In this document: piece after piece, positions 1-64,000 of the stretch
How positions within the stretch are numbered: position 1 is the stretch's first letter
Layout of the letters: each line of letters starts with the position of its first letter
Virus record (IMG/VR): IMGVR_UViG_3300032257_000011
Direction: 5' to 3' (one strand)
DNA length: 64,000 bases
DNA from: a virus
Program-made: the position numbers and the translations under genes
The notes under the pieces: model-generated
The model's database searches: none
What the model saw: only the letters and a program-made list of their open reading frames with translations
Told to the model about the DNA's origin: nothing

Positions 1-46
1 CTATGTAGACAGAATATCTAAACCACACTCAAAAAGGAGATTTATC

Positions 47-1819
47 GTGGGAAGTTTTTGGACATTTCTAATGGTGTTGCTTTCGCTTTTGGCCATAGTA
101 GGCGGGATTAGCGGAGCATTCTTTTCAGTCAAACATGGAAAAGGTCTTGCCCTCGCAGGCGGATCTCTCGTAGCAGGTATTGTTCTTGTTATGATGTTTG
201 GCTGGCTCGCTTCTTTCAGACCGATTCCGTCTGGCAAAATTGGTATCGCAACCAAGAATGCTTTAGGTGGAAAACTTCAATCAGGCGACATCATCGCTCT
301 GGATGGAGAAATGGGACAGCAAGTTACAATTCTTCGAGAAGGATGGCATTCAGGTCTTTGGCCGTTCATCTATGATGTTGACTACTATGATGTACTTGAA
401 ATTCCTCAAGGTCAGGTAGGAATCATCGAAGCAAAGGATGGCGAAGGTCTTCCTAATGGTCAAGCATACGCCCCACGATGGGACAATGTTGACAATATGC
501 TTGACCCAGTTACATTTCTTACTGCTGTATCAACTGATTCTTTAAATTCAGTTGGATATAAGGGACCACAATCAACGGTTCTCTCTCCAGGTACTCATGT
601 TTTCCATCCTGGACTTTTCAATATTACAACTGTACCAGCTACAGTTATCGCACCAGGCGAGACTGGCGTTATCAAGTCCAATGTAGGTTCTGAACCAGCT
701 ATGGATCTTGTTGTAAATGGCATTGTTCCTCGTTATGGAGCAAACGAAGAAGAGCATAGAGGGATTTGGGCAGAAGCTATGCCTCCGCAAACTCTCTATA
801 TCAATCCTCAAGCATACTACTGTATTAAGGTTCCAACCACAGTAGCTATTGTTGACTACACAGCATCTCAAGACAACAACGATGAATACACTCAAACAAG
901 CCTTGAGAATTCAATCGAAGTAAAGACGAAGGATGGTTTCAAGTTCCCTATTGATGTAAGAATCGAATATAGAATTCAACCAGCCGATGCATCTACTGTT
1001 GTTTCATTCTTCTATGATGAAAAAACAAAAAACGTGCAAAAGAAACTTCGTCAGAAGATGAATTCAACAGTCCGTTCAGTATTCCGCAACAATGCAGAAA
1101 ACGCTGGCGCTCTTGAATATATCAACAATCGTTCTCACCAAGAGATTACCTGCTTTAGCCTAATCAATACTGAAATGCAACCATTCGGAGTTACGATTAC
1201 GAAGGTCGCTATTGGAGATATTGATCCAAGGTCTGAATCAGAAGAGTTGTCAGCTCTATTGAAGACTCAGACAGATAAACAGATTGCTTTGCAGCAAGAA
1301 CTTACATATGTCCAACAGCAAGCCGCTGCAAAGGAAGAGCAGAAGCTTAATGACGAACAACAAAGAGCTGTTGAAATCAAACGATTGGCTACAGCAGACT
1401 TTGATGCTCAGATTGCTGAGCAAGAAGCTTCTCAGCAAGAGCGACGGGCACTCGGTACAGCAAACTCTGCGAAGTTGACAGCAGATGCAGAAGCTTACGC
1501 TATTCGCTTGAGAGCAACAGCAGAAGCCGAAGGTATCCTTGCTCGTCAAAAAGCAGAGGCTGAAGGATATAGAGAAAAGGCCAATGCAATTGGCGGCTCT
1601 AATCTCGCTATGATTGAACTCTTTGAGAGAATTAGTAGCGGCCAAATCAGCATTACTCCTGATATCGTCGTTGGCGGCGGAAGCGGTAATGAAGGTGGCG
1701 GGACAATCAATGGCATGTTTGCATTGATGATTCAGCGAATGATGGAAGATAGAAATACTGGTAATACATCTTGGCAGCCAAGATCAAATCCAATAGCTCA
1801 ACCTGCATCTAATGACTAA
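47..1819 (+). CDS. SPFH/band-7 (flotillin/YqiK-like) membrane protein
   Basis: N-terminal TM helix; long Ala/Glu/Gln-rich coiled coil (…AEAEGILARQKAEAEGYREKANA…) typical of flotillin-like SPFH proteins; AAGGAG SD before GTG start; terminator hairpin downstream. Confidence 0.7.
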   Translation: MGSFWTFLMVLLSLLAIVGGISGAFFSVKHGKGLALAGGSLVAGIVLVMMFGWLASFRPIPSGKIGIATKNALGGKLQSGDIIALDGEMGQQVTILREGWHSGLWPFIYDVDYYDVLEIPQGQVGIIEAKDGEGLPNGQAYAPRWDNVDNMLDPVTFLTAVSTDSLNSVGYKGPQSTVLSPGTHVFHPGLFNITTVPATVIAPGETGVIKSNVGSEPAMDLVVNGIVPRYGANEEEHRGIWAEAMPPQTLYINPQAYYCIKVPTTVAIVDYTASQDNNDEYTQTSLENSIEVKTKDGFKFPIDVRIEYRIQPADASTVVSFFYDEKTKNVQKKLRQKMNSTVRSVFRNNAENAGALEYINNRSHQEITCFSLINTEMQPFGVTITKVAIGDIDPRSESEELSALLKTQTDKQIALQQELTYVQQQAAAKEEQKLNDEQQRAVEIKRLATADFDAQIAEQEASQQERRALGTANSAKLTADAEAYAIRLRATAEAEGILARQKAEAEGYREKANAIGGSNLAMIELFERISSGQISITPDIVVGGGSGNEGGGTINGMFALMIQRMMEDRNTGNTSWQPRSNPIAQPASND

Positions 1820-1827
1820 AGGTCTCT

Positions 1828-1859
1828 CGTTGCCTTGCTGAAATGCGAGGCAACGTTTT
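1828..1859 (+). terminator. rho-independent terminator (cgttgcct…aggcaacg + TTTT)
   Basis: 8-bp perfect stem followed by T-run directly after SPFH stop. Confidence 0.6.
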
Positions 1860-1871
1860 AAGGAAACACAA

Positions 1872-2153
1872 ATGAGAAAACTAATTAACACAATCGGAAT
1901 TGGTTCTATGCTTTGGGTCGCTGTGGATGTTGCTTTACCCTTCATCCCATTTGGAGGATTAGCCTTCTCTACCAGCCTCTTGTATATATTCTACCTTGTA
2001 TTGTCTAGAACTTTATTCAAAGACGGTAAAAGAACAGAGAGTCAAGACCTTATCTCCAGTAGAGTCTCAGAGATGGACAGAGAGACAGCAGATCAATCTA
2101 TTCATAATGTAAACAACAGAATAAAAGAACTCGATATAGACATTGACTCCTGA
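1872..2153 (+). CDS. small membrane protein
   Basis: ORF track; hydrophobic N-terminus; follows terminator. Confidence 0.45.
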   Translation: MRKLINTIGIGSMLWVAVDVALPFIPFGGLAFSTSLLYIFYLVLSRTLFKDGKRTESQDLISSRVSEMDRETADQSIHNVNNRIKELDIDIDS

Positions 2154-2529
2154 AAGGCCCAATCTCATGAACAACAAGCTCCTGAAGATTCTATCATTTT
2201 TATTCATTGTTTTACTATTCGTAATTATATTCACTCTTGGGCTTATACAAACGAATACTGTGCAACCTCCTGAAAACTCTCCTCAAGGCATCCATAAAGC
2301 CTATTCAACTGTTCGCAATAGCGAATGGAGAACTTGCCCTGTAAGCGGCATTGAATACGGAGAACATCAAGCAGCTAAAATCAATCCACCAGGTTTGTCT
2401 GACGGAGATAATAAAATTGTATTTGTATACAAAGAAGTAGAGCCAATCATCGATCAAATGATTAAAGATGGCGTTGAACTCACAATCGAAGAAGCTAAAA
2501 CCCGTTGGATAAACGAACACAAAGAATAG
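2143..2529 (+). CDS. membrane-anchored hypothetical protein
   Basis: ORF track; N-terminal TM segment; overlaps upstream stop. Confidence 0.45.
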   Translation: MTPERPNLMNNKLLKILSFLFIVLLFVIIFTLGLIQTNTVQPPENSPQGIHKAYSTVRNSEWRTCPVSGIEYGEHQAAKINPPGLSDGDNKIVFVYKEVEPIIDQMIKDGVELTIEEAKTRWINEHKE

Positions 2530-2538
2530 GAAAAAGAT

Positions 2539-3963
2539 ATGCTAACAATCAGACCCGCCGCTAGAAAATCAACAAGAAAACCAATAAGAAGAACAGATGT
2601 TACTCCGAATGCTAGTACAGTTCGTCCTAGAAAATCGGATGTTTGGCCAAGCGAAATTTCAGAGCTATGGTATGATAATGGAGAGCAAGACTTAACTGCT
2701 CCGCTCGCCAATGAATGTAAGAGAATGAGACTTCTTCTTGCGAATCATTTAAACTCTAACTGTACTACTTTGAAAGAATATCTCAAAACCAAAAAAAGCA
2801 ATTTTAGCATCAGAGGAAATCCATTACTTGTTGCTTCCAAAAACAAGACCAAATCAGAGCATCAATATAACTTTGTAACAGTTTTGGATTCTGCTATTTT
2901 TGATGTCTGCATATACGACATAAAGGGTAATCATTCAAATAACTTTATGAATTTCGAAGAAGAAGTAGCATCGGGAGAGAAAATTCCTCTTGCTGTTATA
3001 AAAGAAGACTCTCTGATTATCAACGGCGATGATATGGATGGAGCTGCTCCAGATATAAATTTGAATACTATTGATATATTCAAAGACAGCCCAACCGTCA
3101 GCTTTGTAGCAATAGCTCTTCTCTTGGGATATATATCTGATCCAGAAGAAGATATTGATATGGGAGAGAATGAGTTTATTAAAGATGTTTCTTTTGAAAT
3201 AGCAAGCGATAGAATTGTTCTTTTAGATTTCAAACCTGATCAAAAAATGCCAGAGACAAGAAAGAACGTTATAGATGGTTTCCATGAAGCCAAAAGAAAC
3301 AAGAAAAAAGTCAATGGAGTATCAGCTAGAAGAGACTACCTCAATAGTCTTACTCCCCCAAGTCCAGGTTTTACATTAATGGACTCTTCTCATGGTAAGC
3401 TTCAGTGGCATAGAGCTTCTACTTGTATTATCTCCCACAAGATGACCTCCAAAGCTAAAAAGACAGATTACTGGTTGATTGGAATGGACGAAGGCGCTTA
3501 TTTTGGATGCGTACTCAAAGACTCTGTAAAGAATATAGAAGAAGCCTTTAATTCTCTTATGCCAGCAGCAGCTAGGAATAGTTCAGGATTTATTCGCCAA
3601 GGCGAATGGTTTGCTGTTCCAATTAGCGAAAAAGAAGTTCCATCGCTTCTTGAGGCTATTTATTTTGGAGAAGGGAACGCAAGCATTTGCTTACCTGTTC
3701 AAGATGAAAGATCCAATAGACACTATGTTTGTGTGGGAGAATCCTCTAGTTTTAGAAACAGTATGAATGGCGAGTTTAGACTTAATAAAAAGGGAACTCT
3801 TTTTGCTAGAGGTTTCTCTCTTGTTCATAAAGAGCCAGCAAGCGAAGGCGGATATGAAACTGGAGAGCATGAAGACCTCAATACTCCAACGTCAAGCCAA
3901 TGGTATACTTTCCATGAGAATACAGCTCTAAGGTCTGTATCTCTAGGGAATGGAGTTGACTAA
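2539..3963 (+). CDS. hypothetical protein (474 aa)
   Basis: long ORF in tiling + strand array; GGAAAAAG SD before ATG. Confidence 0.6.
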   Translation: MLTIRPAARKSTRKPIRRTDVTPNASTVRPRKSDVWPSEISELWYDNGEQDLTAPLANECKRMRLLLANHLNSNCTTLKEYLKTKKSNFSIRGNPLLVASKNKTKSEHQYNFVTVLDSAIFDVCIYDIKGNHSNNFMNFEEEVASGEKIPLAVIKEDSLIINGDDMDGAAPDINLNTIDIFKDSPTVSFVAIALLLGYISDPEEDIDMGENEFIKDVSFEIASDRIVLLDFKPDQKMPETRKNVIDGFHEAKRNKKKVNGVSARRDYLNSLTPPSPGFTLMDSSHGKLQWHRASTCIISHKMTSKAKKTDYWLIGMDEGAYFGCVLKDSVKNIEEAFNSLMPAAARNSSGFIRQGEWFAVPISEKEVPSLLEAIYFGEGNASICLPVQDERSNRHYVCVGESSSFRNSMNGEFRLNKKGTLFARGFSLVHKEPASEGGYETGEHEDLNTPTSSQWYTFHENTALRSVSLGNGVD

Positions 3964-4157
3964 TGGACTTGACTGATTATAGAGCATTGTCCAAAAGCCT
4001 CAATGAAGAATTGTATCGAGTAAGAACAACTCAGCAAGCTTCTGGACATGCTCTTGATCGAGTAAGACAATTCCTTGGCCTGGATCTTATTAGGAATGAG
4101 CATCCTTCTGATACAGCAAAAAGGATTGAGAAATCCATTGGAGATTCTAGAAAATGA
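3963..4157 (+). CDS. hypothetical small protein
   Basis: ORF track; TAATG stop/start overlap. Confidence 0.35.
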   Translation: MDLTDYRALSKSLNEELYRVRTTQQASGHALDRVRQFLGLDLIRNEHPSDTAKRIEKSIGDSRK

Positions 4158-4459
4158 ATATAGAAAACGTATTATATGTTATAGTTCCATCCTTCATCGT
4201 TGTTCTAGTTGCGTTTGCTCTTATCCAACTACGCAGGCACTCTAAGAGCGAACGGTTCATAAGAAACGCTCACAAAGAAAAAGTAAATAGCCTTATGAAA
4301 GTAATTGAGCTATATCATATGGGAGTATTAGAAATGCAAAAGAAAGGATTACATCCAGGCTGTTCTTGTAGCAAAGATGAATGTAGTCCTGGTTTTTGTA
4401 TGAACTGCTGTTTTATTGATGCAGAATCCAAAATTATTGATGACTCAGTGGGTAAGTAA
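4154..4459 (+). CDS. membrane-anchored Cys-rich small protein
   Basis: ORF track; ATGA overlap with upstream; TM helix then CSCSKDECSPGFCMNCC cluster. Confidence 0.4.
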   Translation: MNIENVLYVIVPSFIVVLVAFALIQLRRHSKSERFIRNAHKEKVNSLMKVIELYHMGVLEMQKKGLHPGCSCSKDECSPGFCMNCCFIDAESKIIDDSVGK

Positions 4460-5023
4460 ATGAAATCTTATATTTACGACATGAATAAAAGAGAGATGTT
4501 TTGGAGCATATTCGTATATGTTCTTCTGTCTTTCTTATTCATAATTGGACCAAGGATTCCAGGAATTACAGGCTATGTATTTTCTTCTATACTGCTTATT
4601 TTAATGGTCATTTCTTTGGGTATGTTTTATATGTTTATATACAGTCCAGATTCCAATGCTGACAAGTTGAAATACAACTATGCTTATCCGATTGCTTGTG
4701 GTTTTGCGATATCTTCTCTTGCAACCATTTGTCTTGGGTGCATTTCTCTTATGACTTCTATGGGATATACATTAAATATATTTCTTATTGGATTTCTTCT
4801 TTCGTTTGTAATACTTTTTCATGCTCCTATCTTTGTCGGGTCTTCCTCTGTCCTTTATACTCTTTTCACTTTCTCCATAGACATTGATAAAGAAAAAACA
4901 AAAAACAGAAATTGCTCTGATCTTGAAGAGCATTTTGGAGCCATATACCTCACGAGTCTTTATTCGATAGGCTTGTGGTCATTGATAATCGAAAGCATAG
5001 GCATTGCCAAGATAATAATGTGA
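4460..5023 (+). CDS. polytopic membrane protein
   Basis: ORF track; 4-5 predicted hydrophobic helices. Confidence 0.5.
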   Translation: MKSYIYDMNKREMFWSIFVYVLLSFLFIIGPRIPGITGYVFSSILLILMVISLGMFYMFIYSPDSNADKLKYNYAYPIACGFAISSLATICLGCISLMTSMGYTLNIFLIGFLLSFVILFHAPIFVGSSSVLYTLFTFSIDIDKEKTKNRNCSDLEEHFGAIYLTSLYSIGLWSLIIESIGIAKIIM

Positions 5024-5031
5024 GATTCGTT

Positions 5032-5292
5032 ATGAGAATAAGAAAATCTAGACTTACGAATAAGACCATAAAAGGTATTTCTTCTTCTCATTCCCGAAAA
5101 AGATGGAGAGAAAGAGCCTATGCCAAAGACAAGAAAAAGAAGTGTCCTGCATGCAAACGCAGTTACAATAAAGCCGAAAGAAGAGTAACAGTAGACCATA
5201 TCATCCCACTATCTAAAGGCGGCAAAGATGATAAGAGCAATTGGCAACTTATGTGTCAACTATGCAATAAGATAAAAGGTAATACAATCTAA
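5032..5292 (+). CDS. HNH endonuclease
   Basis: CPACK…VDHIIPLSKGG…NWQLMCQLCNKIKGN = HNH/zinc motif; start moved to in-frame ATG after upstream stop. Confidence 0.75.
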   Translation: MRIRKSRLTNKTIKGISSSHSRKRWRERAYAKDKKKKCPACKRSYNKAERRVTVDHIIPLSKGGKDDKSNWQLMCQLCNKIKGNTI

Positions 5293-5843
5293 TGCCCAGC
5301 AGAAATAGACATAATCAAAGTAATATAACCAGCACAGGAAGAAAAACTTTTGATCAAATATCAAGAGAAGGGCAGATATCTCGTCGCAAGCAAAGAGAAA
5401 GAGATGACGAGATTAGGCAGATGATAAGGGAAGAGCTTGATGAAAGAGGCTACATGAATGTCGAAGACATGAACCGTGATAGAATTGAGTCTACTGATTT
5501 TGCTAACAACCAGCTTAGCGAGATAATGCCAATCATGCAAGAACTTAAGTGGTGGCCTGATGACATGTTTAATATAAAAGGAAAAGGATGGATAATGACA
5601 AGAACTTCTAGGTTAAATGGAACATCCGAAGTTCAAATATCTTCAGCACAAGTTCTCGCTATTGCAAGGGATGTAGCTATAAGAAATCTTGGGTCTTCTT
5701 GGCTAAAGTCTAATCCAAATAAATTTGAAGATACAGATTTCTATGCAGTATATGATATAATCAATAGGAACTATGGAGGCTCAATAGCAACCGCCATGTC
5801 TCTTGAATTAGATAAAAAGAAAGAAGCTAAAAATGGGAAATAG
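5292..5843 (+). CDS. hypothetical protein
   Basis: ORF track; TAATG overlap. Confidence 0.5.
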   Translation: MPSRNRHNQSNITSTGRKTFDQISREGQISRRKQRERDDEIRQMIREELDERGYMNVEDMNRDRIESTDFANNQLSEIMPIMQELKWWPDDMFNIKGKGWIMTRTSRLNGTSEVQISSAQVLAIARDVAIRNLGSSWLKSNPNKFEDTDFYAVYDIINRNYGGSIATAMSLELDKKKEAKNGK

Positions 5844-6126
5844 AAAAACAGCAACAAGTTCTTCGATATCTGAAAAAAGCGTTATGGATAACATAATCCA
5901 TGATGATAGATGCTCATGTCCTAGATGTTCAGGAGTAGAGTCTGATGACCAACCCGTTTACGACGTTGAGGCTTCTGTAGATAAATTGCAGTCAAGGAAT
6001 GAATTATTAGAAAAGTGTATTCAAGAGTTTGTTGATAATTGGGATTCTATAAACTCAACTCAAGAAGAAGCGATGGCAGAAAGATTTCAAATGATATTAG
6101 AAAACAAGCATTGGGGAATACGATGA
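5833..6126 (+). CDS. hypothetical protein with CxxC…CxxC
   Basis: ORF track; CSCPRCSG motif. Confidence 0.4.
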   Translation: MGNRKTATSSSISEKSVMDNIIHDDRCSCPRCSGVESDDQPVYDVEASVDKLQSRNELLEKCIQEFVDNWDSINSTQEEAMAERFQMILENKHWGIR

Positions 6127-6404
6127 ATTACTACTTCAATAACATAACAAACAATTTCGATACTGGGACTGAGCCTCCGAAATCTATAGCCATAATCGTT
6201 GACATAGAGTCATACGACAACGATGGCTCATGGGATAGCGATTTTGATTTCCTTCAAGACACATTTGATAGCATCAAGGTTCTCAATGATATGACAGAAG
6301 AAATTGAATGCGTATGGAGTTCAGAGTCATTGGACTATGAACAACTAAAAACGCATCTTCTATCTCTAGGACTTACCGAAAATATAGAACTCCAAATGGA
6401 ATAA
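6123..6404 (+). CDS. acidic hypothetical protein
   Basis: in-frame ATG overlapping upstream stop (ATGA). Confidence 0.4.
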   Translation: MNYYFNNITNNFDTGTEPPKSIAIIVDIESYDNDGSWDSDFDFLQDTFDSIKVLNDMTEEIECVWSSESLDYEQLKTHLLSLGLTENIELQME

Positions 6405-6411
6405 TATTGCT

Positions 6412-7014
6412 ATGAAAAAATGTTCAAACCATCCAGCTCTCATAGCTCTAGACCTGATGAATTCCTATCCTGACTTTACTCGTGTATCTACTTTTGCTAC
6501 TAAGGCTTACAGTGGAACGATAGATAGAGTAATAGGAGAAGAGTGGAATTTAGATGCGCTCAATCTTGCAATAAAAATGCTTCGAAATATAAAACATGGA
6601 CGGCAAACAGCAGAGCAGTCATATAGATACGCTCATAGTAATTTTGAAGACCGCTTCAAGGGCGAAGCCTATTTCAAGAAAGCAATGCTAGAAGCTTATA
6701 ATAGAAAACAAGAATTTATAGATAAAGTAAATAGTTGGGACTTTGAAGAATATCCAGAGGAAGTAGAAATAGAGGCTGTACCCGCAGATTCTCCTGGCGC
6801 AAAAATAATATTTGATGAAGAAGAAGCCGAATTGGATAAGGCAGAAGAATCTATAAAAAATGAATGCCCCACGATTAGGGTTACATCTACAGATTCAGCC
6901 ACTGAAGGTTTAGAATATAAGCTATATTCCTATCAAATGAATGTAACAAGCACTGGCACTGATAACGAAGAAAGATTCGTGTATTGGAAATCAACAGATA
7001 CAAACGAATATTAG
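6412..7014 (+). CDS. hypothetical protein
   Basis: ORF track. Confidence 0.5.
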   Translation: MKKCSNHPALIALDLMNSYPDFTRVSTFATKAYSGTIDRVIGEEWNLDALNLAIKMLRNIKHGRQTAEQSYRYAHSNFEDRFKGEAYFKKAMLEAYNRKQEFIDKVNSWDFEEYPEEVEIEAVPADSPGAKIIFDEEEAELDKAEESIKNECPTIRVTSTDSATEGLEYKLYSYQMNVTSTGTDNEERFVYWKSTDTNEY

Positions 7015-7101
7015 CCGATAATACCCTGTCTTAGGATGAAGGTATTGCTCTGTTTTTTATTAAATAGAGAATAAGCCTACATATTAGTAAAGGGTAATAT
7101 T

Positions 7102-7935
7102 ATGACAGAATTGATGCCAGAAGATGAAGACTTGTTTTCTATAGAATGTATTATGATTCTACTACACTTGAACCCAGGTCTAAATATTGAATATTCAAAG
7201 CCTCTAGTCATCATATTGGAAGGAAAATTATTTGACCTTTCTCCTGTCTATAGGCTATCTAATTTATCCAGTTTTTCTAAAGAACTAGTTGAGAATTATT
7301 TCGCTCATCTATTAGAAGCAGAAGATGCTCTACAGGATGAGGCTCTTTATGATTTTGATTATGTTCGGGAAAAAATATTCCCCCGAATACAAAGCAGAAA
7401 AATAATCAGAGAGTTGAACACAAATGGAATTGCTTACACTGATTGGGTAAACGATTGCATCATCACCTATGTAATTGATTTTCCATCTATGACAATATCT
7501 GTCAATAGAGATCAGGTCAATGGATGGAAAACAAACATGGATGAACTTCATGATATTGCGCTCGACAATCTAAGAGACACTATGGAGAGTATTGACTTTG
7601 AATACTTCGAACTAAAAAATGGACTAGAGGCAATAATACTAAAGACCGAAGATGGATATGATGCTTCAAGAATAATTACACCAGAACTATTTCAAGAAGT
7701 ATCTGCTCGATTTGGCGGAGACTTCTATGTCGGCATTCCAGCAAGAGATATGCTCTTTGCCATTCCCGCAAATCATATGAATAAAAAACTCTTGAATCGA
7801 GTGAAGAGAGGCATGATGAAAGAATATAATCACCTGCCATATCCTATCACTTCAAAACTTTTCTATGTTACACTCGACGGGGTTGCTGCCGGTTTTATTG
7901 ACAAACCACTAGCAAGTGATAACGATAACGAGTAA
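7102..7935 (+). CDS. hypothetical protein
   Basis: ORF track; SD AAAGGG. Confidence 0.55.
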   Translation: MTELMPEDEDLFSIECIMILLHLNPGLNIEYSKPLVIILEGKLFDLSPVYRLSNLSSFSKELVENYFAHLLEAEDALQDEALYDFDYVREKIFPRIQSRKIIRELNTNGIAYTDWVNDCIITYVIDFPSMTISVNRDQVNGWKTNMDELHDIALDNLRDTMESIDFEYFELKNGLEAIILKTEDGYDASRIITPELFQEVSARFGGDFYVGIPARDMLFAIPANHMNKKLLNRVKRGMMKEYNHLPYPITSKLFYVTLDGVAAGFIDKPLASDNDNE

Positions 7936-7944
7936 AATCGTTAC

Positions 7945-8397
7945 ATGATTGGATTATCAAAAAATCAAATAGAAAAAATAGAACTCATCTCATCTTCTGA
8001 AAATGTTTGCTTAACAGCCATTCTTCGTAAGGTTGTTATCGAAAGAGAATACAGCGAAGATGTCCTTATTGCTGTTTCTTCCTTCAATGTATCTACACAA
8101 CACGCATCGCCCAGCGTGTACTTGCCTCTAGTCAATAACTTAAAATTACTAAAGATTGATCCTAACGGAAAGCATGCTCACCTATATGGTTATCTATCAT
8201 CTATATGCGCTCTTATTACAATGATGGGTCCAGATGTCTATGTAAGAACAGGAATCGACACAGTAGAACAATATGAAAGCGACAAAAATCTTGGTATTAT
8301 AAAAGTATTTTCTGCTCAAGAAATAATGGATCTATCTTTTGGGTATATTGAGCCAAAAGCTATTGAAGAAATAAATCACGATGACGTTCCATTCTAA
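7945..8397 (+). CDS. tandem paralog family member 1 (shared …L..GxxVYxP/R core)
   Basis: shares motif with next four ORFs. Confidence 0.5.
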   Translation: MIGLSKNQIEKIELISSSENVCLTAILRKVVIEREYSEDVLIAVSSFNVSTQHASPSVYLPLVNNLKLLKIDPNGKHAHLYGYLSSICALITMMGPDVYVRTGIDTVEQYESDKNLGIIKVFSAQEIMDLSFGYIEPKAIEEINHDDVPF

Positions 8398-8411
8398 TAT
8401 ATGAGATTACT

Positions 8412-9203
8412 ATGTTTGAAGAAAATATAAACGCTATAAAAAGAATGACGGAAGAAGATACAGTTTATCTTGCTGTTGTTTGTTCATTCGTTAGACAAGA
8501 GACCCTTATGGCAAGAAATATGATTGTTGCTTGCTGCGACGAACCTATGGGTCCAGTAGACTTTTCTATATTATCTTGCATTGATGCCCCAGCCAGAGTT
8601 CAAGATGTTCATCCGACTATTCAAAGATACGGAGCTACTCCTCTAAATAATGCGAGAAGAGGAGACATGATGTCTTCCCTTAGAGGATATGCTACAATGC
8701 TCACCGTTATGGGCATAAAAGTTTACATGCCAATAAGGAAAAGTTATTCATCAAAAAGAAAAGGTGGCTCGCTCGTTGTAAAGAATCCAGGCATCGGAGG
8801 CGAAGCTGTTTATGAATCATCTTATGACAAAGCGGCTCACGAAAAAGAGTTTACCTTTTTTGAATTCGATCCAACAAATAAAGAACAGTTCAATTACTCA
8901 ATCCCAATCATATCCGCAAAAGACTTTGTAAAATCATTTGACTCTCTTGCTTATGATGTTGATCTGAACAGGTTCTTCCATGACCATGAAGATTCTGAAT
9001 ATTGGCAACAGATGATGGGGGACAGCTATAGTCCTGAAGAATCAAAATTAAAGATCGAACAAGAAAAGCTAAAAGAATTACAAGACACATTATTTCTCGT
9101 TCAGAATAATATGATTTCTCAAGAACAAGCTGTGAATAAAATAACGTCCACGTCCAAGACCTTTGATGAAAGACTAAAAGAAACATTTGGGAGAAATCAA
9201 TGA
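8412..9203 (+). CDS. tandem paralog family member 2
   Basis: LRGYATMLTVMGIKVYMPI core. Confidence 0.55.
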   Translation: MFEENINAIKRMTEEDTVYLAVVCSFVRQETLMARNMIVACCDEPMGPVDFSILSCIDAPARVQDVHPTIQRYGATPLNNARRGDMMSSLRGYATMLTVMGIKVYMPIRKSYSSKRKGGSLVVKNPGIGGEAVYESSYDKAAHEKEFTFFEFDPTNKEQFNYSIPIISAKDFVKSFDSLAYDVDLNRFFHDHEDSEYWQQMMGDSYSPEESKLKIEQEKLKELQDTLFLVQNNMISQEQAVNKITSTSKTFDERLKETFGRNQ

Positions 9204-9643
9204 CAACATCAATAGATAAGTTGCTAATCTATAACCATCAAGAGCTTTCTGGTGTTCTAGATAATGATAGAATATTTATAGCAGCAGTTATGGAAGATGA
9301 GCCAATACGAACAGGCGAACCATTCTATAAATTGCAAGCCATTGCAATGAATCTAGATACTTTAGAAATAGCAGCCCTTGGTCCAAGAACTTATGGGCAG
9401 CACTTGGACCAGTCTAATTCAAATTATAAAGGCTTGTTTACTGAGCTGTCTACTTCGGCAAGAGTTCTTACATGTACTGGCGTTGAAGTTCTTTACATAC
9501 CAAGAAAAAAGAACCAATCCATTCCACCTGATGAGATAAGAATCTTTGACCCTTCTCAAGAAGAAACCGCTCATCACATTTCTAATATAAGAGACTTTGA
9601 AAAATTCAAAACGGACCTCTACCAAATGTCTTTGGATCTATAA
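9200..9643 (+). CDS. tandem paralog family member 3
   Basis: SARVLTCTGVEVLYIP core; ATGA overlap. Confidence 0.5.
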   Translation: MTTSIDKLLIYNHQELSGVLDNDRIFIAAVMEDEPIRTGEPFYKLQAIAMNLDTLEIAALGPRTYGQHLDQSNSNYKGLFTELSTSARVLTCTGVEVLYIPRKKNQSIPPDEIRIFDPSQEETAHHISNIRDFEKFKTDLYQMSLDL

Positions 9644-10230
9644 TGGCAAAACCTAAAAATATAATCTACGACTCAAGAACCTTTACTGATAAGGAGAAGA
9701 AGAAGATGCAGGCACAAGCTGCCCCGTTTTCTGAATATCTCTATGAAAAAATTCTAACAGAATCTTCTAGAGTTCTTGTCTTCGCATCTTTTGATAAAAA
9801 GATAAAGCATATCGCCGGAGAAAAAGGCGTAACCACAAACACAAGAAGACTCGTTCAGCCATACATAATGTCTCTTGATGACCGCCTTGATTATGAACTA
9901 TTATACACGCCACTCTCAACACTAAGTATTTGCGGGTCAAGGTCTTCAGATAGAGCATTCATTCCAGTGTTTGCAGCCATAGAAGCCGCGTCCAATGTAC
10001 TCGCAATAAATGGAGTAGAAGTATTTCATTCGCCAGTGCGGATAGGAGATGTTGAGATACAACCTTATAACATCTTTACTCCTGAAGCTTGCTATATAGA
10101 AGAATGGGAACCGCGAAAGAAATGGTATCAAACCCATTGGGAAAGACCTCGGATAAACGCTCTTTCAGGAGTGTATAAGGCTGCTCAAGAATTTGTATAT
10201 GACCTAAGAATGAAAACAACGGAAGTTTAA
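9643..10230 (+). CDS. tandem paralog family member 4
   Basis: ASNVLAINGVEVFHSP core; TAATG overlap. Confidence 0.5.
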   Translation: MAKPKNIIYDSRTFTDKEKKKMQAQAAPFSEYLYEKILTESSRVLVFASFDKKIKHIAGEKGVTTNTRRLVQPYIMSLDDRLDYELLYTPLSTLSICGSRSSDRAFIPVFAAIEAASNVLAINGVEVFHSPVRIGDVEIQPYNIFTPEACYIEEWEPRKKWYQTHWERPRINALSGVYKAAQEFVYDLRMKTTEV

Positions 10231-10231
10231 T

Positions 10232-11095
10232 ATGGAACCAATTTATATAGACAAATCTAAACTTGTACCGAATTATGAATCTGACTTTATAATGAAAGAG
10301 GATGAACTTATACTTGGAGTTATAAGAAAAGAAATGACAATAAGTCATGGAGGTAATATAGGAACAGGTACTTTCTATATAGTTGCTGCAATGCCTATGA
10401 CTGACAAATGGCAACCTGAAGAAAATAACTATGCGCCTTTGTCTGTTTTCTTCTATAACAAAATCGCAGAGATAACATCTTTAGAACATCAAGATACTGT
10501 TCCGAAGTCTTTGCTTTCCAATCTGTTTGGCGTAGCTGAGATTCTAACTTTTCAAGGAGTAGAAGTATACATGCCTACTCTAAGTCCTGAAGATTCAGAG
10601 TTTGAAGTAGTAATAAACACACTCAACGGATTAGTAGAGTTTTGTTCCATGAACATTGGACCTCCTACATGTAATCTATTCACGCCAGGTCGCCATCCTG
10701 AAGATGTTGCAATAATAGATGCTGACGCATGTCCTTCTCTAGGTTGTAATATATGTGCAGAGCTAGAGGATTGGCTAACATCCTATATAGATTTTTCTCA
10801 AGAAATAGAAAATTCGAAGAAGGGCGAAAAAGAACTACTAGATATGTTTAGGAACATGGCTGTTCAGCAAAAAAGCAAAATTCTTACGACGATAAAACCC
10901 AATCATACTCATTCAATAAATGAATTTACCTCAAATGGTCTAACTACTGGAATGCATAAACCATACACTCCAGATTCTCATTACACCCGAAAATCAGCTC
11001 ACCTGAATCATACCAAACTAGGTGGTATGATGATGGGGAAAGAAGTGAGCGACACAATATTAGGAATACACAGAAACGCAGGTCACAAAAAATAA
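10232..11095 (+). CDS. tandem paralog family member 5
   Basis: VAEILTFQGVEVYMPT core. Confidence 0.55.
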   Translation: MEPIYIDKSKLVPNYESDFIMKEDELILGVIRKEMTISHGGNIGTGTFYIVAAMPMTDKWQPEENNYAPLSVFFYNKIAEITSLEHQDTVPKSLLSNLFGVAEILTFQGVEVYMPTLSPEDSEFEVVINTLNGLVEFCSMNIGPPTCNLFTPGRHPEDVAIIDADACPSLGCNICAELEDWLTSYIDFSQEIENSKKGEKELLDMFRNMAVQQKSKILTTIKPNHTHSINEFTSNGLTTGMHKPYTPDSHYTRKSAHLNHTKLGGMMMGKEVSDTILGIHRNAGHKK

Positions 11096-11098
11096 ACA

Positions 11099-12091
11099 AT
11101 GAATACTGCTTCAAGACAATCCAAAAAGGTATCAAGGCATCAATCTATGCTTGAGGCTATTGTCAACCAAAACAAGGACATGTCTTTAGGCATAAGAAGC
11201 GTACTCTTAGAATTGCCACCAGCAATCAAGAAGCCATTACATATAAGAGAAGAACAATTCTTCGCAGTATCTCCTGATAACCCCAATGAATACAAGGAGA
11301 GTTATGAAGATATTTTTGTTGACTCATATGCCCACGTTCGAAGCGATTCTTTTAAACAAAAAGCCATCTACGAAGCTGAAAAAGATATTCATAAAGTAAT
11401 ATCTGTTTACGCAGAAAGAATTGTCAATAAAGACTCGTATGACAAATACTCTTTCAAGAAAGACTACATACTAGAAAGCCGGTATGATAATGAATATAGC
11501 CGGAATAACTATGATAGGAAGTCTAGAGCTGAAATTTTTAGCAATAAATGTACCGGACTAATTGATGTCAAAGAAATAATTGGTTCAGTGGATAGACAAA
11601 TATCAGACAAATCGAATATCAAAGCAATTGTCTTTTTCGGACCGGCAGCCGAAATATCTGAGGATGTTACGATAGAAAAAAATCGCTTAGGAAAAATAGT
11701 TTATAGATCCAAAAGATTCGGCCACAACTTCAAAAAAGAAGTTCATGATATTGATATACTAATTCTGCTAAAAACGGATGCTCCTAAAACAAAAAGTAAT
11801 ATACTTGTAGATGCTAAAGCTGTTCTTAATCATGACGGGTATTATGATTCACGAATAGTAAAAGACGGTTACGATATTGTCGCCATGACAACAAACGAAT
11901 ATGAAGACGATATTGCTGATGGTGGGTTTATGTCGAAGAGTATTAGAGATACTGGAATTTTATTGGTCGGCTCTTTTCCTTATCAACTATCAGAGTCTAA
12001 GATAGAAATATCAAGATCAGGCAGAGTAAAATGGAAACCAAAAAAGATAATCGTAAAAAATCTAGTCAAACAAAAAAGAAAGCAGGGATAA
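11099..12091 (+). CDS. hypothetical protein, possible nucleotidyltransferase fold
   Basis: FFGPAAEISEDV…HDIDILIL resembles hG[GS]…DxD NTase signature (weak). Confidence 0.45.
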   Translation: MNTASRQSKKVSRHQSMLEAIVNQNKDMSLGIRSVLLELPPAIKKPLHIREEQFFAVSPDNPNEYKESYEDIFVDSYAHVRSDSFKQKAIYEAEKDIHKVISVYAERIVNKDSYDKYSFKKDYILESRYDNEYSRNNYDRKSRAEIFSNKCTGLIDVKEIIGSVDRQISDKSNIKAIVFFGPAAEISEDVTIEKNRLGKIVYRSKRFGHNFKKEVHDIDILILLKTDAPKTKSNILVDAKAVLNHDGYYDSRIVKDGYDIVAMTTNEYEDDIADGGFMSKSIRDTGILLVGSFPYQLSESKIEISRSGRVKWKPKKIIVKNLVKQKRKQG

Positions 12092-12291
12092 ATGAAGTGT
12101 CCGTTCAAAACACCAAAAAGTCTATTCATTCTCGGAGCAACGATTGGCCTATCTTTGGGCTTTGTCATTTCTTACGCGATAACGTATCTGTAGACAACTC
12201 TAAAGTAACAAAGAGAGATATTGTTTTCATCATCGGCTTCTGGCTCTCAATATGCCTAGCAGCCATAATCGCAGGCGTAGTCATAGGATAA
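12031..12291 (+). CDS. small membrane protein (start uncertain)
   Basis: ORF track; C-terminal TM; overlaps previous gene. Confidence 0.3.
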   Translation: METKKDNRKKSSQTKKKAGINEVSVQNTKKSIHSRSNDWPIFGLCHFLRDNVSVDNSKVTKRDIVFIIGFWLSICLAAIIAGVVIG

Positions 12292-12424
12292 AATGAATTA
12301 CAAAAAATGGACAAAAAGGAACGACCTAAAAACTTTTGGTCTTATCCTATTTGACTCAACAATGAAGATAGCCATCGTACTTGTAGCGGTGGCTATTTTT
12401 AAATTATTATAAAAGGGGATATCA

Positions 12425-12682
12425 ATGCACAGGCACATTACAGTAAAAGAACTCAAAACATACCTCAGCGAATTGTCAGACGACTTGCCCATTATGTTCT
12501 CAACAGATGGAACAGGTAAAAAACTCATTACTCTCAGTAGCATACAGGGAACAAATGTAGGCGTTACTAAAAATTCGGAAAAGAAGTATATAGAACTGAC
12601 TCAAGGTCTACAAGACATGGGTGTACAAGAAGCAGATGTTGACCCGCAAGCAATGCCATGCGTAATACTGTGGCCCGAATAA
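12425..12682 (+). CDS. hypothetical small protein
   Basis: ORF track; GGGGAT SD. Confidence 0.4.
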   Translation: MHRHITVKELKTYLSELSDDLPIMFSTDGTGKKLITLSSIQGTNVGVTKNSEKKYIELTQGLQDMGVQEADVDPQAMPCVILWPE

Positions 12683-12693
12683 GGAAAAGAAAT

Positions 12694-12915
12694 ATGTCTA
12701 CCAAAAACGATAAGAACATGCAACCCCATGAGCGACCTCTAGAAAAGTACAAAGTAAGAAGTCAAACAGAGATAAAAAAGTTCATATTTGAATGTCACCG
12801 ATATCGAACAGACGGATGTCTTATTCAGGGGATAATAGATACAGGTCCAATAAATAGTAAAACAGCATTCTTGCTCCATCTTGCTCCAGGTGAATGGCTT
12901 GAACCTATTGAGTAG
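12694..12915 (+). CDS. hypothetical small protein
   Basis: AAGGAAAAG SD then ATG. Confidence 0.4.
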   Translation: MSTKNDKNMQPHERPLEKYKVRSQTEIKKFIFECHRYRTDGCLIQGIIDTGPINSKTAFLLHLAPGEWLEPIE

Positions 12916-12939
12916 ATATCTCTATCACCTGTAATCAAT

Positions 12940-13533
12940 ATGTATTTGTGGTACAATGAGAGGGAACCAATAAGGAAACCTTTTATCATGCAACGATCCA
13001 ATCACAAGAAACTATACCGATGCTCAGATTTATTGGGCATTCTAGTTGGATTGCTAGTAGGCTGTATTATAGCATCTTACTTCTTTGGCTATGATCCTGC
13101 ATTCTCTATTATCTTTGCTTTCTTCCTATATGTTGTAATATCTATAAGGTATGCCTTAGTCAATGATAATCTATTCAGCTCTTTTTTCCGCGAAATAAAA
13201 GAACAGTCAGACAACCTATCTGAAATGCTAGAAGAGTCAAAGTATAAAAAATCAGACAAGGATATAAGAATCGAACTTCTTGAAAAAACGCTCAAGGAAG
13301 CAGAGATAGATTATCGAGGCATGGAAGGCTATTGCGAAAAACTAATAGCTGAAGATGACAAATTTCAAGAAGTAAGAGGCCAATCTAAAGAACTTGACCT
13401 TGTTCATGACCAGTCCATGAAGCTCGCCAATAACCTAATGATTGAATGCAAATGCACAGCAGACTATCTAAAGGCTATCGTTGAAGGAGATATGGAACTC
13501 GCAAAACTTATAGATAGAGCAACCTCTAAATAG
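12940..13533 (+). CDS. membrane-anchored coiled-coil protein
   Basis: two TM helices then charged helical region. Confidence 0.5.
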   Translation: MYLWYNEREPIRKPFIMQRSNHKKLYRCSDLLGILVGLLVGCIIASYFFGYDPAFSIIFAFFLYVVISIRYALVNDNLFSSFFREIKEQSDNLSEMLEESKYKKSDKDIRIELLEKTLKEAEIDYRGMEGYCEKLIAEDDKFQEVRGQSKELDLVHDQSMKLANNLMIECKCTADYLKAIVEGDMELAKLIDRATSK

Positions 13534-13542
13534 GAAATCATC

Positions 13543-13752
13543 ATGGCTAAGCAAAAAATAAAGAAAATGAAATGCTTTCAAATGGGGAATGCAATTCTTG
13601 TTGTTTCCCGATTTACTGGATGGATGATTGTCATTACAGCCTCATTTGCTCTTGGAGCGTTTGCTGCATTAACCCTAAAAGAACAATTTGCTGTAGCTAT
13701 TGAAAACAACGCAGTACCAATAGAAACAATAGAAACAATAGAAGGACCATAG
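13543..13752 (+). CDS. small membrane protein
   Basis: ORF track. Confidence 0.4.
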   Translation: MAKQKIKKMKCFQMGNAILVVSRFTGWMIVITASFALGAFAALTLKEQFAVAIENNAVPIETIETIEGP

Positions 13753-13755
13753 GTT

Positions 13756-14001
13756 ATGGCTAAGCTACGAATACCAAAGAAAAAAGAAGAGACCTTTCGA
13801 TATAAATTCTATGGATTTCTAGATTCCCTTAGCGAATTCATCGGACCTATTATATTCATGACTGCATGTTTCGCAGCACTAATTATTCTTCTATGGGCTT
13901 TGAATGAAGGAGCGAAACATAGCGAACAACATAATCAGGATGTTGCTAATAAAATCATAGAATGCGACATTACATGCCATAAACACGGAAAAGAGAAGTG
14001 A
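13756..14001 (+). CDS. small membrane protein
   Basis: ORF track. Confidence 0.4.
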   Translation: MAKLRIPKKKEETFRYKFYGFLDSLSEFIGPIIFMTACFAALIILLWALNEGAKHSEQHNQDVANKIIECDITCHKHGKEK

Positions 14002-14070
14002 ACGACCGAACATTTTTTCAAATCACCGAATTTAATGGTTTATTAAAAAAAGTACCTGAAAGCGTATAAT

Positions 14071-14529
14071 ATGATAGCATCAATAGCCCTGTCCATACTC
14101 GTCACCATCAACACCCTAATAACGATGCTTATTATATTTCTTGCCTATAAGACCTATAAGTACAGAGTACAAGCAGAAGCCTATCTCAAAGACATTACTG
14201 ACAATTCAGAGCATGTTCAAGAGATGACAGGCGTAGTCTATGAGATGACCTATCATGGCGAACAAAGAGGCGTAGACTCATATGAGCCAACAGATACAAC
14301 TGACTATACTCCTGAAACGGATATGCCAAGTTATATCAATTGGCCTACTACAATGGATTCTAATCAGGGAAGCTTCGCTTTCAACTCCGAAACGAATACA
14401 TGGGATAACATGGAAGATGTTGATGGCATCACTCCAGATATACTCAAAGACCTTGGAGAACTCTTCGATATGGATAACCTATATGAAGGGCCAAAACACT
14501 TAAAAGATCCGGAGAAAGAAGATGAATAA
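14071..14529 (+). CDS. membrane-anchored acidic protein
   Basis: ORF track. Confidence 0.5.
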   Translation: MIASIALSILVTINTLITMLIIFLAYKTYKYRVQAEAYLKDITDNSEHVQEMTGVVYEMTYHGEQRGVDSYEPTDTTDYTPETDMPSYINWPTTMDSNQGSFAFNSETNTWDNMEDVDGITPDILKDLGELFDMDNLYEGPKHLKDPEKEDE

Positions 14530-15112
14530 AATAGCAACCCTAAGCCTCGCAACCATCGTAATAGGCTCTTCTGTTGCCTGCTCTAACACAAGAGAGCTTG
14601 AGCCAATAAGTAATGCGTCCAATACTGCACTACAGCCTATCTCTAAAGAGCCAGGCACTCAGATTGACTTCAACTTTGATAGACCTATTCCAGTCGTAAC
14701 AAGACCATCTCCAAGATACATACTGGTCAAAAACGCTGACTATGCCCTAATAAGTCCCTGGTCTCCATCAGTGAGAGGTATACCCCTTATTGATGCTCAT
14801 GTCGCCTGGACAGACGAAATCGTATTCTGGGTAAACCCTGAGCTAGATTATCAGATAACAGCAAGGCATATTGGCAGGATAACAATACCAGACCCATCAC
14901 AACCTAACATAAGATATCAAGCGGAAACAGTTTCTTTTGAATACGATGTTCCTCTTTCTTATGAAAATATGCTCGATTGGAACCTATATAACAAAATTGT
15001 ATGGGCAAACAGATATAATCAATTTGAAGACACATATGGTATCTCGTCGCAACAGTTTATGGAAGCTGTACGGAGAGTTGAGCAAATGTTTATCAATGAC
15101 GGAAACCCATAA
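14522..15112 (+). CDS. putative lipoprotein
   Basis: signal peptide with lipobox-like VAC. Confidence 0.5.
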   Translation: MNKIATLSLATIVIGSSVACSNTRELEPISNASNTALQPISKEPGTQIDFNFDRPIPVVTRPSPRYILVKNADYALISPWSPSVRGIPLIDAHVAWTDEIVFWVNPELDYQITARHIGRITIPDPSQPNIRYQAETVSFEYDVPLSYENMLDWNLYNKIVWANRYNQFEDTYGISSQQFMEAVRRVEQMFINDGNP

Positions 15113-15113
15113 T

Positions 15114-15836
15114 ATGTCTAAGAACAAGAAGAAGAAATTCAAGAAGAACAAGCGGAAGAGATCGCATCCTTCTAACTTTGTTCAAAATGCTGATGGAGAC
15201 AAGTTCTGGCGCAATGGCAGGGGAGAACTTCACAAACAAGGTGGACCTGCTAAAATATTAGCCAATGGGACTGAAGAATGGTATAAAAATGGGGTAATTC
15301 ATCGAATAGATGGTCCAGCAAAAATAACCCCTTATGGATCTCAGTATTATTATCAAGATGGAGAATTGCATCGAACAGACGGACCAGCTATTATATATGC
15401 TAAACTCAATGATCTAAAAGAAGAATGGTATCGTCATGGGACTCGTCATCGACTAGATGGACCAGCGAAAATTTGGAAAAACGGAAGGCAACAATGGTAC
15501 TGTAATGGAGACATTCATAGAACCGATGGACCTGCTATTATTCATCAAAATGGTACGCTTACCTATATGCAACATAATGTAACGCACAGAATAGGTGGTC
15601 CTGCTGTTATATTCCCTAATGGAAGAGAAGAATGGTATTCTCATGGACAACTCAATCGAATGGATGGGCCAGCCATAACCGACCCTAAAGGCCCTAATAT
15701 TTGGTACTTTCGTGGAAGCAAAGTATCCACAATAGACGCTAAATGGTGGCTTATGCTCGACCTAACCTGGTTGGGGCAATCAAGAGACATTCACCAGCAT
15801 AGTAAACAGAAATGCTCTATAATGAGAGTCTCATGA
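15114..15836 (+). CDS. MORN-like repeat protein (about 8 x 23-aa W-x3-G-x2-HR-x-DGPA repeats)
   Basis: periodic repeats read directly; start moved to ATG after upstream stop. Confidence 0.65.
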   Translation: MSKNKKKKFKKNKRKRSHPSNFVQNADGDKFWRNGRGELHKQGGPAKILANGTEEWYKNGVIHRIDGPAKITPYGSQYYYQDGELHRTDGPAIIYAKLNDLKEEWYRHGTRHRLDGPAKIWKNGRQQWYCNGDIHRTDGPAIIHQNGTLTYMQHNVTHRIGGPAVIFPNGREEWYSHGQLNRMDGPAITDPKGPNIWYFRGSKVSTIDAKWWLMLDLTWLGQSRDIHQHSKQKCSIMRVS

Positions 15837-15935
15837 AAAAGAACAAACCAAATAGCCCAAATTGGCTCGTAGCAACATTCGCTATCATCGGAGAACTCAT
15901 TGAGTCTCTCCTTTTCAATATGTTCGACGACTGAT

Positions 15936-15948
15936 TTTCGCGGAAAGA
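15936..15948. promoter_or_regulatory. TTTTCGCGGAAAG palindrome
   Basis: member of TTCCGCGGAA palindrome family. Confidence 0.4.
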
Positions 15949-15954
15949 AATAAT

Positions 15955-16128
15955 ATGTTCACAAAAGAAGTAGCTGCAATCCTATTAGCCGTCATAGACC
16001 TAGAACTAGATAAAGAAAAGTTCCTCACAGAACCTGAAAAACAAGTCAAACAAGCATGGTATAACCTATGGGTATCAGCAGGTAAACCAATCAGAGAAGA
16101 ATTAGAACTCATGAAAGAAGAACTCTAA
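15955..16128 (+). CDS. small protein (57 aa, below ORF-track cutoff)
   Basis: ATG after palindrome; stop overlaps next start (TAATG). Confidence 0.4.
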   Translation: MFTKEVAAILLAVIDLELDKEKFLTEPEKQVKQAWYNLWVSAGKPIREELELMKEEL

Positions 16129-16634
16129 TGAATAAGTACCCATATGACCACCCAATGCAAGATACATGCCTTGATGAACAAGGAACGCTTAGATATAAAG
16201 AAAATGCCATTGTTTCGCATATACTCAATCACGCACGCAATAACGGATGCGACCTCAATGACCTTGCAAGGATGGACTTCTCAGCGAATGACTGGAGACA
16301 GTTTCAACAGCTTCATGGATACTCAATTAGTGGATTCGCAGAACTTTCATGGGTAGGCAACCCATTCGGTGAAGAAGAATACGAAGATGGTTACTACGAA
16401 TATATGGAACGACAAATACCTGAATATTTCGGAGAAGATGAAGAACTAGAACAGGAAGCTAAAGAATCTGGAATGGCTATCGTCGGGCACCTACTCGAAA
16501 TGCTAAAAGAGAAGCAGAAAGAGTCAAGCGAGGAATTGAAGAAGATCAATGAACTCACGTCTCAGGTAGCAGCAGAAGTAGAAAGGCTCAGAACAGAGAA
16601 TGCCTCTCTCAAGGAACAGTTGGCAGCGAAATAA
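16128..16634 (+). CDS. hypothetical protein with C-terminal coiled coil
   Basis: ORF track. Confidence 0.55.
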   Translation: MNKYPYDHPMQDTCLDEQGTLRYKENAIVSHILNHARNNGCDLNDLARMDFSANDWRQFQQLHGYSISGFAELSWVGNPFGEEEYEDGYYEYMERQIPEYFGEDEELEQEAKESGMAIVGHLLEMLKEKQKESSEELKKINELTSQVAAEVERLRTENASLKEQLAAK

Positions 16635-16666
16635 TGGGCCTAATGAGGATATAAGGAAACAATAAT

Positions 16667-16879
16667 ATGCAAGTATCAATCATACTCCTAGGCTTCGCCT
16701 TCATGTTCATGCTCTGGTATGGGATTATCTGCCATAAAGAATATAAAGACAAAATTGAGCATATCTACAAAAGAATCAACTACCTGTCAGGAGTAGTACA
16801 AGAACAAATACATGAGAAGAACCATCTCGATACCAGAATCAAGGCTCTTGAAAAGAAGAATCATGAAACAGAAGAATAA
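16667..16879 (+). CDS. small membrane protein
   Basis: ORF track. Confidence 0.4.
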   Translation: MQVSIILLGFAFMFMLWYGIICHKEYKDKIEHIYKRINYLSGVVQEQIHEKNHLDTRIKALEKKNHETEE

Positions 16880-17195
16880 TACATTACACCCATTTTGGAC
16901 ATATCTCATTATGTCATCGCCATTCATGGTTGCAATATCTATATGGCTCATATTGAAGATAGAACATATATTCATCTATCTAGGATATGGAGCTATATGG
17001 ATTCTTCTCTCTATATTGGCATATCTCATCATTACCATACTACTCACTGTATTTATGATGGTAGCGTCAGCAGCCCTAAAATCATTAGCCAAAAAACAAA
17101 AAGTACGTCCACCAGATTGGACACGATTCTTCGAATCAGATATAGAAGCTGAAGAGATGTTCAATCCATTATACTGGTATAGAGCCTTCTTTTAA
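16863..17195 (+). CDS. polytopic small membrane protein
   Basis: in-frame ATG overlapping upstream stop. Confidence 0.45.
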   Translation: MKQKNNTLHPFWTYLIMSSPFMVAISIWLILKIEHIFIYLGYGAIWILLSILAYLIITILLTVFMMVASAALKSLAKKQKVRPPDWTRFFESDIEAEEMFNPLYWYRAFF

Positions 17196-17235
17196 TTTTC
17201 CGCGGATAATATATGAATCCCACAAGAAAGACCAA

Positions 17236-17559
17236 ATGAACAAAACAATAGAACAAGTACGCATAGGACAAACATTCATCTATCAAAAAATTGTCTATAT
17301 CAAGACCACAAACACACTAATGACCTGTAGAGGGGTAGCTCTTACGGATGATAAAGAAACCAGCACAGGATATGTATACGCATTGCCAGCAAATGCAGAA
17401 TGCCAAACAATCACAGGGTATAGCGATGTCAAAGACACTATAGATGAACTCTATATACAAAATGGAGGAAGCAATAAGGATACAGACCCGCTCATGAAAC
17501 TACTCATACTCCATCCAGAATTCCAACACCCAATGGAAAAAGAAGAACAAAAGGCCTAA
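17236..17559 (+). CDS. hypothetical protein
   Basis: ORF track; TTTTCCGCGGATAA palindrome 17197-17210 upstream. Confidence 0.45.
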   Translation: MNKTIEQVRIGQTFIYQKIVYIKTTNTLMTCRGVALTDDKETSTGYVYALPANAECQTITGYSDVKDTIDELYIQNGGSNKDTDPLMKLLILHPEFQHPMEKEEQKA

Positions 17560-17560
17560 T

Positions 17561-17818
17561 ATGATAAGACGCTTCTATCAAATACTATGGGCAACACTCT
17601 GTACAGCCATCGTGTACGGCTTCGCATATGAATACCTCGATATCGTATTCACGACATTCGAAATAACGCTCTCAATCGCAATTATTATACTGCTTCTACA
17701 TATAGATGACCTGAAAAGCACTATCAATATGCAAGAACAAATACTTGACAATCAAAGAAAACAAACCGCACAAGATGATAAAAACTATATAAGAGTCAAA
17801 AGAAAGAACGAACAATGA
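17561..17818 (+). CDS. small membrane protein
   Basis: ORF track. Confidence 0.4.
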   Translation: MIRRFYQILWATLCTAIVYGFAYEYLDIVFTTFEITLSIAIIILLLHIDDLKSTINMQEQILDNQRKQTAQDDKNYIRVKRKNEQ

Positions 17819-18021
17819 AGAAACATATCATAGACTTCTTCACAGCGCTCGCATTCGGACTCCTTACGCTACTCTTCGTCAATACAGTATTTGGATACAA
17901 AGAAACAATCATGGAAGCTATACTTCTCTTCCTCGCTCTATCAATCATGCTCAGAATACTCAGACTAGAAGATAGAATAGAAAAGATTGAAAAAGAACCA
18001 ATAATACAGAAAGAAGGATAG
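17815..18021 (+). CDS. small membrane protein
   Basis: ORF track; ATGA overlap. Confidence 0.4.
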   Translation: MKKHIIDFFTALAFGLLTLLFVNTVFGYKETIMEAILLFLALSIMLRILRLEDRIEKIEKEPIIQKEG

Positions 18022-18022
18022 A

Positions 18023-18235
18023 ATGAACATACCAGTAGGAAAATACGCAATAGCCCTCATAATAGCAATCATCATATCATCAATACTAAGAACAGGATTC
18101 AATGTTGAACCTTATCTAGCAAACGTTATATTAGAATGCTTTATTGTCTATACAATCATCAGAACACTAGGCTATATCAATGAACTGTCAATAGAAATAA
18201 ATAAAAAGAACAATAATTCCGCGGAAAGAAACTAA
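18023..18235 (+). CDS. small membrane protein
   Basis: ORF track. Confidence 0.4.
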   Translation: MNIPVGKYAIALIIAIIISSILRTGFNVEPYLANVILECFIVYTIIRTLGYINELSIEINKKNNNSAERN

Positions 18236-18257
18236 TACACACTAAAAGAAAGAAAAC

Positions 18258-18404
18258 ATGCCTAATCAACCAGAAAACACGATTTCACCAGTAGAGAAAG
18301 ATATCCAGGATATAATCAAAGACATGCAAACACCAGAGGACGTAATAAAAGAATCACTCACAATCAAACAAATCACACACAATGAAAGATTCAATAAAGA
18401 ATAA
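18258..18404 (+). CDS. small acidic protein (48 aa, below track cutoff)
   Basis: ATG 28 nt after AATTCCGCGGAAAG palindrome (18216-18229). Confidence 0.35.
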   Translation: MPNQPENTISPVEKDIQDIIKDMQTPEDVIKESLTIKQITHNERFNKE

Positions 18405-18416
18405 GGATACACACAC

Positions 18417-18638
18417 ATGGGAATGTATGATGAAGTTATTGTCAATTGTCCAGTATGCAGAGAAGAAGTAGCAGTTCAATCAAAAGCAGGACCATGCGAA
18501 CTCATTACCTATAGAGGCAACAATGTACCAGCAAGCATAGCTGAAGATATCAATGGGGAATACCAAGATTGTACAGAATGTAAACAATCATTCCAAGTAG
18601 AAGCTCAAATCATTGTTATACTCACAACCCATACATAA
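18417..18638 (+). CDS. zinc-ribbon small protein
   Basis: CPVC…CTEC. Confidence 0.45.
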   Translation: MGMYDEVIVNCPVCREEVAVQSKAGPCELITYRGNNVPASIAEDINGEYQDCTECKQSFQVEAQIIVILTTHT

Positions 18639-18652
18639 CAGGAAAATATATC

Positions 18653-18835
18653 ATGACTCCAATACAAATCATCATATATATCATCACGCTACTCATAGCA
18701 CTACTTATAGGATATCTCATAGGAGAAGCTACAGCTACAAAAATACTCAATGAAGAAACAGAAAACAATAGAAAAGAATATGTAGAATTTGATTTAGATG
18801 AACCAGAACCAGAAGAGCAGGAAATAATATCATGA
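18653..18835 (+). CDS. small membrane protein
   Basis: ORF track. Confidence 0.35.
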   Translation: MTPIQIIIYIITLLIALLIGYLIGEATATKILNEETENNRKEYVEFDLDEPEPEEQEIIS

Positions 18836-19086
18836 TAACACCTATTATTGCCATAGTAGTAGCCTTCACAATACTGGTATCCATGCTTGTTCTATTAGCA
18901 AATAAAGCAATCAAAGATGATAGAGAAAGAGTAGAATTTGAAATACTCATGGATGAGACATGTCCTCATTGTGGACAAACCCTAACACTGAACCACTCTA
19001 CGAGCGTGGATAAGCAAGTAGCAGATGGACAGCTTACTCTTTCATCGCAAGTAGCGAATGGACAGCTCAATATTGAACCCAAATGA
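18832..19086 (+). CDS. small membrane protein with CPHCG motif
   Basis: ORF track. Confidence 0.4.
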   Translation: MITPIIAIVVAFTILVSMLVLLANKAIKDDRERVEFEILMDETCPHCGQTLTLNHSTSVDKQVADGQLTLSSQVANGQLNIEPK

Positions 19087-19127
19087 ATAAATTCCTTGTT
19101 TTTGACCTAATATGGATATTTCACCCA

Positions 19128-19148
19128 TTATGACCCACTATGACCCAC
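19128..19148 (+). repeat. direct repeat TATGACCCAC x2 in 170-bp AT-rich intergenic region
   Basis: read directly. Confidence 0.5.
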
Positions 19149-19255
19149 AGGAAACTTTAGATACGCTCTGGAAGCCCAGGATAGCGCGTCTTTATGTTAT
19201 AACATCATAATATTCGTCAGGGAAACTTAAATAATATATTTATGAGGTAATAAAA

Positions 19256-19549
19256 ATGCCACAATATAGGATGGCCAATCAGAAACAAGAAGAACTGTTA
19301 TACTCCTTTGGTCTGCCCTCCGTTATTACAACAAATGGGAATGCGAGGGGATACTTTCATAACGAAGGGAGCTTCTGCACCCAATACGGGAACGGTACTT
19401 TCATCTGGTGTCATATGGGATACATTCACAGAAACAATGGACCCGCAATTGAACGAAGTGGTGAAAAGGATCTATGGTATCTTTGGGGAGAGAAGACCTC
19501 AGTAGCTGATTACAGTTGGTCTATCTTCTTGGAACAAACACTATTATGA
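19256..19549 (+). CDS. MORN-like (…NGPAIER…WYLWGEK) repeat protein
   Basis: same repeat type as the 15114 gene. Confidence 0.5.
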   Translation: MPQYRMANQKQEELLYSFGLPSVITTNGNARGYFHNEGSFCTQYGNGTFIWCHMGYIHRNNGPAIERSGEKDLWYLWGEKTSVADYSWSIFLEQTLL

Positions 19550-20118
19550 TACTTCTCATATCCATCTCATGCTTGTCTCTCAGTTTCCTAACACTGATTG
19601 GTACAACTTACCTATCGCTCATCAAATTCCACAAGCTCCAAACCTTGAGGGTTCTGGATAGAAATGATAAATTTCATTTTATTGGGATGAGTATTCTGTT
19701 AAGTTTTTCTATGGGTGGATTCTTAGCTTTACTTCTTATTCACAACAAATCATTGAGGCTTACACTGAATGAGCGGCTTGATGAGGTTCGTAATCGTCCT
19801 ATGATTGTGAAACTTGCTAGGACTTCTTTTGATAGGGAAGAGAAGGTTCCTAGGGGTCAGGGGTATATACCTTGGGCGATGAAGCCTTATGGTGAATTGA
19901 CGATTGAGGACAGATATAGACATGTTGGTACGCCTAATGATTTTCCACCCTTGGGGAATTCTGACACTGAATCGGAGCCTGGCTTTGTAAACTTTCCTGT
20001 AGGATTTTTTAGTTCATCAGCTCCTTCTAAAGCTGTTACACTGAATGACATTAAGGATGTTGACGAAGTATCTACTAGGCTTACTGTTGTTGACAAGTTG
20101 TTTAGGAGATATAGATGA
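19516..20118 (+). CDS. membrane-anchored hypothetical protein
   Basis: ORF track; T-rich codon usage. Confidence 0.5.
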   Translation: MVYLLGTNTIMILLISISCLSLSFLTLIGTTYLSLIKFHKLQTLRVLDRNDKFHFIGMSILLSFSMGGFLALLLIHNKSLRLTLNERLDEVRNRPMIVKLARTSFDREEKVPRGQGYIPWAMKPYGELTIEDRYRHVGTPNDFPPLGNSDTESEPGFVNFPVGFFSSSAPSKAVTLNDIKDVDEVSTRLTVVDKLFRRYR

Positions 20119-20816
20119 AATTACGTGGAATCCATATTAGGGGCAAAAACGCATCCAGTGACATTTCTTTGGACTTCATGGATGACGAGGGGAAATTGGT
20201 GGAACAATGTCTTCTGAGGGGTAATTTGCTATCAGGAAAGACATTGTTATGTCATCTTATATCTTCAGCTTGGTCATCGAGTATATTGAGTAGTCCTAAT
20301 CTGGAGTTGGATGTTGATGCTGAGATGGTTCGTATTGATTTTAGTGTTGGTCATGAGATAAGTAGTGTTCATATCCGTAATGGTCATATAGAGCCTTCTT
20401 CATTGTTAGCGAAGCATAGTGATGTGAGTATAGGTGATAGTCCTTCTGTTCATGGTGGAGTGTTATATTATTCTTCATTGCGCGAAAATTATATGGAGTA
20501 TGCGAATGCTGCTTATATGGGTTCTGGTGGCGTGAATCGTTGTTTGCCTGTGATATATGACTTACAGATGAAAGAAATCAAAGATTCTGTGATTATTATA
20601 GATGATTGGGACTTGGGTTTAGATGCTGTTACTGCGAAGTCCTTTTATACATTTGTGAGTAGTCATGCTCATTCTGGGGGTAATCAGTTGATATTGACAA
20701 GTTCTTCAGCTAAACCGGGGTATATAGCTGATAGGAGTTGTTTTGAGTTATCTGGGGGTTCTGATATTATTACAGAGTGTCTGAAAGTAATGGGTAGCGT
20801 GGCTGTAGGCGAATAA
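20115..20816 (+). CDS. P-loop NTPase (Walker A GNLLSGKT, Walker B VIIIDDWD)
   Basis: motifs read directly. Confidence 0.55.
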   Translation: MKLRGIHIRGKNASSDISLDFMDDEGKLVEQCLLRGNLLSGKTLLCHLISSAWSSSILSSPNLELDVDAEMVRIDFSVGHEISSVHIRNGHIEPSSLLAKHSDVSIGDSPSVHGGVLYYSSLRENYMEYANAAYMGSGGVNRCLPVIYDLQMKEIKDSVIIIDDWDLGLDAVTAKSFYTFVSSHAHSGGNQLILTSSSAKPGYIADRSCFELSGGSDIITECLKVMGSVAVGE

Positions 20817-20883
20817 TTTCTATTTATATAAATTATTGTTGAAAGGGCAATAATCCTTTGAAAAAATCTGGAAATGATTAAAA

Positions 20884-21267
20884 ATGAGTCCGATACTACA
20901 AGAGCATATTGAAGATGGTGAATATTACGTCGATGGCATTCGTCGTTGGTTTGTTGACAATGAGCTTCATAGGGAAGACGGCCCTGCTGTTGTGATGGAC
21001 AATGGTTCTGAGTTTTGGTTCAAGGATGGCAAGCGTCATCGCATTGGAGGTCCTGCTGCAATTGTTCCTTCTGGGATCAATGGGGACAATGAGAGCGGAG
21101 AGGGTTGGTATCTTGATGGCGTGAGTCATAGACTTGATGGTCCTTCTACGACATATGATGATGGGTCTACCCTTTGGTGCGTATATGGTCAGATTGTTGA
21201 TTCTGAGCGTGAGCAGTCTTGGTTGACGTTTCTCTTTGCTGGAGTGCATGATGAGCAACGTAGCTAG
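20884..21267 (+). CDS. MORN-like DGPA-repeat protein
   Basis: HREDGPAVV, HRIGGPAAIV, HRLDGPSTT repeats. Confidence 0.55.
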   Translation: MSPILQEHIEDGEYYVDGIRRWFVDNELHREDGPAVVMDNGSEFWFKDGKRHRIGGPAAIVPSGINGDNESGEGWYLDGVSHRLDGPSTTYDDGSTLWCVYGQIVDSEREQSWLTFLFAGVHDEQRS

Positions 21268-21445
21268 AGATGCAATGACGAGATATTATAAGAAGGCTGG
21301 CTATATTCGCAAGGATGTTGGTAATTCTATTCGAGTGTTTGATGCGATAGATAATAAGCGAAGCGCCATTCTGCATCATGGCAATCATGTTTTGAGGAAC
21401 GTGGACAGGGATTGGTTGATGTTCTTTTATCCGGAAATAATATAA
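21236..21445 (+). CDS. hypothetical small protein
   Basis: ORF track only. Confidence 0.3.
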   Translation: MLECMMSNVARDAMTRYYKKAGYIRKDVGNSIRVFDAIDNKRSAILHHGNHVLRNVDRDWLMFFYPEII

Positions 21446-21464
21446 TGTATGAGATTTCAACTAT

Positions 21465-21728
21465 ATGGAAAACGACATGAAGATTAGATACACTCATTAT
21501 TCTGATACCATTGAGGTATGGGTTGACATGGAAGGCGAGGCTGTCAATTCTTCTGTTCTCAATTATAATGTAACGACATTGAAGCCTGAAGAGAGTTCTG
21601 ACTATTCTTGGTTTTATTTTCTTTTTCCGGAGAAATTAGAATTTGATACAGACGTGTCTCCTCAGCAGCAAGCTGACTACATGAGAGAAATGTTAACACA
21701 TTCTCATACAACGGATGACTTCTCATGA
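21465..21728 (+). CDS. paralog A (D-x-SWFYFLFPEKLEF motif)
   Basis: shares motif with next ORF. Confidence 0.45.
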   Translation: MENDMKIRYTHYSDTIEVWVDMEGEAVNSSVLNYNVTTLKPEESSDYSWFYFLFPEKLEFDTDVSPQQQADYMREMLTHSHTTDDFS

Positions 21729-21955
21729 TGGATTATGAGTACGCAGATGGAACAGTTGAGAAATGGACCGATAACGGTGCCTGGTTATATAAGACAGAAG
21801 ACATGTCTGTTATAGATAGCGATTGGTTTTATTTTCTTTTTCCTGAGAAGCTGAAGTTCAACTACTGGGAAGAGAAGGTAGATTCGCTTGGAGAGACTAT
21901 GTTTAGTTCAGAGCTACAGAAAGATCTCAAGGCCTGGCATGGTATCGAAATTTAA
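21725..21955 (+). CDS. paralog B (DSDWFYFLFPEKLKF motif)
   Basis: ATGA overlap. Confidence 0.45.
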   Translation: MMDYEYADGTVEKWTDNGAWLYKTEDMSVIDSDWFYFLFPEKLKFNYWEEKVDSLGETMFSSELQKDLKAWHGIEI

Positions 21956-21961
21956 AAGGGC

Positions 21962-22110
21962 TTACACTGATTGACATCAATCGTATGTGAATAAGTAACA
22001 TACTGATGACCAGAAAGATCCTTACACTGTTTCGCTAACACTGATTGGGTTACACTGTTTCGCTTACACTGAATGGCATGTGAATAGCTAACACTGAATG
22101 GCTAACACTG
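21962..22110. repeat. array of 7 TTACACTG/TAACACTG repeats with inverted TCACATG elements
   Basis: copies at 21962, 22022, 22036, 22050, 22064, 22089, 22103; CATGTGAAT at 22078 and CGCATGTGATT at 22114. Confidence 0.7.
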
Positions 22111-22122
22111 AACCGCATGTGA

Positions 22123-22836
22123 TTACCTACCTTCGTAAGTTTTCATGACATCCCGAAGCTTTTCTGCGTAATCTTCTCTGGTTTGCTCTGGAACGATCTT
22201 CCAAGGAAGTCCCCAATGAAGGCGTATGAGGTTCTCAAGGAGACGAGCTGCTGAGTTATTGCCATCTTCAAACGGCTTGATGGCAGCGAATCTGAGCGAC
22301 ATCTCTTCAGCCTTCTCAACGAAGAGTTCCGCCGTCTCATTATCAATAACAACTCCTCTGATGATATGGAGATGCTTCTGTTCGAACTCGTGGATGTCAT
22401 TGGTCCACTCAAGGAGTAGGTCCCTTATATGGAATTGGCTTGGAGCTTCAATGGTCCCGAATGGGGATTCCGTTCTTTGGACACTTTGACGGAACTGACC
22501 AAGCTGTGAATGATTGATGAGATTTCCATCAAGTACAAGCGCTCCAAATTCAGCGACTGGCTTCATCATATTCCGGTGAAGTCTTTTGACCCAGGGGATT
22601 TTGGTATCCAGTTCGAAGACGTTATTGACTTTGGGGAAGATATCATCTTCTGCGATTGATGAGATGAGCATAATTGATTTATATTGACCTGCAACATATG
22701 GGTCATGATTTTCAACTTCTGGCGAGTGTATTGTTCTTTCAATGGTTGTTCTATCCATTGGAACCCGGTCGAGTCGAATTGTGTGATAAATGAAAGCTAT
22801 TAACTGGTCGTCTGTTGGTTCTGGAAAGTTTGGCAT
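22123..22836 (-). CDS. Fic-fold protein with non-canonical motif (KPFEDGNNSAARLLENLIRLHWGLP)
   Basis: matches HPFxDGNGRxxRLLxNLhLxxxGxP with H->K and GR->NS; only long minus-strand ORF; ATG at 22836, alternative TTG at 22878. Confidence 0.6.
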   Translation of the reverse strand: MPNFPEPTDDQLIAFIYHTIRLDRVPMDRTTIERTIHSPEVENHDPYVAGQYKSIMLISSIAEDDIFPKVNNVFELDTKIPWVKRLHRNMMKPVAEFGALVLDGNLINHSQLGQFRQSVQRTESPFGTIEAPSQFHIRDLLLEWTNDIHEFEQKHLHIIRGVVIDNETAELFVEKAEEMSLRFAAIKPFEDGNNSAARLLENLIRLHWGLPWKIVPEQTREDYAEKLRDVMKTYEGR

Positions 22837-22852
22837 AGTTTGTTTATCGTCA

Positions 22853-22864
22853 TTTCCGCGGAAA
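22853..22864. promoter_or_regulatory. TTTCCGCGGAAA palindrome 17-28 nt upstream of Fic ATG
   Basis: read directly. Confidence 0.5.
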
Positions 22865-22866
22865 AA

Positions 22867-22949
22867 AGATCGGTGCAAGGGTTGACAACATCAGGTGAAG
22901 ATGGTAAGATCGGTGCATGGAGAGAAAATCCCACAACAAGATCGGTGCA
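22867..22949. repeat. three direct copies of AGATCGGTGCA (22867, 22907, 22939) in divergent intergenic region
   Basis: read directly; same 11-mer recurs 11 or more times elsewhere. Confidence 0.7.
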
Positions 22950-23086
22950 TTGATTCACTGTTTGACATCAAAACCGTGTCAAAAGCTGAAAATGGTGTGA
23001 AAGGGGATGTAGCTGGTGAAGCTATGATAATGGATAATAGAGAGTCGTGAAAGTTTTTGTTCAAGTATATATAGAAGGAATTTGTT

Positions 23087-23842
23087 ATGTCAATCAAACG
23101 AGGTCGTGTCACTGAATCAGATGTCTACTACAACCATGCGAAGGACGCAGCTCTCTCAGGAGTTGAGCGACCGGATTCGATTACAAGGAGAGACGGCAAT
23201 AAACAGAAGGCCCGTCGCCATCATATCCTTGAGAAAGACTTAATCCTGAAGACTGAGGAGATGAAGCTCAAGGAGAGATGGATTGGACCCTGTAATAAGT
23301 GGAAGACATATTGGGCCATCATCGAGTCTCTCTACCAATTAGGGCCAAACCAGCAGCATCTATTTGGAGCCGTCTTTATCAAGATTGAGGAGCTGATGGA
23401 TGACGAAGCTTCCAGAGATAGTTCTGATAGAACTGCTTGGCAGCGATTTGCAGACAAAGATTCACGCAACAATACCTCAGGAAAAGATGCTCTTGGTCGT
23501 ATTTGGGACTCGATCAAAGTCCTTCAGCGTCTAGGCGGAGCGAATCCTTACGGGCTGAAGCTGGCTCAACTGGGAGCATGCATCAACATCTATGGTAAGA
23601 AGGACAAGCCTTATATTGAATTGAGAATTGGCATACCTGCTGGTTCGGACATTACTCCTATCAATGAGATTCGTTCTAGGGACTATCCCCGTTCTATTAC
23701 CTCGGTTCCTTCAGGTTATAAAGCTGAGGGTGGACTGCATGTGATAGACCTGACTGAAATTGGAGATCCATGCTCACCATCTATACAACCATTGACCATT
23801 GCTCAGGCTGCTGAGAAGCTTGAACAGAGTCCGAACTCTTGA
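23087..23842 (+). CDS. hypothetical protein
   Basis: ORF track; GAAGGAA SD; TTGACA-N17-TAAGAT promoter-like at 22883-22911. Confidence 0.55.
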   Translation: MSIKRGRVTESDVYYNHAKDAALSGVERPDSITRRDGNKQKARRHHILEKDLILKTEEMKLKERWIGPCNKWKTYWAIIESLYQLGPNQQHLFGAVFIKIEELMDDEASRDSSDRTAWQRFADKDSRNNTSGKDALGRIWDSIKVLQRLGGANPYGLKLAQLGACINIYGKKDKPYIELRIGIPAGSDITPINEIRSRDYPRSITSVPSGYKAEGGLHVIDLTEIGDPCSPSIQPLTIAQAAEKLEQSPNS

Positions 23843-23921
23843 CAGTTCTTATTCACATGCGGTAAGATATCTCTATCGAAAGTTGAGACGATTTCAACTT
23901 CCACTTATAGAGGTATAACCG

Positions 23922-25355
23922 ATGACTAGCAAAGCAAACAAGACAGGCACTCCAAAGTCCAAGGGTCGGGGGCGAAAGTCTGACCCAATCAAGTTTATTG
24001 CTCCAATCAAGCCAAACGACCACATCATCCGTGATGCTATCGACTTGGGCTTGTCTGAAAGCAACGACTCAAATGCAATCCTTTCCATCCTTCAACGCCA
24101 CCCACAGAATGTAGATACCATTCTCGATGAGGATGAGCGTTTGGAAGCGATTGCTCAACTTATGTCTGAGAATAAGATGGTTGCGGCTCCAACGGATGCC
24201 GACCGAGTTAATCGAATTCTTGACTTCGTGGTTCAATCATCCTCGGAGAAGGGCGAACAAACTTGGCTTGCTCTTTTGAGTCCAGACCGTTCTACTCTTG
24301 TATCTTTTCCAGACTACCAGGAATTGCTTCGCAAGCGTTTGATGGAGCAAATTCGTGGCGTTCGTCGTAAGGTTCGTACTGATAGTCGTAAGGCTGCTAA
24401 GGCTTTTGCTGACTACTCGGATACCAATGGGGATGGGCCTTTGGCTATCTCTTGGCATGAAGCGGCGAATGATATTGAGATTCTTGAGCGTATCCCAACT
24501 GGTCATCAAATCTTGGATGAATTCTTTGGGTACGATGAGATTGAAACTCCTAACGGAGAGAAGATTAGAATCGGCGGTATGATTAACGGTCATACTTACA
24601 TCGTCGGCGCGCCTCATGGCATGGGTAAGACTCGTTGGCTTGTTGACCTGCTTGCTCGTTTGTGCGGCAAGGCTTCAATGGATGAGCATGGTAGAACTGT
24701 CGGCGGTATGACTGGTCTCTACATTCAAGGGGAAGAAACCCCAAGCCGATTTGCTTCAATGTTCGTCGATGGTCTTTGGATAAAGGGCGAGCATGATATC
24801 CATCTTTCGGATAAGGCTGTCTTTATGACTCAGCACGAATCGCTTATCAAGCAACTTCGACCTGATATTGTGGTCATCGACTCCAAGGATATCATGGAAG
24901 ATTGGAAGCATCCATCGGCTGCCAAGCGTAACGCTAAACTGTACAATCGTTGGGCGGCTGAATACGGATTTGTTCTCTTTGTTATCTCTCATGTCAATGC
25001 TGAGGGAAAGATTAAGGGCGGTTCCGATTTGCCTCACATGTTCCGAGCCGAAATCCTTGGCGCTCGTAATGAGCATGATGCCTCTATGTTCTATCTTCGG
25101 ATGGGCAAGAATCGTGGTTCCCAAGGCGGCGGCGTAGTCCACTACAAGCATGGTTCAAAGACTGTCCATATTGTTGATGAAGCGACTGGCGATACCATAA
25201 TCAAGACCGAGATGTGTCCTGATGCTGCCTTGCTAACTGGCATGGTTGATTCGGCTGTAAATCATAATCAGACTACAACGGCTTTGCTCTCTCAAATCAA
25301 TACGGCAACGGAGAGAACAAGCGGAACTAGGGTCGTAGAGAACACGGCGAACTAG
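23922..25355 (+). CDS. DnaB/RepA-like RecA-fold helicase
   Basis: Walker A GAPHGMGKT, Walker B VVIDSKD, RecA-like core. Confidence 0.65.
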   Translation: MTSKANKTGTPKSKGRGRKSDPIKFIAPIKPNDHIIRDAIDLGLSESNDSNAILSILQRHPQNVDTILDEDERLEAIAQLMSENKMVAAPTDADRVNRILDFVVQSSSEKGEQTWLALLSPDRSTLVSFPDYQELLRKRLMEQIRGVRRKVRTDSRKAAKAFADYSDTNGDGPLAISWHEAANDIEILERIPTGHQILDEFFGYDEIETPNGEKIRIGGMINGHTYIVGAPHGMGKTRWLVDLLARLCGKASMDEHGRTVGGMTGLYIQGEETPSRFASMFVDGLWIKGEHDIHLSDKAVFMTQHESLIKQLRPDIVVIDSKDIMEDWKHPSAAKRNAKLYNRWAAEYGFVLFVISHVNAEGKIKGGSDLPHMFRAEILGARNEHDASMFYLRMGKNRGSQGGGVVHYKHGSKTVHIVDEATGDTIIKTEMCPDAALLTGMVDSAVNHNQTTTALLSQINTATERTSGTRVVENTAN

Positions 25356-25555
25356 ACAGGCACCTCTAGGGGGATAGCAATCGTCTCTGCTCATCCTCTT
25401 TGTATCCATCGCTTTCATCGGAGCGGTGGATATTTTTAGTATTCCGCGGTTATTCACATGCGATTGGTATGGGTTCGTGGTATACTGTAAGAGTCAGACC
25501 GAGCGTTTCGGAATGGCAAATCAAAGTGAACCCACTCTTAAGGAAGGACAGCACG

Positions 25556-26890
25556 ATGACAGTAGTTACTCAGACAAACGGACGAATTCAGACAGACAAT
25601 GAGGGAGGTATCGAGAGATTCGTTACCCAAGAGCGTAAAGGGTTGGATGCGAAAGACGGGATTACTTCTCGTATGTTCAGTCCAACGGATTGCATTGCTC
25701 ATTTGCAGGCAGCGGGCAGCGGTCGGTTTGACCTGCTTGTTGATGGTTCAAACTCTCTCAATATTATCTCAGACTCAAAGAGCGAATCGGGTCTTTCGAT
25801 TGCTCCACAGGTGGGAGATATCTCTGGTCAATCAGAAAATGGGGCTGCATTTGCGAATGCAATCAACACCAATGGTTCCGCTCATATCTCCAAGGCTGCA
25901 TTGAACCAACTTTGTTCATTGCTTGGAGTCAATGGAGGGTGGAAGCGTTACGAGAAGATGAATACTCCAGTTGCCAACTTCATGCGAGACATGAATCAAA
26001 TGTTTGGTACAAGCAATGGGGAATCATCCTTTGTTGCTCGGACAAACAGCCGTGGTAAGGATTATGTTGTTGAATCATTCTTGGCTCCAAATGTAGACCG
26101 TACCGATTCTACTGTTATCGTAGGGGCTGCTATGCAAGCCGTTATTGAACAGTGGGGCGACAGTCTGCGAGGGGTAGAGGTTATCAACCACAATGCAGGT
26201 GGCGGTTCCAAATTCCGTTTGCTCTTTGGCGATGCGGTTCTCGATGAGAAGGAAACCGATGGATACAAGAAATTGTTTCCTATGCTTGACCTGACGCTCT
26301 CAGATAGTCGTAGGTTCCATCCATCTGCTGCCTTGGGCCTCTGGCGCATGTGGTGTTTGAATGGTTGTAGCACGAAAGATTGGGACCTGGCAAGCTGGAA
26401 GGGTAACGCTACATCAAGCGGAGCCGATATGATTTCTGGCATCCAAGGGCTTGTCAATGTTGCTTTCCCAGTTGCGGGCGCAATCGCTGGCGGCTTGACG
26501 AACTTGCAGCATCAAGAACTCGGCATGAAGCCACAAGATATCGTTAGCATGATTGCTGGTCGAAATCTGATTGGTAACAGTTTCCGAGACGACCTGATTC
26601 ATTGCATCGAGAATGGCGGCGGCGATGGTAAGGGCGTAAATACCGAGTGGGATATGTTCAATACCTTTACTCATGGGGCTAAAATGGCTGGCTCGCTTGC
26701 AAGCCGTGGAAGCAATGAGAACAAGGGCTTGCTGTATGCTCTCGCTGACGGTGGCTTTACGGGCGTTGCTCAGAGCGGTTTCAACCGAGACCAATTCAAG
26801 TCGAAAATGGCTGACATGTACGAGAGCAATGTTGGAGACCCTAAGACTACTGGTCTTGGCGCTAAGAAGGCTTTGGCATCGGTCGCATAA
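25556..26890 (+). CDS. Gly-rich hypothetical protein
   Basis: AAGGAAGG SD then ATG; terminator follows. Confidence 0.55.
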   Translation: MTVVTQTNGRIQTDNEGGIERFVTQERKGLDAKDGITSRMFSPTDCIAHLQAAGSGRFDLLVDGSNSLNIISDSKSESGLSIAPQVGDISGQSENGAAFANAINTNGSAHISKAALNQLCSLLGVNGGWKRYEKMNTPVANFMRDMNQMFGTSNGESSFVARTNSRGKDYVVESFLAPNVDRTDSTVIVGAAMQAVIEQWGDSLRGVEVINHNAGGGSKFRLLFGDAVLDEKETDGYKKLFPMLDLTLSDSRRFHPSAALGLWRMWCLNGCSTKDWDLASWKGNATSSGADMISGIQGLVNVAFPVAGAIAGGLTNLQHQELGMKPQDIVSMIAGRNLIGNSFRDDLIHCIENGGGDGKGVNTEWDMFNTFTHGAKMAGSLASRGSNENKGLLYALADGGFTGVAQSGFNRDQFKSKMADMYESNVGDPKTTGLGAKKALASVA

Positions 26891-26918
26891 GACAGGCACC
26901 TAACTAACTTCCCCAACA

Positions 26919-26946
26919 GCCCCCTATAATAAGGGGGCTTTTTTTA
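26919..26946 (+). terminator. rho-independent terminator GCCCCC-tataataa-GGGGGC + T8
   Basis: read directly. Confidence 0.75.
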
Positions 26947-27080
26947 TTTGATGATTTTAGTCAATAAGAGATATGTTATTCACATGCGATAGGTAACATG
27001 CGTTATAGTATGTCAACGCAAGAGACTCCAAACAATGTCGTTTGGGTCTAAACAAAATCGCTAACCGAAGGAGAAATTTC

Positions 27081-27482
27081 ATGGCTAGCAAGACCAATCG
27101 TTCAGCATCGTCAACCTCAACCTCTAACCGTTCATTCGTTCGTGGGTCAAAGACCATGAACCTCGAAGACGCAATTTGCGTCGGCCTCGCCCAGACCGCT
27201 GATGGTCTCCCTGGCGGCGATGGTCTTAGTCTCTCTGCGATTGCTGAGGCAGTCCAGTCTGATGAAGTTGGGTATACCTTTGCTGGGAATCCCAACAACC
27301 ACACCATCATCGTCAACCAGCGTTTGGGCGAACTCCGAGAAGATGGTTATGTCCGCCAAGCCAAGATTCCTGGCCGTACTCGTGGGATGCCTTACCTCTT
27401 GACTCCAAAGGGTCGCAACTGGGTCAATAAAGCGGTTGCAGCAGCCGCCGAAGCTGAGGCCGAAGCCGTAGCAGCCGAGTAA
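27081..27482 (+). CDS. winged-helix DNA-binding protein (PadR-like wing)
   Basis: LGELREDGYVRQAKIPGRTRGMPYLLTPKG pattern; GGAG SD. Confidence 0.5.
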   Translation: MASKTNRSASSTSTSNRSFVRGSKTMNLEDAICVGLAQTADGLPGGDGLSLSAIAEAVQSDEVGYTFAGNPNNHTIIVNQRLGELREDGYVRQAKIPGRTRGMPYLLTPKGRNWVNKAVAAAAEAEAEAVAAE

Positions 27483-27699
27483 GTTTCAGGCACCTACGCT
27501 CTTACAACAAAAAGGGAAGCCCCTGCTCTTGGGTGGGGGTTTTCCTTTGAACAGAACTCCCTCGGCAAAGATGCCGTTGAGTGTTGACAAGAGTGGCCCT
27601 TCGGGGCTACTTTTTGTTTTGCCATGTGGTACGGATAGATCGGTGCTACGTTCTTTCGTTCGTAGAATGTAAGCATATTCACATGCGATGCGTTATCGG

Positions 27700-27729
27700 C
27701 TTGACTATCTGTAGCAAGGATGCTATACT
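27700..27729 (+). promoter_or_regulatory. sigma70-type promoter TTGACT-N18-TATACT
   Basis: read directly upstream of 27763 gene. Confidence 0.55.
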
Positions 27730-27762
27730 GATTTTTCAATGATATTAGGTGAGGACTTGCTG

Positions 27763-28359
27763 ATGGATCGACACACAAAAGAACGTCTCATTACGCTTGG
27801 TAGTTCGGAGTTCGAGAGTTTGCTTTCGGATTATCCCAAATTAGTTTTCGCGAGAAAAGAAGATTTCTGCAAATGGATGAGAGAAGAGGTAGAACTAAAA
27901 TTCCTGCCAAACAAACCAATCGTAACAGACATCCAGAAGAGAGCAAGAAGAAAACTGATTGAGTATTTGGCAAGTCTTGAAGTAACCCACGACCTAGAAC
28001 AATGGATAGAGACATGGATTACCTTGTTTACGCATGTCAAAAAGGCCCCAGATAGCAGAATTGATGAACTTACGGCTCATTACGAGAAGATGGCTCAAGA
28101 TCAGAACTGGGAGCCTTTACCAGAGCAACAACGAGACCCCGAATCCTGTCCTCAAGTACATGACATCATTCAACGAGGGTTCAAGGCTCATGCCAAGGGC
28201 GAAGATGAAATGCCGTTTATTGAGGAGCTAGAAGCATTCTGCAACAGAGACGGGAACGTTATGCAGAAGGACAATAGCAACATGACTGCGATTCAGCGTT
28301 GCCGAATGCTGGGTTGGGATGTAGGGGAAGACATCCTCGCAAGACACGGAGCAGAATAA
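27763..28359 (+). CDS. hypothetical protein
   Basis: AGGTGAGG SD then ATG. Confidence 0.5.
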   Translation: MDRHTKERLITLGSSEFESLLSDYPKLVFARKEDFCKWMREEVELKFLPNKPIVTDIQKRARRKLIEYLASLEVTHDLEQWIETWITLFTHVKKAPDSRIDELTAHYEKMAQDQNWEPLPEQQRDPESCPQVHDIIQRGFKAHAKGEDEMPFIEELEAFCNRDGNVMQKDNSNMTAIQRCRMLGWDVGEDILARHGAE

Positions 28360-28637
28360 CCCTCACATATTCACATACCAAGGACCACGTGGACCACATA
28401 CTATGAACCCAAACCTGCCAACAAGTCGTTTTGTTTTCCCTTATAAAGGAGTCAACCTCCTTTGGGAGCTTATTGGGCCAACGAAGTCGGGCACTCTGTG
28501 CAAGACTGTCAGCGGAATTCATAATGGGAAGAGGTACTTTACGTGCGGAGCATCTGCTCTCTTCGAACAGCGGCACTTAGATCTACTGTTGTGTGATATA
28601 GTTGTTCGCTCAGGTTTGAAAGTCGATGGAGATAGAT

Positions 28638-29285
28638 ATGAAGATACTCGGAGACATCCACGGCAACCTGCACAGACTCTCTCGTGTCATGCGTGATACT
28701 GAGGATGATGTACTATGTGTTGGGGATGTCGGTATTGGATTCAAAGGGGTAGGACAACACCCTTCTCTTTCCGAAAGATTCCATTTCATTCGTGGCAACC
28801 ATGATTGGCCTTACTGGTGTAAGAAGCATCCTCAATTCACTCTCGACTACGGGATGTGGAGAGACATGTTCCTCCTTGGTGGCGCTCGTTCTGTTGATAA
28901 GGAGTGGAGAACCGAGAACGTGAATTGGTGGGCTGACGAAGAATTGTCTTATGGCGAGCTTCAGAAGGCTATCGAGCTGTACGCTGAAGAGAAGCCAAAC
29001 GTTGTCATTTCTCATGAGGCTCCTTTTCAGATCGCTGCTGAATTGAAAGCACATGTGCAGGCTCTGGACCCTGGGTTGGCTGCGTTTGGGGAGCCTACTC
29101 CTTATTCAACGTCAATGGCTATGGATCAGATGTTGGAGATTCATCAACCGGACCTTTGGGTCTTCGGGCACTGGCACGCAACTTGGTCTAAGCAAGTCGG
29201 AAAGACTCGCTTTATCTGCGCAAACATATTTGAGTTGCTTGACGTTGATGAGCAGTTGGCTCTTTCACATGCTGAAGCTGAGTAG
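28638..29285 (+). CDS. calcineurin-like metallophosphoesterase (Ser/Thr phosphatase type)
   Basis: GDIHG, GDVGIG, GNHD, GHWH motifs. Confidence 0.75.
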   Translation: MKILGDIHGNLHRLSRVMRDTEDDVLCVGDVGIGFKGVGQHPSLSERFHFIRGNHDWPYWCKKHPQFTLDYGMWRDMFLLGGARSVDKEWRTENVNWWADEELSYGELQKAIELYAEEKPNVVISHEAPFQIAAELKAHVQALDPGLAAFGEPTPYSTSMAMDQMLEIHQPDLWVFGHWHATWSKQVGKTRFICANIFELLDVDEQLALSHAEAE

Positions 29286-29296
29286 CCTCTATTGGT

Positions 29297-29524
29297 ATGG
29301 ATATTACTAAATTAGCTCAACGCATCGAAGCTGGCAAACCAGATGAATCTTGGGCTGATAGCGCAGAAGTCGAGGGATACGCTAAATGCTGTATCCAAGT
29401 AGCTCTTGAACTGCTTGAACTAGACTTGATTGAGTCTGTCGCTTTGTTTATGATTCAGTGTGGATATGAAGAGGATAGCTGTTTCGTCATTCCTGGAATT
29501 TACTATCCGAGTGATGAAAATTGA
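29297..29524 (+). CDS. hypothetical small acidic protein
   Basis: ORF track. Confidence 0.4.
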   Translation: MDITKLAQRIEAGKPDESWADSAEVEGYAKCCIQVALELLELDLIESVALFMIQCGYEEDSCFVIPGIYYPSDEN

Positions 29525-29553
29525 AAAAAGTTGAGTGATTAAGAAGGAATCTC

Positions 29554-29581
29554 TTGACATAGAGCCGAAACGGTATATACT
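29554..29581 (+). promoter_or_regulatory. sigma70-type promoter TTGACA-N16-TATACT upstream of tRNA cluster
   Basis: read directly. Confidence 0.6.
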
Positions 29582-29753
29582 ATGACCATGAACACTCAGT
29601 TCCAAACAGATAGACTATTACTTGCGTAAAGGGAAGGCCCCTACTAACGCTTGCTATGTCTCTGTAGTCAAGACCTCATAACAACTCAATGAATATACTT
29701 GCCGTACCGCTGCTCTAAAGAGAAACGTACATCATGGGCAAGTTTTTCTTATT

Positions 29754-29837
29754 GGCCCTATGGTGAAATTGGTAGACACGCTAGGTTCAAATTCTAGTGG
29801 CTGAAAGGTCGTCCCGGTTCGATTCCGGGTAGGGTTA
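29754..29837 (+). tRNA. tRNA-Leu (anticodon CAA), type II
   Basis: hand-folded cloverleaf; long variable arm; GGTTCGATTCC T-loop; no CCA encoded. Confidence 0.7.
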
Positions 29838-30140
29838 TTCACTTGTAAGAGATTCTATCATGTGATAGTATGACGATACAAATAGAGCTGATGCTCAGAA
29901 GGAATGAAATGAATAGTAAGATGACGAATGTAGCTCGGAAACACAGGATGAGCCGCAAGAAGATGCAGGCGCAGGTTCGAGCAGAGAAAGCAAAATCAAA
30001 GAAGTAGATGAAAAAACCGAGTAAGGAAGAATTGAAAGCAGCTATACAGAGACACGTTGAGAAGTCAGCGGAGGCTGTGGCAAAGATCCCTCTTGAGAAG
30101 AGGACGATTTTGAGTAAGTTCGACTTGGAGAAAAATTGAT

Positions 30141-30326
30141 ATGGTTATAAAAATAGGTAACAAATTTGTGTCTTGGGAGAAATCAGGAAGAGGTATTTAT
30201 ACCGTTTATACTTATTCTTTGCAGAAAGAAAGACCTGAAGAAAGCACAGCGACAGAGATAGCAAGAAGAAGTAGACAAATGAGTTTTATTGGATTTGCAA
30301 GATTCAAAGAAATGGAATTTTGTTAA
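30141..30326 (+). CDS. hypothetical small protein
   Basis: ORF track only. Confidence 0.3.
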   Translation: MVIKIGNKFVSWEKSGRGIYTVYTYSLQKERPEESTATEIARRSRQMSFIGFARFKEMEFC

Positions 30327-30332
30327 ACACAC

Positions 30333-30414
30333 GGCCCCGTGGCGGAATTGGTAGACGCGCAAGATTTAGGTTCTTGTTCCTTACGGAGTGCAGGTTCGAT
30401 GCCTGTCGGGGTTA
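30333..30414 (+). tRNA. tRNA-Leu (anticodon TAG), type II
   Basis: hand-folded; long variable arm. Confidence 0.7.
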
Positions 30415-30418
30415 TTTA

Positions 30419-30502
30419 GCTTATGTGGCGGAATTGGTAGACGCGTATCCTTGAGGTGGATATTCTAGAAATAGAGTGGAGGTTCGATTCCTCTCATGAG
30501 CA
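30419..30502 (+). tRNA. tRNA-Leu (anticodon GAG), type II
   Basis: hand-folded; long variable arm. Confidence 0.65.
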
Positions 30503-30511
30503 TTATAAATC

Positions 30512-30584
30512 CCTCTTGTAGCCCAATGGCAGAGGCGTTTGTCTTAGGAACAAAATGTTGGTGGTTCGACTCCACTCAAGAGGA
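30512..30584 (+). tRNA. tRNA, anticodon TAG, short variable arm (identity uncertain)
   Basis: 73 nt; C1-G72; 3-bp D stem; anticodon loop CTTAGGA; T-loop GGTTCGACTCC. Confidence 0.5.
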
Positions 30585-30588
30585 TTTA

Positions 30589-30664
30589 GGCCCTGTAGCC
30601 CAACTTGGTAGGAGGCGACAGACTTAAAATTTGTACAGTGTGGGTTCGAATCCCTCCAGGGTCA
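30589..30664 (+). tRNA. tRNA, anticodon TAA, short variable arm, enlarged D-arm (identity uncertain)
   Basis: 76 nt; anticodon loop CTTAAAA; T-loop GGGTTCGAATCCC; one T-stem mismatch. Confidence 0.45.
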
Positions 30665-30677
30665 TTAGGAGAACAAG

Positions 30678-31058
30678 ATGAAAAGCATTACCTTTGATGA
30701 AATTGAAGTAATCATAAATGAGCATGCTGAAGAGTTTGCTGAAGAGTCTGTGCTTGGTATAGGTATTTGTCAGCGTGAGAATCTTCTTAGATTTGTGGTT
30801 ACAGTTGAAGACCAAGAGACTTTTGATACTCTTTCCGAAAAATACAAAGACAGAGAAATCAATGGATTTCCTATCTATGTTGAAATCGGAACTATTCTAA
30901 CTATTGATAGAAGCGTTGACATGAGCATGGACATGGACCCGTGGCCTTTCTGGATGCTCCACAATAATGATGCTTGGTGGATGAAGGCACTATTATGTAT
31001 CCCTATCACATGCAGTTGGTTGCTTTGGTCTATAAGAGGCAAAGACGCTTGCCCATAG
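30678..31058 (+). CDS. hypothetical protein
   Basis: GGAGAA SD immediately after tRNAs. Confidence 0.45.
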   Translation: MKSITFDEIEVIINEHAEEFAEESVLGIGICQRENLLRFVVTVEDQETFDTLSEKYKDREINGFPIYVEIGTILTIDRSVDMSMDMDPWPFWMLHNNDAWWMKALLCIPITCSWLLWSIRGKDACP

Positions 31059-31266
31059 GAGAAATAGATGCCGACAGCAGAAACGCTTGAAGAAGCAAAA
31101 ACGTGGTTCCTTGAGAACTCTAGCGGAGTCTTGGTTTGTATGTCAGGAGAGCAGCAGATGATTGTTTCTAGCTATACTGAAGCTGAAGACTTTTTTAGGA
31201 TGGCTGCCATTTGCGGCGAATAGGACTGCTAATCACCGCACAGTTTGCGGCGAATAAAGGAAGCTG

Positions 31267-31998
31267 ATGAGAATTTTTGACGCACGAGGAAAAGATTACT
31301 ATGATGGAGTCATGTACTCCACTTTTCATGGAGATGAAGAGACACTTTTTATCCGCGAAGAAAAAGAAGTCAAAACAAAAACAAGTAATGGATGGGATTG
31401 GAGAGGTTGGTCGTGGGGAGATAGCTTCACAGATTATTGGCCCTTTGGTAATGGCCTCTCTATTGGTTCCTATTGGCGAAACAATTCAGACCTGAAGAGA
31501 GATAGAGATGAAGTCAGCGAATATCTGTACTACATCGGTTTCTGCGGCATGGTTTATCCCGTCATCAAGAGAGTAACCCATAAAGAGAAATTCCATCCAA
31601 GAAGCGCAATGTCAGATGCGTATGTAGAAGACTTGTCAACGACAGAATATCTGTACGAGCCATTGGAGTCTCATTCGCAAAGAACTAAAGACTTGTTCGA
31701 GGGATACAAAAATCCACCACAGATTTACCTTGACAAGTGGGCAGAGATGATGAAAGAGAATCGTTCTCCAATCTTCATCGCTAATTACGAGCAAGGAACA
31801 ATCACGTGGAATCCTCATCTTGAAGAGTATGACTTCCCCAAGGTTGTCAATGCATGGGATGCAGGCAAAGCCGTCTATCAGTTTCTATCAAACCTGGGTC
31901 GCATCGAATTAGAAATTCCGGAAGAAGATGATATTCAGAAAGCTGAAAGACACGGGTTCGATAAGAAGACATCATTCAGAAAAGAACCACAGAAATGA
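31267..31998 (+). CDS. hypothetical protein
   Basis: ORF track. Confidence 0.55.
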   Translation: MRIFDARGKDYYDGVMYSTFHGDEETLFIREEKEVKTKTSNGWDWRGWSWGDSFTDYWPFGNGLSIGSYWRNNSDLKRDRDEVSEYLYYIGFCGMVYPVIKRVTHKEKFHPRSAMSDAYVEDLSTTEYLYEPLESHSQRTKDLFEGYKNPPQIYLDKWAEMMKENRSPIFIANYEQGTITWNPHLEEYDFPKVVNAWDAGKAVYQFLSNLGRIELEIPEEDDIQKAERHGFDKKTSFRKEPQK

Positions 31999-32004
31999 AA
32001 AGAT

Positions 32005-32223
32005 ATGGGCTTCCAGACAATCGACGAAATCAAGAATTATGTACGACGAGTCAACTTCTGTATTGATCATGGAGTACCGATGTGCGAGTTGCCTCCAGGC
32101 ACTCCTGTTGATTGGTCAAGCGAGGATACCCATAACCTTACTGATGACCAACTCACATACATTGCGAGAGAGGCGACAAAGATAAGAATAAGAGAGGCGA
32201 ACGAAAAACATGCAAGAAAATAA
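32005..32223 (+). CDS. hypothetical small protein
   Basis: ORF track. Confidence 0.4.
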   Translation: MGFQTIDEIKNYVRRVNFCIDHGVPMCELPPGTPVDWSSEDTHNLTDDQLTYIAREATKIRIREANEKHARK

Positions 32224-32398
32224 AGAACGTAAAGAATTTCTAGAGTATCTCACTCGCACTCGTAACGAATTTTTAAAAGTTTTGCGAGTGCAGATAGAAA
32301 AAGTTCGTAACCACAAGCAAGAAGATGGACCTGCAATTCTTTTGCCTAATAGCAAACAATGGTATGAAGGTGCAAGATTTTACAGAGATGAATGGTAA
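32210..32398 (+). CDS. hypothetical small protein
   Basis: ORF track. Confidence 0.35.
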   Translation: MQENKERKEFLEYLTRTRNEFLKVLRVQIEKVRNHKQEDGPAILLPNSKQWYEGARFYRDEW

Positions 32399-32406
32399 AA
32401 ACATTT

Positions 32407-32480
32407 GCTCGACTAGCTCAACTGGATAGAGCGTCGGTCTTCTAAACCGAAGGTTCTGGGTTCGAGTCCCAGGTCGAGTG
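32407..32480 (+). tRNA. tRNA-Arg (anticodon TCT)
   Basis: hand-folded; anticodon loop CTTCTAA. Confidence 0.7.
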
Positions 32481-32487
32481 TTGGTAT

Positions 32488-32573
32488 GGGCTTGTGGCGG
32501 AATTGGTAGACGCAACGGACTTAAAATCCGTCGAGGGTAAATCCTCATGAGGGTTCGAGTCCCTCCAGGCCTA
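32488..32573 (+). tRNA. tRNA-Leu (anticodon TAA), type II
   Basis: hand-folded; long variable arm. Confidence 0.65.
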
Positions 32574-32690
32574 TTTGAAAAGAAATCACCTGAGAATCAA
32601 TCAGGTGAACACAAAATCTGATATACTCATATCTGAACAGCCCATCAAAGGGCAAGAAACTCAATTTCATCCCTAACGGAGAAACAAAGA

Positions 32691-33347
32691 ATGTCAGACA
32701 TGAATATTGCCAACAAACCAGGCGCACAGTCAATTACTGATGCACAAGCAAGCGAACTCGATTACGTTATTGCCATTGATACAAGCGGTTCTATGGCTGG
32801 TCGAGACCCACAGCGTACTGACCTCACCCTTTTCAAGCACGCTCAGGAATGGACAACCGGAATGTCACGTTGGGCTGAAACTGTAGATGATGACGGCATT
32901 ACCGTTATTGCCTTTGGTGGAAACTCTATCGCAATGACAGACAACGTTACAGCAGATAGCGTTGAGACCGTATTCAATTCGCAGCCTCCACGAGGAAGCA
33001 CCCCAACTACTGAAGCTGTCCAGAAGATCATTGACATGAAACTTGCTGGAACGTTTACTAAGGATGTTGTTGCCTTCATCATAACTGATGGTAAGCCAAA
33101 CAACTCCGAGGGTGTTGCTCAAGCAATTGCTGCATGGACTAATCACCCAAGCGCAACTGAGCAAGGTATTTCATTCTCATTCATTCAGATTGGTAATGAT
33201 ACAGCCGCTCGTAATTTCCTTACAATGCTTGATGATGACCTCGAATCCAAGTATGGTGCGAAGTTCGACTGTGTAGACACTCGTACTCTTGCTGAAACAG
33301 AAAACATGTCATACGGCCAACTCGTATGGGGCGCACAGAACGACTAA
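32691..33347 (+). CDS. vWA-domain protein (TerY-like)
   Basis: MIDAS motif VIAIDTSGSM plus ITDGKPN; sits immediately upstream of TerD and TerB homologues. Confidence 0.7.
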   Translation: MSDMNIANKPGAQSITDAQASELDYVIAIDTSGSMAGRDPQRTDLTLFKHAQEWTTGMSRWAETVDDDGITVIAFGGNSIAMTDNVTADSVETVFNSQPPRGSTPTTEAVQKIIDMKLAGTFTKDVVAFIITDGKPNNSEGVAQAIAAWTNHPSATEQGISFSFIQIGNDTAARNFLTMLDDDLESKYGAKFDCVDTRTLAETENMSYGQLVWGAQND

Positions 33348-33465
33348 ATCTCCGAGCAGACAGGCACACCGCTTGTCTGTTTTTTCTCATCTATCAATGT
33401 AGATAGATGGTACTTAACCGCAAGCATTGCTTGCAAATTGTCCTCTTAGGACAAAGGAAACTCAA

Positions 33466-34059
33466 ATGTTGACAATTACTCCAAAGGGCGGGACCGTTGG
33501 TCTCACCATCGCAGCCAAGGCAACTCCTGAAGCATCAACCGCTCCAAATCAGTTCAACTTCGGTGCTGGTTGGGATACCACTGGTGGCGAGGCAGACCTT
33601 GACCTTTGCCTCTTGCAGCATCGTGGCCGTGGCGCTGCTGCTACTGATGGCGATCTCATCTACTACGCTAACCTGACCTCTGCTGGCATCACCCACACCG
33701 GCGATAACCAGACTGGCGAAGGCGACGGAGATGATGAGAATGTTCGCATGAACCTTGCTGATCTTCCTGCTGACGTTACTGCTGTTTCAATCGGTATCGT
33801 TGCATACTCAGCTACTGACTTCGGTAGCGTTGACAACATCCACCTTGAAGGTCGTGCTGGCGATGCTGAGAACGGTTCAGGTCTCTTCGGAGCTGATTTC
33901 TCAGAAACTGGCAACAACACATGCCTCGTAGCTGCACGCCTTGAGCGTCAGGATGATGGCGAGTGGACTGTGGTCAATACTTCAGAGTTCTCGAACCCAG
34001 GCAATGGCGGAGCTGCTATCCAGGGCTTCGTAACTGCTGCATCAGCGCTTTACAGCTAA
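33466..34059 (+). CDS. terD: TerD-family stress protein
   Basis: GWD…DLDL…HTGDNQTGEGDGDDE…DLPADV match TerD Ca-binding signature. Confidence 0.8.
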   Translation: MLTITPKGGTVGLTIAAKATPEASTAPNQFNFGAGWDTTGGEADLDLCLLQHRGRGAAATDGDLIYYANLTSAGITHTGDNQTGEGDGDDENVRMNLADLPADVTAVSIGIVAYSATDFGSVDNIHLEGRAGDAENGSGLFGADFSETGNNTCLVAARLERQDDGEWTVVNTSEFSNPGNGGAAIQGFVTAASALYS

Positions 34060-34163
34060 TCCTCTGTTGGGATTTGGTTTACAACAGTTAGAGGGTAGAA
34101 ATATCCTCTGCTGTTTTCGGAAAACAATAACAGTGCAAGTTGCACAGAACTTAGGAGAAGCAA

Positions 34164-34625
34164 ATGGCTTTTACAAAATTTATGAACATCATGAACAACG
34201 TGGCAGGAGACATTACTGCGAGTGCGAAGAAATTCTCTAACTCAGGAACTCGTGACCGAGCCGCTGCTGTAGCTGCTATCGTTGCTTATGTTCCTGACCA
34301 AGACGCTGACAAGGACGAAATCAGCAAGGGAGTTAAGGCTATTCACAAGATGACTGATGGAGCTTTCAAGATTGATGAAATGCTTGCAGCCGTAAACAGT
34401 GCAGTTGAGACACTTGAGTTTGATGTAGACATGGGATACACGGAATTGATGAATACTGTCCGCAAGGCAGGCGCTGACGAACGACGTTTGCTTGTTAGCG
34501 TTGGCATCGCAGTCGGTAAGTCATCTGGCGAACCGGGCGAAGATCCATTCTCTCCTGAAGAAAAAGATTGCGTTCGTCGAATGATTACTGACCTCGGTAT
34601 GAATGCTTCAGATTTTGGTCTGTAA
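34164..34625 (+). CDS. terB: TerB-like protein
   Basis: C-terminus VGIAVGKSSGE…EEKDCVRRMITDLGMNASDFGL parallels TerB. Confidence 0.65.
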   Translation: MAFTKFMNIMNNVAGDITASAKKFSNSGTRDRAAAVAAIVAYVPDQDADKDEISKGVKAIHKMTDGAFKIDEMLAAVNSAVETLEFDVDMGYTELMNTVRKAGADERRLLVSVGIAVGKSSGEPGEDPFSPEEKDCVRRMITDLGMNASDFGL

Positions 34626-34650
34626 AGAATAAGTCAGACCATTTGTTTCC

Positions 34651-34688
34651 ATAGGGCCGGGTGTACCCTTATGCCCGGTCCTATTTTT
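34651..34688 (+). terminator. terminator-like hairpin + T-run
   Basis: ccggg…cccgg stem then tatttttc. Confidence 0.45.
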
Positions 34689-34711
34689 CAATCAGCTCAA
34701 AGGAATAACTC

Positions 34712-35833
34712 ATGCAATGGACTCACGATTTAGCCACAACCATGTCAACGTGGCATTGGTCACTTTCTCTCCTTCTCACGATTTTGATGACGGTCGTAAT
34801 TAGCCGTGTGATTGCTTGGGCCTGCGACCACTTCGAACCTGCTGCTGGACATCTTGGCCGTAATTGGCCAGCCGGAATCCGTGGAGCAACAATTAATGCT
34901 GTTGGTTCTTCGATGCCTGAGTTGTGGACGACTGTGGGTCTTCTCTTCTTTGTGGGCGTAGGCACTACGACTGGAGTGGCTCTCCTTGGGGCAGGTATCA
35001 GCGTTACAGCGGGGTCTGCTGTTTTCAATTCGGTACTCATTCCTGCTGCTGTAATCTTCGCCGTCACAGCTCCTTTTGTTTTGCGAATCCTGACGTTCGG
35101 GCTTGTCTCAAAAATGGCAAAACAGGCTGATTCGTTCGTAATTGACAAAAGAAGCGTGGCTCGTGACCTCGTATTCATGCTTATTGCTGAAGTATCGCTC
35201 ATCTACTTCCTTCACAACGGGGTCTTCCAGCTCTGGATGTGCTTGTCCTTACTTGGTCTGTACGCCTTTTACGTCCTATTCATGTGGCAAGCTGTACGCT
35301 CTCATGAAGGAGAGGAAACGGAAGCTGAAGAGGGTTGGACGAACAAGCGGGCGCTTTGGACACTTTGTTGGACCACGTTGGCTCTCGTTGTCGCTTGTTA
35401 CTGTCTTGGCGAAATTATCGTAATTTCTGCTGTGGCCCTTGGTATTCACCCCATAATTTCTGCTGTCTTCTTTGGAGCTGCTGCATCGAGCGTTCCTGAC
35501 GTAATCCTGAGCGTAAAGGATGCACGAGCTGGAAATTACGAGGATGCGATTGCAAACGCTGTTGGAAGCAATACATTTGACATCTGTGTTGCTCTGGCTG
35601 GCCCAATGGCAATCTACATCCTGATGTATGGAGAGATTGTTCTTCCTGACCATGCGGCTGTGGAGATCCTCAGGATTGGTCTCCTTCTAACGACGGTACT
35701 TGTCGTTGGTCTTCTCCTTCTAACCAAGCAGGTTCGGTCATGGATCGCCTGGGTCCTGATGGCGGCGTACTTGGTCTGGATCTTCTTTGTTCTTGATACT
35801 GAGTTTGGTCTATTGTTCTTCTCAGGCACCTAG
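34712..35833 (+). CDS. CaCA-family cation/Ca2+ exchanger-like membrane protein
   Basis: about 10 TM helices; alpha-repeat-like GSSMPEL and ASSVPDV. Confidence 0.5.
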   Translation: MQWTHDLATTMSTWHWSLSLLLTILMTVVISRVIAWACDHFEPAAGHLGRNWPAGIRGATINAVGSSMPELWTTVGLLFFVGVGTTTGVALLGAGISVTAGSAVFNSVLIPAAVIFAVTAPFVLRILTFGLVSKMAKQADSFVIDKRSVARDLVFMLIAEVSLIYFLHNGVFQLWMCLSLLGLYAFYVLFMWQAVRSHEGEETEAEEGWTNKRALWTLCWTTLALVVACYCLGEIIVISAVALGIHPIISAVFFGAAASSVPDVILSVKDARAGNYEDAIANAVGSNTFDICVALAGPMAIYILMYGEIVLPDHAAVEILRIGLLLTTVLVVGLLLLTKQVRSWIAWVLMAAYLVWIFFVLDTEFGLLFFSGT

Positions 35834-35892
35834 TCCTTTTCACATGCTATAACCCTTCAGGGACAGTTGATAACGCCCTTAGAAAGGAGCTT

Positions 35893-36177
35893 TTGATGAA
35901 TCAGAGTTACTATCCAACCAAATGGCCAGTCATAGGCCGGTACGTCCGATACTGGGTCAACGATCCGCCTGAGTCCTTGGCTCTGTCGCTCATTCTTGCA
36001 ATCCTGGCGATTGGATGGATGATTACTGCGGGGTCTGTTGTTCCTTTTGGTTTACACATCCTGGCAGCTCTTTTTGTTCTGGCTTCCCTCTTCTTCTTGG
36101 TGGGGATTACCTTCCTCATCTTGAATCAACGGGAAGTTGAACGTATTCGAGCTGAATATCGCAAGAAGAATCCCTAA
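35893..36177 (+). CDS. small membrane protein
   Basis: ORF track. Confidence 0.45.
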   Translation: MMNQSYYPTKWPVIGRYVRYWVNDPPESLALSLILAILAIGWMITAGSVVPFGLHILAALFVLASLFFLVGITFLILNQREVERIRAEYRKKNP

Positions 36178-36588
36178 ATGGCCATGAATTCCACTATGTT
36201 GTTGCATTCATACCAAATAGAGAACTTCTTGAACCCTGACAGGTTTGCTGAAGCTAGCGAGCTGTGTCAGCTCTTCTGCGAGCGTCAGGACAAGGCGTTG
36301 ATTGGCGGATGGGACGGAGAGGGTGAGCCTCTCTTCTCTGAAGACGCAATTAGCTTCAATGGTTCTGGCGACGACGGGCACCAAACGTTTCAGATACGTC
36401 TGAATGGAACAGGTCCTCGGTTATGTGATACCAATCACAATGCATACGACGTAGTGGTCCGTGGTTGTCTTCTTATCCTGAAGAGCGTTTTCGAGGAGGA
36501 ACTCACAATTCACATTGACGGAGGTCACGAACCTTCGACAGAATTGGCTCGGGCGCTCGTGGAGAGTTACGTTGGCAGAGCGGTATAG
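36178..36588 (+). CDS. hypothetical protein
   Basis: ORF track. Confidence 0.5.
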   Translation: MAMNSTMLLHSYQIENFLNPDRFAEASELCQLFCERQDKALIGGWDGEGEPLFSEDAISFNGSGDDGHQTFQIRLNGTGPRLCDTNHNAYDVVVRGCLLILKSVFEEELTIHIDGGHEPSTELARALVESYVGRAV

Positions 36589-36614
36589 AGGCAGGCACTC
36601 TAAGAAATTGTCTC

Positions 36615-36629
36615 TTTTCCGCGGAAAAA
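36615..36629. promoter_or_regulatory. TTTTCCGCGGAAAAA palindrome
   Basis: read directly. Confidence 0.45.
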
Positions 36630-36785
36630 TGAGAGAATCTACTTGACTTTGAAGAAAAAGTGTGAAATAATGAAGGAACATCAAACAGATGGTCGAATAG
36701 GTTTATACATGAAAAATGTCAAAGTCCATATTAGCATAGTGATTATACCCTAGCGGGGGTAGTCGTTATCTTTATGGATACGGTC

Positions 36786-36823
36786 AACCTCGCTCCCTGC
36801 TTCGGTAGGAAACGAGGTTTTTT
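36786..36823 (+). terminator. hairpin + T6 before tRNA-Val
   Basis: cctcg…cgagg stem + tttttt. Confidence 0.5.
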
Positions 36824-36826
36824 ATT

Positions 36827-36899
36827 GGGCGATTAACTCAATGGCTAGAGTGCTTGCTTTACACGCAAGAAGTTCCCGGTTCGAGTCCGGGATTGCCTA
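36827..36899 (+). tRNA. tRNA-Val (anticodon TAC)
   Basis: hand-folded; anticodon loop TTTACAC. Confidence 0.7.
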
Positions 36900-36910
36900 C
36901 TTCACATTTC

Positions 36911-36985
36911 CCGATTGTAGCTCAGTTGGTTTAGAGCGTTCGCCTGATAAGCGAGAGGCCGGAAGTTCAAGTCTTCCCAATCGGA
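36911..36985 (+). tRNA. tRNA-Ile (anticodon GAT)
   Basis: hand-folded; perfect 7-bp acceptor stem. Confidence 0.7.
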
Positions 36986-37075
36986 TTTAAAACCTGGAGT
37001 TTAGCTATACTCCCATATCAAAATAGCACTCGGAAGTTTTGACCCGTTTGATAGATCGGGGAGGTCTTCTAGCAC

Positions 37076-37149
37076 ATTCCTGTAGCTCAGTTGGCTAGAG
37101 CGCTTTCCTGACACGAAAGAGGCCAGAGGTTCGAGTCCTCTTAGGAATA
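37076..37149 (+). tRNA. tRNA-Val (anticodon GAC)
   Basis: hand-folded; A1-U72. Confidence 0.6.
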
Positions 37150-37265
37150 TTCACATACCTTTCTTCGGAAAAGTAGAGATAAGCCAAGCGAGTGAAGCAG
37201 AGATGCGGTATACTTGGTTTCGACGATTCTTTGACAAGTAAATAGATAATATACTTCATCTTATT

Positions 37266-37338
37266 GGGGCTTTAGCTCAGCGGTTAGAGCATTCCACTCA
37301 TAATGGACAGGTCCTGAGTTCGAATCTCAGAAGCCCTA
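37266..37338 (+). tRNA. tRNA-Met (anticodon CAT; elongator or Ile2-type)
   Basis: hand-folded; anticodon loop CTCATAA. Confidence 0.6.
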
Positions 37339-37348
37339 CTTTCAAGAT

Positions 37349-37423
37349 GGTGAGCGTAGTTCAATTGGTTAGAGCATCTGGTTGTGATCCAGAATGTTGC
37401 GGGTTCGAGCCCCGTCGCCCACC
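37349..37423 (+). tRNA. tRNA-His (anticodon GTG) with G-1 and C73
   Basis: hand-folded; extra 5' G pairing with discriminator C is the His hallmark. Confidence 0.7.
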
Positions 37424-37467
37424 CTTTTAGTTGTAAGTCTTTATTCTTCCTCAAGTTGAATTCAAAT

Positions 37468-37575
37468 TGAAAAACTTTGAGAAAAATGAGTCTTACGACT
37501 TGACATTTTCCTTTTATCTGTTATACTTAGAGACCAACCCAAACGGGAAGGTTTGACAAGTAAATAAAGTAATAA
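37468..37575 (+). promoter_or_regulatory. repeat unit 1 with sigma70 consensus promoter TTGACA-N16-TATACT (37500-37527)
   Basis: about 108-bp unit repeated in tandem. Confidence 0.65.
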
Positions 37576-37602
37576 AAGGAAGTCCCTTGCTCTCTGCGGT
37601 TT

Positions 37603-37710
37603 GAAAAAACTTTGAGAAAAAAGAGACATTCCCCTTGACATCTGAATTTTAGATGTTATACTTAGAGACCGACCCACTTGGGACGGCATGACAAGTAAAT
37701 AAAGTAATAA
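37603..37710 (+). promoter_or_regulatory. repeat unit 2 with TTGACA-N16-TATACT (37635-37662)
   Basis: near-identical copy of unit 1, ending in GACAAGTAAATAAAGTAATAA. Confidence 0.65.
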
Positions 37711-37889
37711 GATGATGATTCCTAAAATTCACGTCGGAGAAATCCTGTTCGAGAAAAAAGGGAATCACCTTGGGACCGAAACCCTCTTACAGTATTTTCG
37801 ATTTTGTTTGGCAAAGCGTTGTGAAAGTTGGAGCTGAACCAAACTGAAAGGTCGAAGATATATTCAACAAAGGGAAGTAAGTCCCGTTT

Positions 37890-38102
37890 GGGACATTAGC
37901 TCAGAGAAGATGAGTTTCCTCGTGGAACTCTAAGGAGCGTTTCTCTCACTCATGGGTTGTTTGAAAACCCAGGCACTTGAATCAAACGAGCGAATCTCCG
38001 TGGTAGCAATACCCGAGACAAGCGAGTAATTTTCGAGACCTGAGAATTCGAGCAGCCCATGAGGGAGAGAAAAGGTCGGCAGTTCGAGTCTGTCATGTCC
38101 CA
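37890..38102 (+). ncRNA. tRNA-like element with about 140-nt structured insertion
   Basis: perfect acceptor GGGACAT/ATGTCCC; D-arm; T-arm GGCAGTTCGAGTCTGTC; variable loop AGGTC; 17-bp helix (37940-56 with 38056-72) closing a 99-nt insert. Confidence 0.5.
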
Positions 38103-38107
38103 CTTTC

Positions 38108-38307
38108 GCCGAGGTAGCTCAACGGCCCGTAAGGGGATTTAGCAACCAAGACCTGGTTCACACCAGAAATTGGGAACTAAATTAGAGCGTTCCTAGTCAT
38201 CGGATAATATGAATGTCTTTTTGTATTTATGAAATACAGACAGCGCTAAACTATTTGTATTATCCGATGATTAGGAAAGGTAGTAGGTTCGACTCCTACT
38301 CTCGGCT
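38108..38307 (+). ncRNA. second tRNA-like element with insertions in D-loop and anticodon-loop positions
   Basis: acceptor GCCGAGG/TCTCGGC; T-arm GTAGGTTCGACTCCTAC; anticodon stem TTCCT/AGGAA extended to about 20 bp (38190-38209 with 38258-38277). Confidence 0.5.
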
Positions 38308-39262
38308 TTTCCAAGTTGCTAGTATCCTTTTGCTCGGAAGCAAAAAAACTAGTGGAGTCCCGTCTTGGGCGACCAAAATAGACTATGGTTTGATGATTTC
38401 CACACGATGAAACATCAGCTAAACAGCTCAGGTTCAGAAGAATAATATTTGCTTGCAAGCATTATTTGGAGAATTAAAAAACAGACTATGGTGGTCTGAA
38501 AGAGTGGACTTTGAATCCAGTTTACGTTGACACACGACTTCGATAATAATCACAGACATGTACAGGATGAAAAGCCTGACATGTCTTTAGAATGGTCAAA
38601 GCTGCGAGGCCCGAAACCATTTGACATATGCAGATTTCCAACATGCGGGTTAAAGCGCAAAGGAAAAAAGCTTTTAGATTGCAAATCTGAACTGTTAGGA
38701 ATGGCAGGAAAGAAATGCTTGAGAAGGTATGTTAGGTCTTGACCTGATATCTCGTCTTCCAAGGAACCGAAAGGGAAACTTGGCTAAAGCAGAAGAACTT
38801 GAAACAGTTCCAAGTATGTAGCCGCAACCGAATATCAAATGGCGACATTTGGTAAAACGAGCGACAACTGTTCGAGGAGATCATCCTCTTCGGACGGTTT
38901 CCCAATACCTTGTTTAGCCTCTTAAGGGAAAGCGACAAGGCTCTGGCTGACTCCAGCTAAACTAAAAGGAGTAGGCAGTTCATGCCTTTGGAAGCAGGAC
39001 GCCAAACCTGTCAAGGACTTGTAATCCTTACTGAGTGTTTGGATGTCACGTAGCTGAGACGAAAATGGACTAGGGCGACCTGGGTGAGAAACCTGGGCCG
39101 ACCCTTTAGGAAGCGCGAAAGCAATTCCGAGCTATTGGATGACCCGTGATTGAACATTAGGGATTCCAAAGGTACTCTTCTTTTGCTAACGGTTAAATCA
39201 ATACCGAACAAGCAAACTCGAAGAGTAACTACTTAGAGAACTAAACAGCTCTTTGTAGTTTT
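38308..39262 (+). ncRNA. about 950-nt non-coding region; candidate large structured ncRNA (GOLLD/ROOL-class hypothesis)
   Basis: no ORF above 71 aa on either strand; downstream of tandem strong promoters; flanked by tRNAs; internal repeat AGACTATGG x2; several GNRA/UUCG-like hairpins. Confidence 0.3.
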
Positions 39263-39337
39263 CGCGGAGTAGAGCAGTCCGGTCAGCTCGTTTGGCTCAT
39301 AACCAAGAGGTCGAGGGTTCGAATCCTTCCTCCGCTA
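39263..39337 (+). tRNA. tRNA (anticodon CAT) with C1:U72 mismatch
   Basis: hand-folded; anticodon loop CTCATAA; T-loop GGGTTCGAATCC. Confidence 0.55.
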
Positions 39338-39500
39338 TTTATGCTTAGACCCCCGCAAGGGGATAGACGACGGTCGAAAGTAGGGCAACCTGCATCTAAG
39401 CACCTTGCCCCCTCCGAGATCCCCTTAGATCGAGAACTTGTTCTCTCTTTGGGGATTTCTTTATTTAACAGGCACTATCTCCAATTTCCATTTTGAACTC

Positions 39501-39513
39501 ATTCACATGCGAT
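39501..39513 (+). promoter_or_regulatory. ATTCACATGCGAT motif (early variant of TTCACATGC class)
   Basis: same 13-mer at 25452, 26978, 27676 and 40649. Confidence 0.5.
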
Positions 39514-39565
39514 ACTTTACCCGCATGATTGGATGTCAGACGTTTCAAAATAACCCTGTTCAATA

Positions 39566-40123
39566 ATGGAGAACAAACAAATGGCCAGAAAAGCAAAATT
39601 CACACGAACCACCACACGCTCAGCTCTTCGTCCAGTAGATGACACAAAACGAAGCGCTTCAGCAAAGAACTCAACTGAAGCTCAGCCCGTCGCTGGCAAT
39701 GCAGGATCAATCCCTGCCTTCATTGGGGAATTCTTCACGAAGGTTGCCAAACGGTTCAATGCCACGAGCGGCTACGGCCTTCAGCACATCAACTCAAATG
39801 GAGCAGCACATCCTGATGCTGTCATGACCAAGAGCAATGCGGCACTCACGAAGCTTGCATCTCAGGCCATCGAGGTACTCTGTCAACGAGCAGCATTGAG
39901 TGGCCAAGATGGGGCTGTCGAGGCGCTTGGCCCTCAAGGGGACCCAGCCCAGGCTAAGAAATTCATCGCAGACATCAGCCGATTTGCGAATAGTCGAGTC
40001 AAAGCTATCCAAGCAGACCAGAGTCAGGCATTTCTTGACAACGTGGCCGAGGAACTAGGTATTGATGCCTCAGAACTTGTTCCAGCGCCAGCCAAAAAGA
40101 CCAAGAAAAAGGCAAAGGCATAA
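39566..40123 (+). CDS. hypothetical protein with Lys-rich C-terminal tail (possible DNA/RNA binder)
   Basis: ORF track; C-terminus KKTKKKAKA. Confidence 0.5.
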   Translation: MENKQMARKAKFTRTTTRSALRPVDDTKRSASAKNSTEAQPVAGNAGSIPAFIGEFFTKVAKRFNATSGYGLQHINSNGAAHPDAVMTKSNAALTKLASQAIEVLCQRAALSGQDGAVEALGPQGDPAQAKKFIADISRFANSRVKAIQADQSQAFLDNVAEELGIDASELVPAPAKKTKKKAKA

Positions 40124-40149
40124 GTCTCCTTCACGATAGTTTCACCAAG

Positions 40150-40182
40150 ACGCTGCTGTAATAGGCGGCGTTTTTTATTTGT
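40150..40182 (+). terminator. hairpin + T-run terminator
   Basis: acgctgc…gcggcgt + ttttttatttgttttt. Confidence 0.5.
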
Positions 40183-40222
40183 TTTTGAGCAGGTGAAATA
40201 AAATGCCGATAGTATAATTACC

Positions 40223-40480
40223 ATGAATACAGAGCAGATAAAAAATAGTATAGATACAGATTGGCCAGTCGAGGCCAGGTTTCTTTTGACCAAGACGACA
40301 GAAGAAATAGAACATACAATAGTTGAATTGTCACATACTTGGCGAGGTTTGCATAACTTTGAGAACAAGCCTTGGTGGAAAAAGATCGGAAAAAGAAAAA
40401 GAGCTATGCGATTAGCTAAAGAAGGATTGGATCAAATCTTATTTGAGTACAACAGAAATGAAAAAGAAACAGAGAACTGA
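40223..40480 (+). CDS. hypothetical small protein
   Basis: ORF track. Confidence 0.4.
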   Translation: MNTEQIKNSIDTDWPVEARFLLTKTTEEIEHTIVELSHTWRGLHNFENKPWWKKIGKRKRAMRLAKEGLDQILFEYNRNEKETEN

Positions 40481-40625
40481 GCAGAAGATGCGAAAGAAGG
40501 CTGCAAGAGATAAGCAGCTCATGGAAGAACAAGAGTATGGGAAGCTACGCGCTAAGTCCTGGGGTGGGAAAGACTCGAACAAGAAGTCTCGCAGGAAATG
40601 GAAGCAAGACCAAGATGGTGAATAG
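40443..40625 (+). CDS. basic small protein
   Basis: ORF track; overlaps upstream gene. Confidence 0.3.
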   Translation: MSTTEMKKKQRTEQKMRKKAARDKQLMEEQEYGKLRAKSWGGKDSNKKSRRKWKQDQDGE

Positions 40626-40724
40626 TCCAGGCACTTTTGGTTTGATGTATTCACATGCGATAGTCTGATAGCGTATTGATGTATGAAGCGTTTTCATACA
40701 CAAACATCCTAATGGAGAAAAAAC

Positions 40725-41210
40725 ATGTCAGACGAACAATCAGTTGAAACCACTGTCGCTCAGCCACTCACCACCGTCGCAGGTTTGCAGGCTTTTGTAG
40801 CAGACCTTTTCAATTCAGAACCCTCAGACCTTCCTGCTGGCGCTCGTGGCTATACCATCAAGGGTGGTTTCCGAGCAGTATCTACTCTTCGCAACACTCC
40901 TCTCAATACTCTTGTTGGTATGGGAGCATGTATCAACGATGCCATCGCTGGTCATATTGTTGAAGGAACCGAAGGCGCTCAAGATGGAATGCAGCTCGTA
41001 ATCAATCATGCTCAGAACGCTGTTACTGCTCAGTCCAATCAGGCGCAGTTCGATAGTTTCTACAGCATGGCTCAGCATCTCGGTTATGCAGATGACATCG
41101 GAGAGAATCCTTCGATTGAAGACATGACTGCTGTTGTGGACACTTTCCTTGTTGCTCAGCCGAAGCAGCAGAATTCTTGGGCGGAGCATCTCGCTGCTCA
41201 AGGGGCATAA
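40725..41210 (+). CDS. hypothetical protein
   Basis: GGAGAAAAAAC SD then ATG. Confidence 0.55.
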   Translation: MSDEQSVETTVAQPLTTVAGLQAFVADLFNSEPSDLPAGARGYTIKGGFRAVSTLRNTPLNTLVGMGACINDAIAGHIVEGTEGAQDGMQLVINHAQNAVTAQSNQAQFDSFYSMAQHLGYADDIGENPSIEDMTAVVDTFLVAQPKQQNSWAEHLAAQGA

Positions 41211-41277
41211 AAACTCCTCCATGTAAGGCATTGGCTCATCCTCGTGGATGGGCCTTTGTCTTTTAAGGCACTCTAGT

Positions 41278-41332
41278 ATTCACATGCTGTATTCTTTTCT
41301 CGCGGAATAATAGAAACCCTTACACTGAATGG
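41278..41332 (+). promoter_or_regulatory. composite TATTCACATGCTGTA / TTTTCTCGCGGAATAA / CTTACACTGAATGG
   Basis: same three-part block repeated at 42883-42937. Confidence 0.55.
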
Positions 41333-41339
41333 AGACCAG

Positions 41340-41594
41340 ATGACCGTAGACCTACACGAAGAACTCAAGAAGCAAAAGAAAATCGCTATGATTTGGGGTA
41401 TTGATGATGTTCTCGCTGTTCGAGATGACCTCAATGATGACCAATGTTGGCAAGTATTACAAAGAATTGAAAACAGAGCTGACTGCACTCAAGGCATTAC
41501 ATGGGACACTATTGATATGTATTGCGACGAACTCTTCCCTAAGTCTGATGAAGAAGATGGCGAGACTACCGTTCCAAAAGGATGGGTGGTCTAA
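41340..41594 (+). CDS. hypothetical small acidic protein
   Basis: ORF track. Confidence 0.45.
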   Translation: MTVDLHEELKKQKKIAMIWGIDDVLAVRDDLNDDQCWQVLQRIENRADCTQGITWDTIDMYCDELFPKSDEEDGETTVPKGWVV

Positions 41595-41863
41595 TAGTGA
41601 ACGACTATTTTACTCTACCTCAAGAAGTCTGGGATGAAAAAGAATGTCTCAAGATATCTCGAAGGAGACAAAAAGACAGCTATGGAAGCAAGTCTCCTGT
41701 TGGCTACTTCGGAGGCACTTGGGGTAAAACCCGATACAATGGTGGATGTATTCGTGATGGAAAGTGGTACAAAGGAGAAATACGTAATCTCCCCATAATC
41801 CCTGATGGATTCACGATTTACCAAATGCCTGCTTGGGGTTGGTCGATAAAAAAGAATGACTGA
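41582..41863 (+). CDS. hypothetical small protein
   Basis: ORF track. Confidence 0.4.
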   Translation: MGGLIVNDYFTLPQEVWDEKECLKISRRRQKDSYGSKSPVGYFGGTWGKTRYNGGCIRDGKWYKGEIRNLPIIPDGFTIYQMPAWGWSIKKND

Positions 41864-42122
41864 AATTATGACAGAGATACGTCGTGTCGCCTCATTGTTC
41901 GAGGAGCTGGATCTTACTGAGGATCTAGAGAGAATTGAGCTGATGGAAGAAATAGGCTCAAAACCTATTGAGCTGCTCATTGCCTTCATTCAGGTCTTAG
42001 AACCCTTTCGAGCTGCCAAACCTGAATCCTACGAGTTATTCAAGGGCGAAATAGGCACTTTATCTGTCTTCTTAGAGGGCAAGATGAAATTCATATGGGA
42101 ACGCATATTCACATGCAGATGA
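41856..42122 (+). CDS. hypothetical small protein
   Basis: ORF track. Confidence 0.4.
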   Translation: MTEIMTEIRRVASLFEELDLTEDLERIELMEEIGSKPIELLIAFIQVLEPFRAAKPESYELFKGEIGTLSVFLEGKMKFIWERIFTCR

Positions 42123-42140
42123 ATTGGCCTGTCGAGAAGT

Positions 42141-42356
42141 ATGACAACAACACCAAATAATCTCGTGGGTAGAACCATTAAATCGGTACGAATGCAGACT
42201 CCAGAAGAAATGGAAGCTTTGGATTGGTATACGCCTGCTGTTATTCTTGAACTCGATGATGGAACTCAGCTTTTCCCATCCAAGGACTATGAAGGTAATA
42301 ATGGCGGAGCGCTCTTTGGTAAAGGAACTGATGGCTCAGATTTTACGATTGCATAA
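42141..42356 (+). CDS. hypothetical small protein
   Basis: preceded by ATTCACATGCAGATGAATTGGCCTGTCGAG. Confidence 0.4.
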   Translation: MTTTPNNLVGRTIKSVRMQTPEEMEALDWYTPAVILELDDGTQLFPSKDYEGNNGGALFGKGTDGSDFTIA

Positions 42357-42407
42357 TCACATGCGGGTGAATTGACCTGTCGAGTATCATACACTTAGGA
42401 GACAAAC

Positions 42408-42884
42408 ATGCCTTGTACATACGATGGGCCTACTGGTCCAACAGCAGAACAACGAGAAAAAGCACGAGTAGTCGCAATACTTGATAGCCTCTGTCCTCAA
42501 ATGAATCTTGCCATTCCTGACTCAAGACGCTGCCTTGATGACCTTACTGCTCATCTTTGCGACCTTTGTACTAACATGGGAAATGTTGAGCGAAATCGCT
42601 TGATGTACGATGGTCGGAACAAAGATGCTCGACGCTTAGCTGATTGGTGGGAAGAGCATCAGGAAGCTGACGCTGCAAAGGCGGCAAGAGAAGAAATCAA
42701 GAAAATTCCCAATCAGGCTCTAAATCTTTTGGCGGATGCTTTGAAGGGCTGGAGTGTCGATTGTTTGGTTTCCCATCCAGGCACCATCGCTAATCCCACA
42801 CAGAAAGATATGATGCTTGTATTTGAAACTGATGGATATACTGTTTCTCTCAATAGCAAAGACTTGTCAATCAAGCCTACCTGA
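42408..42884 (+). CDS. hypothetical protein
   Basis: preceded by AATCACATGCGGGTGAATTGACCTGTCGAG. Confidence 0.5.
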   Translation: MPCTYDGPTGPTAEQREKARVVAILDSLCPQMNLAIPDSRRCLDDLTAHLCDLCTNMGNVERNRLMYDGRNKDARRLADWWEEHQEADAAKAAREEIKKIPNQALNLLADALKGWSVDCLVSHPGTIANPTQKDMMLVFETDGYTVSLNSKDLSIKPT

Positions 42885-42944
42885 TTCACATGCTGTATTC
42901 TTTTCTCGCGGAATAAGGAATCCCTTACACTGAATGGAAAAGAT

Positions 42945-43781
42945 ATGAGCGTAGGCGAAAAACCAATTACCGACATCAACAACTACAACTCCGAGATGGC
43001 GAAGAGCCTCATCGACAAAATCTTCTTCATGGATAAGATTGAAGCAGACCTAATCCTTGACATCGGATGCGCAGATGGCACTCTCATCAAATTCCTCTCG
43101 AACATCTTTCCAGACCATCAGTATGTAGGCTACGACGCTGACGCTGAAATGATTAGGGAAGCCAACAATGGCTACGAAAGCCCGAATGTCACGTTTGATG
43201 CCAACATCGACGTAATTCGTGGAATCATTACCAAGGCACAATCCGAAGGTAAGCGAGTGTGCATTGTTCTCAGCAGCATGATTCATGAGGTCTATTCATA
43301 TGGACGAGGACAGACGGATTCGTTTTGGGAGATGGTGTGGGGATTCGAGCCTGATTATGTCGCCATCCGAGATATGATGGTCAGCTCCAAGACCAGCCGT
43401 CCAGCTCCAGTCCGCAACGCAATGCGTATCCGCCAGATTTACGGAAGAGACATTCCCAATGGTGCTGAAATGATTGCACAGCACGAGTCGATTTGGGGTT
43501 CATTGGAAGAGAATTGGTCTCTGACGCACTTCCTTCTCAAGTACCGATACGTTGGAAATTGGGAGAGAGAAGTTCACGAGAACTACTTGCCTCTCAATGT
43601 TGAACAGATGATGGGTGTCATTCCATCGAGTTACGACATGCAGTATTTTGACCATTTTGTATTGCCATTCATTTCTGGCGCTGCTTGGAGGGACTTCTAT
43701 ATCCAGATGCAGGATCCCACTCATGTCAAGATGATTTTGCGGAAAGTCAGAAAAACTCCAAGAAAATTGGACTACAACTAA
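42945..43781 (+). CDS. class I SAM-dependent methyltransferase
   Basis: motif I ILDIGCADGT. Confidence 0.6.
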   Translation: MSVGEKPITDINNYNSEMAKSLIDKIFFMDKIEADLILDIGCADGTLIKFLSNIFPDHQYVGYDADAEMIREANNGYESPNVTFDANIDVIRGIITKAQSEGKRVCIVLSSMIHEVYSYGRGQTDSFWEMVWGFEPDYVAIRDMMVSSKTSRPAPVRNAMRIRQIYGRDIPNGAEMIAQHESIWGSLEENWSLTHFLLKYRYVGNWEREVHENYLPLNVEQMMGVIPSSYDMQYFDHFVLPFISGAAWRDFYIQMQDPTHVKMILRKVRKTPRKLDYN

Positions 43782-43825
43782 ACAGGCACTCATTCACATG
43801 CAGTCAACCAAGAAGGACAATAATT

Positions 43826-44281
43826 ATGGAAGGCAAACTAACAGAAATTGAACTTGGGATTGATATCAAAAAAGCCTCCGAAGATGGAGAGACCTTTGAC
43901 CTCAAAGACTTTACAGAAGAAAGATTCGACCAAGCTCTACTAAACGCTATCACTGATTCGGATGCTGGAGAACTGTCATATACATTGTCTGACTTTAGTA
44001 TTCGTGAAGAAAAAATTAAAGAACCACTCAAGCTCATTGCTTATGCAGACGGGCGCATCAAGTTTGAAGGCTGGGAAGATTGGTTCATCCATTCATACAT
44101 TGCAATGCTTGATTATCAGAATCCAAAACTTGATCCATGCGATAGAAAAACAAGACTTCAGCTTTTTCAGCAAGCAGATAAGATTGTCAAAGATCCTGAC
44201 CGCCAACAAGAAATCAAAATTGTTATTAAACAGTCATTTTGGAAGTCGTTTCCAAAAGCAGTATTCAATTGGGAGAACTGA
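43826..44281 (+). CDS. hypothetical protein
   Basis: motif ATTCACATGCAGT at 43792 then ATG. Confidence 0.5.
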   Translation: MEGKLTEIELGIDIKKASEDGETFDLKDFTEERFDQALLNAITDSDAGELSYTLSDFSIREEKIKEPLKLIAYADGRIKFEGWEDWFIHSYIAMLDYQNPKLDPCDRKTRLQLFQQADKIVKDPDRQQEIKIVIKQSFWKSFPKAVFNWEN

Positions 44282-44283
44282 TA

Positions 44284-44661
44284 ATGGACTTAGTAACCAT
44301 CAAAAGAAAAGAATCGTTTTTTATCAAACAAAGCGAGTTTTATGCTCAGATGAAAGAAGAAAAACTTCTTACAGATCATGAATTTACTATGCTCAATCTT
44401 CGTTTGGATTCAGAGGTAGACCAACTGCGAGATTCTAAAAAGAAGCACAATGAATGGGCCAACCATGATACTGTTGTAACTTTTCAGCACAAAGAAGATA
44501 ATTATCTAGCAGACAGGATGGGAAAGATTGCTTGGCCAAGCGTTCAATGGGATTCAGAACAAGGACAAGGCTTTGCTTATTGCAGCGCCACCGAAGTCTT
44601 CTATGTCATGGAATGGCTGAATAAGAATAATTGCTCAGAAGTCAATTATCGAGCCAAATGA
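44284..44661 (+). CDS. hypothetical protein
   Basis: in-frame ATG after upstream stop. Confidence 0.5.
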   Translation: MDLVTIKRKESFFIKQSEFYAQMKEEKLLTDHEFTMLNLRLDSEVDQLRDSKKKHNEWANHDTVVTFQHKEDNYLADRMGKIAWPSVQWDSEQGQGFAYCSATEVFYVMEWLNKNNCSEVNYRAK

Positions 44662-44675
44662 TTCACATGCGGTAA
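44661..44675 (+). promoter_or_regulatory. ATTCACATGCGGTAA motif
   Basis: TGA stop of upstream gene is part of the motif. Confidence 0.55.
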
Positions 44676-44781
44676 CTTGTTTATATCAGACACTATGAAA
44701 ACTCTATCGCTTACAAAAGTATGTCGCATATCTTGAGGATAGCGACTTTTCACATGTGATAAAAGATTAAGGCAAAACACA

Positions 44782-45138
44782 ATGACAAACACACATGATC
44801 CAGAAATGTTTGAAAGAGTTCGTGCTATACGGGACATTTTTTATGCAAATATAAGCGAACCTGTTGCAATTGCAGGCGATGAAGGTTATTTCATTGGAGA
44901 AGGTATTCTTTTTGATAAAGATATATTTGCTGAAACAACGAGAAAAGAACATTATCCTGAGCCTATTTTCACTCTTTGGGGAGAAGGTTGCGTTACAACA
45001 AACTTTCAAGATGATGTAGAATGTCTCGATATAATAGACACAGAAGCCAAAAATATAAATCACCTTGCTAAACAAAATAAAGTTATGTTTGCATGGGAAG
45101 GGAATTATATTCAAACACCATTGATTCACATGCAGTAA
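44782..45138 (+). CDS. hypothetical protein
   Basis: ORF track. Confidence 0.5.
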   Translation: MTNTHDPEMFERVRAIRDIFYANISEPVAIAGDEGYFIGEGILFDKDIFAETTRKEHYPEPIFTLWGEGCVTTNFQDDVECLDIIDTEAKNINHLAKQNKVMFAWEGNYIQTPLIHMQ

Positions 45139-45157
45139 TCTCTTGATATCAGACACT

Positions 45158-45436
45158 ATGAGTAACCTAACCAAGAGAAAACAAACATCTGCGCCAGCTC
45201 GAACCGGAGAACGCTATCTACACGGATTTACCGTTACTGGAAGCGTTGGCTCGAACTACAAGATTAGTTTCGATACTGCTCGCATGTGTTGGATTTGTTC
45301 TTGCCGAGGATGTATCGGTCATCAGAAAACATGTAAGCATCTAAGGGCTTGCGGTCTTATTGGCCCCGAGAACTTGGGACAGAAACTACCAACCCAGAAC
45401 CAAGCAGACCGAGCCAAACAATTAGGAGAATATTAA
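45158..45436 (+). CDS. SWIM-type zinc-finger protein
   Basis: CWICSCRGCIGHQKTCKHL = CxCxnCxH. Confidence 0.5.
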   Translation: MSNLTKRKQTSAPARTGERYLHGFTVTGSVGSNYKISFDTARMCWICSCRGCIGHQKTCKHLRACGLIGPENLGQKLPTQNQADRAKQLGEY

Positions 45437-45630
45437 TGGAAAAGCCAAAAGCACTCGAAATGTCCCCCGAAGTAAAAGAAGTCCTCCAAGCAGTTTTTGA
45501 GGATTATGATACGGAAGGTTGCGAAGGCATGGGAACAATCATGGAAGCCACAATCAATAAGGTGCGAGTGGCTTTGGGGGAGGAACCCTATGACAACGGA
45601 GAGGATGACGATGAAGACGATTCTGTTTGA
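45436..45630 (+). CDS. acidic small protein
   Basis: AGGAGAA SD then ATG. Confidence 0.4.
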   Translation: MEKPKALEMSPEVKEVLQAVFEDYDTEGCEGMGTIMEATINKVRVALGEEPYDNGEDDDEDDSV

Positions 45631-45805
45631 AATATTTGTCTTGGTCGTGTTCATAGCTTATTTAGCTGGATGGCTAGCGATTGCTCTGAATATACAGCAT
45701 AAAGTCGGAAGGCCGTTCGCTATGGGGTTTGTTTCTATAGGCACTTTCTTTATTTTCTATCCACAGATTCGTGCAGCAGCGATTTGGATATATCAACTCT
45801 TTTGA
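45611..45805 (+). CDS. small membrane protein
   Basis: ORF track; two TM helices. Confidence 0.4.
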   Translation: MKTILFEIFVLVVFIAYLAGWLAIALNIQHKVGRPFAMGFVSIGTFFIFYPQIRAAAIWIYQLF

Positions 45806-45814
45806 GGAATTACT

Positions 45815-46006
45815 ATGACGCTCGATGAAGCCAAACAACTCACATGGGGTACTTACGGCAAGTCAGGAAGAGAACCCTTGAAGCAAGTCAAACTAGGTGG
45901 ATGTTCAACCGCTCACCTCAATGCGATTCTCAAGACTCAGAACCTTCAACGACGCAACCCTCCCTATGTTGTGGCAATCAATATGATTTTGGAAAGTAGA
46001 AAATGA
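45815..46006 (+). CDS. hypothetical small protein
   Basis: ORF track. Confidence 0.4.
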   Translation: MTLDEAKQLTWGTYGKSGREPLKQVKLGGCSTAHLNAILKTQNLQRRNPPYVVAINMILESRK

Positions 46007-46323
46007 GCATATTTACAGACCCCAACTACAATCGAAATCGTTACGGTTCTGGTGAACCAGGCACTCCCGAAGACTGGAAAGCAGCCTATGAAGAGGTTAT
46101 GGGCCAAGCAGAGGCTGAACAGATACTTAACGGTGGCGACTTTTTTGCTAAATCACTTGAAATACTGAGAATTTGCAACACAGATTCACTAGATATTGAT
46201 ATACTAAAGAAAGCATATCGCTCGCTGGTATTCAAAGTTCATCCGGATCATGGAGGAACGCAAGAGGAATTCGAGAGAGTACATGCTGCGTATTCTTTTA
46301 TCAAGAACGAATTAGATTCCTAA
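46003..46323 (+). CDS. J-domain (DnaJ-like) protein
   Basis: KKAYRSLVFKVHPDHGG with HPD tripeptide. Confidence 0.7.
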   Translation: MSIFTDPNYNRNRYGSGEPGTPEDWKAAYEEVMGQAEAEQILNGGDFFAKSLEILRICNTDSLDIDILKKAYRSLVFKVHPDHGGTQEEFERVHAAYSFIKNELDS

Positions 46324-46336
46324 CGGAGAAAAACAC

Positions 46337-46570
46337 ATGTCAGAAAATGACACGAATGAAGCACGAGTCCCTAAGCCCTTCTTTGAGCAGATCAACAGCT
46401 CGAACCTACTCATCCAAGTCAATCCTAAAATGGCTCAAGAAATCTCAGACATCATTATTGAGGGATTTGAAGATGGAGACTCTGGCGCAGTATGGGCATT
46501 TGCCAAGCAGCTTGAAGCATTCTCCAAAAGAGATTCACATGCTGAAACTCCTGAGTATCAATCAGCATGA
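46337..46570 (+). CDS. hypothetical small protein
   Basis: GGAGAAAAAC SD. Confidence 0.4.
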   Translation: MSENDTNEARVPKPFFEQINSSNLLIQVNPKMAQEISDIIIEGFEDGDSGAVWAFAKQLEAFSKRDSHAETPEYQSA

Positions 46571-46815
46571 AAGAACAGCACTACATTCAAATTGTACATG
46601 GCGGAACAGACCCATTACTGATTGGGCCATTCGACACAACAGATGAGCAGATGGTGAAGGCAAGGGAATACTTTGTCAGCGACGAATTCCATGAAGATTA
46701 TGATGGTATCTTTGGGATTGACACTGATTCAAATGGAAAGCTCTCAGTGTGGTCGTTCTCTCAAGATACAACAGACCAGTGGGCCGAAGAACATCGTGAG
46801 CAGGTGAAAGGCTAA
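46567..46815 (+). CDS. hypothetical small protein
   Basis: ATGA overlap. Confidence 0.45.
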   Translation: MKEQHYIQIVHGGTDPLLIGPFDTTDEQMVKAREYFVSDEFHEDYDGIFGIDTDSNGKLSVWSFSQDTTDQWAEEHREQVKG

Positions 46816-46833
46816 TCCCTTACACTGAATGGC

Positions 46834-47478
46834 ATGATTGATAAGCAAATTATTATGGATGCCCTCGCTCCGTTCCCGTCAGCTCCCATCAATTCAGTAA
46901 GGGCTGTCATGGCTAAAGCTGAAGAGGCGATGGACACGGCTCTAAAGATTGTTGATGGTGGGAAGATAGTCCCATTGACATTCTTCATCCATACTCAGGG
47001 CGATGAGGCAATGAGATTTTTGCCTTCTGAGATTCCACGAGACCTCATAGCTCCCATTGTTTTGTCTGTCGCTAAGTCCAACGAAGGAGCCTCAGCTCTT
47101 ATTCATGTCTCCGAGGCATGGGCCTTGAGAACCGAAGGCACTTTGAAAGTGGCAACTCCTGAAGCAAGAGAATGGGTTGCGTCAGGACAGTCGATTCAAG
47201 ATCATCCGGATGCCATAGAGATTGTAATGGTCAATGCGAGTTGTCAAGTCGGAGGTTTCGGCCAATACAATTATTGCGGCACAGCGATGATTAAGAATGC
47301 CAATGGCGCTCGTAGGCTAGATCCTGCTAAGTGGTTCGTTGCTGATGAGATGAGCGGAGCGCTCGTGATGCCTGTCGAGGAAATGCTTACTACTATTGAA
47401 GATGCAGACTTTTTGCGCGAGGAAATGAATAAGCCACGAGACGGCACATATTCGGACGCTGCCAACGACTGGGGATAA
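46834..47478 (+). CDS. hypothetical protein
   Basis: preceded by CCTTACACTGAATGG leader (46818-46831). Confidence 0.55.
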   Translation: MIDKQIIMDALAPFPSAPINSVRAVMAKAEEAMDTALKIVDGGKIVPLTFFIHTQGDEAMRFLPSEIPRDLIAPIVLSVAKSNEGASALIHVSEAWALRTEGTLKVATPEAREWVASGQSIQDHPDAIEIVMVNASCQVGGFGQYNYCGTAMIKNANGARRLDPAKWFVADEMSGALVMPVEEMLTTIEDADFLREEMNKPRDGTYSDAANDWG

Positions 47479-47527
47479 ATCCCAGGCACTCTACAATAGA
47501 TCGGTGCTAGGCATTGTTATTCGTTTT

Positions 47528-47544
47528 ATTCACATGCGGTAAAT
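47528..47544 (+). promoter_or_regulatory. TATTCACATGCGGTAAA motif
   Basis: AGATCGGTGCT at 47498 upstream. Confidence 0.55.
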
Positions 47545-47581
47545 GATTCGTGTTGAAGGGTAACAGAAAAGGAAACAAACA

Positions 47582-48289
47582 ATGAATCAGCAACAAATGG
47601 TAATCGAACTCTCACGAACAATCGGCGGCAAATTCCTCGGACTGACTACTGTAACCGAAGTCAAGATGAACAAGACCAATGGCGAGCGTAAAGCCGCATT
47701 CAAGCGGTTGAATCCGTTTGATGGTAAAGTAGTTGCTGTCCGCAATTCAACTTTCCAGCCAAACTACGATTATGCCAAGGCGGTCAATAAAGCCCAAGCC
47801 AAGACCGGCAACGGCGATGGGGAATCATTCGAGGCTGGCGAGACTTGGTACAATCGTATTGAGGATGCCCAAGGCCGCATGACTCCATTCGCAGAGCATA
47901 AGACGAACGGCTCGCTCTACTTTGTTGGTCGAGAATTGACCAAGGGGGAATCTACCTATATCGCAAATGAGGATATCATGGAACTCAGCGACGAAATTGG
48001 CAGCCCTGAAACTGGCGTAACGCTTTACTTCGCTGGCGATGTTGTTCCCTACGCTGCATTTTCTTCATTCATGCCACCATACAAGCCAAGCGCGAAGCAA
48101 GGTTTGAGCGAGAGCGACGAAATCAAGCCCCGTACATTGAAGTTTGAGAGTATTTGGGGCATGAAGCAAGGCGGCGAGCGCGAGACCGTTGACCCGACCC
48201 CTACTCGAATCGCTCCGACCGAGGTTATCCGAGCGGTAAACGATATCATGGCTCAAATGCCAGATATCAATATCGAGTCGATTGACTAA
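47582..48289 (+). CDS. hypothetical protein
   Basis: AAAGGAAACAAACA SD/leader. Confidence 0.55.
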   Translation: MNQQQMVIELSRTIGGKFLGLTTVTEVKMNKTNGERKAAFKRLNPFDGKVVAVRNSTFQPNYDYAKAVNKAQAKTGNGDGESFEAGETWYNRIEDAQGRMTPFAEHKTNGSLYFVGRELTKGESTYIANEDIMELSDEIGSPETGVTLYFAGDVVPYAAFSSFMPPYKPSAKQGLSESDEIKPRTLKFESIWGMKQGGERETVDPTPTRIAPTEVIRAVNDIMAQMPDINIESID

Positions 48290-48408
48290 ATCCTTTTCAG
48301 TTGGGGGCTACTTATCATCGAAAAGATGAGGTAGCCCCTTGCAGGTGATAATAGATCGGTGCATAATAGAGTGAACAAGATCAATACCAATTCCCCGAAA
48401 GGCGAGCA

Positions 48409-49104
48409 ATGAATCAGAAGCCAACTCTCGAATTAGACCAAAGCGACTCAACCCAATTATTCCATATGATTGTTGATGGCGCTCGTCCTGCTGATATCTT
48501 CGATACTTACGACACGAACAATGCCTACTACTTTATTGAGGCTGGCATTATCTCCAATGACCTCCATGAAGAGGGGAACATTGTTTGCAAAGTAATGGAG
48601 AAACTTGGGGGTACTATGCCTGATATCCCAACCATTCCAGAAAGAGATATCCCAATGGGAATCGGTGGCTTGGAAGCGAAACTCATCAGACAAGCAAAAC
48701 CATCAGCCATTGTTACTATCCGTATTGGTCGCAATGGGGAGAAGGAAGGGTTTGGTTTCAGCGACCCAATGACAATGGATCAAGTTATGGTTGGTATTGA
48801 TGTTGAAACTGGCGAGGCAAGAGAAATCGATCCATCATCTCCTATGCCTAACTTTGGCGGCATGGGTGGAATGAGCAGCGAAATGCCCGCAGAGATTAAG
48901 CAATTCTTGACTCAGAAACTTGTTGGCTTGCTCAAGAATGGTGGCGTTGAGAATGAGCGAATCACAATCAAGGCAGATTCAGTTTCAATTTCCGGCGGAA
49001 AAGAAAATGTTGAAGTAAAGATTGACGGACTCGAACTCTCTGGTCCTCCGAATGTTGAAGAACTGTTGTCTTCGATCCAAGAAGCCATCGAAAACGCAAC
49101 ATAA
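48409..49104 (+). CDS. hypothetical protein
   Basis: ORF track. Confidence 0.55.
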   Translation: MNQKPTLELDQSDSTQLFHMIVDGARPADIFDTYDTNNAYYFIEAGIISNDLHEEGNIVCKVMEKLGGTMPDIPTIPERDIPMGIGGLEAKLIRQAKPSAIVTIRIGRNGEKEGFGFSDPMTMDQVMVGIDVETGEAREIDPSSPMPNFGGMGGMSSEMPAEIKQFLTQKLVGLLKNGGVENERITIKADSVSISGGKENVEVKIDGLELSGPPNVEELLSSIQEAIENAT

Positions 49105-49128
49105 ACGAAATCTCAATAGGATTCAACA

Positions 49129-49168
49129 GGCACACGGTTTAGGCCGTGTGTTTTCACATGCGGTAAAG
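49129..49168 (+). promoter_or_regulatory. terminator hairpin (cacacgg…ccgtgtg) fused to TTTTCACATGCGGTAAAG
   Basis: read directly. Confidence 0.55.
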
Positions 49169-49185
49169 AGATACAATCATTGAAT

Positions 49186-49512
49186 ATGAATAATCCAACA
49201 ATAAAGCATAAGATTTCCAAATTTGTACATTTTTTAATGACAATGACGGCAATCATTATACTTACAGGACTCTTTTTCTATTTGATATCAATGGGAAATG
49301 AAGCAGTCAATATAGGGGACTCATCCTATCTACCCTCCCCGACCCTGCACGAGATAAATACCTATGCACAGCGATTAAATAAACCACCGCTCGATAAATT
49401 GCCTTGGGAAGATAAGCAGGGTCGAAACATCTACGAAGTGCGACAAGAAGAATTGGCAACCATTGGCCTGGCCGCTTACCAAGCAAAGTACGCAGAAGAA
49501 CAGGAATACTAA
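49186..49512 (+). CDS. membrane-anchored hypothetical protein
   Basis: ATG 6 nt inside the track's TTG start. Confidence 0.45.
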   Translation: MNNPTIKHKISKFVHFLMTMTAIIILTGLFFYLISMGNEAVNIGDSSYLPSPTLHEINTYAQRLNKPPLDKLPWEDKQGRNIYEVRQEELATIGLAAYQAKYAEEQEY

Positions 49513-49751
49513 TGGCTAAAGAAATCAAAGTAGGAGACAGGGTTCAGTGGACAAGCCAAGGAGTCGCTCAATTTTCTGAGCCTCGAATTGTTACGGCTAT
49601 CTATGATTATCCAGGCACTGAGACTTTTCCCGCAGGCAAATATGCCCTTGTTGAAGGTACTTCTACGGGCTTACCTATCTCAGAACTCGAAGTAATAAAG
49701 ACTTCTCTATGGGAACTCTTTTCACATGCAGTAAAGAAATGGAATCAATGA
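49512..49751 (+). CDS. hypothetical small protein
   Basis: 3' end reads through TTTTCACATGCAGTAAAG (49719-49736). Confidence 0.45.
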   Translation: MAKEIKVGDRVQWTSQGVAQFSEPRIVTAIYDYPGTETFPAGKYALVEGTSTGLPISELEVIKTSLWELFSHAVKKWNQ

Positions 49752-49753
49752 AT

Positions 49754-50071
49754 ATGAATAACATCGGAACAGTAATCAAAAATCGTCGAGGAAACCGTAC
49801 CCTTACTGAAGTCTCGCAAGCTACAGGAATCTCTATGGCAATGCTTAGCCTCATTGAACAAGGCAAGCGGAATCCTTCTGAGTCAAGCCTTATAGCTTTG
49901 GCTGAGTTCTTTGAGACTACTTCATTCAATCTTCGCTTTGAGGTTGAGCATGGAGTCTCATGGGAAGCCTTTGGAGCAAGGCTTGTAACTATTGCTCGTG
50001 GAGCTGGCCCTAATAGGATTAGGAATCAAATCAATACGCTTTGGAATAATCCAAGTCTGGCATCTGTCTGA
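49754..50071 (+). CDS. XRE-family helix-turn-helix transcriptional regulator
   Basis: LTEVSQATGISMAMLSLIEQGKRNPS = Cro/C1-type HTH. Confidence 0.6.
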   Translation: MNNIGTVIKNRRGNRTLTEVSQATGISMAMLSLIEQGKRNPSESSLIALAEFFETTSFNLRFEVEHGVSWEAFGARLVTIARGAGPNRIRNQINTLWNNPSLASV

Positions 50072-50129
50072 TTCACCAGATTGCATCGAATGCAAATGGT
50101 ATAATGCACACTGAACACAAAGGAAACCC

Positions 50130-50561
50130 ATGCCCAAATTTCTCAAAAAGAAAATCGTAGTCTTCCCTCTCTTGCTTATTTTTGCATGTCTACTTGTCTT
50201 TGGCTGGGCCAAGACTCAGGGATTCGGAGACTGGTCTGAAGGAAATCGAACTGGCGAACTCATCAAATACAGCACGAAGGGAATCATTGCCAAACATGGC
50301 GAAGGCGAACTCTTGCAGAATGACTTTGGCCTTGGACGCTCGAACGCCGGTTCCAATGGTGGAATCAAGAATGGAGGCAATGTCTTTGTCTTCAATGTAG
50401 CGGATAAAGAAGTCGCAGAGCAAATGCGACAGGCGCAGCAACTTGGTCAGAAAGTCAATGTCAAGTATAAACAGTATCTCATTGCCCCTTGGTACTTCAA
50501 TGGTTCATATGAGGCAATCGGCGTAACGGTTGTCGGAGAAGAGGAAGCTCAAGAGCCTTGA
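50130..50561 (+). CDS. secreted/membrane-anchored hypothetical protein
   Basis: N-terminal signal-like segment. Confidence 0.5.
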   Translation: MPKFLKKKIVVFPLLLIFACLLVFGWAKTQGFGDWSEGNRTGELIKYSTKGIIAKHGEGELLQNDFGLGRSNAGSNGGIKNGGNVFVFNVADKEVAEQMRQAQQLGQKVNVKYKQYLIAPWYFNGSYEAIGVTVVGEEEAQEP

Positions 50562-50688
50562 CCTTACACTGATTCATTCGGAGCAATACCCCTTGGACTT
50601 CAAACTTGGGGTATTTTTTTACGCGGAAATCAGGAAAGATCAGTGCAAAGAACGAACAGGTGAACTCATCGTGTGATACAATGGACGC

Positions 50689-51192
50689 ATGGATGCAATC
50701 AAAGAATTTTTAGAAAGGATGACAGTGAAAGAATCAATCAAAACAGGCGAGGGAGTCTACACATTCGGTACGGACACTATTATTAAAATCTCAGAGTATG
50801 CTGGCAGTTATCAGCATAATGTATACAGAGCAGGACAGAAGCCGAAACTATGTCCTATCTATGAGAATATTTCAGACCCGATAGTCTCTGCAATGTGGGC
50901 TGCCTGTGGATGCTTCCACTCCAGACGAATTCTTGGCGAGGAAGAAATTACTGAGGCTTTCAACATAGAAAAGCCTGGCGTAGAGCAGGAAATGATTATT
51001 AGACCAAAAATCAAATTCCAAGGCGACAGAGATTATTGTGGTTGCGCTGGCGAGGATGAAGCGGGAAAATGCGAGGGTGGTTGCGATTTGCAAGACTTTA
51101 TTGAATCAGCAGCAAAGAGAGCCGTTACTATCAGACAGATATTCAAAGACTTACAGACAAGATGCAAGCATTGTCGTCGTAAGGGTTTTTGA
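50689..51192 (+). CDS. Cys-rich hypothetical protein
   Basis: ORF track; multiple CxxC/CGC pairs. Confidence 0.5.
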   Translation: MDAIKEFLERMTVKESIKTGEGVYTFGTDTIIKISEYAGSYQHNVYRAGQKPKLCPIYENISDPIVSAMWAACGCFHSRRILGEEEITEAFNIEKPGVEQEMIIRPKIKFQGDRDYCGCAGEDEAGKCEGGCDLQDFIESAAKRAVTIRQIFKDLQTRCKHCRRKGF

Positions 51193-51402
51193 TGGGTAAG
51201 TGCGCAGATATTGCCTACTCTGTCTAGTTTACTTATATTCACATGCAGTAAGCATACGAAGCCAATGATTGTAAGAATGGCATGTAGTCATTCAACCACC
51301 AGTAGGACATAGGTGGAACAATCTATAACGGCGGAGCCGTGAAAGCGCTAAGTTTGCGCAGAAGGTTTTAGTATGTGTCGTATTAAGAAAAATCGTGGCC
51401 GC

Positions 51403-51651
51403 ATGGCTGTTTCCGCTACTTTGGTAGCAATCGTGCTGGTTCCTCTAGGTGGTTGCTCATTGAGCAATACGGTTCGTGGGGCTGGAAATCTTCTTGGTGG
51501 AGCGGGCGATTTAGTTGCCGGTCTTGGTCAAGATATGGCTCTTATGGCTGACGGAACTGACCAAGAAGTTGCTCGCCAAGCAAACAATCGTGCAGTATTT
51601 GGAAGCCAAACCACCACAACCAATGCAAATTGGACTGGTCGCAACCGCTAA
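51403..51651 (+). CDS. putative lipoprotein
   Basis: signal peptide with lipobox LGGC. Confidence 0.5.
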   Translation: MAVSATLVAIVLVPLGGCSLSNTVRGAGNLLGGAGDLVAGLGQDMALMADGTDQEVARQANNRAVFGSQTTTTNANWTGRNR

Positions 51652-51664
51652 ATAGGAGGTCGTC

Positions 51665-52018
51665 ATGTTTGCAAGCGTATTATCAGTAATTCTCGCTCTT
51701 GTCATCTTCTTCAAGTTTGACAGTCATAGATTCCGTTCTTTGTATACGGCGGTGGCCTGTGCAATCTTGCTTCCTCTTTTGACAGCAACAACCTATGCGG
51801 TTGGGTCTTTCATCGAGCAAGTGGGTATTCAAGGGTTCCTTAATGATTCGTTAGGTCTCATTATTGAATCATTGTTATCCCCATTCAAGCAGTTGGCTGG
51901 CATGGAGGTTTCTCCGTCTGTGGTATTCCCAGGATGGCTGATGGTGGCGGCAATCATCTTTGCGATATTCCAACTCATCAAATCAATGCAGGCACCTAGT
52001 AAGGCTCAGTCTGCATAA
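51665..52018 (+). CDS. membrane protein
   Basis: ORF track; 3 TM helices. Confidence 0.5.
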   Translation: MFASVLSVILALVIFFKFDSHRFRSLYTAVACAILLPLLTATTYAVGSFIEQVGIQGFLNDSLGLIIESLLSPFKQLAGMEVSPSVVFPGWLMVAAIIFAIFQLIKSMQAPSKAQSA

Positions 52019-52025
52019 GAAACAA

Positions 52026-52097
52026 GTCCCCGAGAGGGGGCTTTTTTATTCCGCGAGAAATAAAAGATCGGTGCAAAGAGGATTCACATGCAGTAAA
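52026..52097 (+). promoter_or_regulatory. full cassette: terminator GTCCCCGAGAGGGGGC+T6 / TTATTCCGCGAGAAATAA / AGATCGGTGCA / GATTCACATGCAGTAAA
   Basis: read directly. Confidence 0.65.
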
Positions 52098-52115
52098 TGG
52101 ATGAGATTGATAGAT

Positions 52116-52394
52116 ATGGAAAACTACTCAGTACCGACAGATAAAACAATGTCCCTCGATGAAGTCATTGAACGCCTTACCAAGATGCGAGATGACGGGC
52201 GCAAGGGAGACACTCCTGTAGGCGTTCAAATCCCCTTCCCCAATATTGGATGGTTCTATGTTCCACTCATCAATATCACGGATGATTCGGGACTGATGAC
52301 TCTCGTCCCAGACCTAGATGCTACCATTCATACACTCAAGGGCAAGGCTGGAGAACCTAGTTATAAGGGCGTTATCCCTGTGGATGAAGATTGA
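52116..52394 (+). CDS. hypothetical small protein
   Basis: in-frame ATG after motif. Confidence 0.45.
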   Translation: MENYSVPTDKTMSLDEVIERLTKMRDDGRKGDTPVGVQIPFPNIGWFYVPLINITDDSGLMTLVPDLDATIHTLKGKAGEPSYKGVIPVDED

Positions 52395-52411
52395 AACAAA
52401 GGAAATAAGAC

Positions 52412-52738
52412 ATGAATAGCGATTTACTAAAAAGAGAACACAAAGACGCAGTAACTGAATATAGTAGATTTGGAGGACATCATCCTGCAACTATTATTGC
52501 TAGACCTGATGAGAAAACACTAATTGTCAGAGAGGATATTTTTGGCAAAATTGATCGAACTCGTCCTGACTGTGAAGTGCAGCCGTATGGGTATTTTGAA
52601 AATACAGAGGGAGATCAAAACACCTATACCTTAAGAGTTAACGGTAGATGGGTATTAAAGGGTCAAAACCTTTGGTCTCATTGGTATATCAGGGTAGGTA
52701 TTCGTCATGATTATCGAGATCCTAATTGGATTGAATAA
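52412..52738 (+). CDS. paralog X1 (TIIARPDEKTLIVRED…RWVLKG…YRDPNW)
   Basis: paralog of the 57319 gene. Confidence 0.5.
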   Translation: MNSDLLKREHKDAVTEYSRFGGHHPATIIARPDEKTLIVREDIFGKIDRTRPDCEVQPYGYFENTEGDQNTYTLRVNGRWVLKGQNLWSHWYIRVGIRHDYRDPNWIE

Positions 52739-52741
52739 CTT

Positions 52742-52759
52742 GATTCACATGCGGTAAAG
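52742..52759 (+). promoter_or_regulatory. GATTCACATGCGGTAAAG motif
   Basis: TGA of upstream gene inside motif. Confidence 0.55.
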
Positions 52760-52793
52760 TCTCAGCATCGAGGTATAACAAAAGGAGACAGAA

Positions 52794-53186
52794 ATGTTTG
52801 AAGGATTTGAAGTAATTTCGGCTTACACGACCCAAGACGCAATCGACGACGGCGTACTCATGGATGTAACCAAACTGGTTGGATTCACTGGCGAAGGATG
52901 CGGTCAATGGTGCGTAACTCAAGGCATCGTAGAGGCAGCCAATGCCAAGGATGACGGTCGAACTTTGGAGCAGAAGATTGTTCCCCTTGTTCGAGATGCT
53001 GCCATGATTATCAATGACAAGATCCGCCAACTTCAGCAAGATGGGCCGCTTACTATGGAACGGCTCCAAGATGAGACTGGCGGACTCATTACCGAAGGTC
53101 TTGAAGGAAATGTAACCGGCGAAACGGTTTGGATGGGATTGAATGAAACTCGTGGATGGACTCTTATGTTCCCATCCGAGCGGTAA
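52794..53186 (+). CDS. hypothetical protein
   Basis: AAAAGGAGACAGAA SD. Confidence 0.5.
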   Translation: MFEGFEVISAYTTQDAIDDGVLMDVTKLVGFTGEGCGQWCVTQGIVEAANAKDDGRTLEQKIVPLVRDAAMIINDKIRQLQQDGPLTMERLQDETGGLITEGLEGNVTGETVWMGLNETRGWTLMFPSER

Positions 53187-53327
53187 GATGATGGTGGGCG
53201 TGTTGAAATAGGGAACTAAGCCACCCCTAGCAAATCCTGGATAAGGCAAGGCTAATAGAGCAAACCCCAGGCACCACCTTTTCACATGCGGTAAAATATT
53301 CCGAGCAAGGAATATAAGGAGAACAGA

Positions 53328-53645
53328 ATGGGATTCAACAGCGGAATACTTTTACTCAACGATGCTCTCTTTCAACTTGAGGATGAGAATGTTCGTACTC
53401 GATGGTTTGAAAATCTCAGAGGTGCAATCAATGCAAATCAAATCGGAGACATTCCTGTAGGAAATCATTCTAACGGCTCGAAACTCTTTCATATGAAACA
53501 CGCAGACCGTTCGCATTTATACCTCATTGGAGGGAACCGAACATTGGAACTTGGTGGAGTTCATAGTTACCGTCATCCTGATACTCAATTAGATTTACTA
53601 ACTGAGGCAGCAGACAAACTCGGCTATAAACTTGTGGAGAAATAA
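53328..53645 (+). CDS. hypothetical protein
   Basis: TTTTCACATGCGGTAAAA at 53279; AAGGAGAACAGA SD. Confidence 0.5.
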   Translation: MGFNSGILLLNDALFQLEDENVRTRWFENLRGAINANQIGDIPVGNHSNGSKLFHMKHADRSHLYLIGGNRTLELGGVHSYRHPDTQLDLLTEAADKLGYKLVEK

Positions 53646-53646
53646 A

Positions 53647-54060
53647 ATGAATCAAGATGAACAAATCAAAATACTGACAGACCATCTTCGAGCAATTACG
53701 CTTGTTGCCGGAAATTTGCCAGACGAAAGCATAACAAGCAAGACAGGCCCAAACGATGCGGTACACAGAGGATTAATGGTTGTCGAGGCTCGCAGGCTGG
53801 CGAAACAAGCGTTAGTAGATGCTGGTCTTTGTAAAACTACAATGATTGTCCACCGTATCGAGAGGTATGTTCAAAAAGTTGAAGTTGAGGTAACGGTAAC
53901 TGATAATGCCACAGATATGATTCAAGAAGCATTATCTATTGTTGCGGATGGAGATGGAGAAGAAAGAGGAGATGCGGAATACCATTCAACAGGGCAAAAT
54001 TCTGTTGAATGGAGCGTGTTCGAGATGGACAAATTTGGAGATGAGACACAACTCCAATAA
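53647..54060 (+). CDS. hypothetical protein
   Basis: in-frame ATG after upstream stop. Confidence 0.5.
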   Translation: MNQDEQIKILTDHLRAITLVAGNLPDESITSKTGPNDAVHRGLMVVEARRLAKQALVDAGLCKTTMIVHRIERYVQKVEVEVTVTDNATDMIQEALSIVADGDGEERGDAEYHSTGQNSVEWSVFEMDKFGDETQLQ

Positions 54061-54118
54061 CCCCACGAGGGGCAGACCACAATAAGATCGGTGCAAGACT
54101 CCACTCACATGCCATGAA
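54061..54118 (+). promoter_or_regulatory. cassette: CCCCACGAGGGG hairpin / AGATCGGTGCA / ACTCACATGCCATGAA (divergent motif)
   Basis: read directly. Confidence 0.5.
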
Positions 54119-54136
54119 TAGCAAGGGTTATTGAAT

Positions 54137-54604
54137 ATGGAATATAACTTTGAATTGAAAATGCCAGATGCCGACTGGATGGACAGACTCCGAGAGAGAA
54201 GTTTTACGGCAGATACAGCCTTCCCCGATTCTCGTATGCAGAAACTCAAAATGAGAATGCTTGATGAGATTGGCGCAGCAGTTTGTATCAATGGATTTGA
54301 TGAAGATACTCCAGCCCTTATGATACGAGGGGATTTCTATCTCTCAGAGGATGCAGAGTTTCGCAAAGGCGAGAACTGTAGATGTCACGGAAACAGCGCA
54401 GCCATATGGAAAGAGGACGACGAACGATATTGCATTATGACCGGATACGCAATGTCTAACGATGCGGTATGGCGGCAACATTCATGGGTATGGGATAATG
54501 AGAATGAACGAATCATTGAAACCACAGAGGACAGGTTGCTCTACTATGGATTCAAGATGACCCACAAAGAATGTGTATATTTCCATGACATGAATGAGCA
54601 TTGA
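54137..54604 (+). CDS. hypothetical protein
   Basis: ATG 6 nt inside track TTG start. Confidence 0.5.
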   Translation: MEYNFELKMPDADWMDRLRERSFTADTAFPDSRMQKLKMRMLDEIGAAVCINGFDEDTPALMIRGDFYLSEDAEFRKGENCRCHGNSAAIWKEDDERYCIMTGYAMSNDAVWRQHSWVWDNENERIIETTEDRLLYYGFKMTHKECVYFHDMNEH

Positions 54605-54619
54605 TTCACATGCTGTAAA
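54603..54619 (+). promoter_or_regulatory. GATTCACATGCTGTAAA motif (TGA stop of the 54137 gene embedded)
   Basis: read directly. Confidence 0.55.
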
Positions 54620-54637
54620 CTCAGAGAGGCAGTAAGT

Positions 54638-54880
54638 ATGGATAACAAAGAAACACCTACCGTTCCGAATATGGAAGTAATGAAAGTTCACGGCTCAAGG
54701 GTCTGGATTTACGCAACCGTCGATGACCGTTATTTCAAGGTCAATCAAGATGATGAGGGGCATTGCATTATTAGAGAAATGGTTGTTCAGGACAAGTGGA
54801 TAGACCGTACTGAACCCGGCTTTGATACATTGGCTGAGGCAATCGTCAATCATGCAGACGCAGGCGATTATCTCAACTGA
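54638..54880 (+). CDS. hypothetical small protein
   Basis: ORF track. Confidence 0.45.
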   Translation: MDNKETPTVPNMEVMKVHGSRVWIYATVDDRYFKVNQDDEGHCIIREMVVQDKWIDRTEPGFDTLAEAIVNHADAGDYLN

Positions 54881-54915
54881 GTTTCACATGCAGTAAACTT
54901 TTGGAGTCATTGAAT

Positions 54916-55233
54916 ATGAAAACAGCATTCCTACCGTCTTTTGAAGTCTGCAATATCCACGGTCGAGAACTGGTCGTTGACCTGCTTCTCCTCGAAGCCG
55001 AGAGCGGGGATACTCAATGGAGTATGTTCATTCCAGGCACAATGACTGACATTTCCGAAGTCCACCTTGGAATCAACGAATGCGAATTCGATGAGAACGA
55101 GATGAATGGTTGGCTTGACCATATTGGTGGGCAAATGATGAACTTTCCATGCACTTGTCATGGGCCAACAACAAACCCAAGCGGCGAATGCGTTGGATGC
55201 GGTCGCCCTACAGCATGGAAAGAACCAGTATGA
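54916..55233 (+). CDS. hypothetical protein (C-terminal CxC…CxxC)
   Basis: GTTTCACATGCAGTAAA at 54881 plus CATTGAATATG leader. Confidence 0.45.
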   Translation: MKTAFLPSFEVCNIHGRELVVDLLLLEAESGDTQWSMFIPGTMTDISEVHLGINECEFDENEMNGWLDHIGGQMMNFPCTCHGPTTNPSGECVGCGRPTAWKEPV

Positions 55234-55421
55234 CAGATAATGAAAGACAAAAAATCGAAGACCGAAAAACTATCGAGAGAATTCGTGAAGAACAGGGGTG
55301 GAATGATTCAACAATGCTCTCTCTAGCAATGAACTATATCGAGACAGCCCTCAATGGAGACTTGATGCACAGTTTTGCGTTGCGAATGGAAAAGCAGCAA
55401 GCGGAAGAAAACGAAGCATAA
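55230..55421 (+). CDS. hypothetical small protein
   Basis: ATGA overlap. Confidence 0.4.
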   Translation: MTDNERQKIEDRKTIERIREEQGWNDSTMLSLAMNYIETALNGDLMHSFALRMEKQQAEENEA

Positions 55422-55468
55422 ATATTCACATGCAGCAATAGTCTATCATTGAATGGTAAGGAGATACA

Positions 55469-56056
55469 ATGGCGCGAGTAAAACTCATCATTGATAAAAC
55501 AGAACTCACGAATAAGGTCAATGAGGTAGAGGCATCCAATGGCGGAGCGTTTGCTACTCTCACCCTTTTGCATGAGGCAGTAGCCGCTACAGATTGGGCC
55601 AAGAATCATCAGCCCAAAGCCGTATCCGCATCCGTTGTGGGATTGCGTATCAAAGAGTTTGAAATTGAGCCTATCACGAAGCCAGGCAAGCGTGGGCGTT
55701 CAGATGGGTTCGGAGGTCGTCCAGCAGGCCCAAGAACTTCTCGCAAAGATAAAATCAATACTCCTGTAAACAATGCTATCTTTGACAAGTTGCTAGAGCA
55801 GGCACCTGACAGTTTCCATAAGACTATTGAGAGAGCAAGAAATGGAAGCCTCACAGCCGCTATCAAGGTCAACTGCGCTCAATGCGTAGGATTTGAACAT
55901 ATTTCAGCATTTGTTGGTGGATGCTCTACGAAAGATTGCTCTCTGTATCCGTTCCGTCCCTATCAGACAGTCACTAAGGATGGACAGCGAATTGATGAGG
56001 ACATTGATGAAGATGAAGTAATCGAAGTAGAATCTGAAACTACTACGGTTGAATAA
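55469..56056 (+). CDS. hypothetical protein with zinc-finger-like Cys cluster
   Basis: CAQCVGFEH…GGCSTKDCS. Confidence 0.5.
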   Translation: MARVKLIIDKTELTNKVNEVEASNGGAFATLTLLHEAVAATDWAKNHQPKAVSASVVGLRIKEFEIEPITKPGKRGRSDGFGGRPAGPRTSRKDKINTPVNNAIFDKLLEQAPDSFHKTIERARNGSLTAAIKVNCAQCVGFEHISAFVGGCSTKDCSLYPFRPYQTVTKDGQRIDEDIDEDEVIEVESETTTVE

Positions 56057-56210
56057 TATACTTTCTGTTTTTGGTGGTATACCCGTGTATCAAACGAGGA
56101 CTGTTGAGATTAGTATTCGTCTCAACAAAGTCTAGCGGGTCTCCTGCCTATGGATTGTTGAAAAACAGTCTATAGGTTTTGACTCTAACTCTTGAAAAAG
56201 GAAAGAAAAA

Positions 56211-56489
56211 ATGGGATATTATATCGAGACAGGCACATCGCACAATAAGGCAGCGCACATTATAGAGAATCACAATGGAGTCTCTATCACTGAATCGCAA
56301 GCAAAAGAATTGATGGTTTCAGGAAAAAAAGATGTTATTGTCGTTGTTCATAATATGATGTTTGAGGCCGCAGCGTTTGCTTTTGATATGGGCGAGTTTG
56401 AAGCCTTTACTAGTCCGGATGATGGGCGACCAAGACGATTTATCTCTCTTGAAAAGGGGTTAGGCGCAAAACTCTCTGGCTACAATTGA
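56211..56489 (+). CDS. hypothetical small protein
   Basis: ORF track. Confidence 0.45.
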   Translation: MGYYIETGTSHNKAAHIIENHNGVSITESQAKELMVSGKKDVIVVVHNMMFEAAAFAFDMGEFEAFTSPDDGRPRRFISLEKGLGAKLSGYN

Positions 56490-56521
56490 TTCACATGCGG
56501 TAAAGTCTTTACACTGAATGG
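56488..56521 (+). promoter_or_regulatory. GATTCACATGCGGTAAAG + TTACACTGAATGG leader
   Basis: read directly. Confidence 0.6.
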
Positions 56522-56543
56522 TAACAAGAGAGGCATTACAAGC

Positions 56544-56789
56544 ATGAGCAAGCCACGCAAGATTAGAATCATCAGAGAGTACGACGACCACGACCCGATT
56601 GTCTTAGGCACAATCATCGGAGGAAGTTGCTACACTAAAAAGGTAGCCATTCGGTTAGTCAATGATGCTTGGGATGAATTCCAGGCAACAGAACCAAACA
56701 GCGATACAGACTTTATCAAGTATATGACAGACAAGCCAAATTGGAGTCTGTTTGAAGAAGATGACTCGATTGACTTGGTAGTGGGATAA
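56544..56789 (+). CDS. hypothetical small protein
   Basis: ORF track. Confidence 0.45.
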   Translation: MSKPRKIRIIREYDDHDPIVLGTIIGGSCYTKKVAIRLVNDAWDEFQATEPNSDTDFIKYMTDKPNWSLFEEDDSIDLVVG

Positions 56790-56802
56790 CAAAAGGAACC
56801 AC

Positions 56803-57216
56803 ATGGAACACACAGAACTTATTGAAGCGTTACGAAACCCAGACCATCCGAACTATCGAGAGATAGCAGAGGAAGCCGCAGACATTTTGGAAAAGATGAA
56901 TGAAAAGCCACGAATTGATGTGGTATTGAATGAAGTCCTTGACCCAGCAGATGCGCCAGTCCCATCTTCTATTGAGGCTCATGCAGTCTTGGAAAAAGAT
57001 GGACTTGGAATCTCGATTGGTATCAAGGGTTATGGTCTTTGCGATATGGCAGATGGAGCAGGCGACCCAATCATCGTTGAATTCCATGACGGCAAACCAA
57101 GACTTGTTGTTTGGGCAGATATTGATGATGAGAATCCAACCCATATTATTGGATTGGAAGATGCCCTTGAATCAGCACGAACTCCAGATTCATTCCCGTT
57201 TGTTTCCTCCCCATAA
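56803..57216 (+). CDS. hypothetical acidic protein
   Basis: ORF track. Confidence 0.5.
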   Translation: MEHTELIEALRNPDHPNYREIAEEAADILEKMNEKPRIDVVLNEVLDPADAPVPSSIEAHAVLEKDGLGISIGIKGYGLCDMADGAGDPIIVEFHDGKPRLVVWADIDDENPTHIIGLEDALESARTPDSFPFVSSP

Positions 57217-57280
57217 GGGGAAAGACTGCAAGTAGATCGGTGCATATTCTTTTCGCGGAAAAATATTCACATGCGGTAAG
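57208..57280 (+). promoter_or_regulatory. full cassette: CCTCCCCATAAGGGGAAAG hairpin / AGATCGGTGCA / TTTTCGCGGAAAAA / TATTCACATGCGGTAAG
   Basis: read directly. Confidence 0.65.
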
Positions 57281-57318
57281 ACTCCAGAATCAGAACATAA
57301 CAAAGAAAGGTACTCACC

Positions 57319-57747
57319 ATGAACATGAACCCAGTCAGTATTATCCAGCAAGTCGCAGGCCATCCAGTCGGAGTTCCTCCTCAACTTCTATCTCCTCCAG
57401 AGATTGATTCAATGGATCTGAAAGCGGCTCCGCCTCAAACAGACTCTCTTCCAGAAGAGCATGAGGATGCAGTAACCCTCCCAAGCGGTTCCGATAGTTA
57501 TCCAGGCACTATCGTTGCAAGACCGAATGATAAAACAATCGTTGTTCGTAAGGATACCGCAACTCAGACAAGCGGCGACCCTCATACTGAGACTCAGACT
57601 TATGACTACTTCCCCAATCTCAATGAACCTGAACGAATCTTTACCCTTCGCAAGAATGACCGTTGGGTATTGAAGGGAGAGAAGTTGGATAGCCATATCG
57701 TTGCCCACCTTGGATACCGACGAGCATATCGAGACCCAAGTTTCTAA
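57319..57747 (+). CDS. paralog X2 of the 52412 gene
   Basis: TIVARPNDKTIVVRKD…RWVLKG…YRDPSF. Confidence 0.5.
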   Translation: MNMNPVSIIQQVAGHPVGVPPQLLSPPEIDSMDLKAAPPQTDSLPEEHEDAVTLPSGSDSYPGTIVARPNDKTIVVRKDTATQTSGDPHTETQTYDYFPNLNEPERIFTLRKNDRWVLKGEKLDSHIVAHLGYRRAYRDPSF

Positions 57748-57764
57748 ACAAGTCCTTTCACCAT

Positions 57765-57831
57765 GCCCCGCAAGGGGTTTTTTCTTACCCTTACACTGAT
57801 TCACATGCGGTAAAGTCCTATCACTGAATGG
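57765..57831 (+). promoter_or_regulatory. terminator GCCCCGCAAGGGG+T7 / CTTACACTGATTCACATGCGGTAAAG / TATCACTGAATGG
   Basis: read directly. Confidence 0.65.
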
Positions 57832-57850
57832 TAACAGAAAGGCAATAACC

Positions 57851-58516
57851 ATGCAGACCCCATTCAAAGCAGAGCAGTTTACTCCCACCCAATTCAGTTC
57901 AGCCGCTAACAAGGCAGAGTTCGGAAACGACCTTATCAGTTTCATGCTCAAAGGTTTTCGTTACGCAGACTTTAGCGATATGCTCTATACAAAGTTGAGC
58001 AGTTGTTTCGGACACATTGCTCACTACAGTCGCAGAGGATTCTACGATACTTGGTTCAGCGATGCAGAGCAGATTCAGAGTTGGATAGAGCGGACTACAG
58101 AATCTCATCCAGTAGGTTCGCCAGAGCATACCTTCTCGGATGTGGAACGGTGTATCCAGTCATGGTTCGCATTGAATATGACTGAGATTCAATCTGTTAT
58201 CTTTGACCGCAACGAAAAAGAGAACGCAACAGCAGAGCAAGCAGGCGAAGAAGTTGAATTTATCATTGTGGCTATCAGTTCAAATACTGGAAGTTTCGGG
58301 CACAAGAATCATATCGTACTCGGGCGCAACGGCGTAGGATTTCATGGCGCACGCCAGCCAAAGGCTCATGGCAGCAATAGAGACTTGGTAAAGAATGAGA
58401 TTCATAGTTGGAAGGTAGATGCCAACGGTATGCCAACGAATTGCGACTTGTTTGAAACCAAGACCCCAATGCCGGAGCCAGCCCCGCAAGCAGTCATCGA
58501 CGAAGTATTCGGTTGA
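57851..58516 (+). CDS. hypothetical protein
   Basis: ORF track. Confidence 0.55.
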   Translation: MQTPFKAEQFTPTQFSSAANKAEFGNDLISFMLKGFRYADFSDMLYTKLSSCFGHIAHYSRRGFYDTWFSDAEQIQSWIERTTESHPVGSPEHTFSDVERCIQSWFALNMTEIQSVIFDRNEKENATAEQAGEEVEFIIVAISSNTGSFGHKNHIVLGRNGVGFHGARQPKAHGSNRDLVKNEIHSWKVDANGMPTNCDLFETKTPMPEPAPQAVIDEVFG

Positions 58517-58674
58517 TTCACATGCGGTTCGGTTGAGGTATCGAGTATTGTAAGACAGAGAAAAAAGAACATTGTCAAGAACATAAGGAGAATTATCATG
58601 CGACTCTGAACTAACTTGATTGACGACCACGAGCCATCGTCCCGAACGCATAATCCCTAGGCTCAATATGGAAT

Positions 58675-58734
58675 GCCCCAAAAGGGGCTATTTTTACAGA
58701 TAGATCGGTGCAAAGAAGATTCACATGCGGTAAA
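58675..58734 (+). promoter_or_regulatory. terminator GCCCCAAAAGGGGC+T5 / AGATCGGTGCA / GATTCACATGCGGTAAA
   Basis: read directly. Confidence 0.65.
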
Positions 58735-58746
58735 CTCGATGGGTCA

Positions 58747-58983
58747 ATGATTATGAATAACTCGCCTATGAACGCCGTCGCAATATATGCTGTAACTCTC
58801 TCGTCTATGGGATACATGCCCGTACACGGATTGAAGCATGTTGAGGAAAGCAGACCTTGGGAATCCAAGTACGCTGGCAAATTCAGAAGTGGGAGTAGCA
58901 AGTGGGACTCCCGAAGAGCAAGCCCTAAGATGAATTGCACAGGCAATGGATATAAATTAAAGCGCAAAAAGAAAAGCCGCTGA
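58747..58983 (+). CDS. hypothetical small basic protein
   Basis: in-frame ATG after motif. Confidence 0.4.
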   Translation: MIMNNSPMNAVAIYAVTLSSMGYMPVHGLKHVEESRPWESKYAGKFRSGSSKWDSRRASPKMNCTGNGYKLKRKKKSR

Positions 58984-59021
58984 TTCACATGCAGTAAATC
59001 TATAGAGTCATACATTGAAAG
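58982..59021 (+). promoter_or_regulatory. GATTCACATGCAGTAAA…CATACATTGAAAGG leader
   Basis: read directly. Confidence 0.6.
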
Positions 59022-59032
59022 GAAATCAAACC

Positions 59033-59479
59033 ATGACTGAAACATCACTAACTCCAAATCCGTTCGTTGTTCAAATTCTTGAGGATTTTCATAATCCCGA
59101 GTTTTTCAAAACAAACCATATCAAGATGATTTTGGGCCAATGGGCCTACGATGCAAATAAGGTTGTTCATTGTTGCGAAATCACAGGCAGTTACGAACTC
59201 AACTTCATTCGCTATGAAGTCGTCTATGAAGATGATTTTGAGGCATCCGATGAGCATAAAGAGCGCGTCGATGATGAGGTACGATTGGCATCCGAGCCGT
59301 TTCAATACATTCATTGTTCAAGTATTGACAAGGTTACACTGGTTGACTCCAAATCCTTTACACTGAGCGATAAACCCTGGCGCATGGAATGGATGAGTGT
59401 TGAGGAAGTTGAGGCCTTGGATCCAGATGAGGATCATATTGAAGGCGCTGTAGAATATTTCCAAGCCAATCATTTCTGA
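59033..59479 (+). CDS. hypothetical protein
   Basis: ATG after conserved leader. Confidence 0.5.
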   Translation: MTETSLTPNPFVVQILEDFHNPEFFKTNHIKMILGQWAYDANKVVHCCEITGSYELNFIRYEVVYEDDFEASDEHKERVDDEVRLASEPFQYIHCSSIDKVTLVDSKSFTLSDKPWRMEWMSVEEVEALDPDEDHIEGAVEYFQANHF

Positions 59480-59495
59480 TTCACATGCAGTAAAG
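59478..59495 (+). promoter_or_regulatory. GATTCACATGCAGTAAAG motif
   Basis: TGA stop embedded. Confidence 0.55.
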
Positions 59496-59528
59496 TTATA
59501 CCATTGAGTATTGAAAGGAAACAATACC

Positions 59529-59945
59529 ATGAAAACTACAGGCTTTGAAGGATTCTTACTCGGATACATGACGGCGGCTTTATGGTCGTCAACTTATGAC
59601 CCGACCGGAGGAAATGAGGGGGATAATGAGTATCCCATCGACTCAGACTTTGGAATTGATGATATAGATGCGGATTTGACTGAGCGAATGATTGAAGATT
59701 GCAAGGTGTTTTGGCGGCGGAATGGTTGCTTTGTAGATGCCCGTTCAGAACATCACAATCGAGGAGAATATACGATTGAGCAACAGGCAGGACATGATTT
59801 TTGGCTTACCAGAAATGGTCATGGGGTTGGATTCTGGGACCGTTCGGAACTCTGGGGGCCATATACTGAAAAGTTTGAAAAAGATGCTGAGTGGTTCGGA
59901 ACCCACGATATAACGGTTACAAAAAACAAGGTCACAGACATATAA
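59529..59945 (+). CDS. hypothetical protein
   Basis: ATG after CATTGAGTATTGAAAGGAAACAATACC leader. Confidence 0.5.
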   Translation: MKTTGFEGFLLGYMTAALWSSTYDPTGGNEGDNEYPIDSDFGIDDIDADLTERMIEDCKVFWRRNGCFVDARSEHHNRGEYTIEQQAGHDFWLTRNGHGVGFWDRSELWGPYTEKFEKDAEWFGTHDITVTKNKVTDI

Positions 59946-59955
59946 GACACTCTCT

Positions 59956-60040
59956 CTCCCCGCTCGTTATGGGGGATTATTATACAATAAGATCGGTGCT
60001 AGGATTCTTTTCGCGGAAGAAAGATTCACATGCCGTAAAG
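59956..60040 (+). promoter_or_regulatory. cassette: CCCCGCTCGTTATGGGGG hairpin / AGATCGGTGCT / TTTTCGCGGAAGAAA / GATTCACATGCCGTAAAG
   Basis: read directly. Confidence 0.6.
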
Positions 60041-60067
60041 AAAAAGCATCATTGAATAACAAGGAGA
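60024..60067 (+). repeat. 44-bp promoter-leader block, copy 1 (identical to 60352-60395)
   Basis: ATTCACATGCCGTAAAGAAAAAGCATCATTGAATAACAAGGAGA. Confidence 0.8.
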
Positions 60068-60074
60068 CAAGACC

Positions 60075-60302
60075 ATGATGAATAATAAAGGATATGTTTG
60101 CTCTTTTTGCGGAGCAGCAGCAACCGAAGAAGAAACAAGAGAGCAAGAATGGATACCATATGCCTGGTCTGAAAAATGCCAAGCCGAAATTGGCCCTATT
60201 TGCGGTAAAGACTCGCATAAAACTAAAGAGAATAAGGATATTGGTGAACCCGAAGTGATAGCCGAGTTTGACTCCGAAGATCTTGCAAATAAACAGCAAT
60301 AA
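60075..60302 (+). CDS. hypothetical small protein (CxxC…C…C)
   Basis: ORF track. Confidence 0.45.
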   Translation: MMNNKGYVCSFCGAAATEEETREQEWIPYAWSEKCQAEIGPICGKDSHKTKENKDIGEPEVIAEFDSEDLANKQQ

Positions 60303-60310
60303 AAAACCAT

Positions 60311-60368
60311 ATCCCCAGCAATGGGGATTTTTTATTTCTCCGCGGAAAGATATTCACATGCCGTAAAG
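60311..60368 (+). promoter_or_regulatory. terminator ATCCCCAGCAATGGGGAT+T6 / TTCTCCGCGGAAAGA / TATTCACATGCCGTAAAG
   Basis: read directly. Confidence 0.65.
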
Positions 60369-60395
60369 AAAAAGCATCATTGAATAACAAGGAGA
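60352..60395 (+). repeat. 44-bp promoter-leader block, copy 2
   Basis: identical to 60024-60067. Confidence 0.8.
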
Positions 60396-60399
60396 ACAA

Positions 60400-60642
60400 A
60401 TGTTAGATTTCAATTACTGTATAGTCTCATCTGATACCTCAAGAGTCTTGTTCAATGCAAAGACCCTTGAACGAGTATGCGTATGGGATAACGACCGCCA
60501 CCAATCGGAGCCCTGGGATTTTGCTGATAAAACAGCACGATTTACCCTTGACCAAGAATCAATGGAAAAAGAATTCGGAGAAGATTTTGGTTGGGCAGAT
60601 ATGATTCATGTAGCATTCAGAAACACAAAAGACTGGGAATGA
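60400..60642 (+). CDS. hypothetical small protein
   Basis: ORF track. Confidence 0.45.
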   Translation: MLDFNYCIVSSDTSRVLFNAKTLERVCVWDNDRHQSEPWDFADKTARFTLDQESMEKEFGEDFGWADMIHVAFRNTKDWE

Positions 60643-60649
60643 AATCAAT

Positions 60650-60874
60650 ATGATTACTTACAAATCACAACCGTTCGGATGCTACCTCGTCGAAGAAGTA
60701 GGAAATCCAGATAACAATCGACTTATTCAAACCGATACAGACTTCCCCACGCTGGCGCAGTCATTCGGGGGATATATCCATTGGGATGATATTGAGGGAG
60801 CCATTGACTTCCTCGATAAGAATGAAGGCAAAGAAGCAGAAGACCCAGGCTGGCTCAATGCCGCTACCTGCTGA
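60650..60874 (+). CDS. hypothetical small acidic protein
   Basis: ORF track. Confidence 0.45.
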   Translation: MITYKSQPFGCYLVEEVGNPDNNRLIQTDTDFPTLAQSFGGYIHWDDIEGAIDFLDKNEGKEAEDPGWLNAATC

Positions 60875-60891
60875 TTCACATGCAGTAAAAC
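60874..60891 (+). promoter_or_regulatory. GATTCACATGCAGTAAAA motif
   Basis: TGA stop embedded. Confidence 0.55.
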
Positions 60892-60922
60892 TCCATCATC
60901 AGTAGATAACAAGGAGACCACG

Positions 60923-61264
60923 ATGAACAATACACGAATCAGTTTCAACGGTTGGCTTATTATGATGACCGAAGACCGAGAGGAAGATAATGTAAAAATC
61001 TTCCACGAAGCGTACCCTCCAGGCACTTGGGACCCAGGTTCCCCATGTCAAGGTAAACTAAACTTTGCCAATTCCAAGTCAATCGACATTAGCCCATATT
61101 CTTCCAGTATTGAAGATTGTTGCGCTGTTATCGAACTCGGATTCCCAACTCGCGAGGATGCTCTAAGCATCGGCCCCCTAAGCCATGCGGAAATTGAAAA
61201 ACTTTGGATTGAAAAATTCAAGAACCCACTGCCAGAAAAGTTTGCGTTCTCGATTCTTTACTAA
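60923..61264 (+). CDS. hypothetical protein
   Basis: ACAAGGAGACCACG leader. Confidence 0.5.
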   Translation: MNNTRISFNGWLIMMTEDREEDNVKIFHEAYPPGTWDPGSPCQGKLNFANSKSIDISPYSSSIEDCCAVIELGFPTREDALSIGPLSHAEIEKLWIEKFKNPLPEKFAFSILY

Positions 61265-61321
61265 ATAAAATTTGGCCATAAAGAAAAACCACCCTTACTC
61301 AACGAGTTTTCTAAAGCCAAA

Positions 61322-61383
61322 GCCCTCGAAAGAGGGATAGTCCACAAGAAGATCGGTGCTATGTCATTCACATGCTGTAAAGA
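61322..61383 (+). promoter_or_regulatory. GCCCTCGAAAGAGGGAT hairpin / AGATCGGTGCT / CATTCACATGCTGTAAAG
   Basis: read directly. Confidence 0.6.
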
Positions 61384-61418
61384 ATCCGAGCCAATCAGTA
61401 TAACAAGGAGACAGACCC

Positions 61419-61772
61419 ATGACCCCCACGAATGTACTACAGCAACAGCCCGGAACAATCTTCAAGACAAACCTTTGCGTATGTCGATTGACTCCCGCTC
61501 AAATCACGCTCCAAGAGCAACTCATCTTTAAAATCATCCGCCCATATCCGGCATACATGAAAAACGATGAATTCAAAAACAATACAGACACTCAAGATTC
61601 TCTCATCTCTCATGTTCTCAATAAGGTCAATGAGTATGCTGAGTTCTTAATCTGTCTTGGGAAAGAACAACCGTATTGCGCTCAATTGTTGCTTGAAAAT
61701 ACAATCATGGTACTCGAAAAAGAGTACGAAGCGCCTCAGTATACTTTGGATAAGCTCCAAGAATCTGTATGA
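61419..61772 (+). CDS. hypothetical protein
   Basis: ORF track. Confidence 0.5.
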   Translation: MTPTNVLQQQPGTIFKTNLCVCRLTPAQITLQEQLIFKIIRPYPAYMKNDEFKNNTDTQDSLISHVLNKVNEYAEFLICLGKEQPYCAQLLLENTIMVLEKEYEAPQYTLDKLQESV

Positions 61773-61787
61773 TTCACATGCAGTAAA
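61771..61787 (+). promoter_or_regulatory. GATTCACATGCAGTAAA motif
   Basis: TGA stop embedded. Confidence 0.55.
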
Positions 61788-61824
61788 CTTCTGTAGTCAT
61801 TGAGTAACAAAAGGAGACAAAACA

Positions 61825-62058
61825 ATGACATGCGAATGCACATGCAACCGACCAAAACGACAAGTCTACGGAACTTATACTCTCGCCAACGGATGCGATA
61901 TGAATTGGCTCCAATTCATCGAGTCCGCAGACACTCAAGAGGAAGCCGAAACCCTCGCAATGGAAATCGTACAAGGCCAGCACGCTGGAAACATCAAGAA
62001 GATTTGGATTACAGACAACGAATTCAATCCAAAGTATTCACATGCTGTAAACTCCTGA
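61825..62058 (+). CDS. hypothetical small protein
   Basis: ATG follows AAAAGGAGACAAAACA leader; preferred over overlapping Arg-rich 61800..62174 ORF. Confidence 0.5.
   Translation: MTCECTCNRPKRQVYGTYTLANGCDMNWLQFIESADTQEEAETLAMEIVQGQHAGNIKKIWITDNEFNPKYSHAVNS
62035..62051 (+). promoter_or_regulatory. TATTCACATGCTGTAAA motif overlapping C-terminal codons of the 61825 gene
   Basis: read directly. Confidence 0.55.
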
Positions 62059-62085
62059 GGTCATACACTGAAAGGAAGCAATACC

Positions 62086-62283
62086 ATGAGATTACACGAA
62101 CAGGCCACAGCACAGAGAGAACTGCTCAACACCGTAGAGGAGGATGTAAGAAGCCTCATCGGAAGCCTCGCTAGAAAGATGCAGGCACCGTTTGGGGATG
62201 GCTCCCGCTCGAACCTTGTCAATGGAGAGCAAATCGTATCCGAACTCCATGTCCTGATAAATAAATTGGCAGACCGTCCATAG
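62086..62283 (+). CDS. hypothetical small protein
   Basis: CATACACTGAAAGGAAGCAATACC leader. Confidence 0.45.
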   Translation: MRLHEQATAQRELLNTVEEDVRSLIGSLARKMQAPFGDGSRSNLVNGEQIVSELHVLINKLADRP

Positions 62284-62331
62284 CATTCACATGCTGATGT
62301 TCTATACTATCAATGGATGAAAGGGAACCAA

Positions 62332-62724
62332 ATGCCAGAAACAGAAACAATCAAGATTCTCAAATCAGTACAGGGCTGCATTGTTGAATTCGGTCCTCGA
62401 ACCGTATTCGTTCGCAGGAACCCAAATGAACAGGACCAAATGGCGACGATTCGCCTCATGACCACGAAAGGCCGAGAAACCAACGCCAGCCCATTGATTG
62501 AAGAAGATATGTCGCCGCTCGCATATCCATCCGAAGAATGTTATATAGATAGAGAGCCTTTGGGGATTGCAGGATTCGGAACCATCATTTTCTACTATGT
62601 CATGTTTGGGCTTCATTGTCCTGAGTTGGAAGATATGCCAGAGAATGTTAAATTGGAGGCCGAAGAATTCGCCTTCCGATTGCATCAAATGATTAAAAAT
62701 GGATTCGCTGACGGGGATTCATAA
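62332..62724 (+). CDS. hypothetical protein
   Basis: leader …GAAAGGGAACCAA then ATG. Confidence 0.5.
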   Translation: MPETETIKILKSVQGCIVEFGPRTVFVRRNPNEQDQMATIRLMTTKGRETNASPLIEEDMSPLAYPSEECYIDREPLGIAGFGTIIFYYVMFGLHCPELEDMPENVKLEAEEFAFRLHQMIKNGFADGDS

Positions 62725-62818
62725 CAAAAGAGTCCTACTCTACTCAATCTCCATCGGGATACCTTAATTGAGAGGTATAACCCGTCTACGGAGGGGGTAG
62801 GGCGCATTAACGACAGAA

Positions 62819-62873
62819 AGATCAGTGCATAGATTATTTCCGCGGAAAAGAAATCTATTCACATGCAGTAAAC
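62819..62873 (+). promoter_or_regulatory. AGATCAGTGCA (variant) / TTTCCGCGGAAAAG / TATTCACATGCAGTAAA
   Basis: read directly. Confidence 0.6.
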
Positions 62874-62906
62874 TGCCAGCGCCATACACTGAAAGGACAA
62901 CTAACG

Positions 62907-63113
62907 ATGACTCTATATGACAAACTCAAAGAAGCAGGCTGCCAAATGGATAACCACGAATCGGATCTCTATGTCGAGAGTACCGAAGTATCCCAAGCAA
63001 TCATCAAAGAATTCGGAATGAAAGGAAAACCATTTATCAGCCGAATTGATCAGGCTGTCTGGTTAGATATTCCGTTTCAGTTCCAACCATATTGGGACAG
63101 AAAACGAAAATAA
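62907..63113 (+). CDS. hypothetical small protein
   Basis: CATACACTGAAAGGACAACTAACG leader. Confidence 0.45.
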   Translation: MTLYDKLKEAGCQMDNHESDLYVESTEVSQAIIKEFGMKGKPFISRIDQAVWLDIPFQFQPYWDRKRK

Positions 63114-63115
63114 CA

Positions 63116-63132
63116 ATTCACATGCAGTAAAC
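63116..63132 (+). promoter_or_regulatory. AATTCACATGCAGTAAA motif
   Basis: read directly. Confidence 0.55.
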
Positions 63133-63178
63133 TTGCAGCGGCATACATTGTAAGAAACAAACCTTGAAAGGGAATACA

Positions 63179-63529
63179 ATGCCAAAGACACGAACCCCAC
63201 AACCACACCATGCCGAAGCAACCGCCGAGAAACTCCAGGCACTTTGCGATTGGCTACACCGAACCGCTAAGGCTCATTATGATGTTCATCTGACCAACCT
63301 CACGGCCCCAACCTTCCGGTTTACGGATGGGCCAAAGAATATTAAGATTCTTGTTCAAGAAAACGGAAAAGACCGAAGCGTATGGGGATTCGTTGAACGC
63401 TCATCAGGCTGCATCATGCGAGCAGCCGGATACAAAGCCCCAGACCCAGCACGACACGAACGGGGAAACATTCACCTCCCCGATGGATGGTCAAGCGAAA
63501 TCAACTACATCGGCCCAAATTACCGATAA
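63179..63529 (+). CDS. hypothetical protein
   Basis: leader CATACATTGTAAGAAACAAACCTTGAAAGGGAATACA then ATG. Confidence 0.5.
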   Translation: MPKTRTPQPHHAEATAEKLQALCDWLHRTAKAHYDVHLTNLTAPTFRFTDGPKNIKILVQENGKDRSVWGFVERSSGCIMRAAGYKAPDPARHERGNIHLPDGWSSEINYIGPNYR

Positions 63530-63533
63530 CAAA

Positions 63534-63613
63534 TCCCCGAAAGGGGCAAATGACCAAGTAGATCGGTGCAACGCACAAAGTCCACCCAAAAATAACTTAT
63601 TCACATGCCGTTG
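63534..63613 (+). promoter_or_regulatory. ATCCCCGAAAGGGGCA hairpin / AGATCGGTGCA / TATTCACATGCCGTTG
   Basis: read directly. Confidence 0.55.
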
Positions 63614-63649
63614 CCGCCTGCTGTCGAGGGATGAAAGGAAACCAAAACC

Positions 63650-63865
63650 ATGAAAAATCCAGAGCAACCACACGACGACTTCGAGACCCAAATCCAGTGC
63701 GAGGAATTTTATGAGGACTTGGATGCTCTCGACGAGGACTATCCTTATGAGGATGACGAGGGCGACCAGTTTATGCACGATGGCGAGGCCGATGCCGATG
63801 CCCTTGCCTCCGCCGGTTGGGGAACTGACGAGGACTACGGCGGCGACCACGAGGGAGCATGGTAA
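63650..63865 (+). CDS. highly acidic small protein
   Basis: ORF track; Asp/Glu-rich. Confidence 0.45.
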   Translation: MKNPEQPHDDFETQIQCEEFYEDLDALDEDYPYEDDEGDQFMHDGEADADALASAGWGTDEDYGGDHEGAW

Positions 63866-63873
63866 ACAATGAC

Positions 63874-63946
63874 CCCCAAAAGGGGGAACCAGCCCAATAG
63901 ATCGGTGCTACTCGTAGCCTCTACCCACTTTCACATGCTGTTTATA
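63874..63946 (+). promoter_or_regulatory. CCCCCAAAAGGGGG hairpin / AGATCGGTGCT / CTTTCACATGCTGTTTAT
   Basis: read directly. Confidence 0.55.
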
Positions 63947-64000
63947 TTACCTATCGAGGAGAGTAAGAAACACCAAACCTTGAAAGGGTAAAACACGATG

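Follow-up and report, generated by a model that had tools for sequence, protein, structure and literature searches.

The window analysed here, a 64,000-nt stretch of viral DNA (IMG/VR record IMGVR_UViG_3300032257_000011), looks like a piece of a very large phage genome, with its genes on the + strand and two tRNA islands, one of which occupies positions 36827-37424. Between the tRNA-His gene that ends at 37424 and the next gene, at 39566, an ORF scan leaves a gene-free stretch (37425-39565) wider than the approximately 950 nt (38308-39262) singled out by an earlier note on this DNA. Blastn against INPHARED (50,697 deposited phages) matched the window only at tRNA-Met, a helicase-like protein used as tblastn query brought up no close relative among the deposited phages, and comparison of 38 window ORFs with Pfam revealed no protein partner or RNA-related enzyme.

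The stretch 37425-39565 is non-coding. Its ORFs are all of 75 aa or less, those overlapping 38308-39262 reaching 65-71 aa at the longest, as the earlier note had counted (none above 71 aa), and its longest stop-to-stop frame spans 88 codons. A protein-coding gene that is recoded, or degraded as in the reading that the earlier note had set against its own, can virtually be dismissed: recoding TAG, TGA or TAA singly yields no convincing long frame, the 65-75-aa ORFs have no Pfam or PHROG match, substitutions show compensation in helices and no codon periodicity, and gene callers leave the equivalent stretch empty in two homologous loci (L006 and L022) and call only an HNH gene in a third (L005). 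What the stretch does contain is collected in Table 1.

Table 1. Positions in the window of the features that make up the RNA locus.
Feature	Position	Strand	Basis or remark
Tandem 135-bp duplication with two sigma70-type promoters	37470..37715	+	Copies 81% identical
Transcribed leader (putative)	37716..37889	+	About 75% identical to L006, part of a larger block
tRNA-like RNA A	37890..38103	+	ARAGORN with introns allowed; 132-nt insert
tRNA-like RNA B	38108..38307	+	ARAGORN with introns allowed, relaxed threshold; 114-nt insert
Module S1, AT-rich, lineage-specific, several hairpins	38308..38588	+	Window and near-identical contig L002 only
Domain U, conserved core, 312 nt	38589..38900	+	Alignments A3 and A8, RNAalifold, pair counts
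Module Y	38901..39107	+	Conserved in three lineages (window, L006, L005)
Module W	39108..39261	+	Only first ~30 nt conserved with L006
tRNA-Met(CAT)	39262..39338	+	Rfam tRNA, 59.6 bits; no encoded CCA
Conserved trailer Z	39339..39417	+	Contains AGACCCCC-GCAA-GGGG...GGUCGAAAG..GGGCAACC
Terminator-like stem GAUCCCC/GGGGAUU, then UCUUUAUUU	39418..39468	+	Read from sequence

The two tandem sigma70 promoters described in the earlier note are indeed near-consensus (37500-37527 and 37635-37662, each TTGACA-16-TATACT with TG upstream and 11/12 matches), and each has on its 3' side a short hairpin of the form GAGACC(A/G)ACCC-NNNN-GGGA(A/C)GG. Sigma70-type promoters lie upstream of the locus in four lineages: a single equivalent one precedes the RNA locus in L006 (TTGACA-16-TATACT), L008 has its own (TTGACG-17-TATACT), and the L005 site (TTGCCT-17-TATACT) is weaker, with a 9/12 match that is within shuffle expectation. 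Protein genes of the window use a phage-specific upstream motif, TTCACATGCG(A/G)T (20 copies vs 0.5 expected), and not sigma70-type promoters, which places the RNA operon under separate control. The putative leader forms part of a block (37605-38309) similar to L006 6110-6836. At the other end, trailer Z resembles L005 9710-9765, L006 ~7675-7710 and a 125-nt insert of L008 and L022 in sequence, and a consensus structure sought for it found no support. The stem that follows, missing from a simple terminator scan because its loop exceeds 8 nt, likely forms the 3' end of the operon, with equivalent terminator-like sites in L006 (AAAUCCCC...GGGGAUUU + U8) and L005 (GCCCUCG...CGGGGGC + U5). The transcription unit would thereby extend from ~37530 to ~39468, with the two tRNA-like RNAs, tRNA-Met and the conserved trailer included.

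Both tRNA-like structures that the earlier note had placed ahead of the region, and the tRNA(CAT) at its end, are borne out, the former by ARAGORN with introns allowed; Rfam tRNA (RF00005) and default ARAGORN leave A and B of the window uncalled. Acceptor, D and T arms are present in both, and their anticodon regions are long helices. RNA A combines an acceptor stem GGGACAU/AUGUCCC, a D arm and a T arm GGCAG-UUCGAGU-CUGUC with an extra arm of ~130 nt, at whose base pairing is preserved among orthologues (L006 6422-6615, L005 7925-8063) via double changes that can be read directly. Its anticodon call varies among orthologues (Gly, Phe, Trp), and it is therefore best regarded as a tRNA-shaped scaffold and not as a shown decoder. 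RNA B has an acceptor stem GCCGAGG/UCUCGGC, a D stem GCUC/GAGC whose loop carries a 55-nt insertion containing ACCAGAAAUUGGGA, a T arm GUAGG-UUCGACU-CCUAC, and a 20-bp helix (38190-38277) in place of the anticodon arm; it has orthologues at L006 6621-6836 and L008 5333-5455, the latter scoring 51 bits on the Rfam tRNA model, and anticodon calls that are likewise inconsistent (Thr/Val/Leu). Such tRNA-shaped RNAs with outsized arms are unusual in themselves.

Between RNA B and tRNA-Met, the region is a mosaic of the modules S1, U, Y and W. Hence the candidate put forward in the earlier note, a structured non-coding RNA of ~950 nt, stands as regards its being non-coding and structured, with a covarying core, and not as regards its unity, the locus being modular. 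S1 ends 3' in a 12-bp hairpin followed by UUU, and its minimum free energy (MFE) z-score of -1.8 does not demonstrate structure beyond chance; no comparative evidence supports S1, which makes up ~30% of 38308-39262, or most of W, and in L006 tRNA-like B adjoins U directly, with no S1 between. The internal direct repeat of the earlier note exists (AAAATAGACTATGGT at 38375-38389 and AAAACAGACTATGGT at 38478-38492) and is short (15 nt), in this segment without a homologue elsewhere. Pairing was also considered between 38324-38339 and 39125-39140; it is at odds with a conserved local hairpin, has no comparative support and was set down to chance.

In Y, 13 of 41 pairs have double changes, a count drawn from three lineages only. 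One Y hairpin has an invariant 13-nt loop, GCUAAACUAAAAG (pattern (G/A)GCUAAACUAA(A/G)AG), on a stem that reads CUCAC/GUGAG in L005 and L006 vs ACUCC/GGAGU in the window, with four covarying pairs among the same three lineages. A second hairpin (AGGCA-GUUCA-UGCCU), a variable middle and a terminal hairpin of 13 bp with the 7-nt loop UGAGAAA, followed by UUU, complete the module. The first element of W is a conserved GNRA hairpin (GGAAGCG-CGAAAG-CAAUUCC) similar to the GAAA hairpin of U; the later hairpins of W are less conserved, the last one having UUUU directly 5' of tRNA-Met. Taken together, Y and W have an MFE z-score of -2.9. The two examples of GNRA- or UUCG-like hairpins offered in the earlier note fared differently, GCGCGAAAGC (39113) being this conserved GNRA hairpin and CCTCTTCGGACGG (38885) being no UUCG tetraloop at all but the 3' strand of the 14-bp helix with which U ends.

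Domain U was compared through nhmmer profiles and aligned as nine distinct copies from one phage group (~66% mean column identity), for which RNAalifold gives a consensus of 75 pairs in ~16 helices. A 5' hairpin (38590-38622) capped by GCGA in the window, and by GCGA or GCAA across copies, is followed by a long-range helix (38625-38631 with 38814-38820, CAUAUGC with GCAUGUG) that encloses four to five hairpins and has one-sided changes only, which fit pairing and are not proof of it. The junction holds the element CCAAGGAACC-GAAA-GGGAAACUUGG (38759-38783), with the invariant core C(A/G)AGGAA(G/C)C-GAAA-G..A.ACU(U/C)G, as well as GAACUUGAAACAGUUC and a hairpin with the loop UUGAAAC. A further hairpin is GCGA-capped, for a total of three GNRA loops, and the terminal hairpin (38866-38899; 14 bp in the window and 13-14 bp across copies) is followed by U. 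The borders, UUAG on the 5' side and GGUUU on the 3' side, are invariant. In the window, 38585-38903 matches the U profile (nhmmer E=7e-82), and the 16-helix fold flanked by UUAG and GGUUU, which with that match defines the family, is present.

The covariation across homologues that the earlier note had asked after is there: 43 of the 75 pairs of U have compensatory double changes, vs 6-16 in controls with the 3' partners slid by 1-3 columns, these counts not being independent events given that the copies are related and some are paralogous or mosaic. Paired cells amount to 92.7% vs 27-45% in the slid controls, column shuffles reach 79.0 +/- 0.9% (0/500 attain 92.7%), and the covariation score is 0.49 vs 0.07-0.12 in controls; a 7-sequence version of the alignment gives the same picture. 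The MFE z-score of U, folded minus its first 9 nt, is -3.2. G.U cells exceed A.C cells (62 vs 23), which identifies the + strand RNA as the folding, selected strand. Between L008 and L024, which are ~91% identical, substitutions concentrate in two U helices with pairing preserved: GAAGC-GAAA-GCAAA becomes GAACC-GAAA-GGGAA, and the terminal hairpin is wholly rewritten. L022 has helices of the other paralogue type, pointing to recombination between U copies, hence the caution about independence. By covariation and MFE z-scores, then, U, Y and the 5' end of W are structured beyond chance.

U occurs in all the related lineages reached, namely that of the window and L003, and those of L006, L005, L008, L014, L022 and L024, with nhmmer E-values in the related loci of 1e-46 to 1e-89. 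Loci L001-L004 are near-identical to the window, and L001 and L003 are alleles of the window phage; protein identity to the window is 81% for L006 and 68% for L005, the latter from a 120-kb contig. The syntenic loci share TerD, TerB, a Na/Ca exchanger, the tRNA island and the gene-free stretch. Flanking proteins of 185 and 161 aa have very few relatives among 5.8 billion proteins, and searches of IMG/VR with the flanking proteins or with an exact DNA motif returned nothing. A degenerate DNA pattern of the region retrieved L008, a 488-kb contig and the only one in IMG/VR in which U was found, and L014 from metagenomes; a protein profile search added L022 and L024. A flanking protein of L008 occurs in 105 index blocks of an assembly collection, with TARA among the sources. 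Applied to 185,579 bacterial and archaeal species (one genome each), the same pattern gave chance coding-sequence matches only: three genome-contig matches lay inside ftsH or other coding sequence and were discarded as chance, as was L013, a metagenome match. On present evidence, the RNA is limited to a single small group of huge phages of marine and saline habitats, known from environmental metagenomes of which some are marine.

Copy number and neighbours of U vary. It is single in the window, L006, L008, L014, L022 and L024 and double in L005 (in tandem) and in L003/L001, where a second copy (337 nt) takes the place of window 38901-39104, that is, of Y, between flanks that are 99.6% identical. 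Modules are swapped, duplicated or missing among close relatives, and U alone is universal. Exchange of RNA modules as cassettes among near-identical genomes is unusual in itself.

A mobile-element origin of the modules, as relics or cargo of, for instance, intron-like insertions in tRNA genes or insertions associated with homing endonucleases, with their structure serving mobility or splicing and not the phage, would suit the exchange of Y for a second U in near-identical genomes, the mosaic nature of U copies, the resemblance of A and B to tRNAs with large inserts, the L005 locus, where an HNH endonuclease gene is accompanied by a duplicated tRNA 3' end, and a 125-nt module lying between direct repeats in L008 and L022 and absent from L014 and L024. 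We nonetheless judge it highly unlikely: group I and II intron models find no match, U lies outside any tRNA frame and at one locus per stretch examined in all lineages, and the HNH gene is found in one lineage only. Moreover, the absence of U from the 185,579 species genomes (with the pattern used) and its detection in only one IMG/VR contig do not suggest the spread of a mobile element. A reading of U as a group I intron was rejected, as the 5' U/3' G at its borders is trivial, no model matches and the helix order is unlike P3-P9.

The loci of the L008 type (L008, L014, L022 and L024) bear on another view, in which the structured segments are precursor spacers, cis-acting hairpins for tRNA processing, folding or termination that are later degraded and have no role in trans. 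A hairpin and U-run closing each module, the nature of the locus as a tRNA operon in the window, L005 and L006, and the interchangeable, poorly conserved accessory modules all accord with it. However, at the L008-type loci the RNA is served by a promoter and terminator of its own, has no tRNA inside or beside it and sits between different genes than in the window; the location of the L008 locus away from tRNAs and before a different gene argues against mere tRNA spacers and also against a cis-regulatory leader. A 312-nt fold with ~16 helices, three GNRA loops and more than 40 compensatory pairs is, besides, far beyond what a spacer needs, and U is duplicated in L005 and L003. The spacer view is therefore quite unlikely.

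We are highly confident that the locus encodes a family of structured non-coding RNA that is conserved and missing from Rfam 15. As to the whole, the explanation towards which we lean, with restrained confidence, is that 37.5-39.47 kb is a tRNA-operon-type unit, probably transcribed by the host RNA polymerase, that would encode true tRNAs together with an uncatalogued family of structured RNA, processed and acting in trans, in which U is universal and would be accompanied by the interchangeable modules Y, W, Z and S1 and the tRNA-shaped RNAs A and B. In all lineages, the typical 3' end of a module is a helix with UUU(U) behind it, mostly continued by AG, and tRNA-His and both tRNA-Met genes likewise have 3' trailers that start with a U-run; these shared ends point to cutting at the junctions. 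The precursor may accordingly be cut there by host RNase P, RNase Z or RNase E, in a manner resembling tRNA-punctuated processing, which would release stable RNAs to act in trans. The helix+UUU ends could alternatively be weak intrinsic terminators, or be meaningless, and on the proposition that the RNA is processed out of a tRNA-type precursor and acts in trans our judgement is evenly balanced.

Any specific function proposed for U is improbable when taken singly. The likeliest, by analogy of context only, would be that of a structural RNA of the GOLLD/ROOL type tied to tRNA or translation during infection. Phage tRNAs are known to counter anticodon nucleases, and a functional version of the explanation favoured here would make A, B and U decoys or replacements against host defences that target tRNAs. 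The phage has a large tRNA set, and A and B, with acceptor, D and T arms kept and long helices not conserved as anticodons, are what such decoys might look like; on the other side, U is not tRNA-shaped and no defence or anti-defence gene was identified nearby, making this version a distinctly long shot. A bolder idea, which we consider unlikely, is that U, the modules and the two giant-armed tRNA mimics together form a functional RNA machine of a new class that only huge phages have. Its form could be that of a self-assembling RNA-only particle, like the homo-oligomeric nanocages of ROOL or GOLLD but with an unrelated fold, or that of a ribozyme or guide element acting at the invariant GGUUU/AG junctions; the complementarity of CUAAACU in the invariant Y loop to the GGUUUAG junction hints at ribozyme or guide action there.

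For known families, cmscan was run with all 4227 families of Rfam 15, covering the whole window at gathering score and 37300-39600 at E<=10 under relaxed filters. On the window this returned only tRNA, the rest being noise that fell far short of gathering scores; on L003, L005, L006, L008 and L014, no model but tRNA matched at E<=1. The covariance models named for checking in the earlier note (GOLLD, ROOL, HEARO, raiA, RNase P, tmRNA and introns) found no match at E<=10; those of HEARO, raiA, OLE, RNase P and group I/II introns had none on the window or the five homologous loci, and tmRNA, permuted forms included, was detected by neither ARAGORN nor Rfam on the window. A YrlA model found no match on A or B, its sole match being 25 bits (gathering 69) on ordinary L006 tRNAs, and no Ro/Rsr gene was seen. 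A literature search found no description of the domain U RNA.

GOLLD or ROOL, the classes whose context the earlier note had recognised here, are not supported because Rfam 15 yields only tRNAs at E<=10. As a positive control, the GOLLD model (RF02032; gathering score 150 bits) scores 165.3 bits on the Caulobacter phage phiCbK, whose GOLLD has tRNA-Met genes around it and a tRNA-Gly inside. A divergent member of either class, too distant from the seed alignments for the models, would share the context of phage, tRNA island and tRNA-Met beside or inside the RNA, and the combination of variable and conserved parts with many GNRA loops (PMC12286853). Against it stand the failure to match on the window (E<=10) and on five loci (E<=1) by models of which the GOLLD one gives 165 bits on its control, and the U motifs GACAUAUGC, CGAAAG, UUGAAACAG and GGUUU and helix order, which have no counterpart in the GOLLD consensus; we regard it as very improbable indeed. 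The fallback of the earlier note, a new class, fits best, the fold being conserved, covarying and unmatched by any Rfam 15 family, and our best reading of the U locus is thus a new class of large structured phage RNA that is GOLLD/ROOL-like in context only.

To our knowledge, large, intricately folded RNAs of undefined function are rare, with OLE, GOLLD, ROOL and raiA as the main examples, and for several of these, recent cryo-EM has revealed unexpected assemblies made of RNA alone. With yet another, unrelated fold in phage tRNA operons, this niche seems to be one in which big structured RNAs have arisen repeatedly. The biology of huge phages is almost unexplored, and U provides a compact 312-nt, covariation-supported target for structure determination and functional tests in them.

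Among known systems, GOLLD is a large phage-encoded non-coding RNA found near tRNA islands, with tRNAs within or adjacent, and has a conserved core, variable parts and many GNRA-capped helices (PMC12286853). The window locus shares the location in a phage tRNA island, a likeness that is not GOLLD-specific, as well as a conserved core with variable parts and many GNRA loops; it differs in having no covariance-model match, in its helix order and conserved motifs, in a core of ~312 nt vs a GOLLD 3' domain of >400 nt, and in that U can be tandemly duplicated and is swapped as a cassette. ROOL is phage- or prophage-encoded, often lies near tRNA islands and is highly structured, with no known protein partner (PMC12286853). 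The window RNA is likewise phage-encoded, near a tRNA island and highly structured, and no protein partner was found for it, whereas ROOL is ~580 nt long with its own pseudoknotted architecture and has no match in the window at E<=10. With YrlA and tmRNA the locus has in common a tRNA-like module, A and B keeping acceptor, D and T elements with long helices replacing the anticodon, but A and B, unlike YrlA, end at the acceptor stem and not at a Ro-binding stem. Finally, the tRNA cluster of phage T4 encodes the stable non-tRNA RNAs C and D (species 1 and 2), which are released by the tRNA-processing machinery. These too are non-tRNA RNAs encoded inside a phage tRNA cluster; they are ~120-140 nt long and unrelated in sequence, whereas U, at 312 nt, is far more elaborate.

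Genomes that are otherwise nearly indistinguishable differ in what occupies a single slot of the RNA locus, which holds either Y (204 nt), the module directly 3' of the conserved structured RNA core U in the window, or, as in the near-identical contigs L001 and L003, a further 337-nt copy of U. The flanks of this slot are 99.6% identical between the window and these two contigs, and at its ends their second U copy shares 89-95% identity with U from L006, a more distant syntenic locus. Because Y and U replace each other within near-identical flanks and the second U copy has L006-like ends, sequence comparison indicates that recombination exchanges RNA cassettes. What looks like a mobile insertion into a tRNA gene is seen in L005, another distant syntenic locus, where an HNH endonuclease gene (119 aa; PHROG 2255, E=1e-27) lies directly 3' of tRNA-Met and is followed downstream by a duplicated tRNA 3' end (GTCACAGGTTCAAATCCTGTCCCCGCTA).

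Several short elements recur across these loci. The motif ACCAGAAAU(U)GG occurs in one copy per RNA locus, in settings that differ between loci: within the D-loop insertion of tRNA-like B, a tRNA-shaped RNA upstream of U, in the window and L006, and in the loop of a hairpin immediately 5' of U in the L008-type loci, where U lies between different genes and where L014 and L022 carry variants of the motif at that same place; the L005 RNA locus is without it. A hairpin (GGAAGCG..CGAAAGCAA) similar to U's GAAA hairpin reappears in module W, downstream of Y, and, in the L008-type RNA, within the 3' domain. In addition, seven pairs, one of them G.U, can be drawn between the invariant Y loop CUAAACU (window 38950-38962) and GGUUUAG, the invariant junction between modules (e.g., window 38586-38590 and 39105-39109), a match that could reflect a tertiary contact, a guide contact or chance.

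The tRNA complement is also distinctive. The window encodes six tRNA-Leu, with anticodons CAA, GAG, UAG (two genes) and UAA (two genes), in a set that is syntenic in L005, L008 and L014, and so heavy a representation of a single amino acid is unusual. L008 has a 71-nt tRNA with anticodon UCA, called 'SeC' by ARAGORN, which may be an opal suppressor, and adjoining it a tRNA with an anticodon-loop insertion of about 50 nt (Rfam tRNA, 51 bits); the two apparently correspond to tRNA-like A and B. Downstream of its tRNA-Met, L006 bears an extra tRNA (Rfam, 49 bits) missed by ARAGORN and lacking a counterpart in the window.

Coordinates of RNA elements, genes and motif copies in the window and related loci
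Feature	Sequence	Position	Remark
SPFH/Band-7 protein	window	47-1819	
vWA (TerF-like), TerD, TerB, Na/Ca-exchanger genes	window	32691-35833	adjoins tRNA islands
tRNA-Leu genes	window	29753-30664, 32487-32574	
Module Y	window	38901-39104	
Second U	L001; L003	143-479; 269-605	
HNH endonuclease gene	L005	8067-8586	
UCA tRNA	L008	5259-5329	
tRNA with insertion	L008	5333-5455	
Extra tRNA	L006	7765-7836	
ACCAGAAAU(U)GG	window; L006; L008; L024	38162-38173; 6675; 7793; 2981	
GAAA-type hairpin outside U	window; L006; L008	39109-39130; 7379-7400; 8606-8630	
TTCACATGCG(A/G)T	window	39502	gene at 39566
TTCACATGCG(A/G)T	window	40650	gene at 40725
TTCACATGCG(A/G)T	window	25453, 26979, 27678	

Beyond the RNA locus, GC content steps from about 0.35-0.40 over the first 19 kb of the window to about 0.44-0.49 thereafter (1-22000 vs. 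22000-64000), and several further stretches are without an ORF of at least 120 aa, among them those at 17.2-19.5, 45.2-46.8 and 60.0-61.8 kb. L005 and L006 retain the vWA (TerF-like)/TerD/TerB/Na/Ca-exchanger set and also carry TTCACATGCG(A/G)T, a motif present in the window (21980-58731) in 20 copies with at most one mismatch, against 0.53 expected, all but two of them on the plus strand. Those that were checked sit in short gaps with a start codon some 60-75 nt downstream, and the motif, probably a promoter or regulatory site of phage-specific type, is different from the RNA operon's own sigma70-type promoters.

Follow-up and report, generated by a model that had tools for sequence, protein, structure and literature searches.

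A layout of repeated promoters is already known in other large phages, and T4-like phages carry the regulatory cassettes called PeSL. The uncultured giant phage described here, whose genome is at least 173 kb long, appears to have such a layout, and the repeated signal itself is new. We analysed a stretch of 64,000 nt (the window) joined to the genome beyond it, with about 82 kb of the genome visible. The repeat, TTCACATGC (termed M1), is likely to be the upstream half of the phage's own rigid 40-bp promoter, which would serve about 58 transcription units within a single region of 46 kb.

The window carries 44 matches to TTCACATGC, compared with 0.80 expected from shuffled sequences, in agreement with the abundance claimed in the original prediction. 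All except one lie on the + strand, which is the gene strand (43 on +, one on -). The long form TTCACATGCRGTAA, with at most one mismatch, occurs 28 times and only on the + strand, against an expectation of 0.05. The joined sequence holds 58 copies of M1, which run from 23852 to about 69.5 kb, approximately 5.5 kb past the window. The repeat had been called genome-wide; it is confined to these ~46 kb, and is absent from positions 1-22 kb of the window and from 7.5 kb further upstream (~29 kb to the left of the array). The M1 region contains replication genes and, chiefly, small genes without known function in an array of 30 kb. The statement that nearly every gene is preceded by the motif was too strong, as M1 lies upstream of 49 of the 75 genes predicted between 39.5 and 69.8 kb, or about two thirds.

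With the first T of TTCACATGC numbered 0, the upstream part of the element reads (T/G)A-TTCACATGC-N-GTAA(A) from -2 to +14. The conserved downstream block that had been proposed is found at fixed spacing, as RTCR at +23 to +26 and T-R-W-N-A-A at +32 to +37, and the whole can be written ATTCACATGC-N-GTAAA-N8-RTCR-N5-T-R. No shift is needed to align 48 of the 49 array copies. Purines occupy +23, +26 and +33 in all 49, and 47 have T or C at +32. The genes flanking M1 are unrelated, with one paralogous pair among 75 genes, and therefore its conservation is not a remnant of duplication. M1 also contains a two-codon mini-ORF, ATG-CNG-TAA.

Four copies follow T-run terminators directly, with no other conserved element. 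These are ATTCACATGCGATTGG at 25453-25492 (terminator 25402-25433; ATG at +103 nt, with a conserved TGGTATACTG downstream; counterparts at L102 8657 and L124 12439), ATTCACATGCGATAGG at 26979-27018 (terminator 26918-26939; ATG at +102 nt), the copy at 57800-57839 (terminator 57765-57778) and that at 60353-60392 (terminator 60311-60328 and a palindrome). The latter two lack an intervening M2 box (see below). Genes downstream of these terminators therefore need a promoter at this place. Sigma70-consensus sites are not enriched between 44 and 64 kb (31 found, 36.2 expected), and matches of 10/12 to 11/12 precede the tRNA clusters, as well as a few further genes, at 21-41 kb. The host consensus thus appears in its ordinary form outside the array, and M1 represents a separate class.

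If transcription starts at +33, the main box would occupy -33 to -19 and RTCR -10 to -7. TTCACA followed by a spacer of ~16 nt would correspond to the geometry recognized by a sigma-family holoenzyme. The original prediction saw no sigma70 match; this holds for the -10 part, which is not TATAAT-like, but not for TTCACA, which shares five of six positions with TTGACA, nor for the sigma-like spacing. The closest known counterpart of the RTCR part is GTC, found in sigma-E-type promoters (PMC7598289), and M1 does not contain the ECF -35 consensus GGAAC. Given the sigma-like geometry and the divergent -10 part, the reader is most likely the host core RNA polymerase equipped with a phage-encoded or phage-modified specificity factor, with a phage RNA polymerase as the next candidate. 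Searches with Pfam, NCBIfam and PHROGs revealed no candidate sigma factor, RNA polymerase subunit or other reader among the 126 proteins of the window.

Offsets of ORF-opening ATGs show a spike at exactly +33, where 13 genes begin without a Shine-Dalgarno (SD) sequence. Copies of this class 1 lie on the + strand at 29264-29303 (within the 3' end of a phosphoesterase gene; the ortholog at L102 15257 retains the box and the ATG at +33), 42108-42147, 43793-43832, 45125-45164, 46534-46573, 49153-49192, 49721-49760, 52083-52122, 54104-54143 (variant CTCACATGC), 54605-54644 (abutted by the stop TGA of the previous ORF), 54883-54922 and 58720-58759. The copy at 49721 precedes an XRE/HTH_3 gene, whose HTH begins at the N-terminus of the protein. 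We infer from the sequence that these 13 genes give leaderless messages, and about one-quarter of the genes appear to be translated from the very first base of their mRNA. The evidence for a transcription start at +33 is the Y-R pattern together with the ATG spike.

In the other M1 genes the ATG lies 44-70 nt past the box, mostly 46-54 nt, and is preceded by AAGGAG; their leader would be mostly 13-21 nt long, hardly more than AAGGAGA. These class 2 copies, again on the + strand, are found at 35839-35878 (ATG at +57 nt), 41279-41318 (+61 nt, with a palindrome and an M4 box in the leader), 42885-42924 (methyltransferase gene), 47529-47568 (+53), 52744-52783 (+50), 53281-53320 (+47), 55425-55464 (+44), 56490-56529 (downstream half TTACACTGAATGG), 57266-57305, 58984-59023 (+49), 59480-59519 (+49), 60025-60064 (+50), 60875-60914 (+48), 61367-61406 (+52), 61773-61812 (+52), 62037-62076, 62286-62325 (+46), 62858-62897, 63117-63156 (+62), 63600-63639 (+50) and 63930-63969 (+68, past the window end), in addition to 57800 and 60353. 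Three further + strand copies have different contexts. At 44662-44701 the +33 ATG opens a 13-codon ORF only, and the next gene starts at +120 nt; the copy at 51238-51277 has a ~100-nt leader before a lipoprotein-like gene at 51373; and that at 58517-58556 is followed by a 3-codon ORF and the terminator 58675-58688, and may give a short transcript.

The sparse ATTCACATGCGAT variants reported earlier were recovered at 23852, 25453, 26979, 27678, 39502 and 40650. ATTCACATGCGGTAAG at 23852-23891 belongs to a GAT/long-leader subclass and has the ATG of a helicase gene 70 nt past its first T; a syntenic copy lies at L102 7084, and L104 and L124 carry a variant form. ATTCACATGCGATGCG at 27678-27717 is followed by the sigma70-like TTGACT-17-TATACT (27701-27729), and ATGs lie at +79 nt from ATTCACATGCGATACT (39502-39541) and at +75 nt from ATTCACATGCGATAGT (40650-40689), all on the + strand.

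Every gene had been viewed as a promoter-gene-terminator cassette, but in 28 of 58 cases no terminator intervenes, and the box abuts, overlaps or lies within 9 nt of the preceding ORF's end. The previous stop abuts the copies at 42885 (a TGA), 56490, 58984, 59480, 60875 and 61773, and the box at 62037 overlaps the last bases of the ORF before it. Terminator-like hairpins are enriched between 44 and 64 kb (29, compared with 18.0 expected). Whether or not they have a T-run, and frequently with an M2 box 11-15 nt after them, hairpins would end groups of genes.

M2, AGATCGGTGC, occurs 14 times in the window, matching the earlier estimate, and only on the + strand; two GATCAGTGC variants add to these. 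G+C-rich hairpins lie upstream of the boxes as had been noted. The proposed coupling of M2 to the following M1 gave way to a different one, since M2 keeps 11-15 nt from the preceding hairpin and stands 6-35 nt from the following M1. Boxes at 47498-47508 (hairpin 47469-47485; M1 20 nt on), 54085-54095 (54061-54072), 57234-57244 (57208-57221) and 63899-63909 (63873-63886) lie 12 nt past a hairpin, those at 58702-58712 (terminator 58675-58688), 61350-61360 (61323-61336) and 63560-63570 (CCCCGAAAGGGG, 63535-63546) lie 13 nt past, and that at 59990-60000 (59957-59975) lies 15 nt past. The box at 52065-52075 has the terminator 52024-52043 before it and M1 7 nt on, and AGATCGGTGCT at 27637-27647 has M1 30 nt downstream. 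Two boxes lack M1: one at 48353-48363, with a gene ATG 56 nt downstream, and the variant AGATCAGTGCA at 50637-50647, which is followed by TGTGATACAAT, an extended -10-like sequence. The same variant recurs at 62819-62829, both copies being on the + strand. Three M2 boxes, AGATCGGTGCA, at 22867, 22907 and 22939 (22867-22949) surround the sigma70-consensus promoter TTGACA-17-TAAGAT (22882-22910), which faces a winged-helix protein gene at 23087; this layout is also present in L102 and L124.

All 12 TTCCGCGGAA-type palindromes counted originally were confirmed, although only about five adjoin M1, and the rest lie elsewhere, including the M1-free left part and places upstream of sigma70-type promoters. 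TTTCGCGGAA separates M2 from M1 at 57251-57260 (in the order hairpin, M2, palindrome, M1) and at 60009-60018, as does TTCCGCGGAA at 62838-62847; CTCCGCGGAA at 60338-60347 lies between a terminator and M1, and TTCCGCGGAA at 22854-22863 is 5' of the M2 trio and its promoter. The palindromes probably act as operators for a dimeric regulator, a role that, like that of M2, is deduced from sequence. The protein at 27081, once suggested as their ligand, gave a single-sequence structure model of low confidence (pLDDT 39). Seven M4 boxes, (T/A)ACACTG(A/T)(A/T)TGG, form an array at 21960-22125 that also holds three inverted M1-like boxes, such as GCATGTGAA at 22076-22084. Some M1 promoters have the M4 letters as their downstream half, and the array layout is also found in L102 and L124.

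Other readings of M1 must be weighed against promoter function. A mobile element is disfavoured, and a MITE can be rejected, as M1 lies directly behind terminators, its flanking genes are unrelated, and relatives keep the box or a variant with the same geometry. An RNA element is disfavoured by the lack of RNA structure at M1 (mean z +0.24, none below -2), yet the mini-ORF within M1 and the stop codons abutting it leave room for a role at the RNA level or in translation. Some sparse copies, which coincide in part with sigma70-like elements (for example, the conserved TGGTATACT at 25478-25486), could instead be operator or activator sites. A promoter for a phage-specified factor, as the original prediction proposed, is favoured by the restriction to the gene strand, the rigid geometry relative to Y-R, the position behind terminators, the lack of sigma70 enrichment in the array and a geometry that is constant across lineages.

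In a relative whose helicase is 67% identical, M1, M2 and M4 persist at syntenic positions amid diverged flanks. In relatives at ~50% identity (contigs of 477-502 kb), yCCACATA(C/G) replaces TTCACATGC and AGATGGGTGC replaces AGATCGGTGC, and RTCR at +23, Y-R at +32/+33 and SD-less ATGs at +33 are retained. A more distant relative has eight copies of GGACTAAACTTT at the corresponding sites, each kind of site being followed by SD-less ATGs 31-33 nt downstream. The motif letters vary by phage lineage while the geometry stays constant.

Since unrelated genes share the same flanking junction of 16-40 bp, recombination between copies can add or remove whole promoter-plus-gene units. The junctions had been suggested as recombination substrates, and one clean case bears this out: at 62858 the strain variant L111 has an additional 273-bp promoter-plus-ORF unit, placed exactly between two M1 copies. 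This insertion parallels the PeSL cassettes of T4-like phages.

The window comes from an uncultured phage with a very large genome. The same sequence is carried by two contigs of one metagenome assembly (117,561 and 55,369 bp), and because these overlap the window end to end, the genome comprises at least ~173 kb. The window and the next 8.7 kb of the second contig make up a joined sequence of 72,724 nt, to which coordinates above 64000 refer. Nearly all window genes lie on the + strand, and most of the encoded proteins have no family match, PHROG matches being few. Among the genes are those for an AAA_25/DnaB-like helicase (23922-25355) and for HNH, TerD/TerB/VWA and metallophosphoesterase proteins, and RtcB and NUDIX genes are located just upstream of the window. 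An Rfam scan returned 13 tRNA genes (29.7-39.3 kb) only, with no RNA family at the junctions between genes. A megablast search with 24 kb against 50,697 phage records gave no nucleotide match, tblastn with the helicase gave only weak partial RadA/DnaB-like matches, and no relative of the helicase was found in IMG/VR.

The repeat examined here, termed M1, is a rigid 40-bp element with the core TTCACATGC. This core is present 44 times in the window, 43 times on the + strand and once on the - strand, where 0.80 copies are expected, and the longer form TTCACATGCRGTAA (at most one mismatch) is present 28 times, always on the + strand. The repeats are real and highly non-random. The first copy resides at 23852; copies are sparse up to 40.6 kb and then dense to the end of the window and for 5.5 kb more, and they end where minus-strand genes start, for a total of 58 copies over ~46 kb of the joined sequence. 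As no copy is found in window 1-22 kb nor in the 7.5 kb upstream of the window, the array is regional and not genome-wide as originally predicted. Similarly, the box had been said to precede nearly every small gene, and it is located upstream of 49 of the 75 predicted genes in 39.5-69.8 kb. Almost none of the small genes in this interval has a family match. Because the genes downstream of M1 are unrelated to each other (there is one paralogous pair in 75), its conservation must have been selected rather than left over from tandem duplication. Among IMG/VR contigs there was no repeated M1 box, all 93 matching stretches being single chance matches, and a literature search with the motif string returned only primers. 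Promoter content differs between parts of the genome, the left part (1-22000) being without M1. The G+C content rises from ~37% to ~45% at 21-22 kb (window 1-22000 versus 22000-64000), and the GC skew peaks, at 0.29, in 20-22 kb.

When the first T of the core is taken as position 0, the information in the M1 alignment is limited to three blocks: -2 to +14, which reads (T/G)A TTCACATGC N GTAA a; +23 to +26, RTCR; and +32 to +37, TRWNAA. No conserved letters are seen farther upstream than -2. The register between these blocks is strict, and 48 of 49 array copies stay unshifted in an alignment that permits shifts of the downstream half. A purine occupies +23, +26 and +33 in all 49 array copies, C is found at +25 in 40 of them, and +32 holds T in 44 and C in three. 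Transcription starts have this appearance, a pyrimidine followed by a purine at a set distance from a conserved block upstream, and we therefore predict that transcription begins at +33. The ATG codons that open ORFs downstream of M1 show a spike of 13 exactly at +33 and a peak at +46 to +54. The 13 genes with ATG at +33 (class 1) lack a Shine-Dalgarno sequence. The remaining M1 genes (class 2) carry AAGGAG(A), often within an identical leader, ATAACAAGGAGA, that starts at +33. If transcription starts at this position, class 1 messages would be leaderless and class 2 leaders would mostly be 13-21 nt in length. The purine at +33 also follows T in copies that have no ATG there, and the same arrangement, including ATGs at +33 without a Shine-Dalgarno sequence, is seen in three loci from related phages (L102, L104 and L124). 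One of the class 1 genes, at 49754, encodes the XRE protein, and its start codon is secure because the helix-turn-helix begins at the N-terminus of the protein. Judged from this arrangement, the 13 class 1 genes probably constitute a leaderless subclass. Two copies have unusual downstream regions. M1 at 58517 is followed by AAGGAGA, a three-codon ORF (ATG CGA CTC TGA) and, ~100 nt on, a terminator at 58675-58688, and the interval 58517-58700 may specify a short non-coding transcript or a regulatory leader. At the copy at 44662, the ATG at +33 opens just 13 codons.

These features are best explained if M1 represents a phage-specific promoter class that, along with terminators and operators of its own, occupies the small-gene region, a variable part of a huge phage genome. 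Strong T-run terminators are located directly before the M1 copies at 25453, 26979, 57800 and 60353, and M1 is the sole conserved element between each terminator and the gene that follows. Sites with the sigma70 consensus are not enriched in 44-64 kb (31, versus 36.2 +/- 5.7 expected). Near-perfect sigma70 sites (TTGACA-16/17-TATACT, 10-11 of 12 positions) do precede the tRNA clusters and a few other genes in 21-41 kb; the host consensus is ordinary, and the array requires another signal. Inverted and terminal repeats are absent from the M1 region, and its RNA has no tendency to fold (mean z of +0.24 over 50 sites, none below -2). The stop codon of the preceding ORF abuts M1 in 11 cases, always as TGA, and is at most 9 nt away in 10 more, and in seven cases M1 lies inside the end of the preceding ORF, as would suit a DNA signal in a tightly packed genome. 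The proposal that every gene is a self-contained promoter-gene-terminator cassette does not survive these counts, as 28 of the 58 M1 copies abut or overlap the previous ORF with no hairpin. The sigma70-type promoters include four with 10-11 of 12 matches, three of the form TTGACA-16-TATACT (29554-29581, 37500-37527 and 37635-37662) and one that reads TTGACT-17-AATAAT (36643-36671). These promoters, at 29554-37662, precede the tRNA clusters and an ORF-poor stretch at 37.4-39.2 kb. This stretch may encode an untranslated RNA; Rfam gave no match within it.

Several other sequences accompany M1, namely the M2 box (AGATCGGTGC), the M4 box (TTACACTGAATGG type) and palindromes of the TTCCGCGGAA type. 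M2 occurs 14 times in the window, 16 times when GATCAGTGC is included and 21 times in the joined sequence, and never on the minus strand. Hairpins are present at ~20 junctions, or about one-third of the boxes, and are paired with M2, which begins 11-15 nt after hairpins that lack a T-run (12 cases) and 23-29 nt after those that have one. The distance from M2 to the following M1 is variable (6-35 nt). Three M2 copies surround the sigma70-type promoter at 22.9 kb and two precede genes that lack M1, and M2 may be an operator or part of the termination signal for the enzyme that reads M1. The palindromes had been predicted to lie between the two boxes. They are indeed enriched (20 versus 7.3, with one mismatch), but only about five adjoin M1, the others being located in the motif-free left part and at sigma70-type promoters. 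Within the M1-free, low-G+C left part they are found at 15937, 17199 and 18218, each shortly before a gene, and for this reason the protein that binds them probably controls other genes besides those of the M1 class. The palindrome has the look of an operator, bound by a dimeric protein that regulates promoters of several classes. M4, whose letters form the downstream half of some M1 copies, occurs 16 times, versus 1.2 expected.

With the start placed at +33, TTCACA, which matches five of the six positions of TTGACA, falls at -33 to -28 and is followed after ~16 nt by n-R-T-C-R-W at -11 to -6. On this predicted start, the spacing is that of promoters read by the sigma family. The downstream block cannot serve host sigma70 because the -11 place is G as often as A (24 and 25 of 49 array copies, respectively) and the -7 place is rarely T (16 of 49). 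Array copies consequently fail to match the sigma70 promoter (TTGACA, 16-18 nt, TATAAT, with A at -11 and T at -7), and only three array sites pass a scan at 9 of 12 positions. No pair of GG and GC elements 10 nt apart, as in sigma54 promoters (TGGCAC-N5-TTGC), is present in M1; where CAGGCAC and GGTGC are adjacent, the gap between GG and GC is 13 nt and variable. The conserved letters of M1 extend over 40 bp with free gaps of 8 and 5 nt, versus the single block of 19-23 bp, reaching to the start site, expected of a T7-like promoter. Promoters of the N4 type, which form a hairpin with a 5-7 bp stem and a 3-nt loop immediately before the start, were rejected because M1 has no inverted repeat and no folding signal. 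Thus, the original prediction that M1 matches no sigma70, sigma54, T7 or N4 consensus is borne out for sigma54, for N4 and for the -10 part of sigma70, but not for TTCACA and its sigma-like spacing.

A sigma-like specificity factor that is phage-encoded or phage-modified and acts on the host core enzyme is the reader we favour, since promoters of the sigma70, jumbo-phage virion-polymerase and N4 types do not fit and those of the T7 type, being contiguous, probably do not, and a phage polymerase is the main alternative. The (A/G)TC(A/G) block and the spacing of M1 fit an ECF-type sigma promoter (16-17 nt spacer, (C)GTC or GTC at -10), but the -35 letters of M1 are not GGAAC-like. Sigma-E-type promoters carry G-12, T and C-10, of which the C is the flipped base (PMC7598289), and by analogy the M1 block recalls their G-T-C. 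Alternative and phage sigma factors, and the appropriation of sigma by phages, are known from the ECF sigma-E type (GGAAC...GTC), from the T4 MotA box at -30 and from gp28 and gp34 of SPO1. Like promoters of this group, M1 has blocks near -33 and, short and with TC, near -10, would start 6-7 nt farther on and would form a class temporally distinct from the sigma70 promoters of the same genome. Unlike them, it matches none of their consensus motifs and carries an additional conserved GTAAA at -23 to -19.

Searches of 126 window proteins against Pfam, NCBIfam and PHROGs yielded no sigma factor, ECF-like protein, polymerase, integrase or transposase. Lenient Pfam searches with ten mid-size proteins, and sequence searches against PDB chains with the 251-, 474- and 444-aa proteins, gave no match. 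A single-sequence model of the 27081 protein was unusable (pLDDT 39). The model of the 251-aa protein, p251 (gene 23087-23842), is a confident one, with a pLDDT of 88, and its fold matches, weakly, solely winged-helix domains of the ORC/Cdc6, TubR and OmpR kind. Members of the p251 family share an invariant LQRLGG..PYGLKLAQLGAC motif, and p251 is the one gene that lies behind a conserved sigma70-consensus promoter (22882-22910). Because it is located beside an iteron-like array and the helicase gene, the modelled protein is more suggestive of a replication initiator than of a transcription factor.

Four relatives of the helicase were identified (81, 67, 52 and 51% identity). In the 67% relative (L102 and L103, from a 120-kb contig), exact TTCACATGC, GATCGGTGC and TTACACTG(AATGG) boxes are found at syntenic sites amid diverged intergenic sequence, and a class 1 pair with ATG at +33 is present. 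Homologs of p251 (35 in number) are found only on large phage-like contigs, some of which are 130-502 kb in length and come from marine samples. In the ~50% lineage (L104 and L124, G+C 54-56%), M1 reads yCCACATA(C/G), M2 reads AGATGGGTGC and M4 reads GCACTGAT; CCACATAC stands in place of TTCACATGC, and RTCR at +23, the Y-R step at +32/+33 and an ATG at +33 without a Shine-Dalgarno sequence are all kept. A more distant relative (L127, G+C 37.5%) carries GGACTAAACTTT eight times at equivalent sites, with ATGs lacking Shine-Dalgarno sequences 31-33 nt on, and another (L126) carries TCCTGGTTC. We infer that letters which vary with the lineage while the geometry is kept would be the product of co-evolution with a phage-encoded reader. 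The class I methyltransferase encoded at 42945-43781 has more than 1000 homologs at 40-58% identity, many of them on contigs of 100-570 kb, and may be a widespread huge-phage gene; two contigs reached through these homologs (L128 and L129) belong to unrelated phages that have no repeated box. The 127-aa protein encoded at 20884-21264 matches many successive segments of L102 1-1900, which points to a tandemly expanded small-gene family in that relative.

A possible but on balance unlikely alternative is that M1 is read by a phage-encoded RNA polymerase, virion-carried or made early, multisubunit or single-subunit, and not by the host core enzyme with a sigma-like factor. The genome is huge and its relatives reside on contigs of 477-502 kb, the letters of M1 co-vary with lineage, and the RTCR-N5-T-R layout resembles the AR9 late consensus AACA-N6-T-A/G. 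Jumbo phages such as phiKZ, AR9 and PhiR1-37 have their own multisubunit RNA polymerases and a conserved motif, different in each phage, upstream of their early genes or operons (PMC7598289). M1 is similar in that it is phage-specific, was found by sequence analysis and belongs to a very large genome with many small genes. However, the early promoters of these phages are AT-rich, ~10 nt in length and centred near -10 (PMC7598289), whereas M1 has a 16-nt block of mixed composition ~20-33 nt upstream (its main block, TTCACATGCNGTAAA, lies 19-33 nt upstream of the predicted start). In phiKZ, dRNA-seq revealed no leaderless transcripts (PMC8244752), whereas about one-quarter of M1 genes have ATG at the predicted start. 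No gene for a polymerase-like protein is seen within the ~82 kb examined. The combination of TTCACA and a 16-nt spacer also suits the geometry of sigma regions 4 and 2 instead. Promoters of the T7 group (T7, T3, SP6 and K11) are contiguous elements of ~23 bp, from -17 to +6, with ~10-17 copies per genome, and they co-evolve with their polymerases through a few lineage-specific base changes while the geometry is kept. M1 shares with them a repeated conserved core with lineage changes (TTCACATGC to CCACATAC), but its conserved elements span 40 bp and number ~58 copies. Less probable again is that M1 is an operator, bound by a phage activator or repressor beside weak host-type promoters in the manner of the T4 MotA box or PhoB boxes. 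M1 does sit where a substitute for the -35 element would, some sparse copies have sigma70-like elements beside them (TGGTATACT at 25478, in three lineages, and TTGACT-17-TATACT at 27701), and the promoter before p251, a conserved winged-helix protein, is the sole conserved one with the sigma70 consensus. In the array, however, copies have no TAnnnT at -10 (+27, the -7 position of a hexamer with a 16-nt spacer, is T in 16 of 49, and +37 is never T), so host sigma70 would have nothing to melt, and the rigid conservation of M1 reaches down to the start position. The sparse copies were also considered as plain sigma70 promoters, and this was rejected because TTGACA-18-TAAGAT at 23839 is not kept in L102.

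It is very unlikely that M1 acts in RNA, as an intercistronic site processed by a sequence-specific nuclease or as a translational relay (stop, AUG-CNG-UAA, AUG at +33) within polycistronic messages. Such a role would agree with the proximity of M1 to preceding stop codons, with the absence of Shine-Dalgarno sequences from class 1 genes and with the two-codon mini-ORF ATG-CNG-TAA found within most array copies (e.g. 60030-60038). However, M1 also directly follows strong T-run terminators, where transcription from upstream would be rare, and RNA structure is absent. The fixed outer bases and free middle base of C-N-G are not a coding constraint, TAA is rarely replaced by TAG or TGA, and features such as the Y-R step at +32/+33 and purines at +23 and +26 typically serve DNA recognition and initiation. 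Since the lineage variants CCACATAC and GGACTAAACTTT lack the mini-ORF, it is probably incidental. Even further from likely is a mobile or recombination element at the junctions, whether a MITE-like repeat or an integron-like attC with cassettes moved by a site-specific recombinase. The array does consist of small, unrelated ORFs on the same strand with the repeat between them, and one cassette-sized indel is bordered by the repeat. Against this, M1 has no inverted or terminal repeats, target duplications or folding potential, its conserved part is just ~40 bp and in register with the start codon or Shine-Dalgarno sequence, and no integrase or transposase was found among window proteins. Homologous recombination between promoter cores identical over 18 bp would explain the indel equally well, and the other indel between strains (L095, 345 bp at 29520) is not at the motif. 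A MITE-like repeat was rejected because 43 of 44 copies have one orientation tied to start codons, with unique flanks and no terminal inverted repeats, and integron cassettes, whose attC sites have imperfect inverted repeats of 57-141 bp, because the junction has no such structure and no integrase family was matched.

A metagenome scan for M2, a gap and M1 gave 19 loci, and the cassette-sized indel came from L111, the single true relative among them. This contig, 3.8 kb in length and from a different sample, matches 62.6-66.5 kb of the joined sequence at 98% identity and contains an extra unit of 273 bp, comprising an M1 box, a leader, a 74-codon ORF and a TGA stop codon, flanked on both sides by 18 identical M1 bases. 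L111 differs further by a ~1-kb replacement, which is bordered on the right by a unit of hairpin and M2. The insertion is what recombination between promoter copies would be expected to produce, and the predicted role of the junctions as recombination substrates thereby gains one case. L095 (10461-10805) carries an extra 117-codon gene without M1 borders, inserted immediately upstream of the sigma70-type promoter that precedes the first tRNA cluster (window 29520). The PeSL cassettes of T4-like phages offer a precedent, in which ~50 copies per genome of a stop codon, promoter, stem-loop, Shine-Dalgarno sequence and start codon are concentrated in hyperplastic, ORFan-rich regions and border indels between close relatives; the promoter is identical to the Escherichia coli sigma70 consensus (-35, -10 and an AT-rich upstream region) and the stem-loop is integral to each motif (PMC2839356, PMC4122927). 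Recombination between PeSL motifs also yields mini-circles, which were assayed by PCR. M1 likewise precedes ORFans in a variable region and borders one indel between close relatives. It differs in that its -10 part departs from sigma70, there is no enrichment of sigma70-like sites, M1 itself does not fold, and hairpins accompany only about one-third of M1 boxes, paired with the separate AGATCGGTGC box. The phage is also unrelated to the T4-like phages, as judged from the lack of a megablast match, the weak helicase tblastn matches and the few PHROG hits.

Dense arrays of small genes led by promoters are already known from T4-like, T5, SPO1 and phiKZ-type phages, so the general picture is unchanged and the arrangement is of a known kind. 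New are the promoter itself, whose activity and start are predicted from sequence, the probable leaderless subclass, the companion boxes and the conservation of this set, with lineage variants, across a huge-phage clade. A bolder reading, less likely than not, is that a clade of huge phages (~170-500 kb) expresses a large share of its early or ORFan genes from a promoter class private to the clade, read by a phage-encoded factor or polymerase, with about one-quarter of the genes starting on the A of ATG and with the junctions serving as swap points. On that reading, a promoter-defined leaderless programme would operate in a bacteriophage that otherwise relies on strong Shine-Dalgarno sites. 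If M1 is the promoter proposed here, it would be a sequence-defined handle on the transcription programme of a clade represented solely in metagenomes, grouping genes into one temporal class and marking the start of each message. It would also imply a specificity factor, which the lineage variants TTCACATGC, CCACATAC and GGACTAAACTTT would make identifiable by co-variation. The genes with ATG at a fixed 33 nt and no Shine-Dalgarno sequence would be an unusually clean natural leaderless set. For annotation, M1 would correct the start codons of small genes, and the cassette indel would show how such phages can acquire and shed ORFans.

Two further arrangements of short motifs were observed. At 21960-22125, next to the sole minus-strand gene (encoding a Fic domain, 22123-22839) and immediately beyond its 3′ end, there is an array of seven M4 boxes of the form (T/A)ACACTG(A/T)(A/T)TGG and three inverted M1-like boxes. 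The same layout is present in two other lineages (L102 3900-4170 and 5150-5320, and L124 8900-9000), and in L102 part of the array consists of three exact 33-bp tandem repeats. The genes that follow encode the winged-helix protein, the helicase and the 444-aa protein, and on account of these neighbours the array may be a replication origin, perhaps one primed by leftward transcription from the inverted boxes. The second motif, CAGGCAC, is found at 31 window sites (e.g. 25357, 26893, 27487, 43783 and 47483), 30 on the + strand and one on the - strand, where 4.9 are expected. In the joined sequence, 11 of 34 copies follow a long ORF at a distance of 1-25 nt from its stop codon, and the copy that follows the helicase stop codon is kept even in L104, where M1 and M2 have changed. 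This motif could be a gene-end or RNA 3′-end signal.
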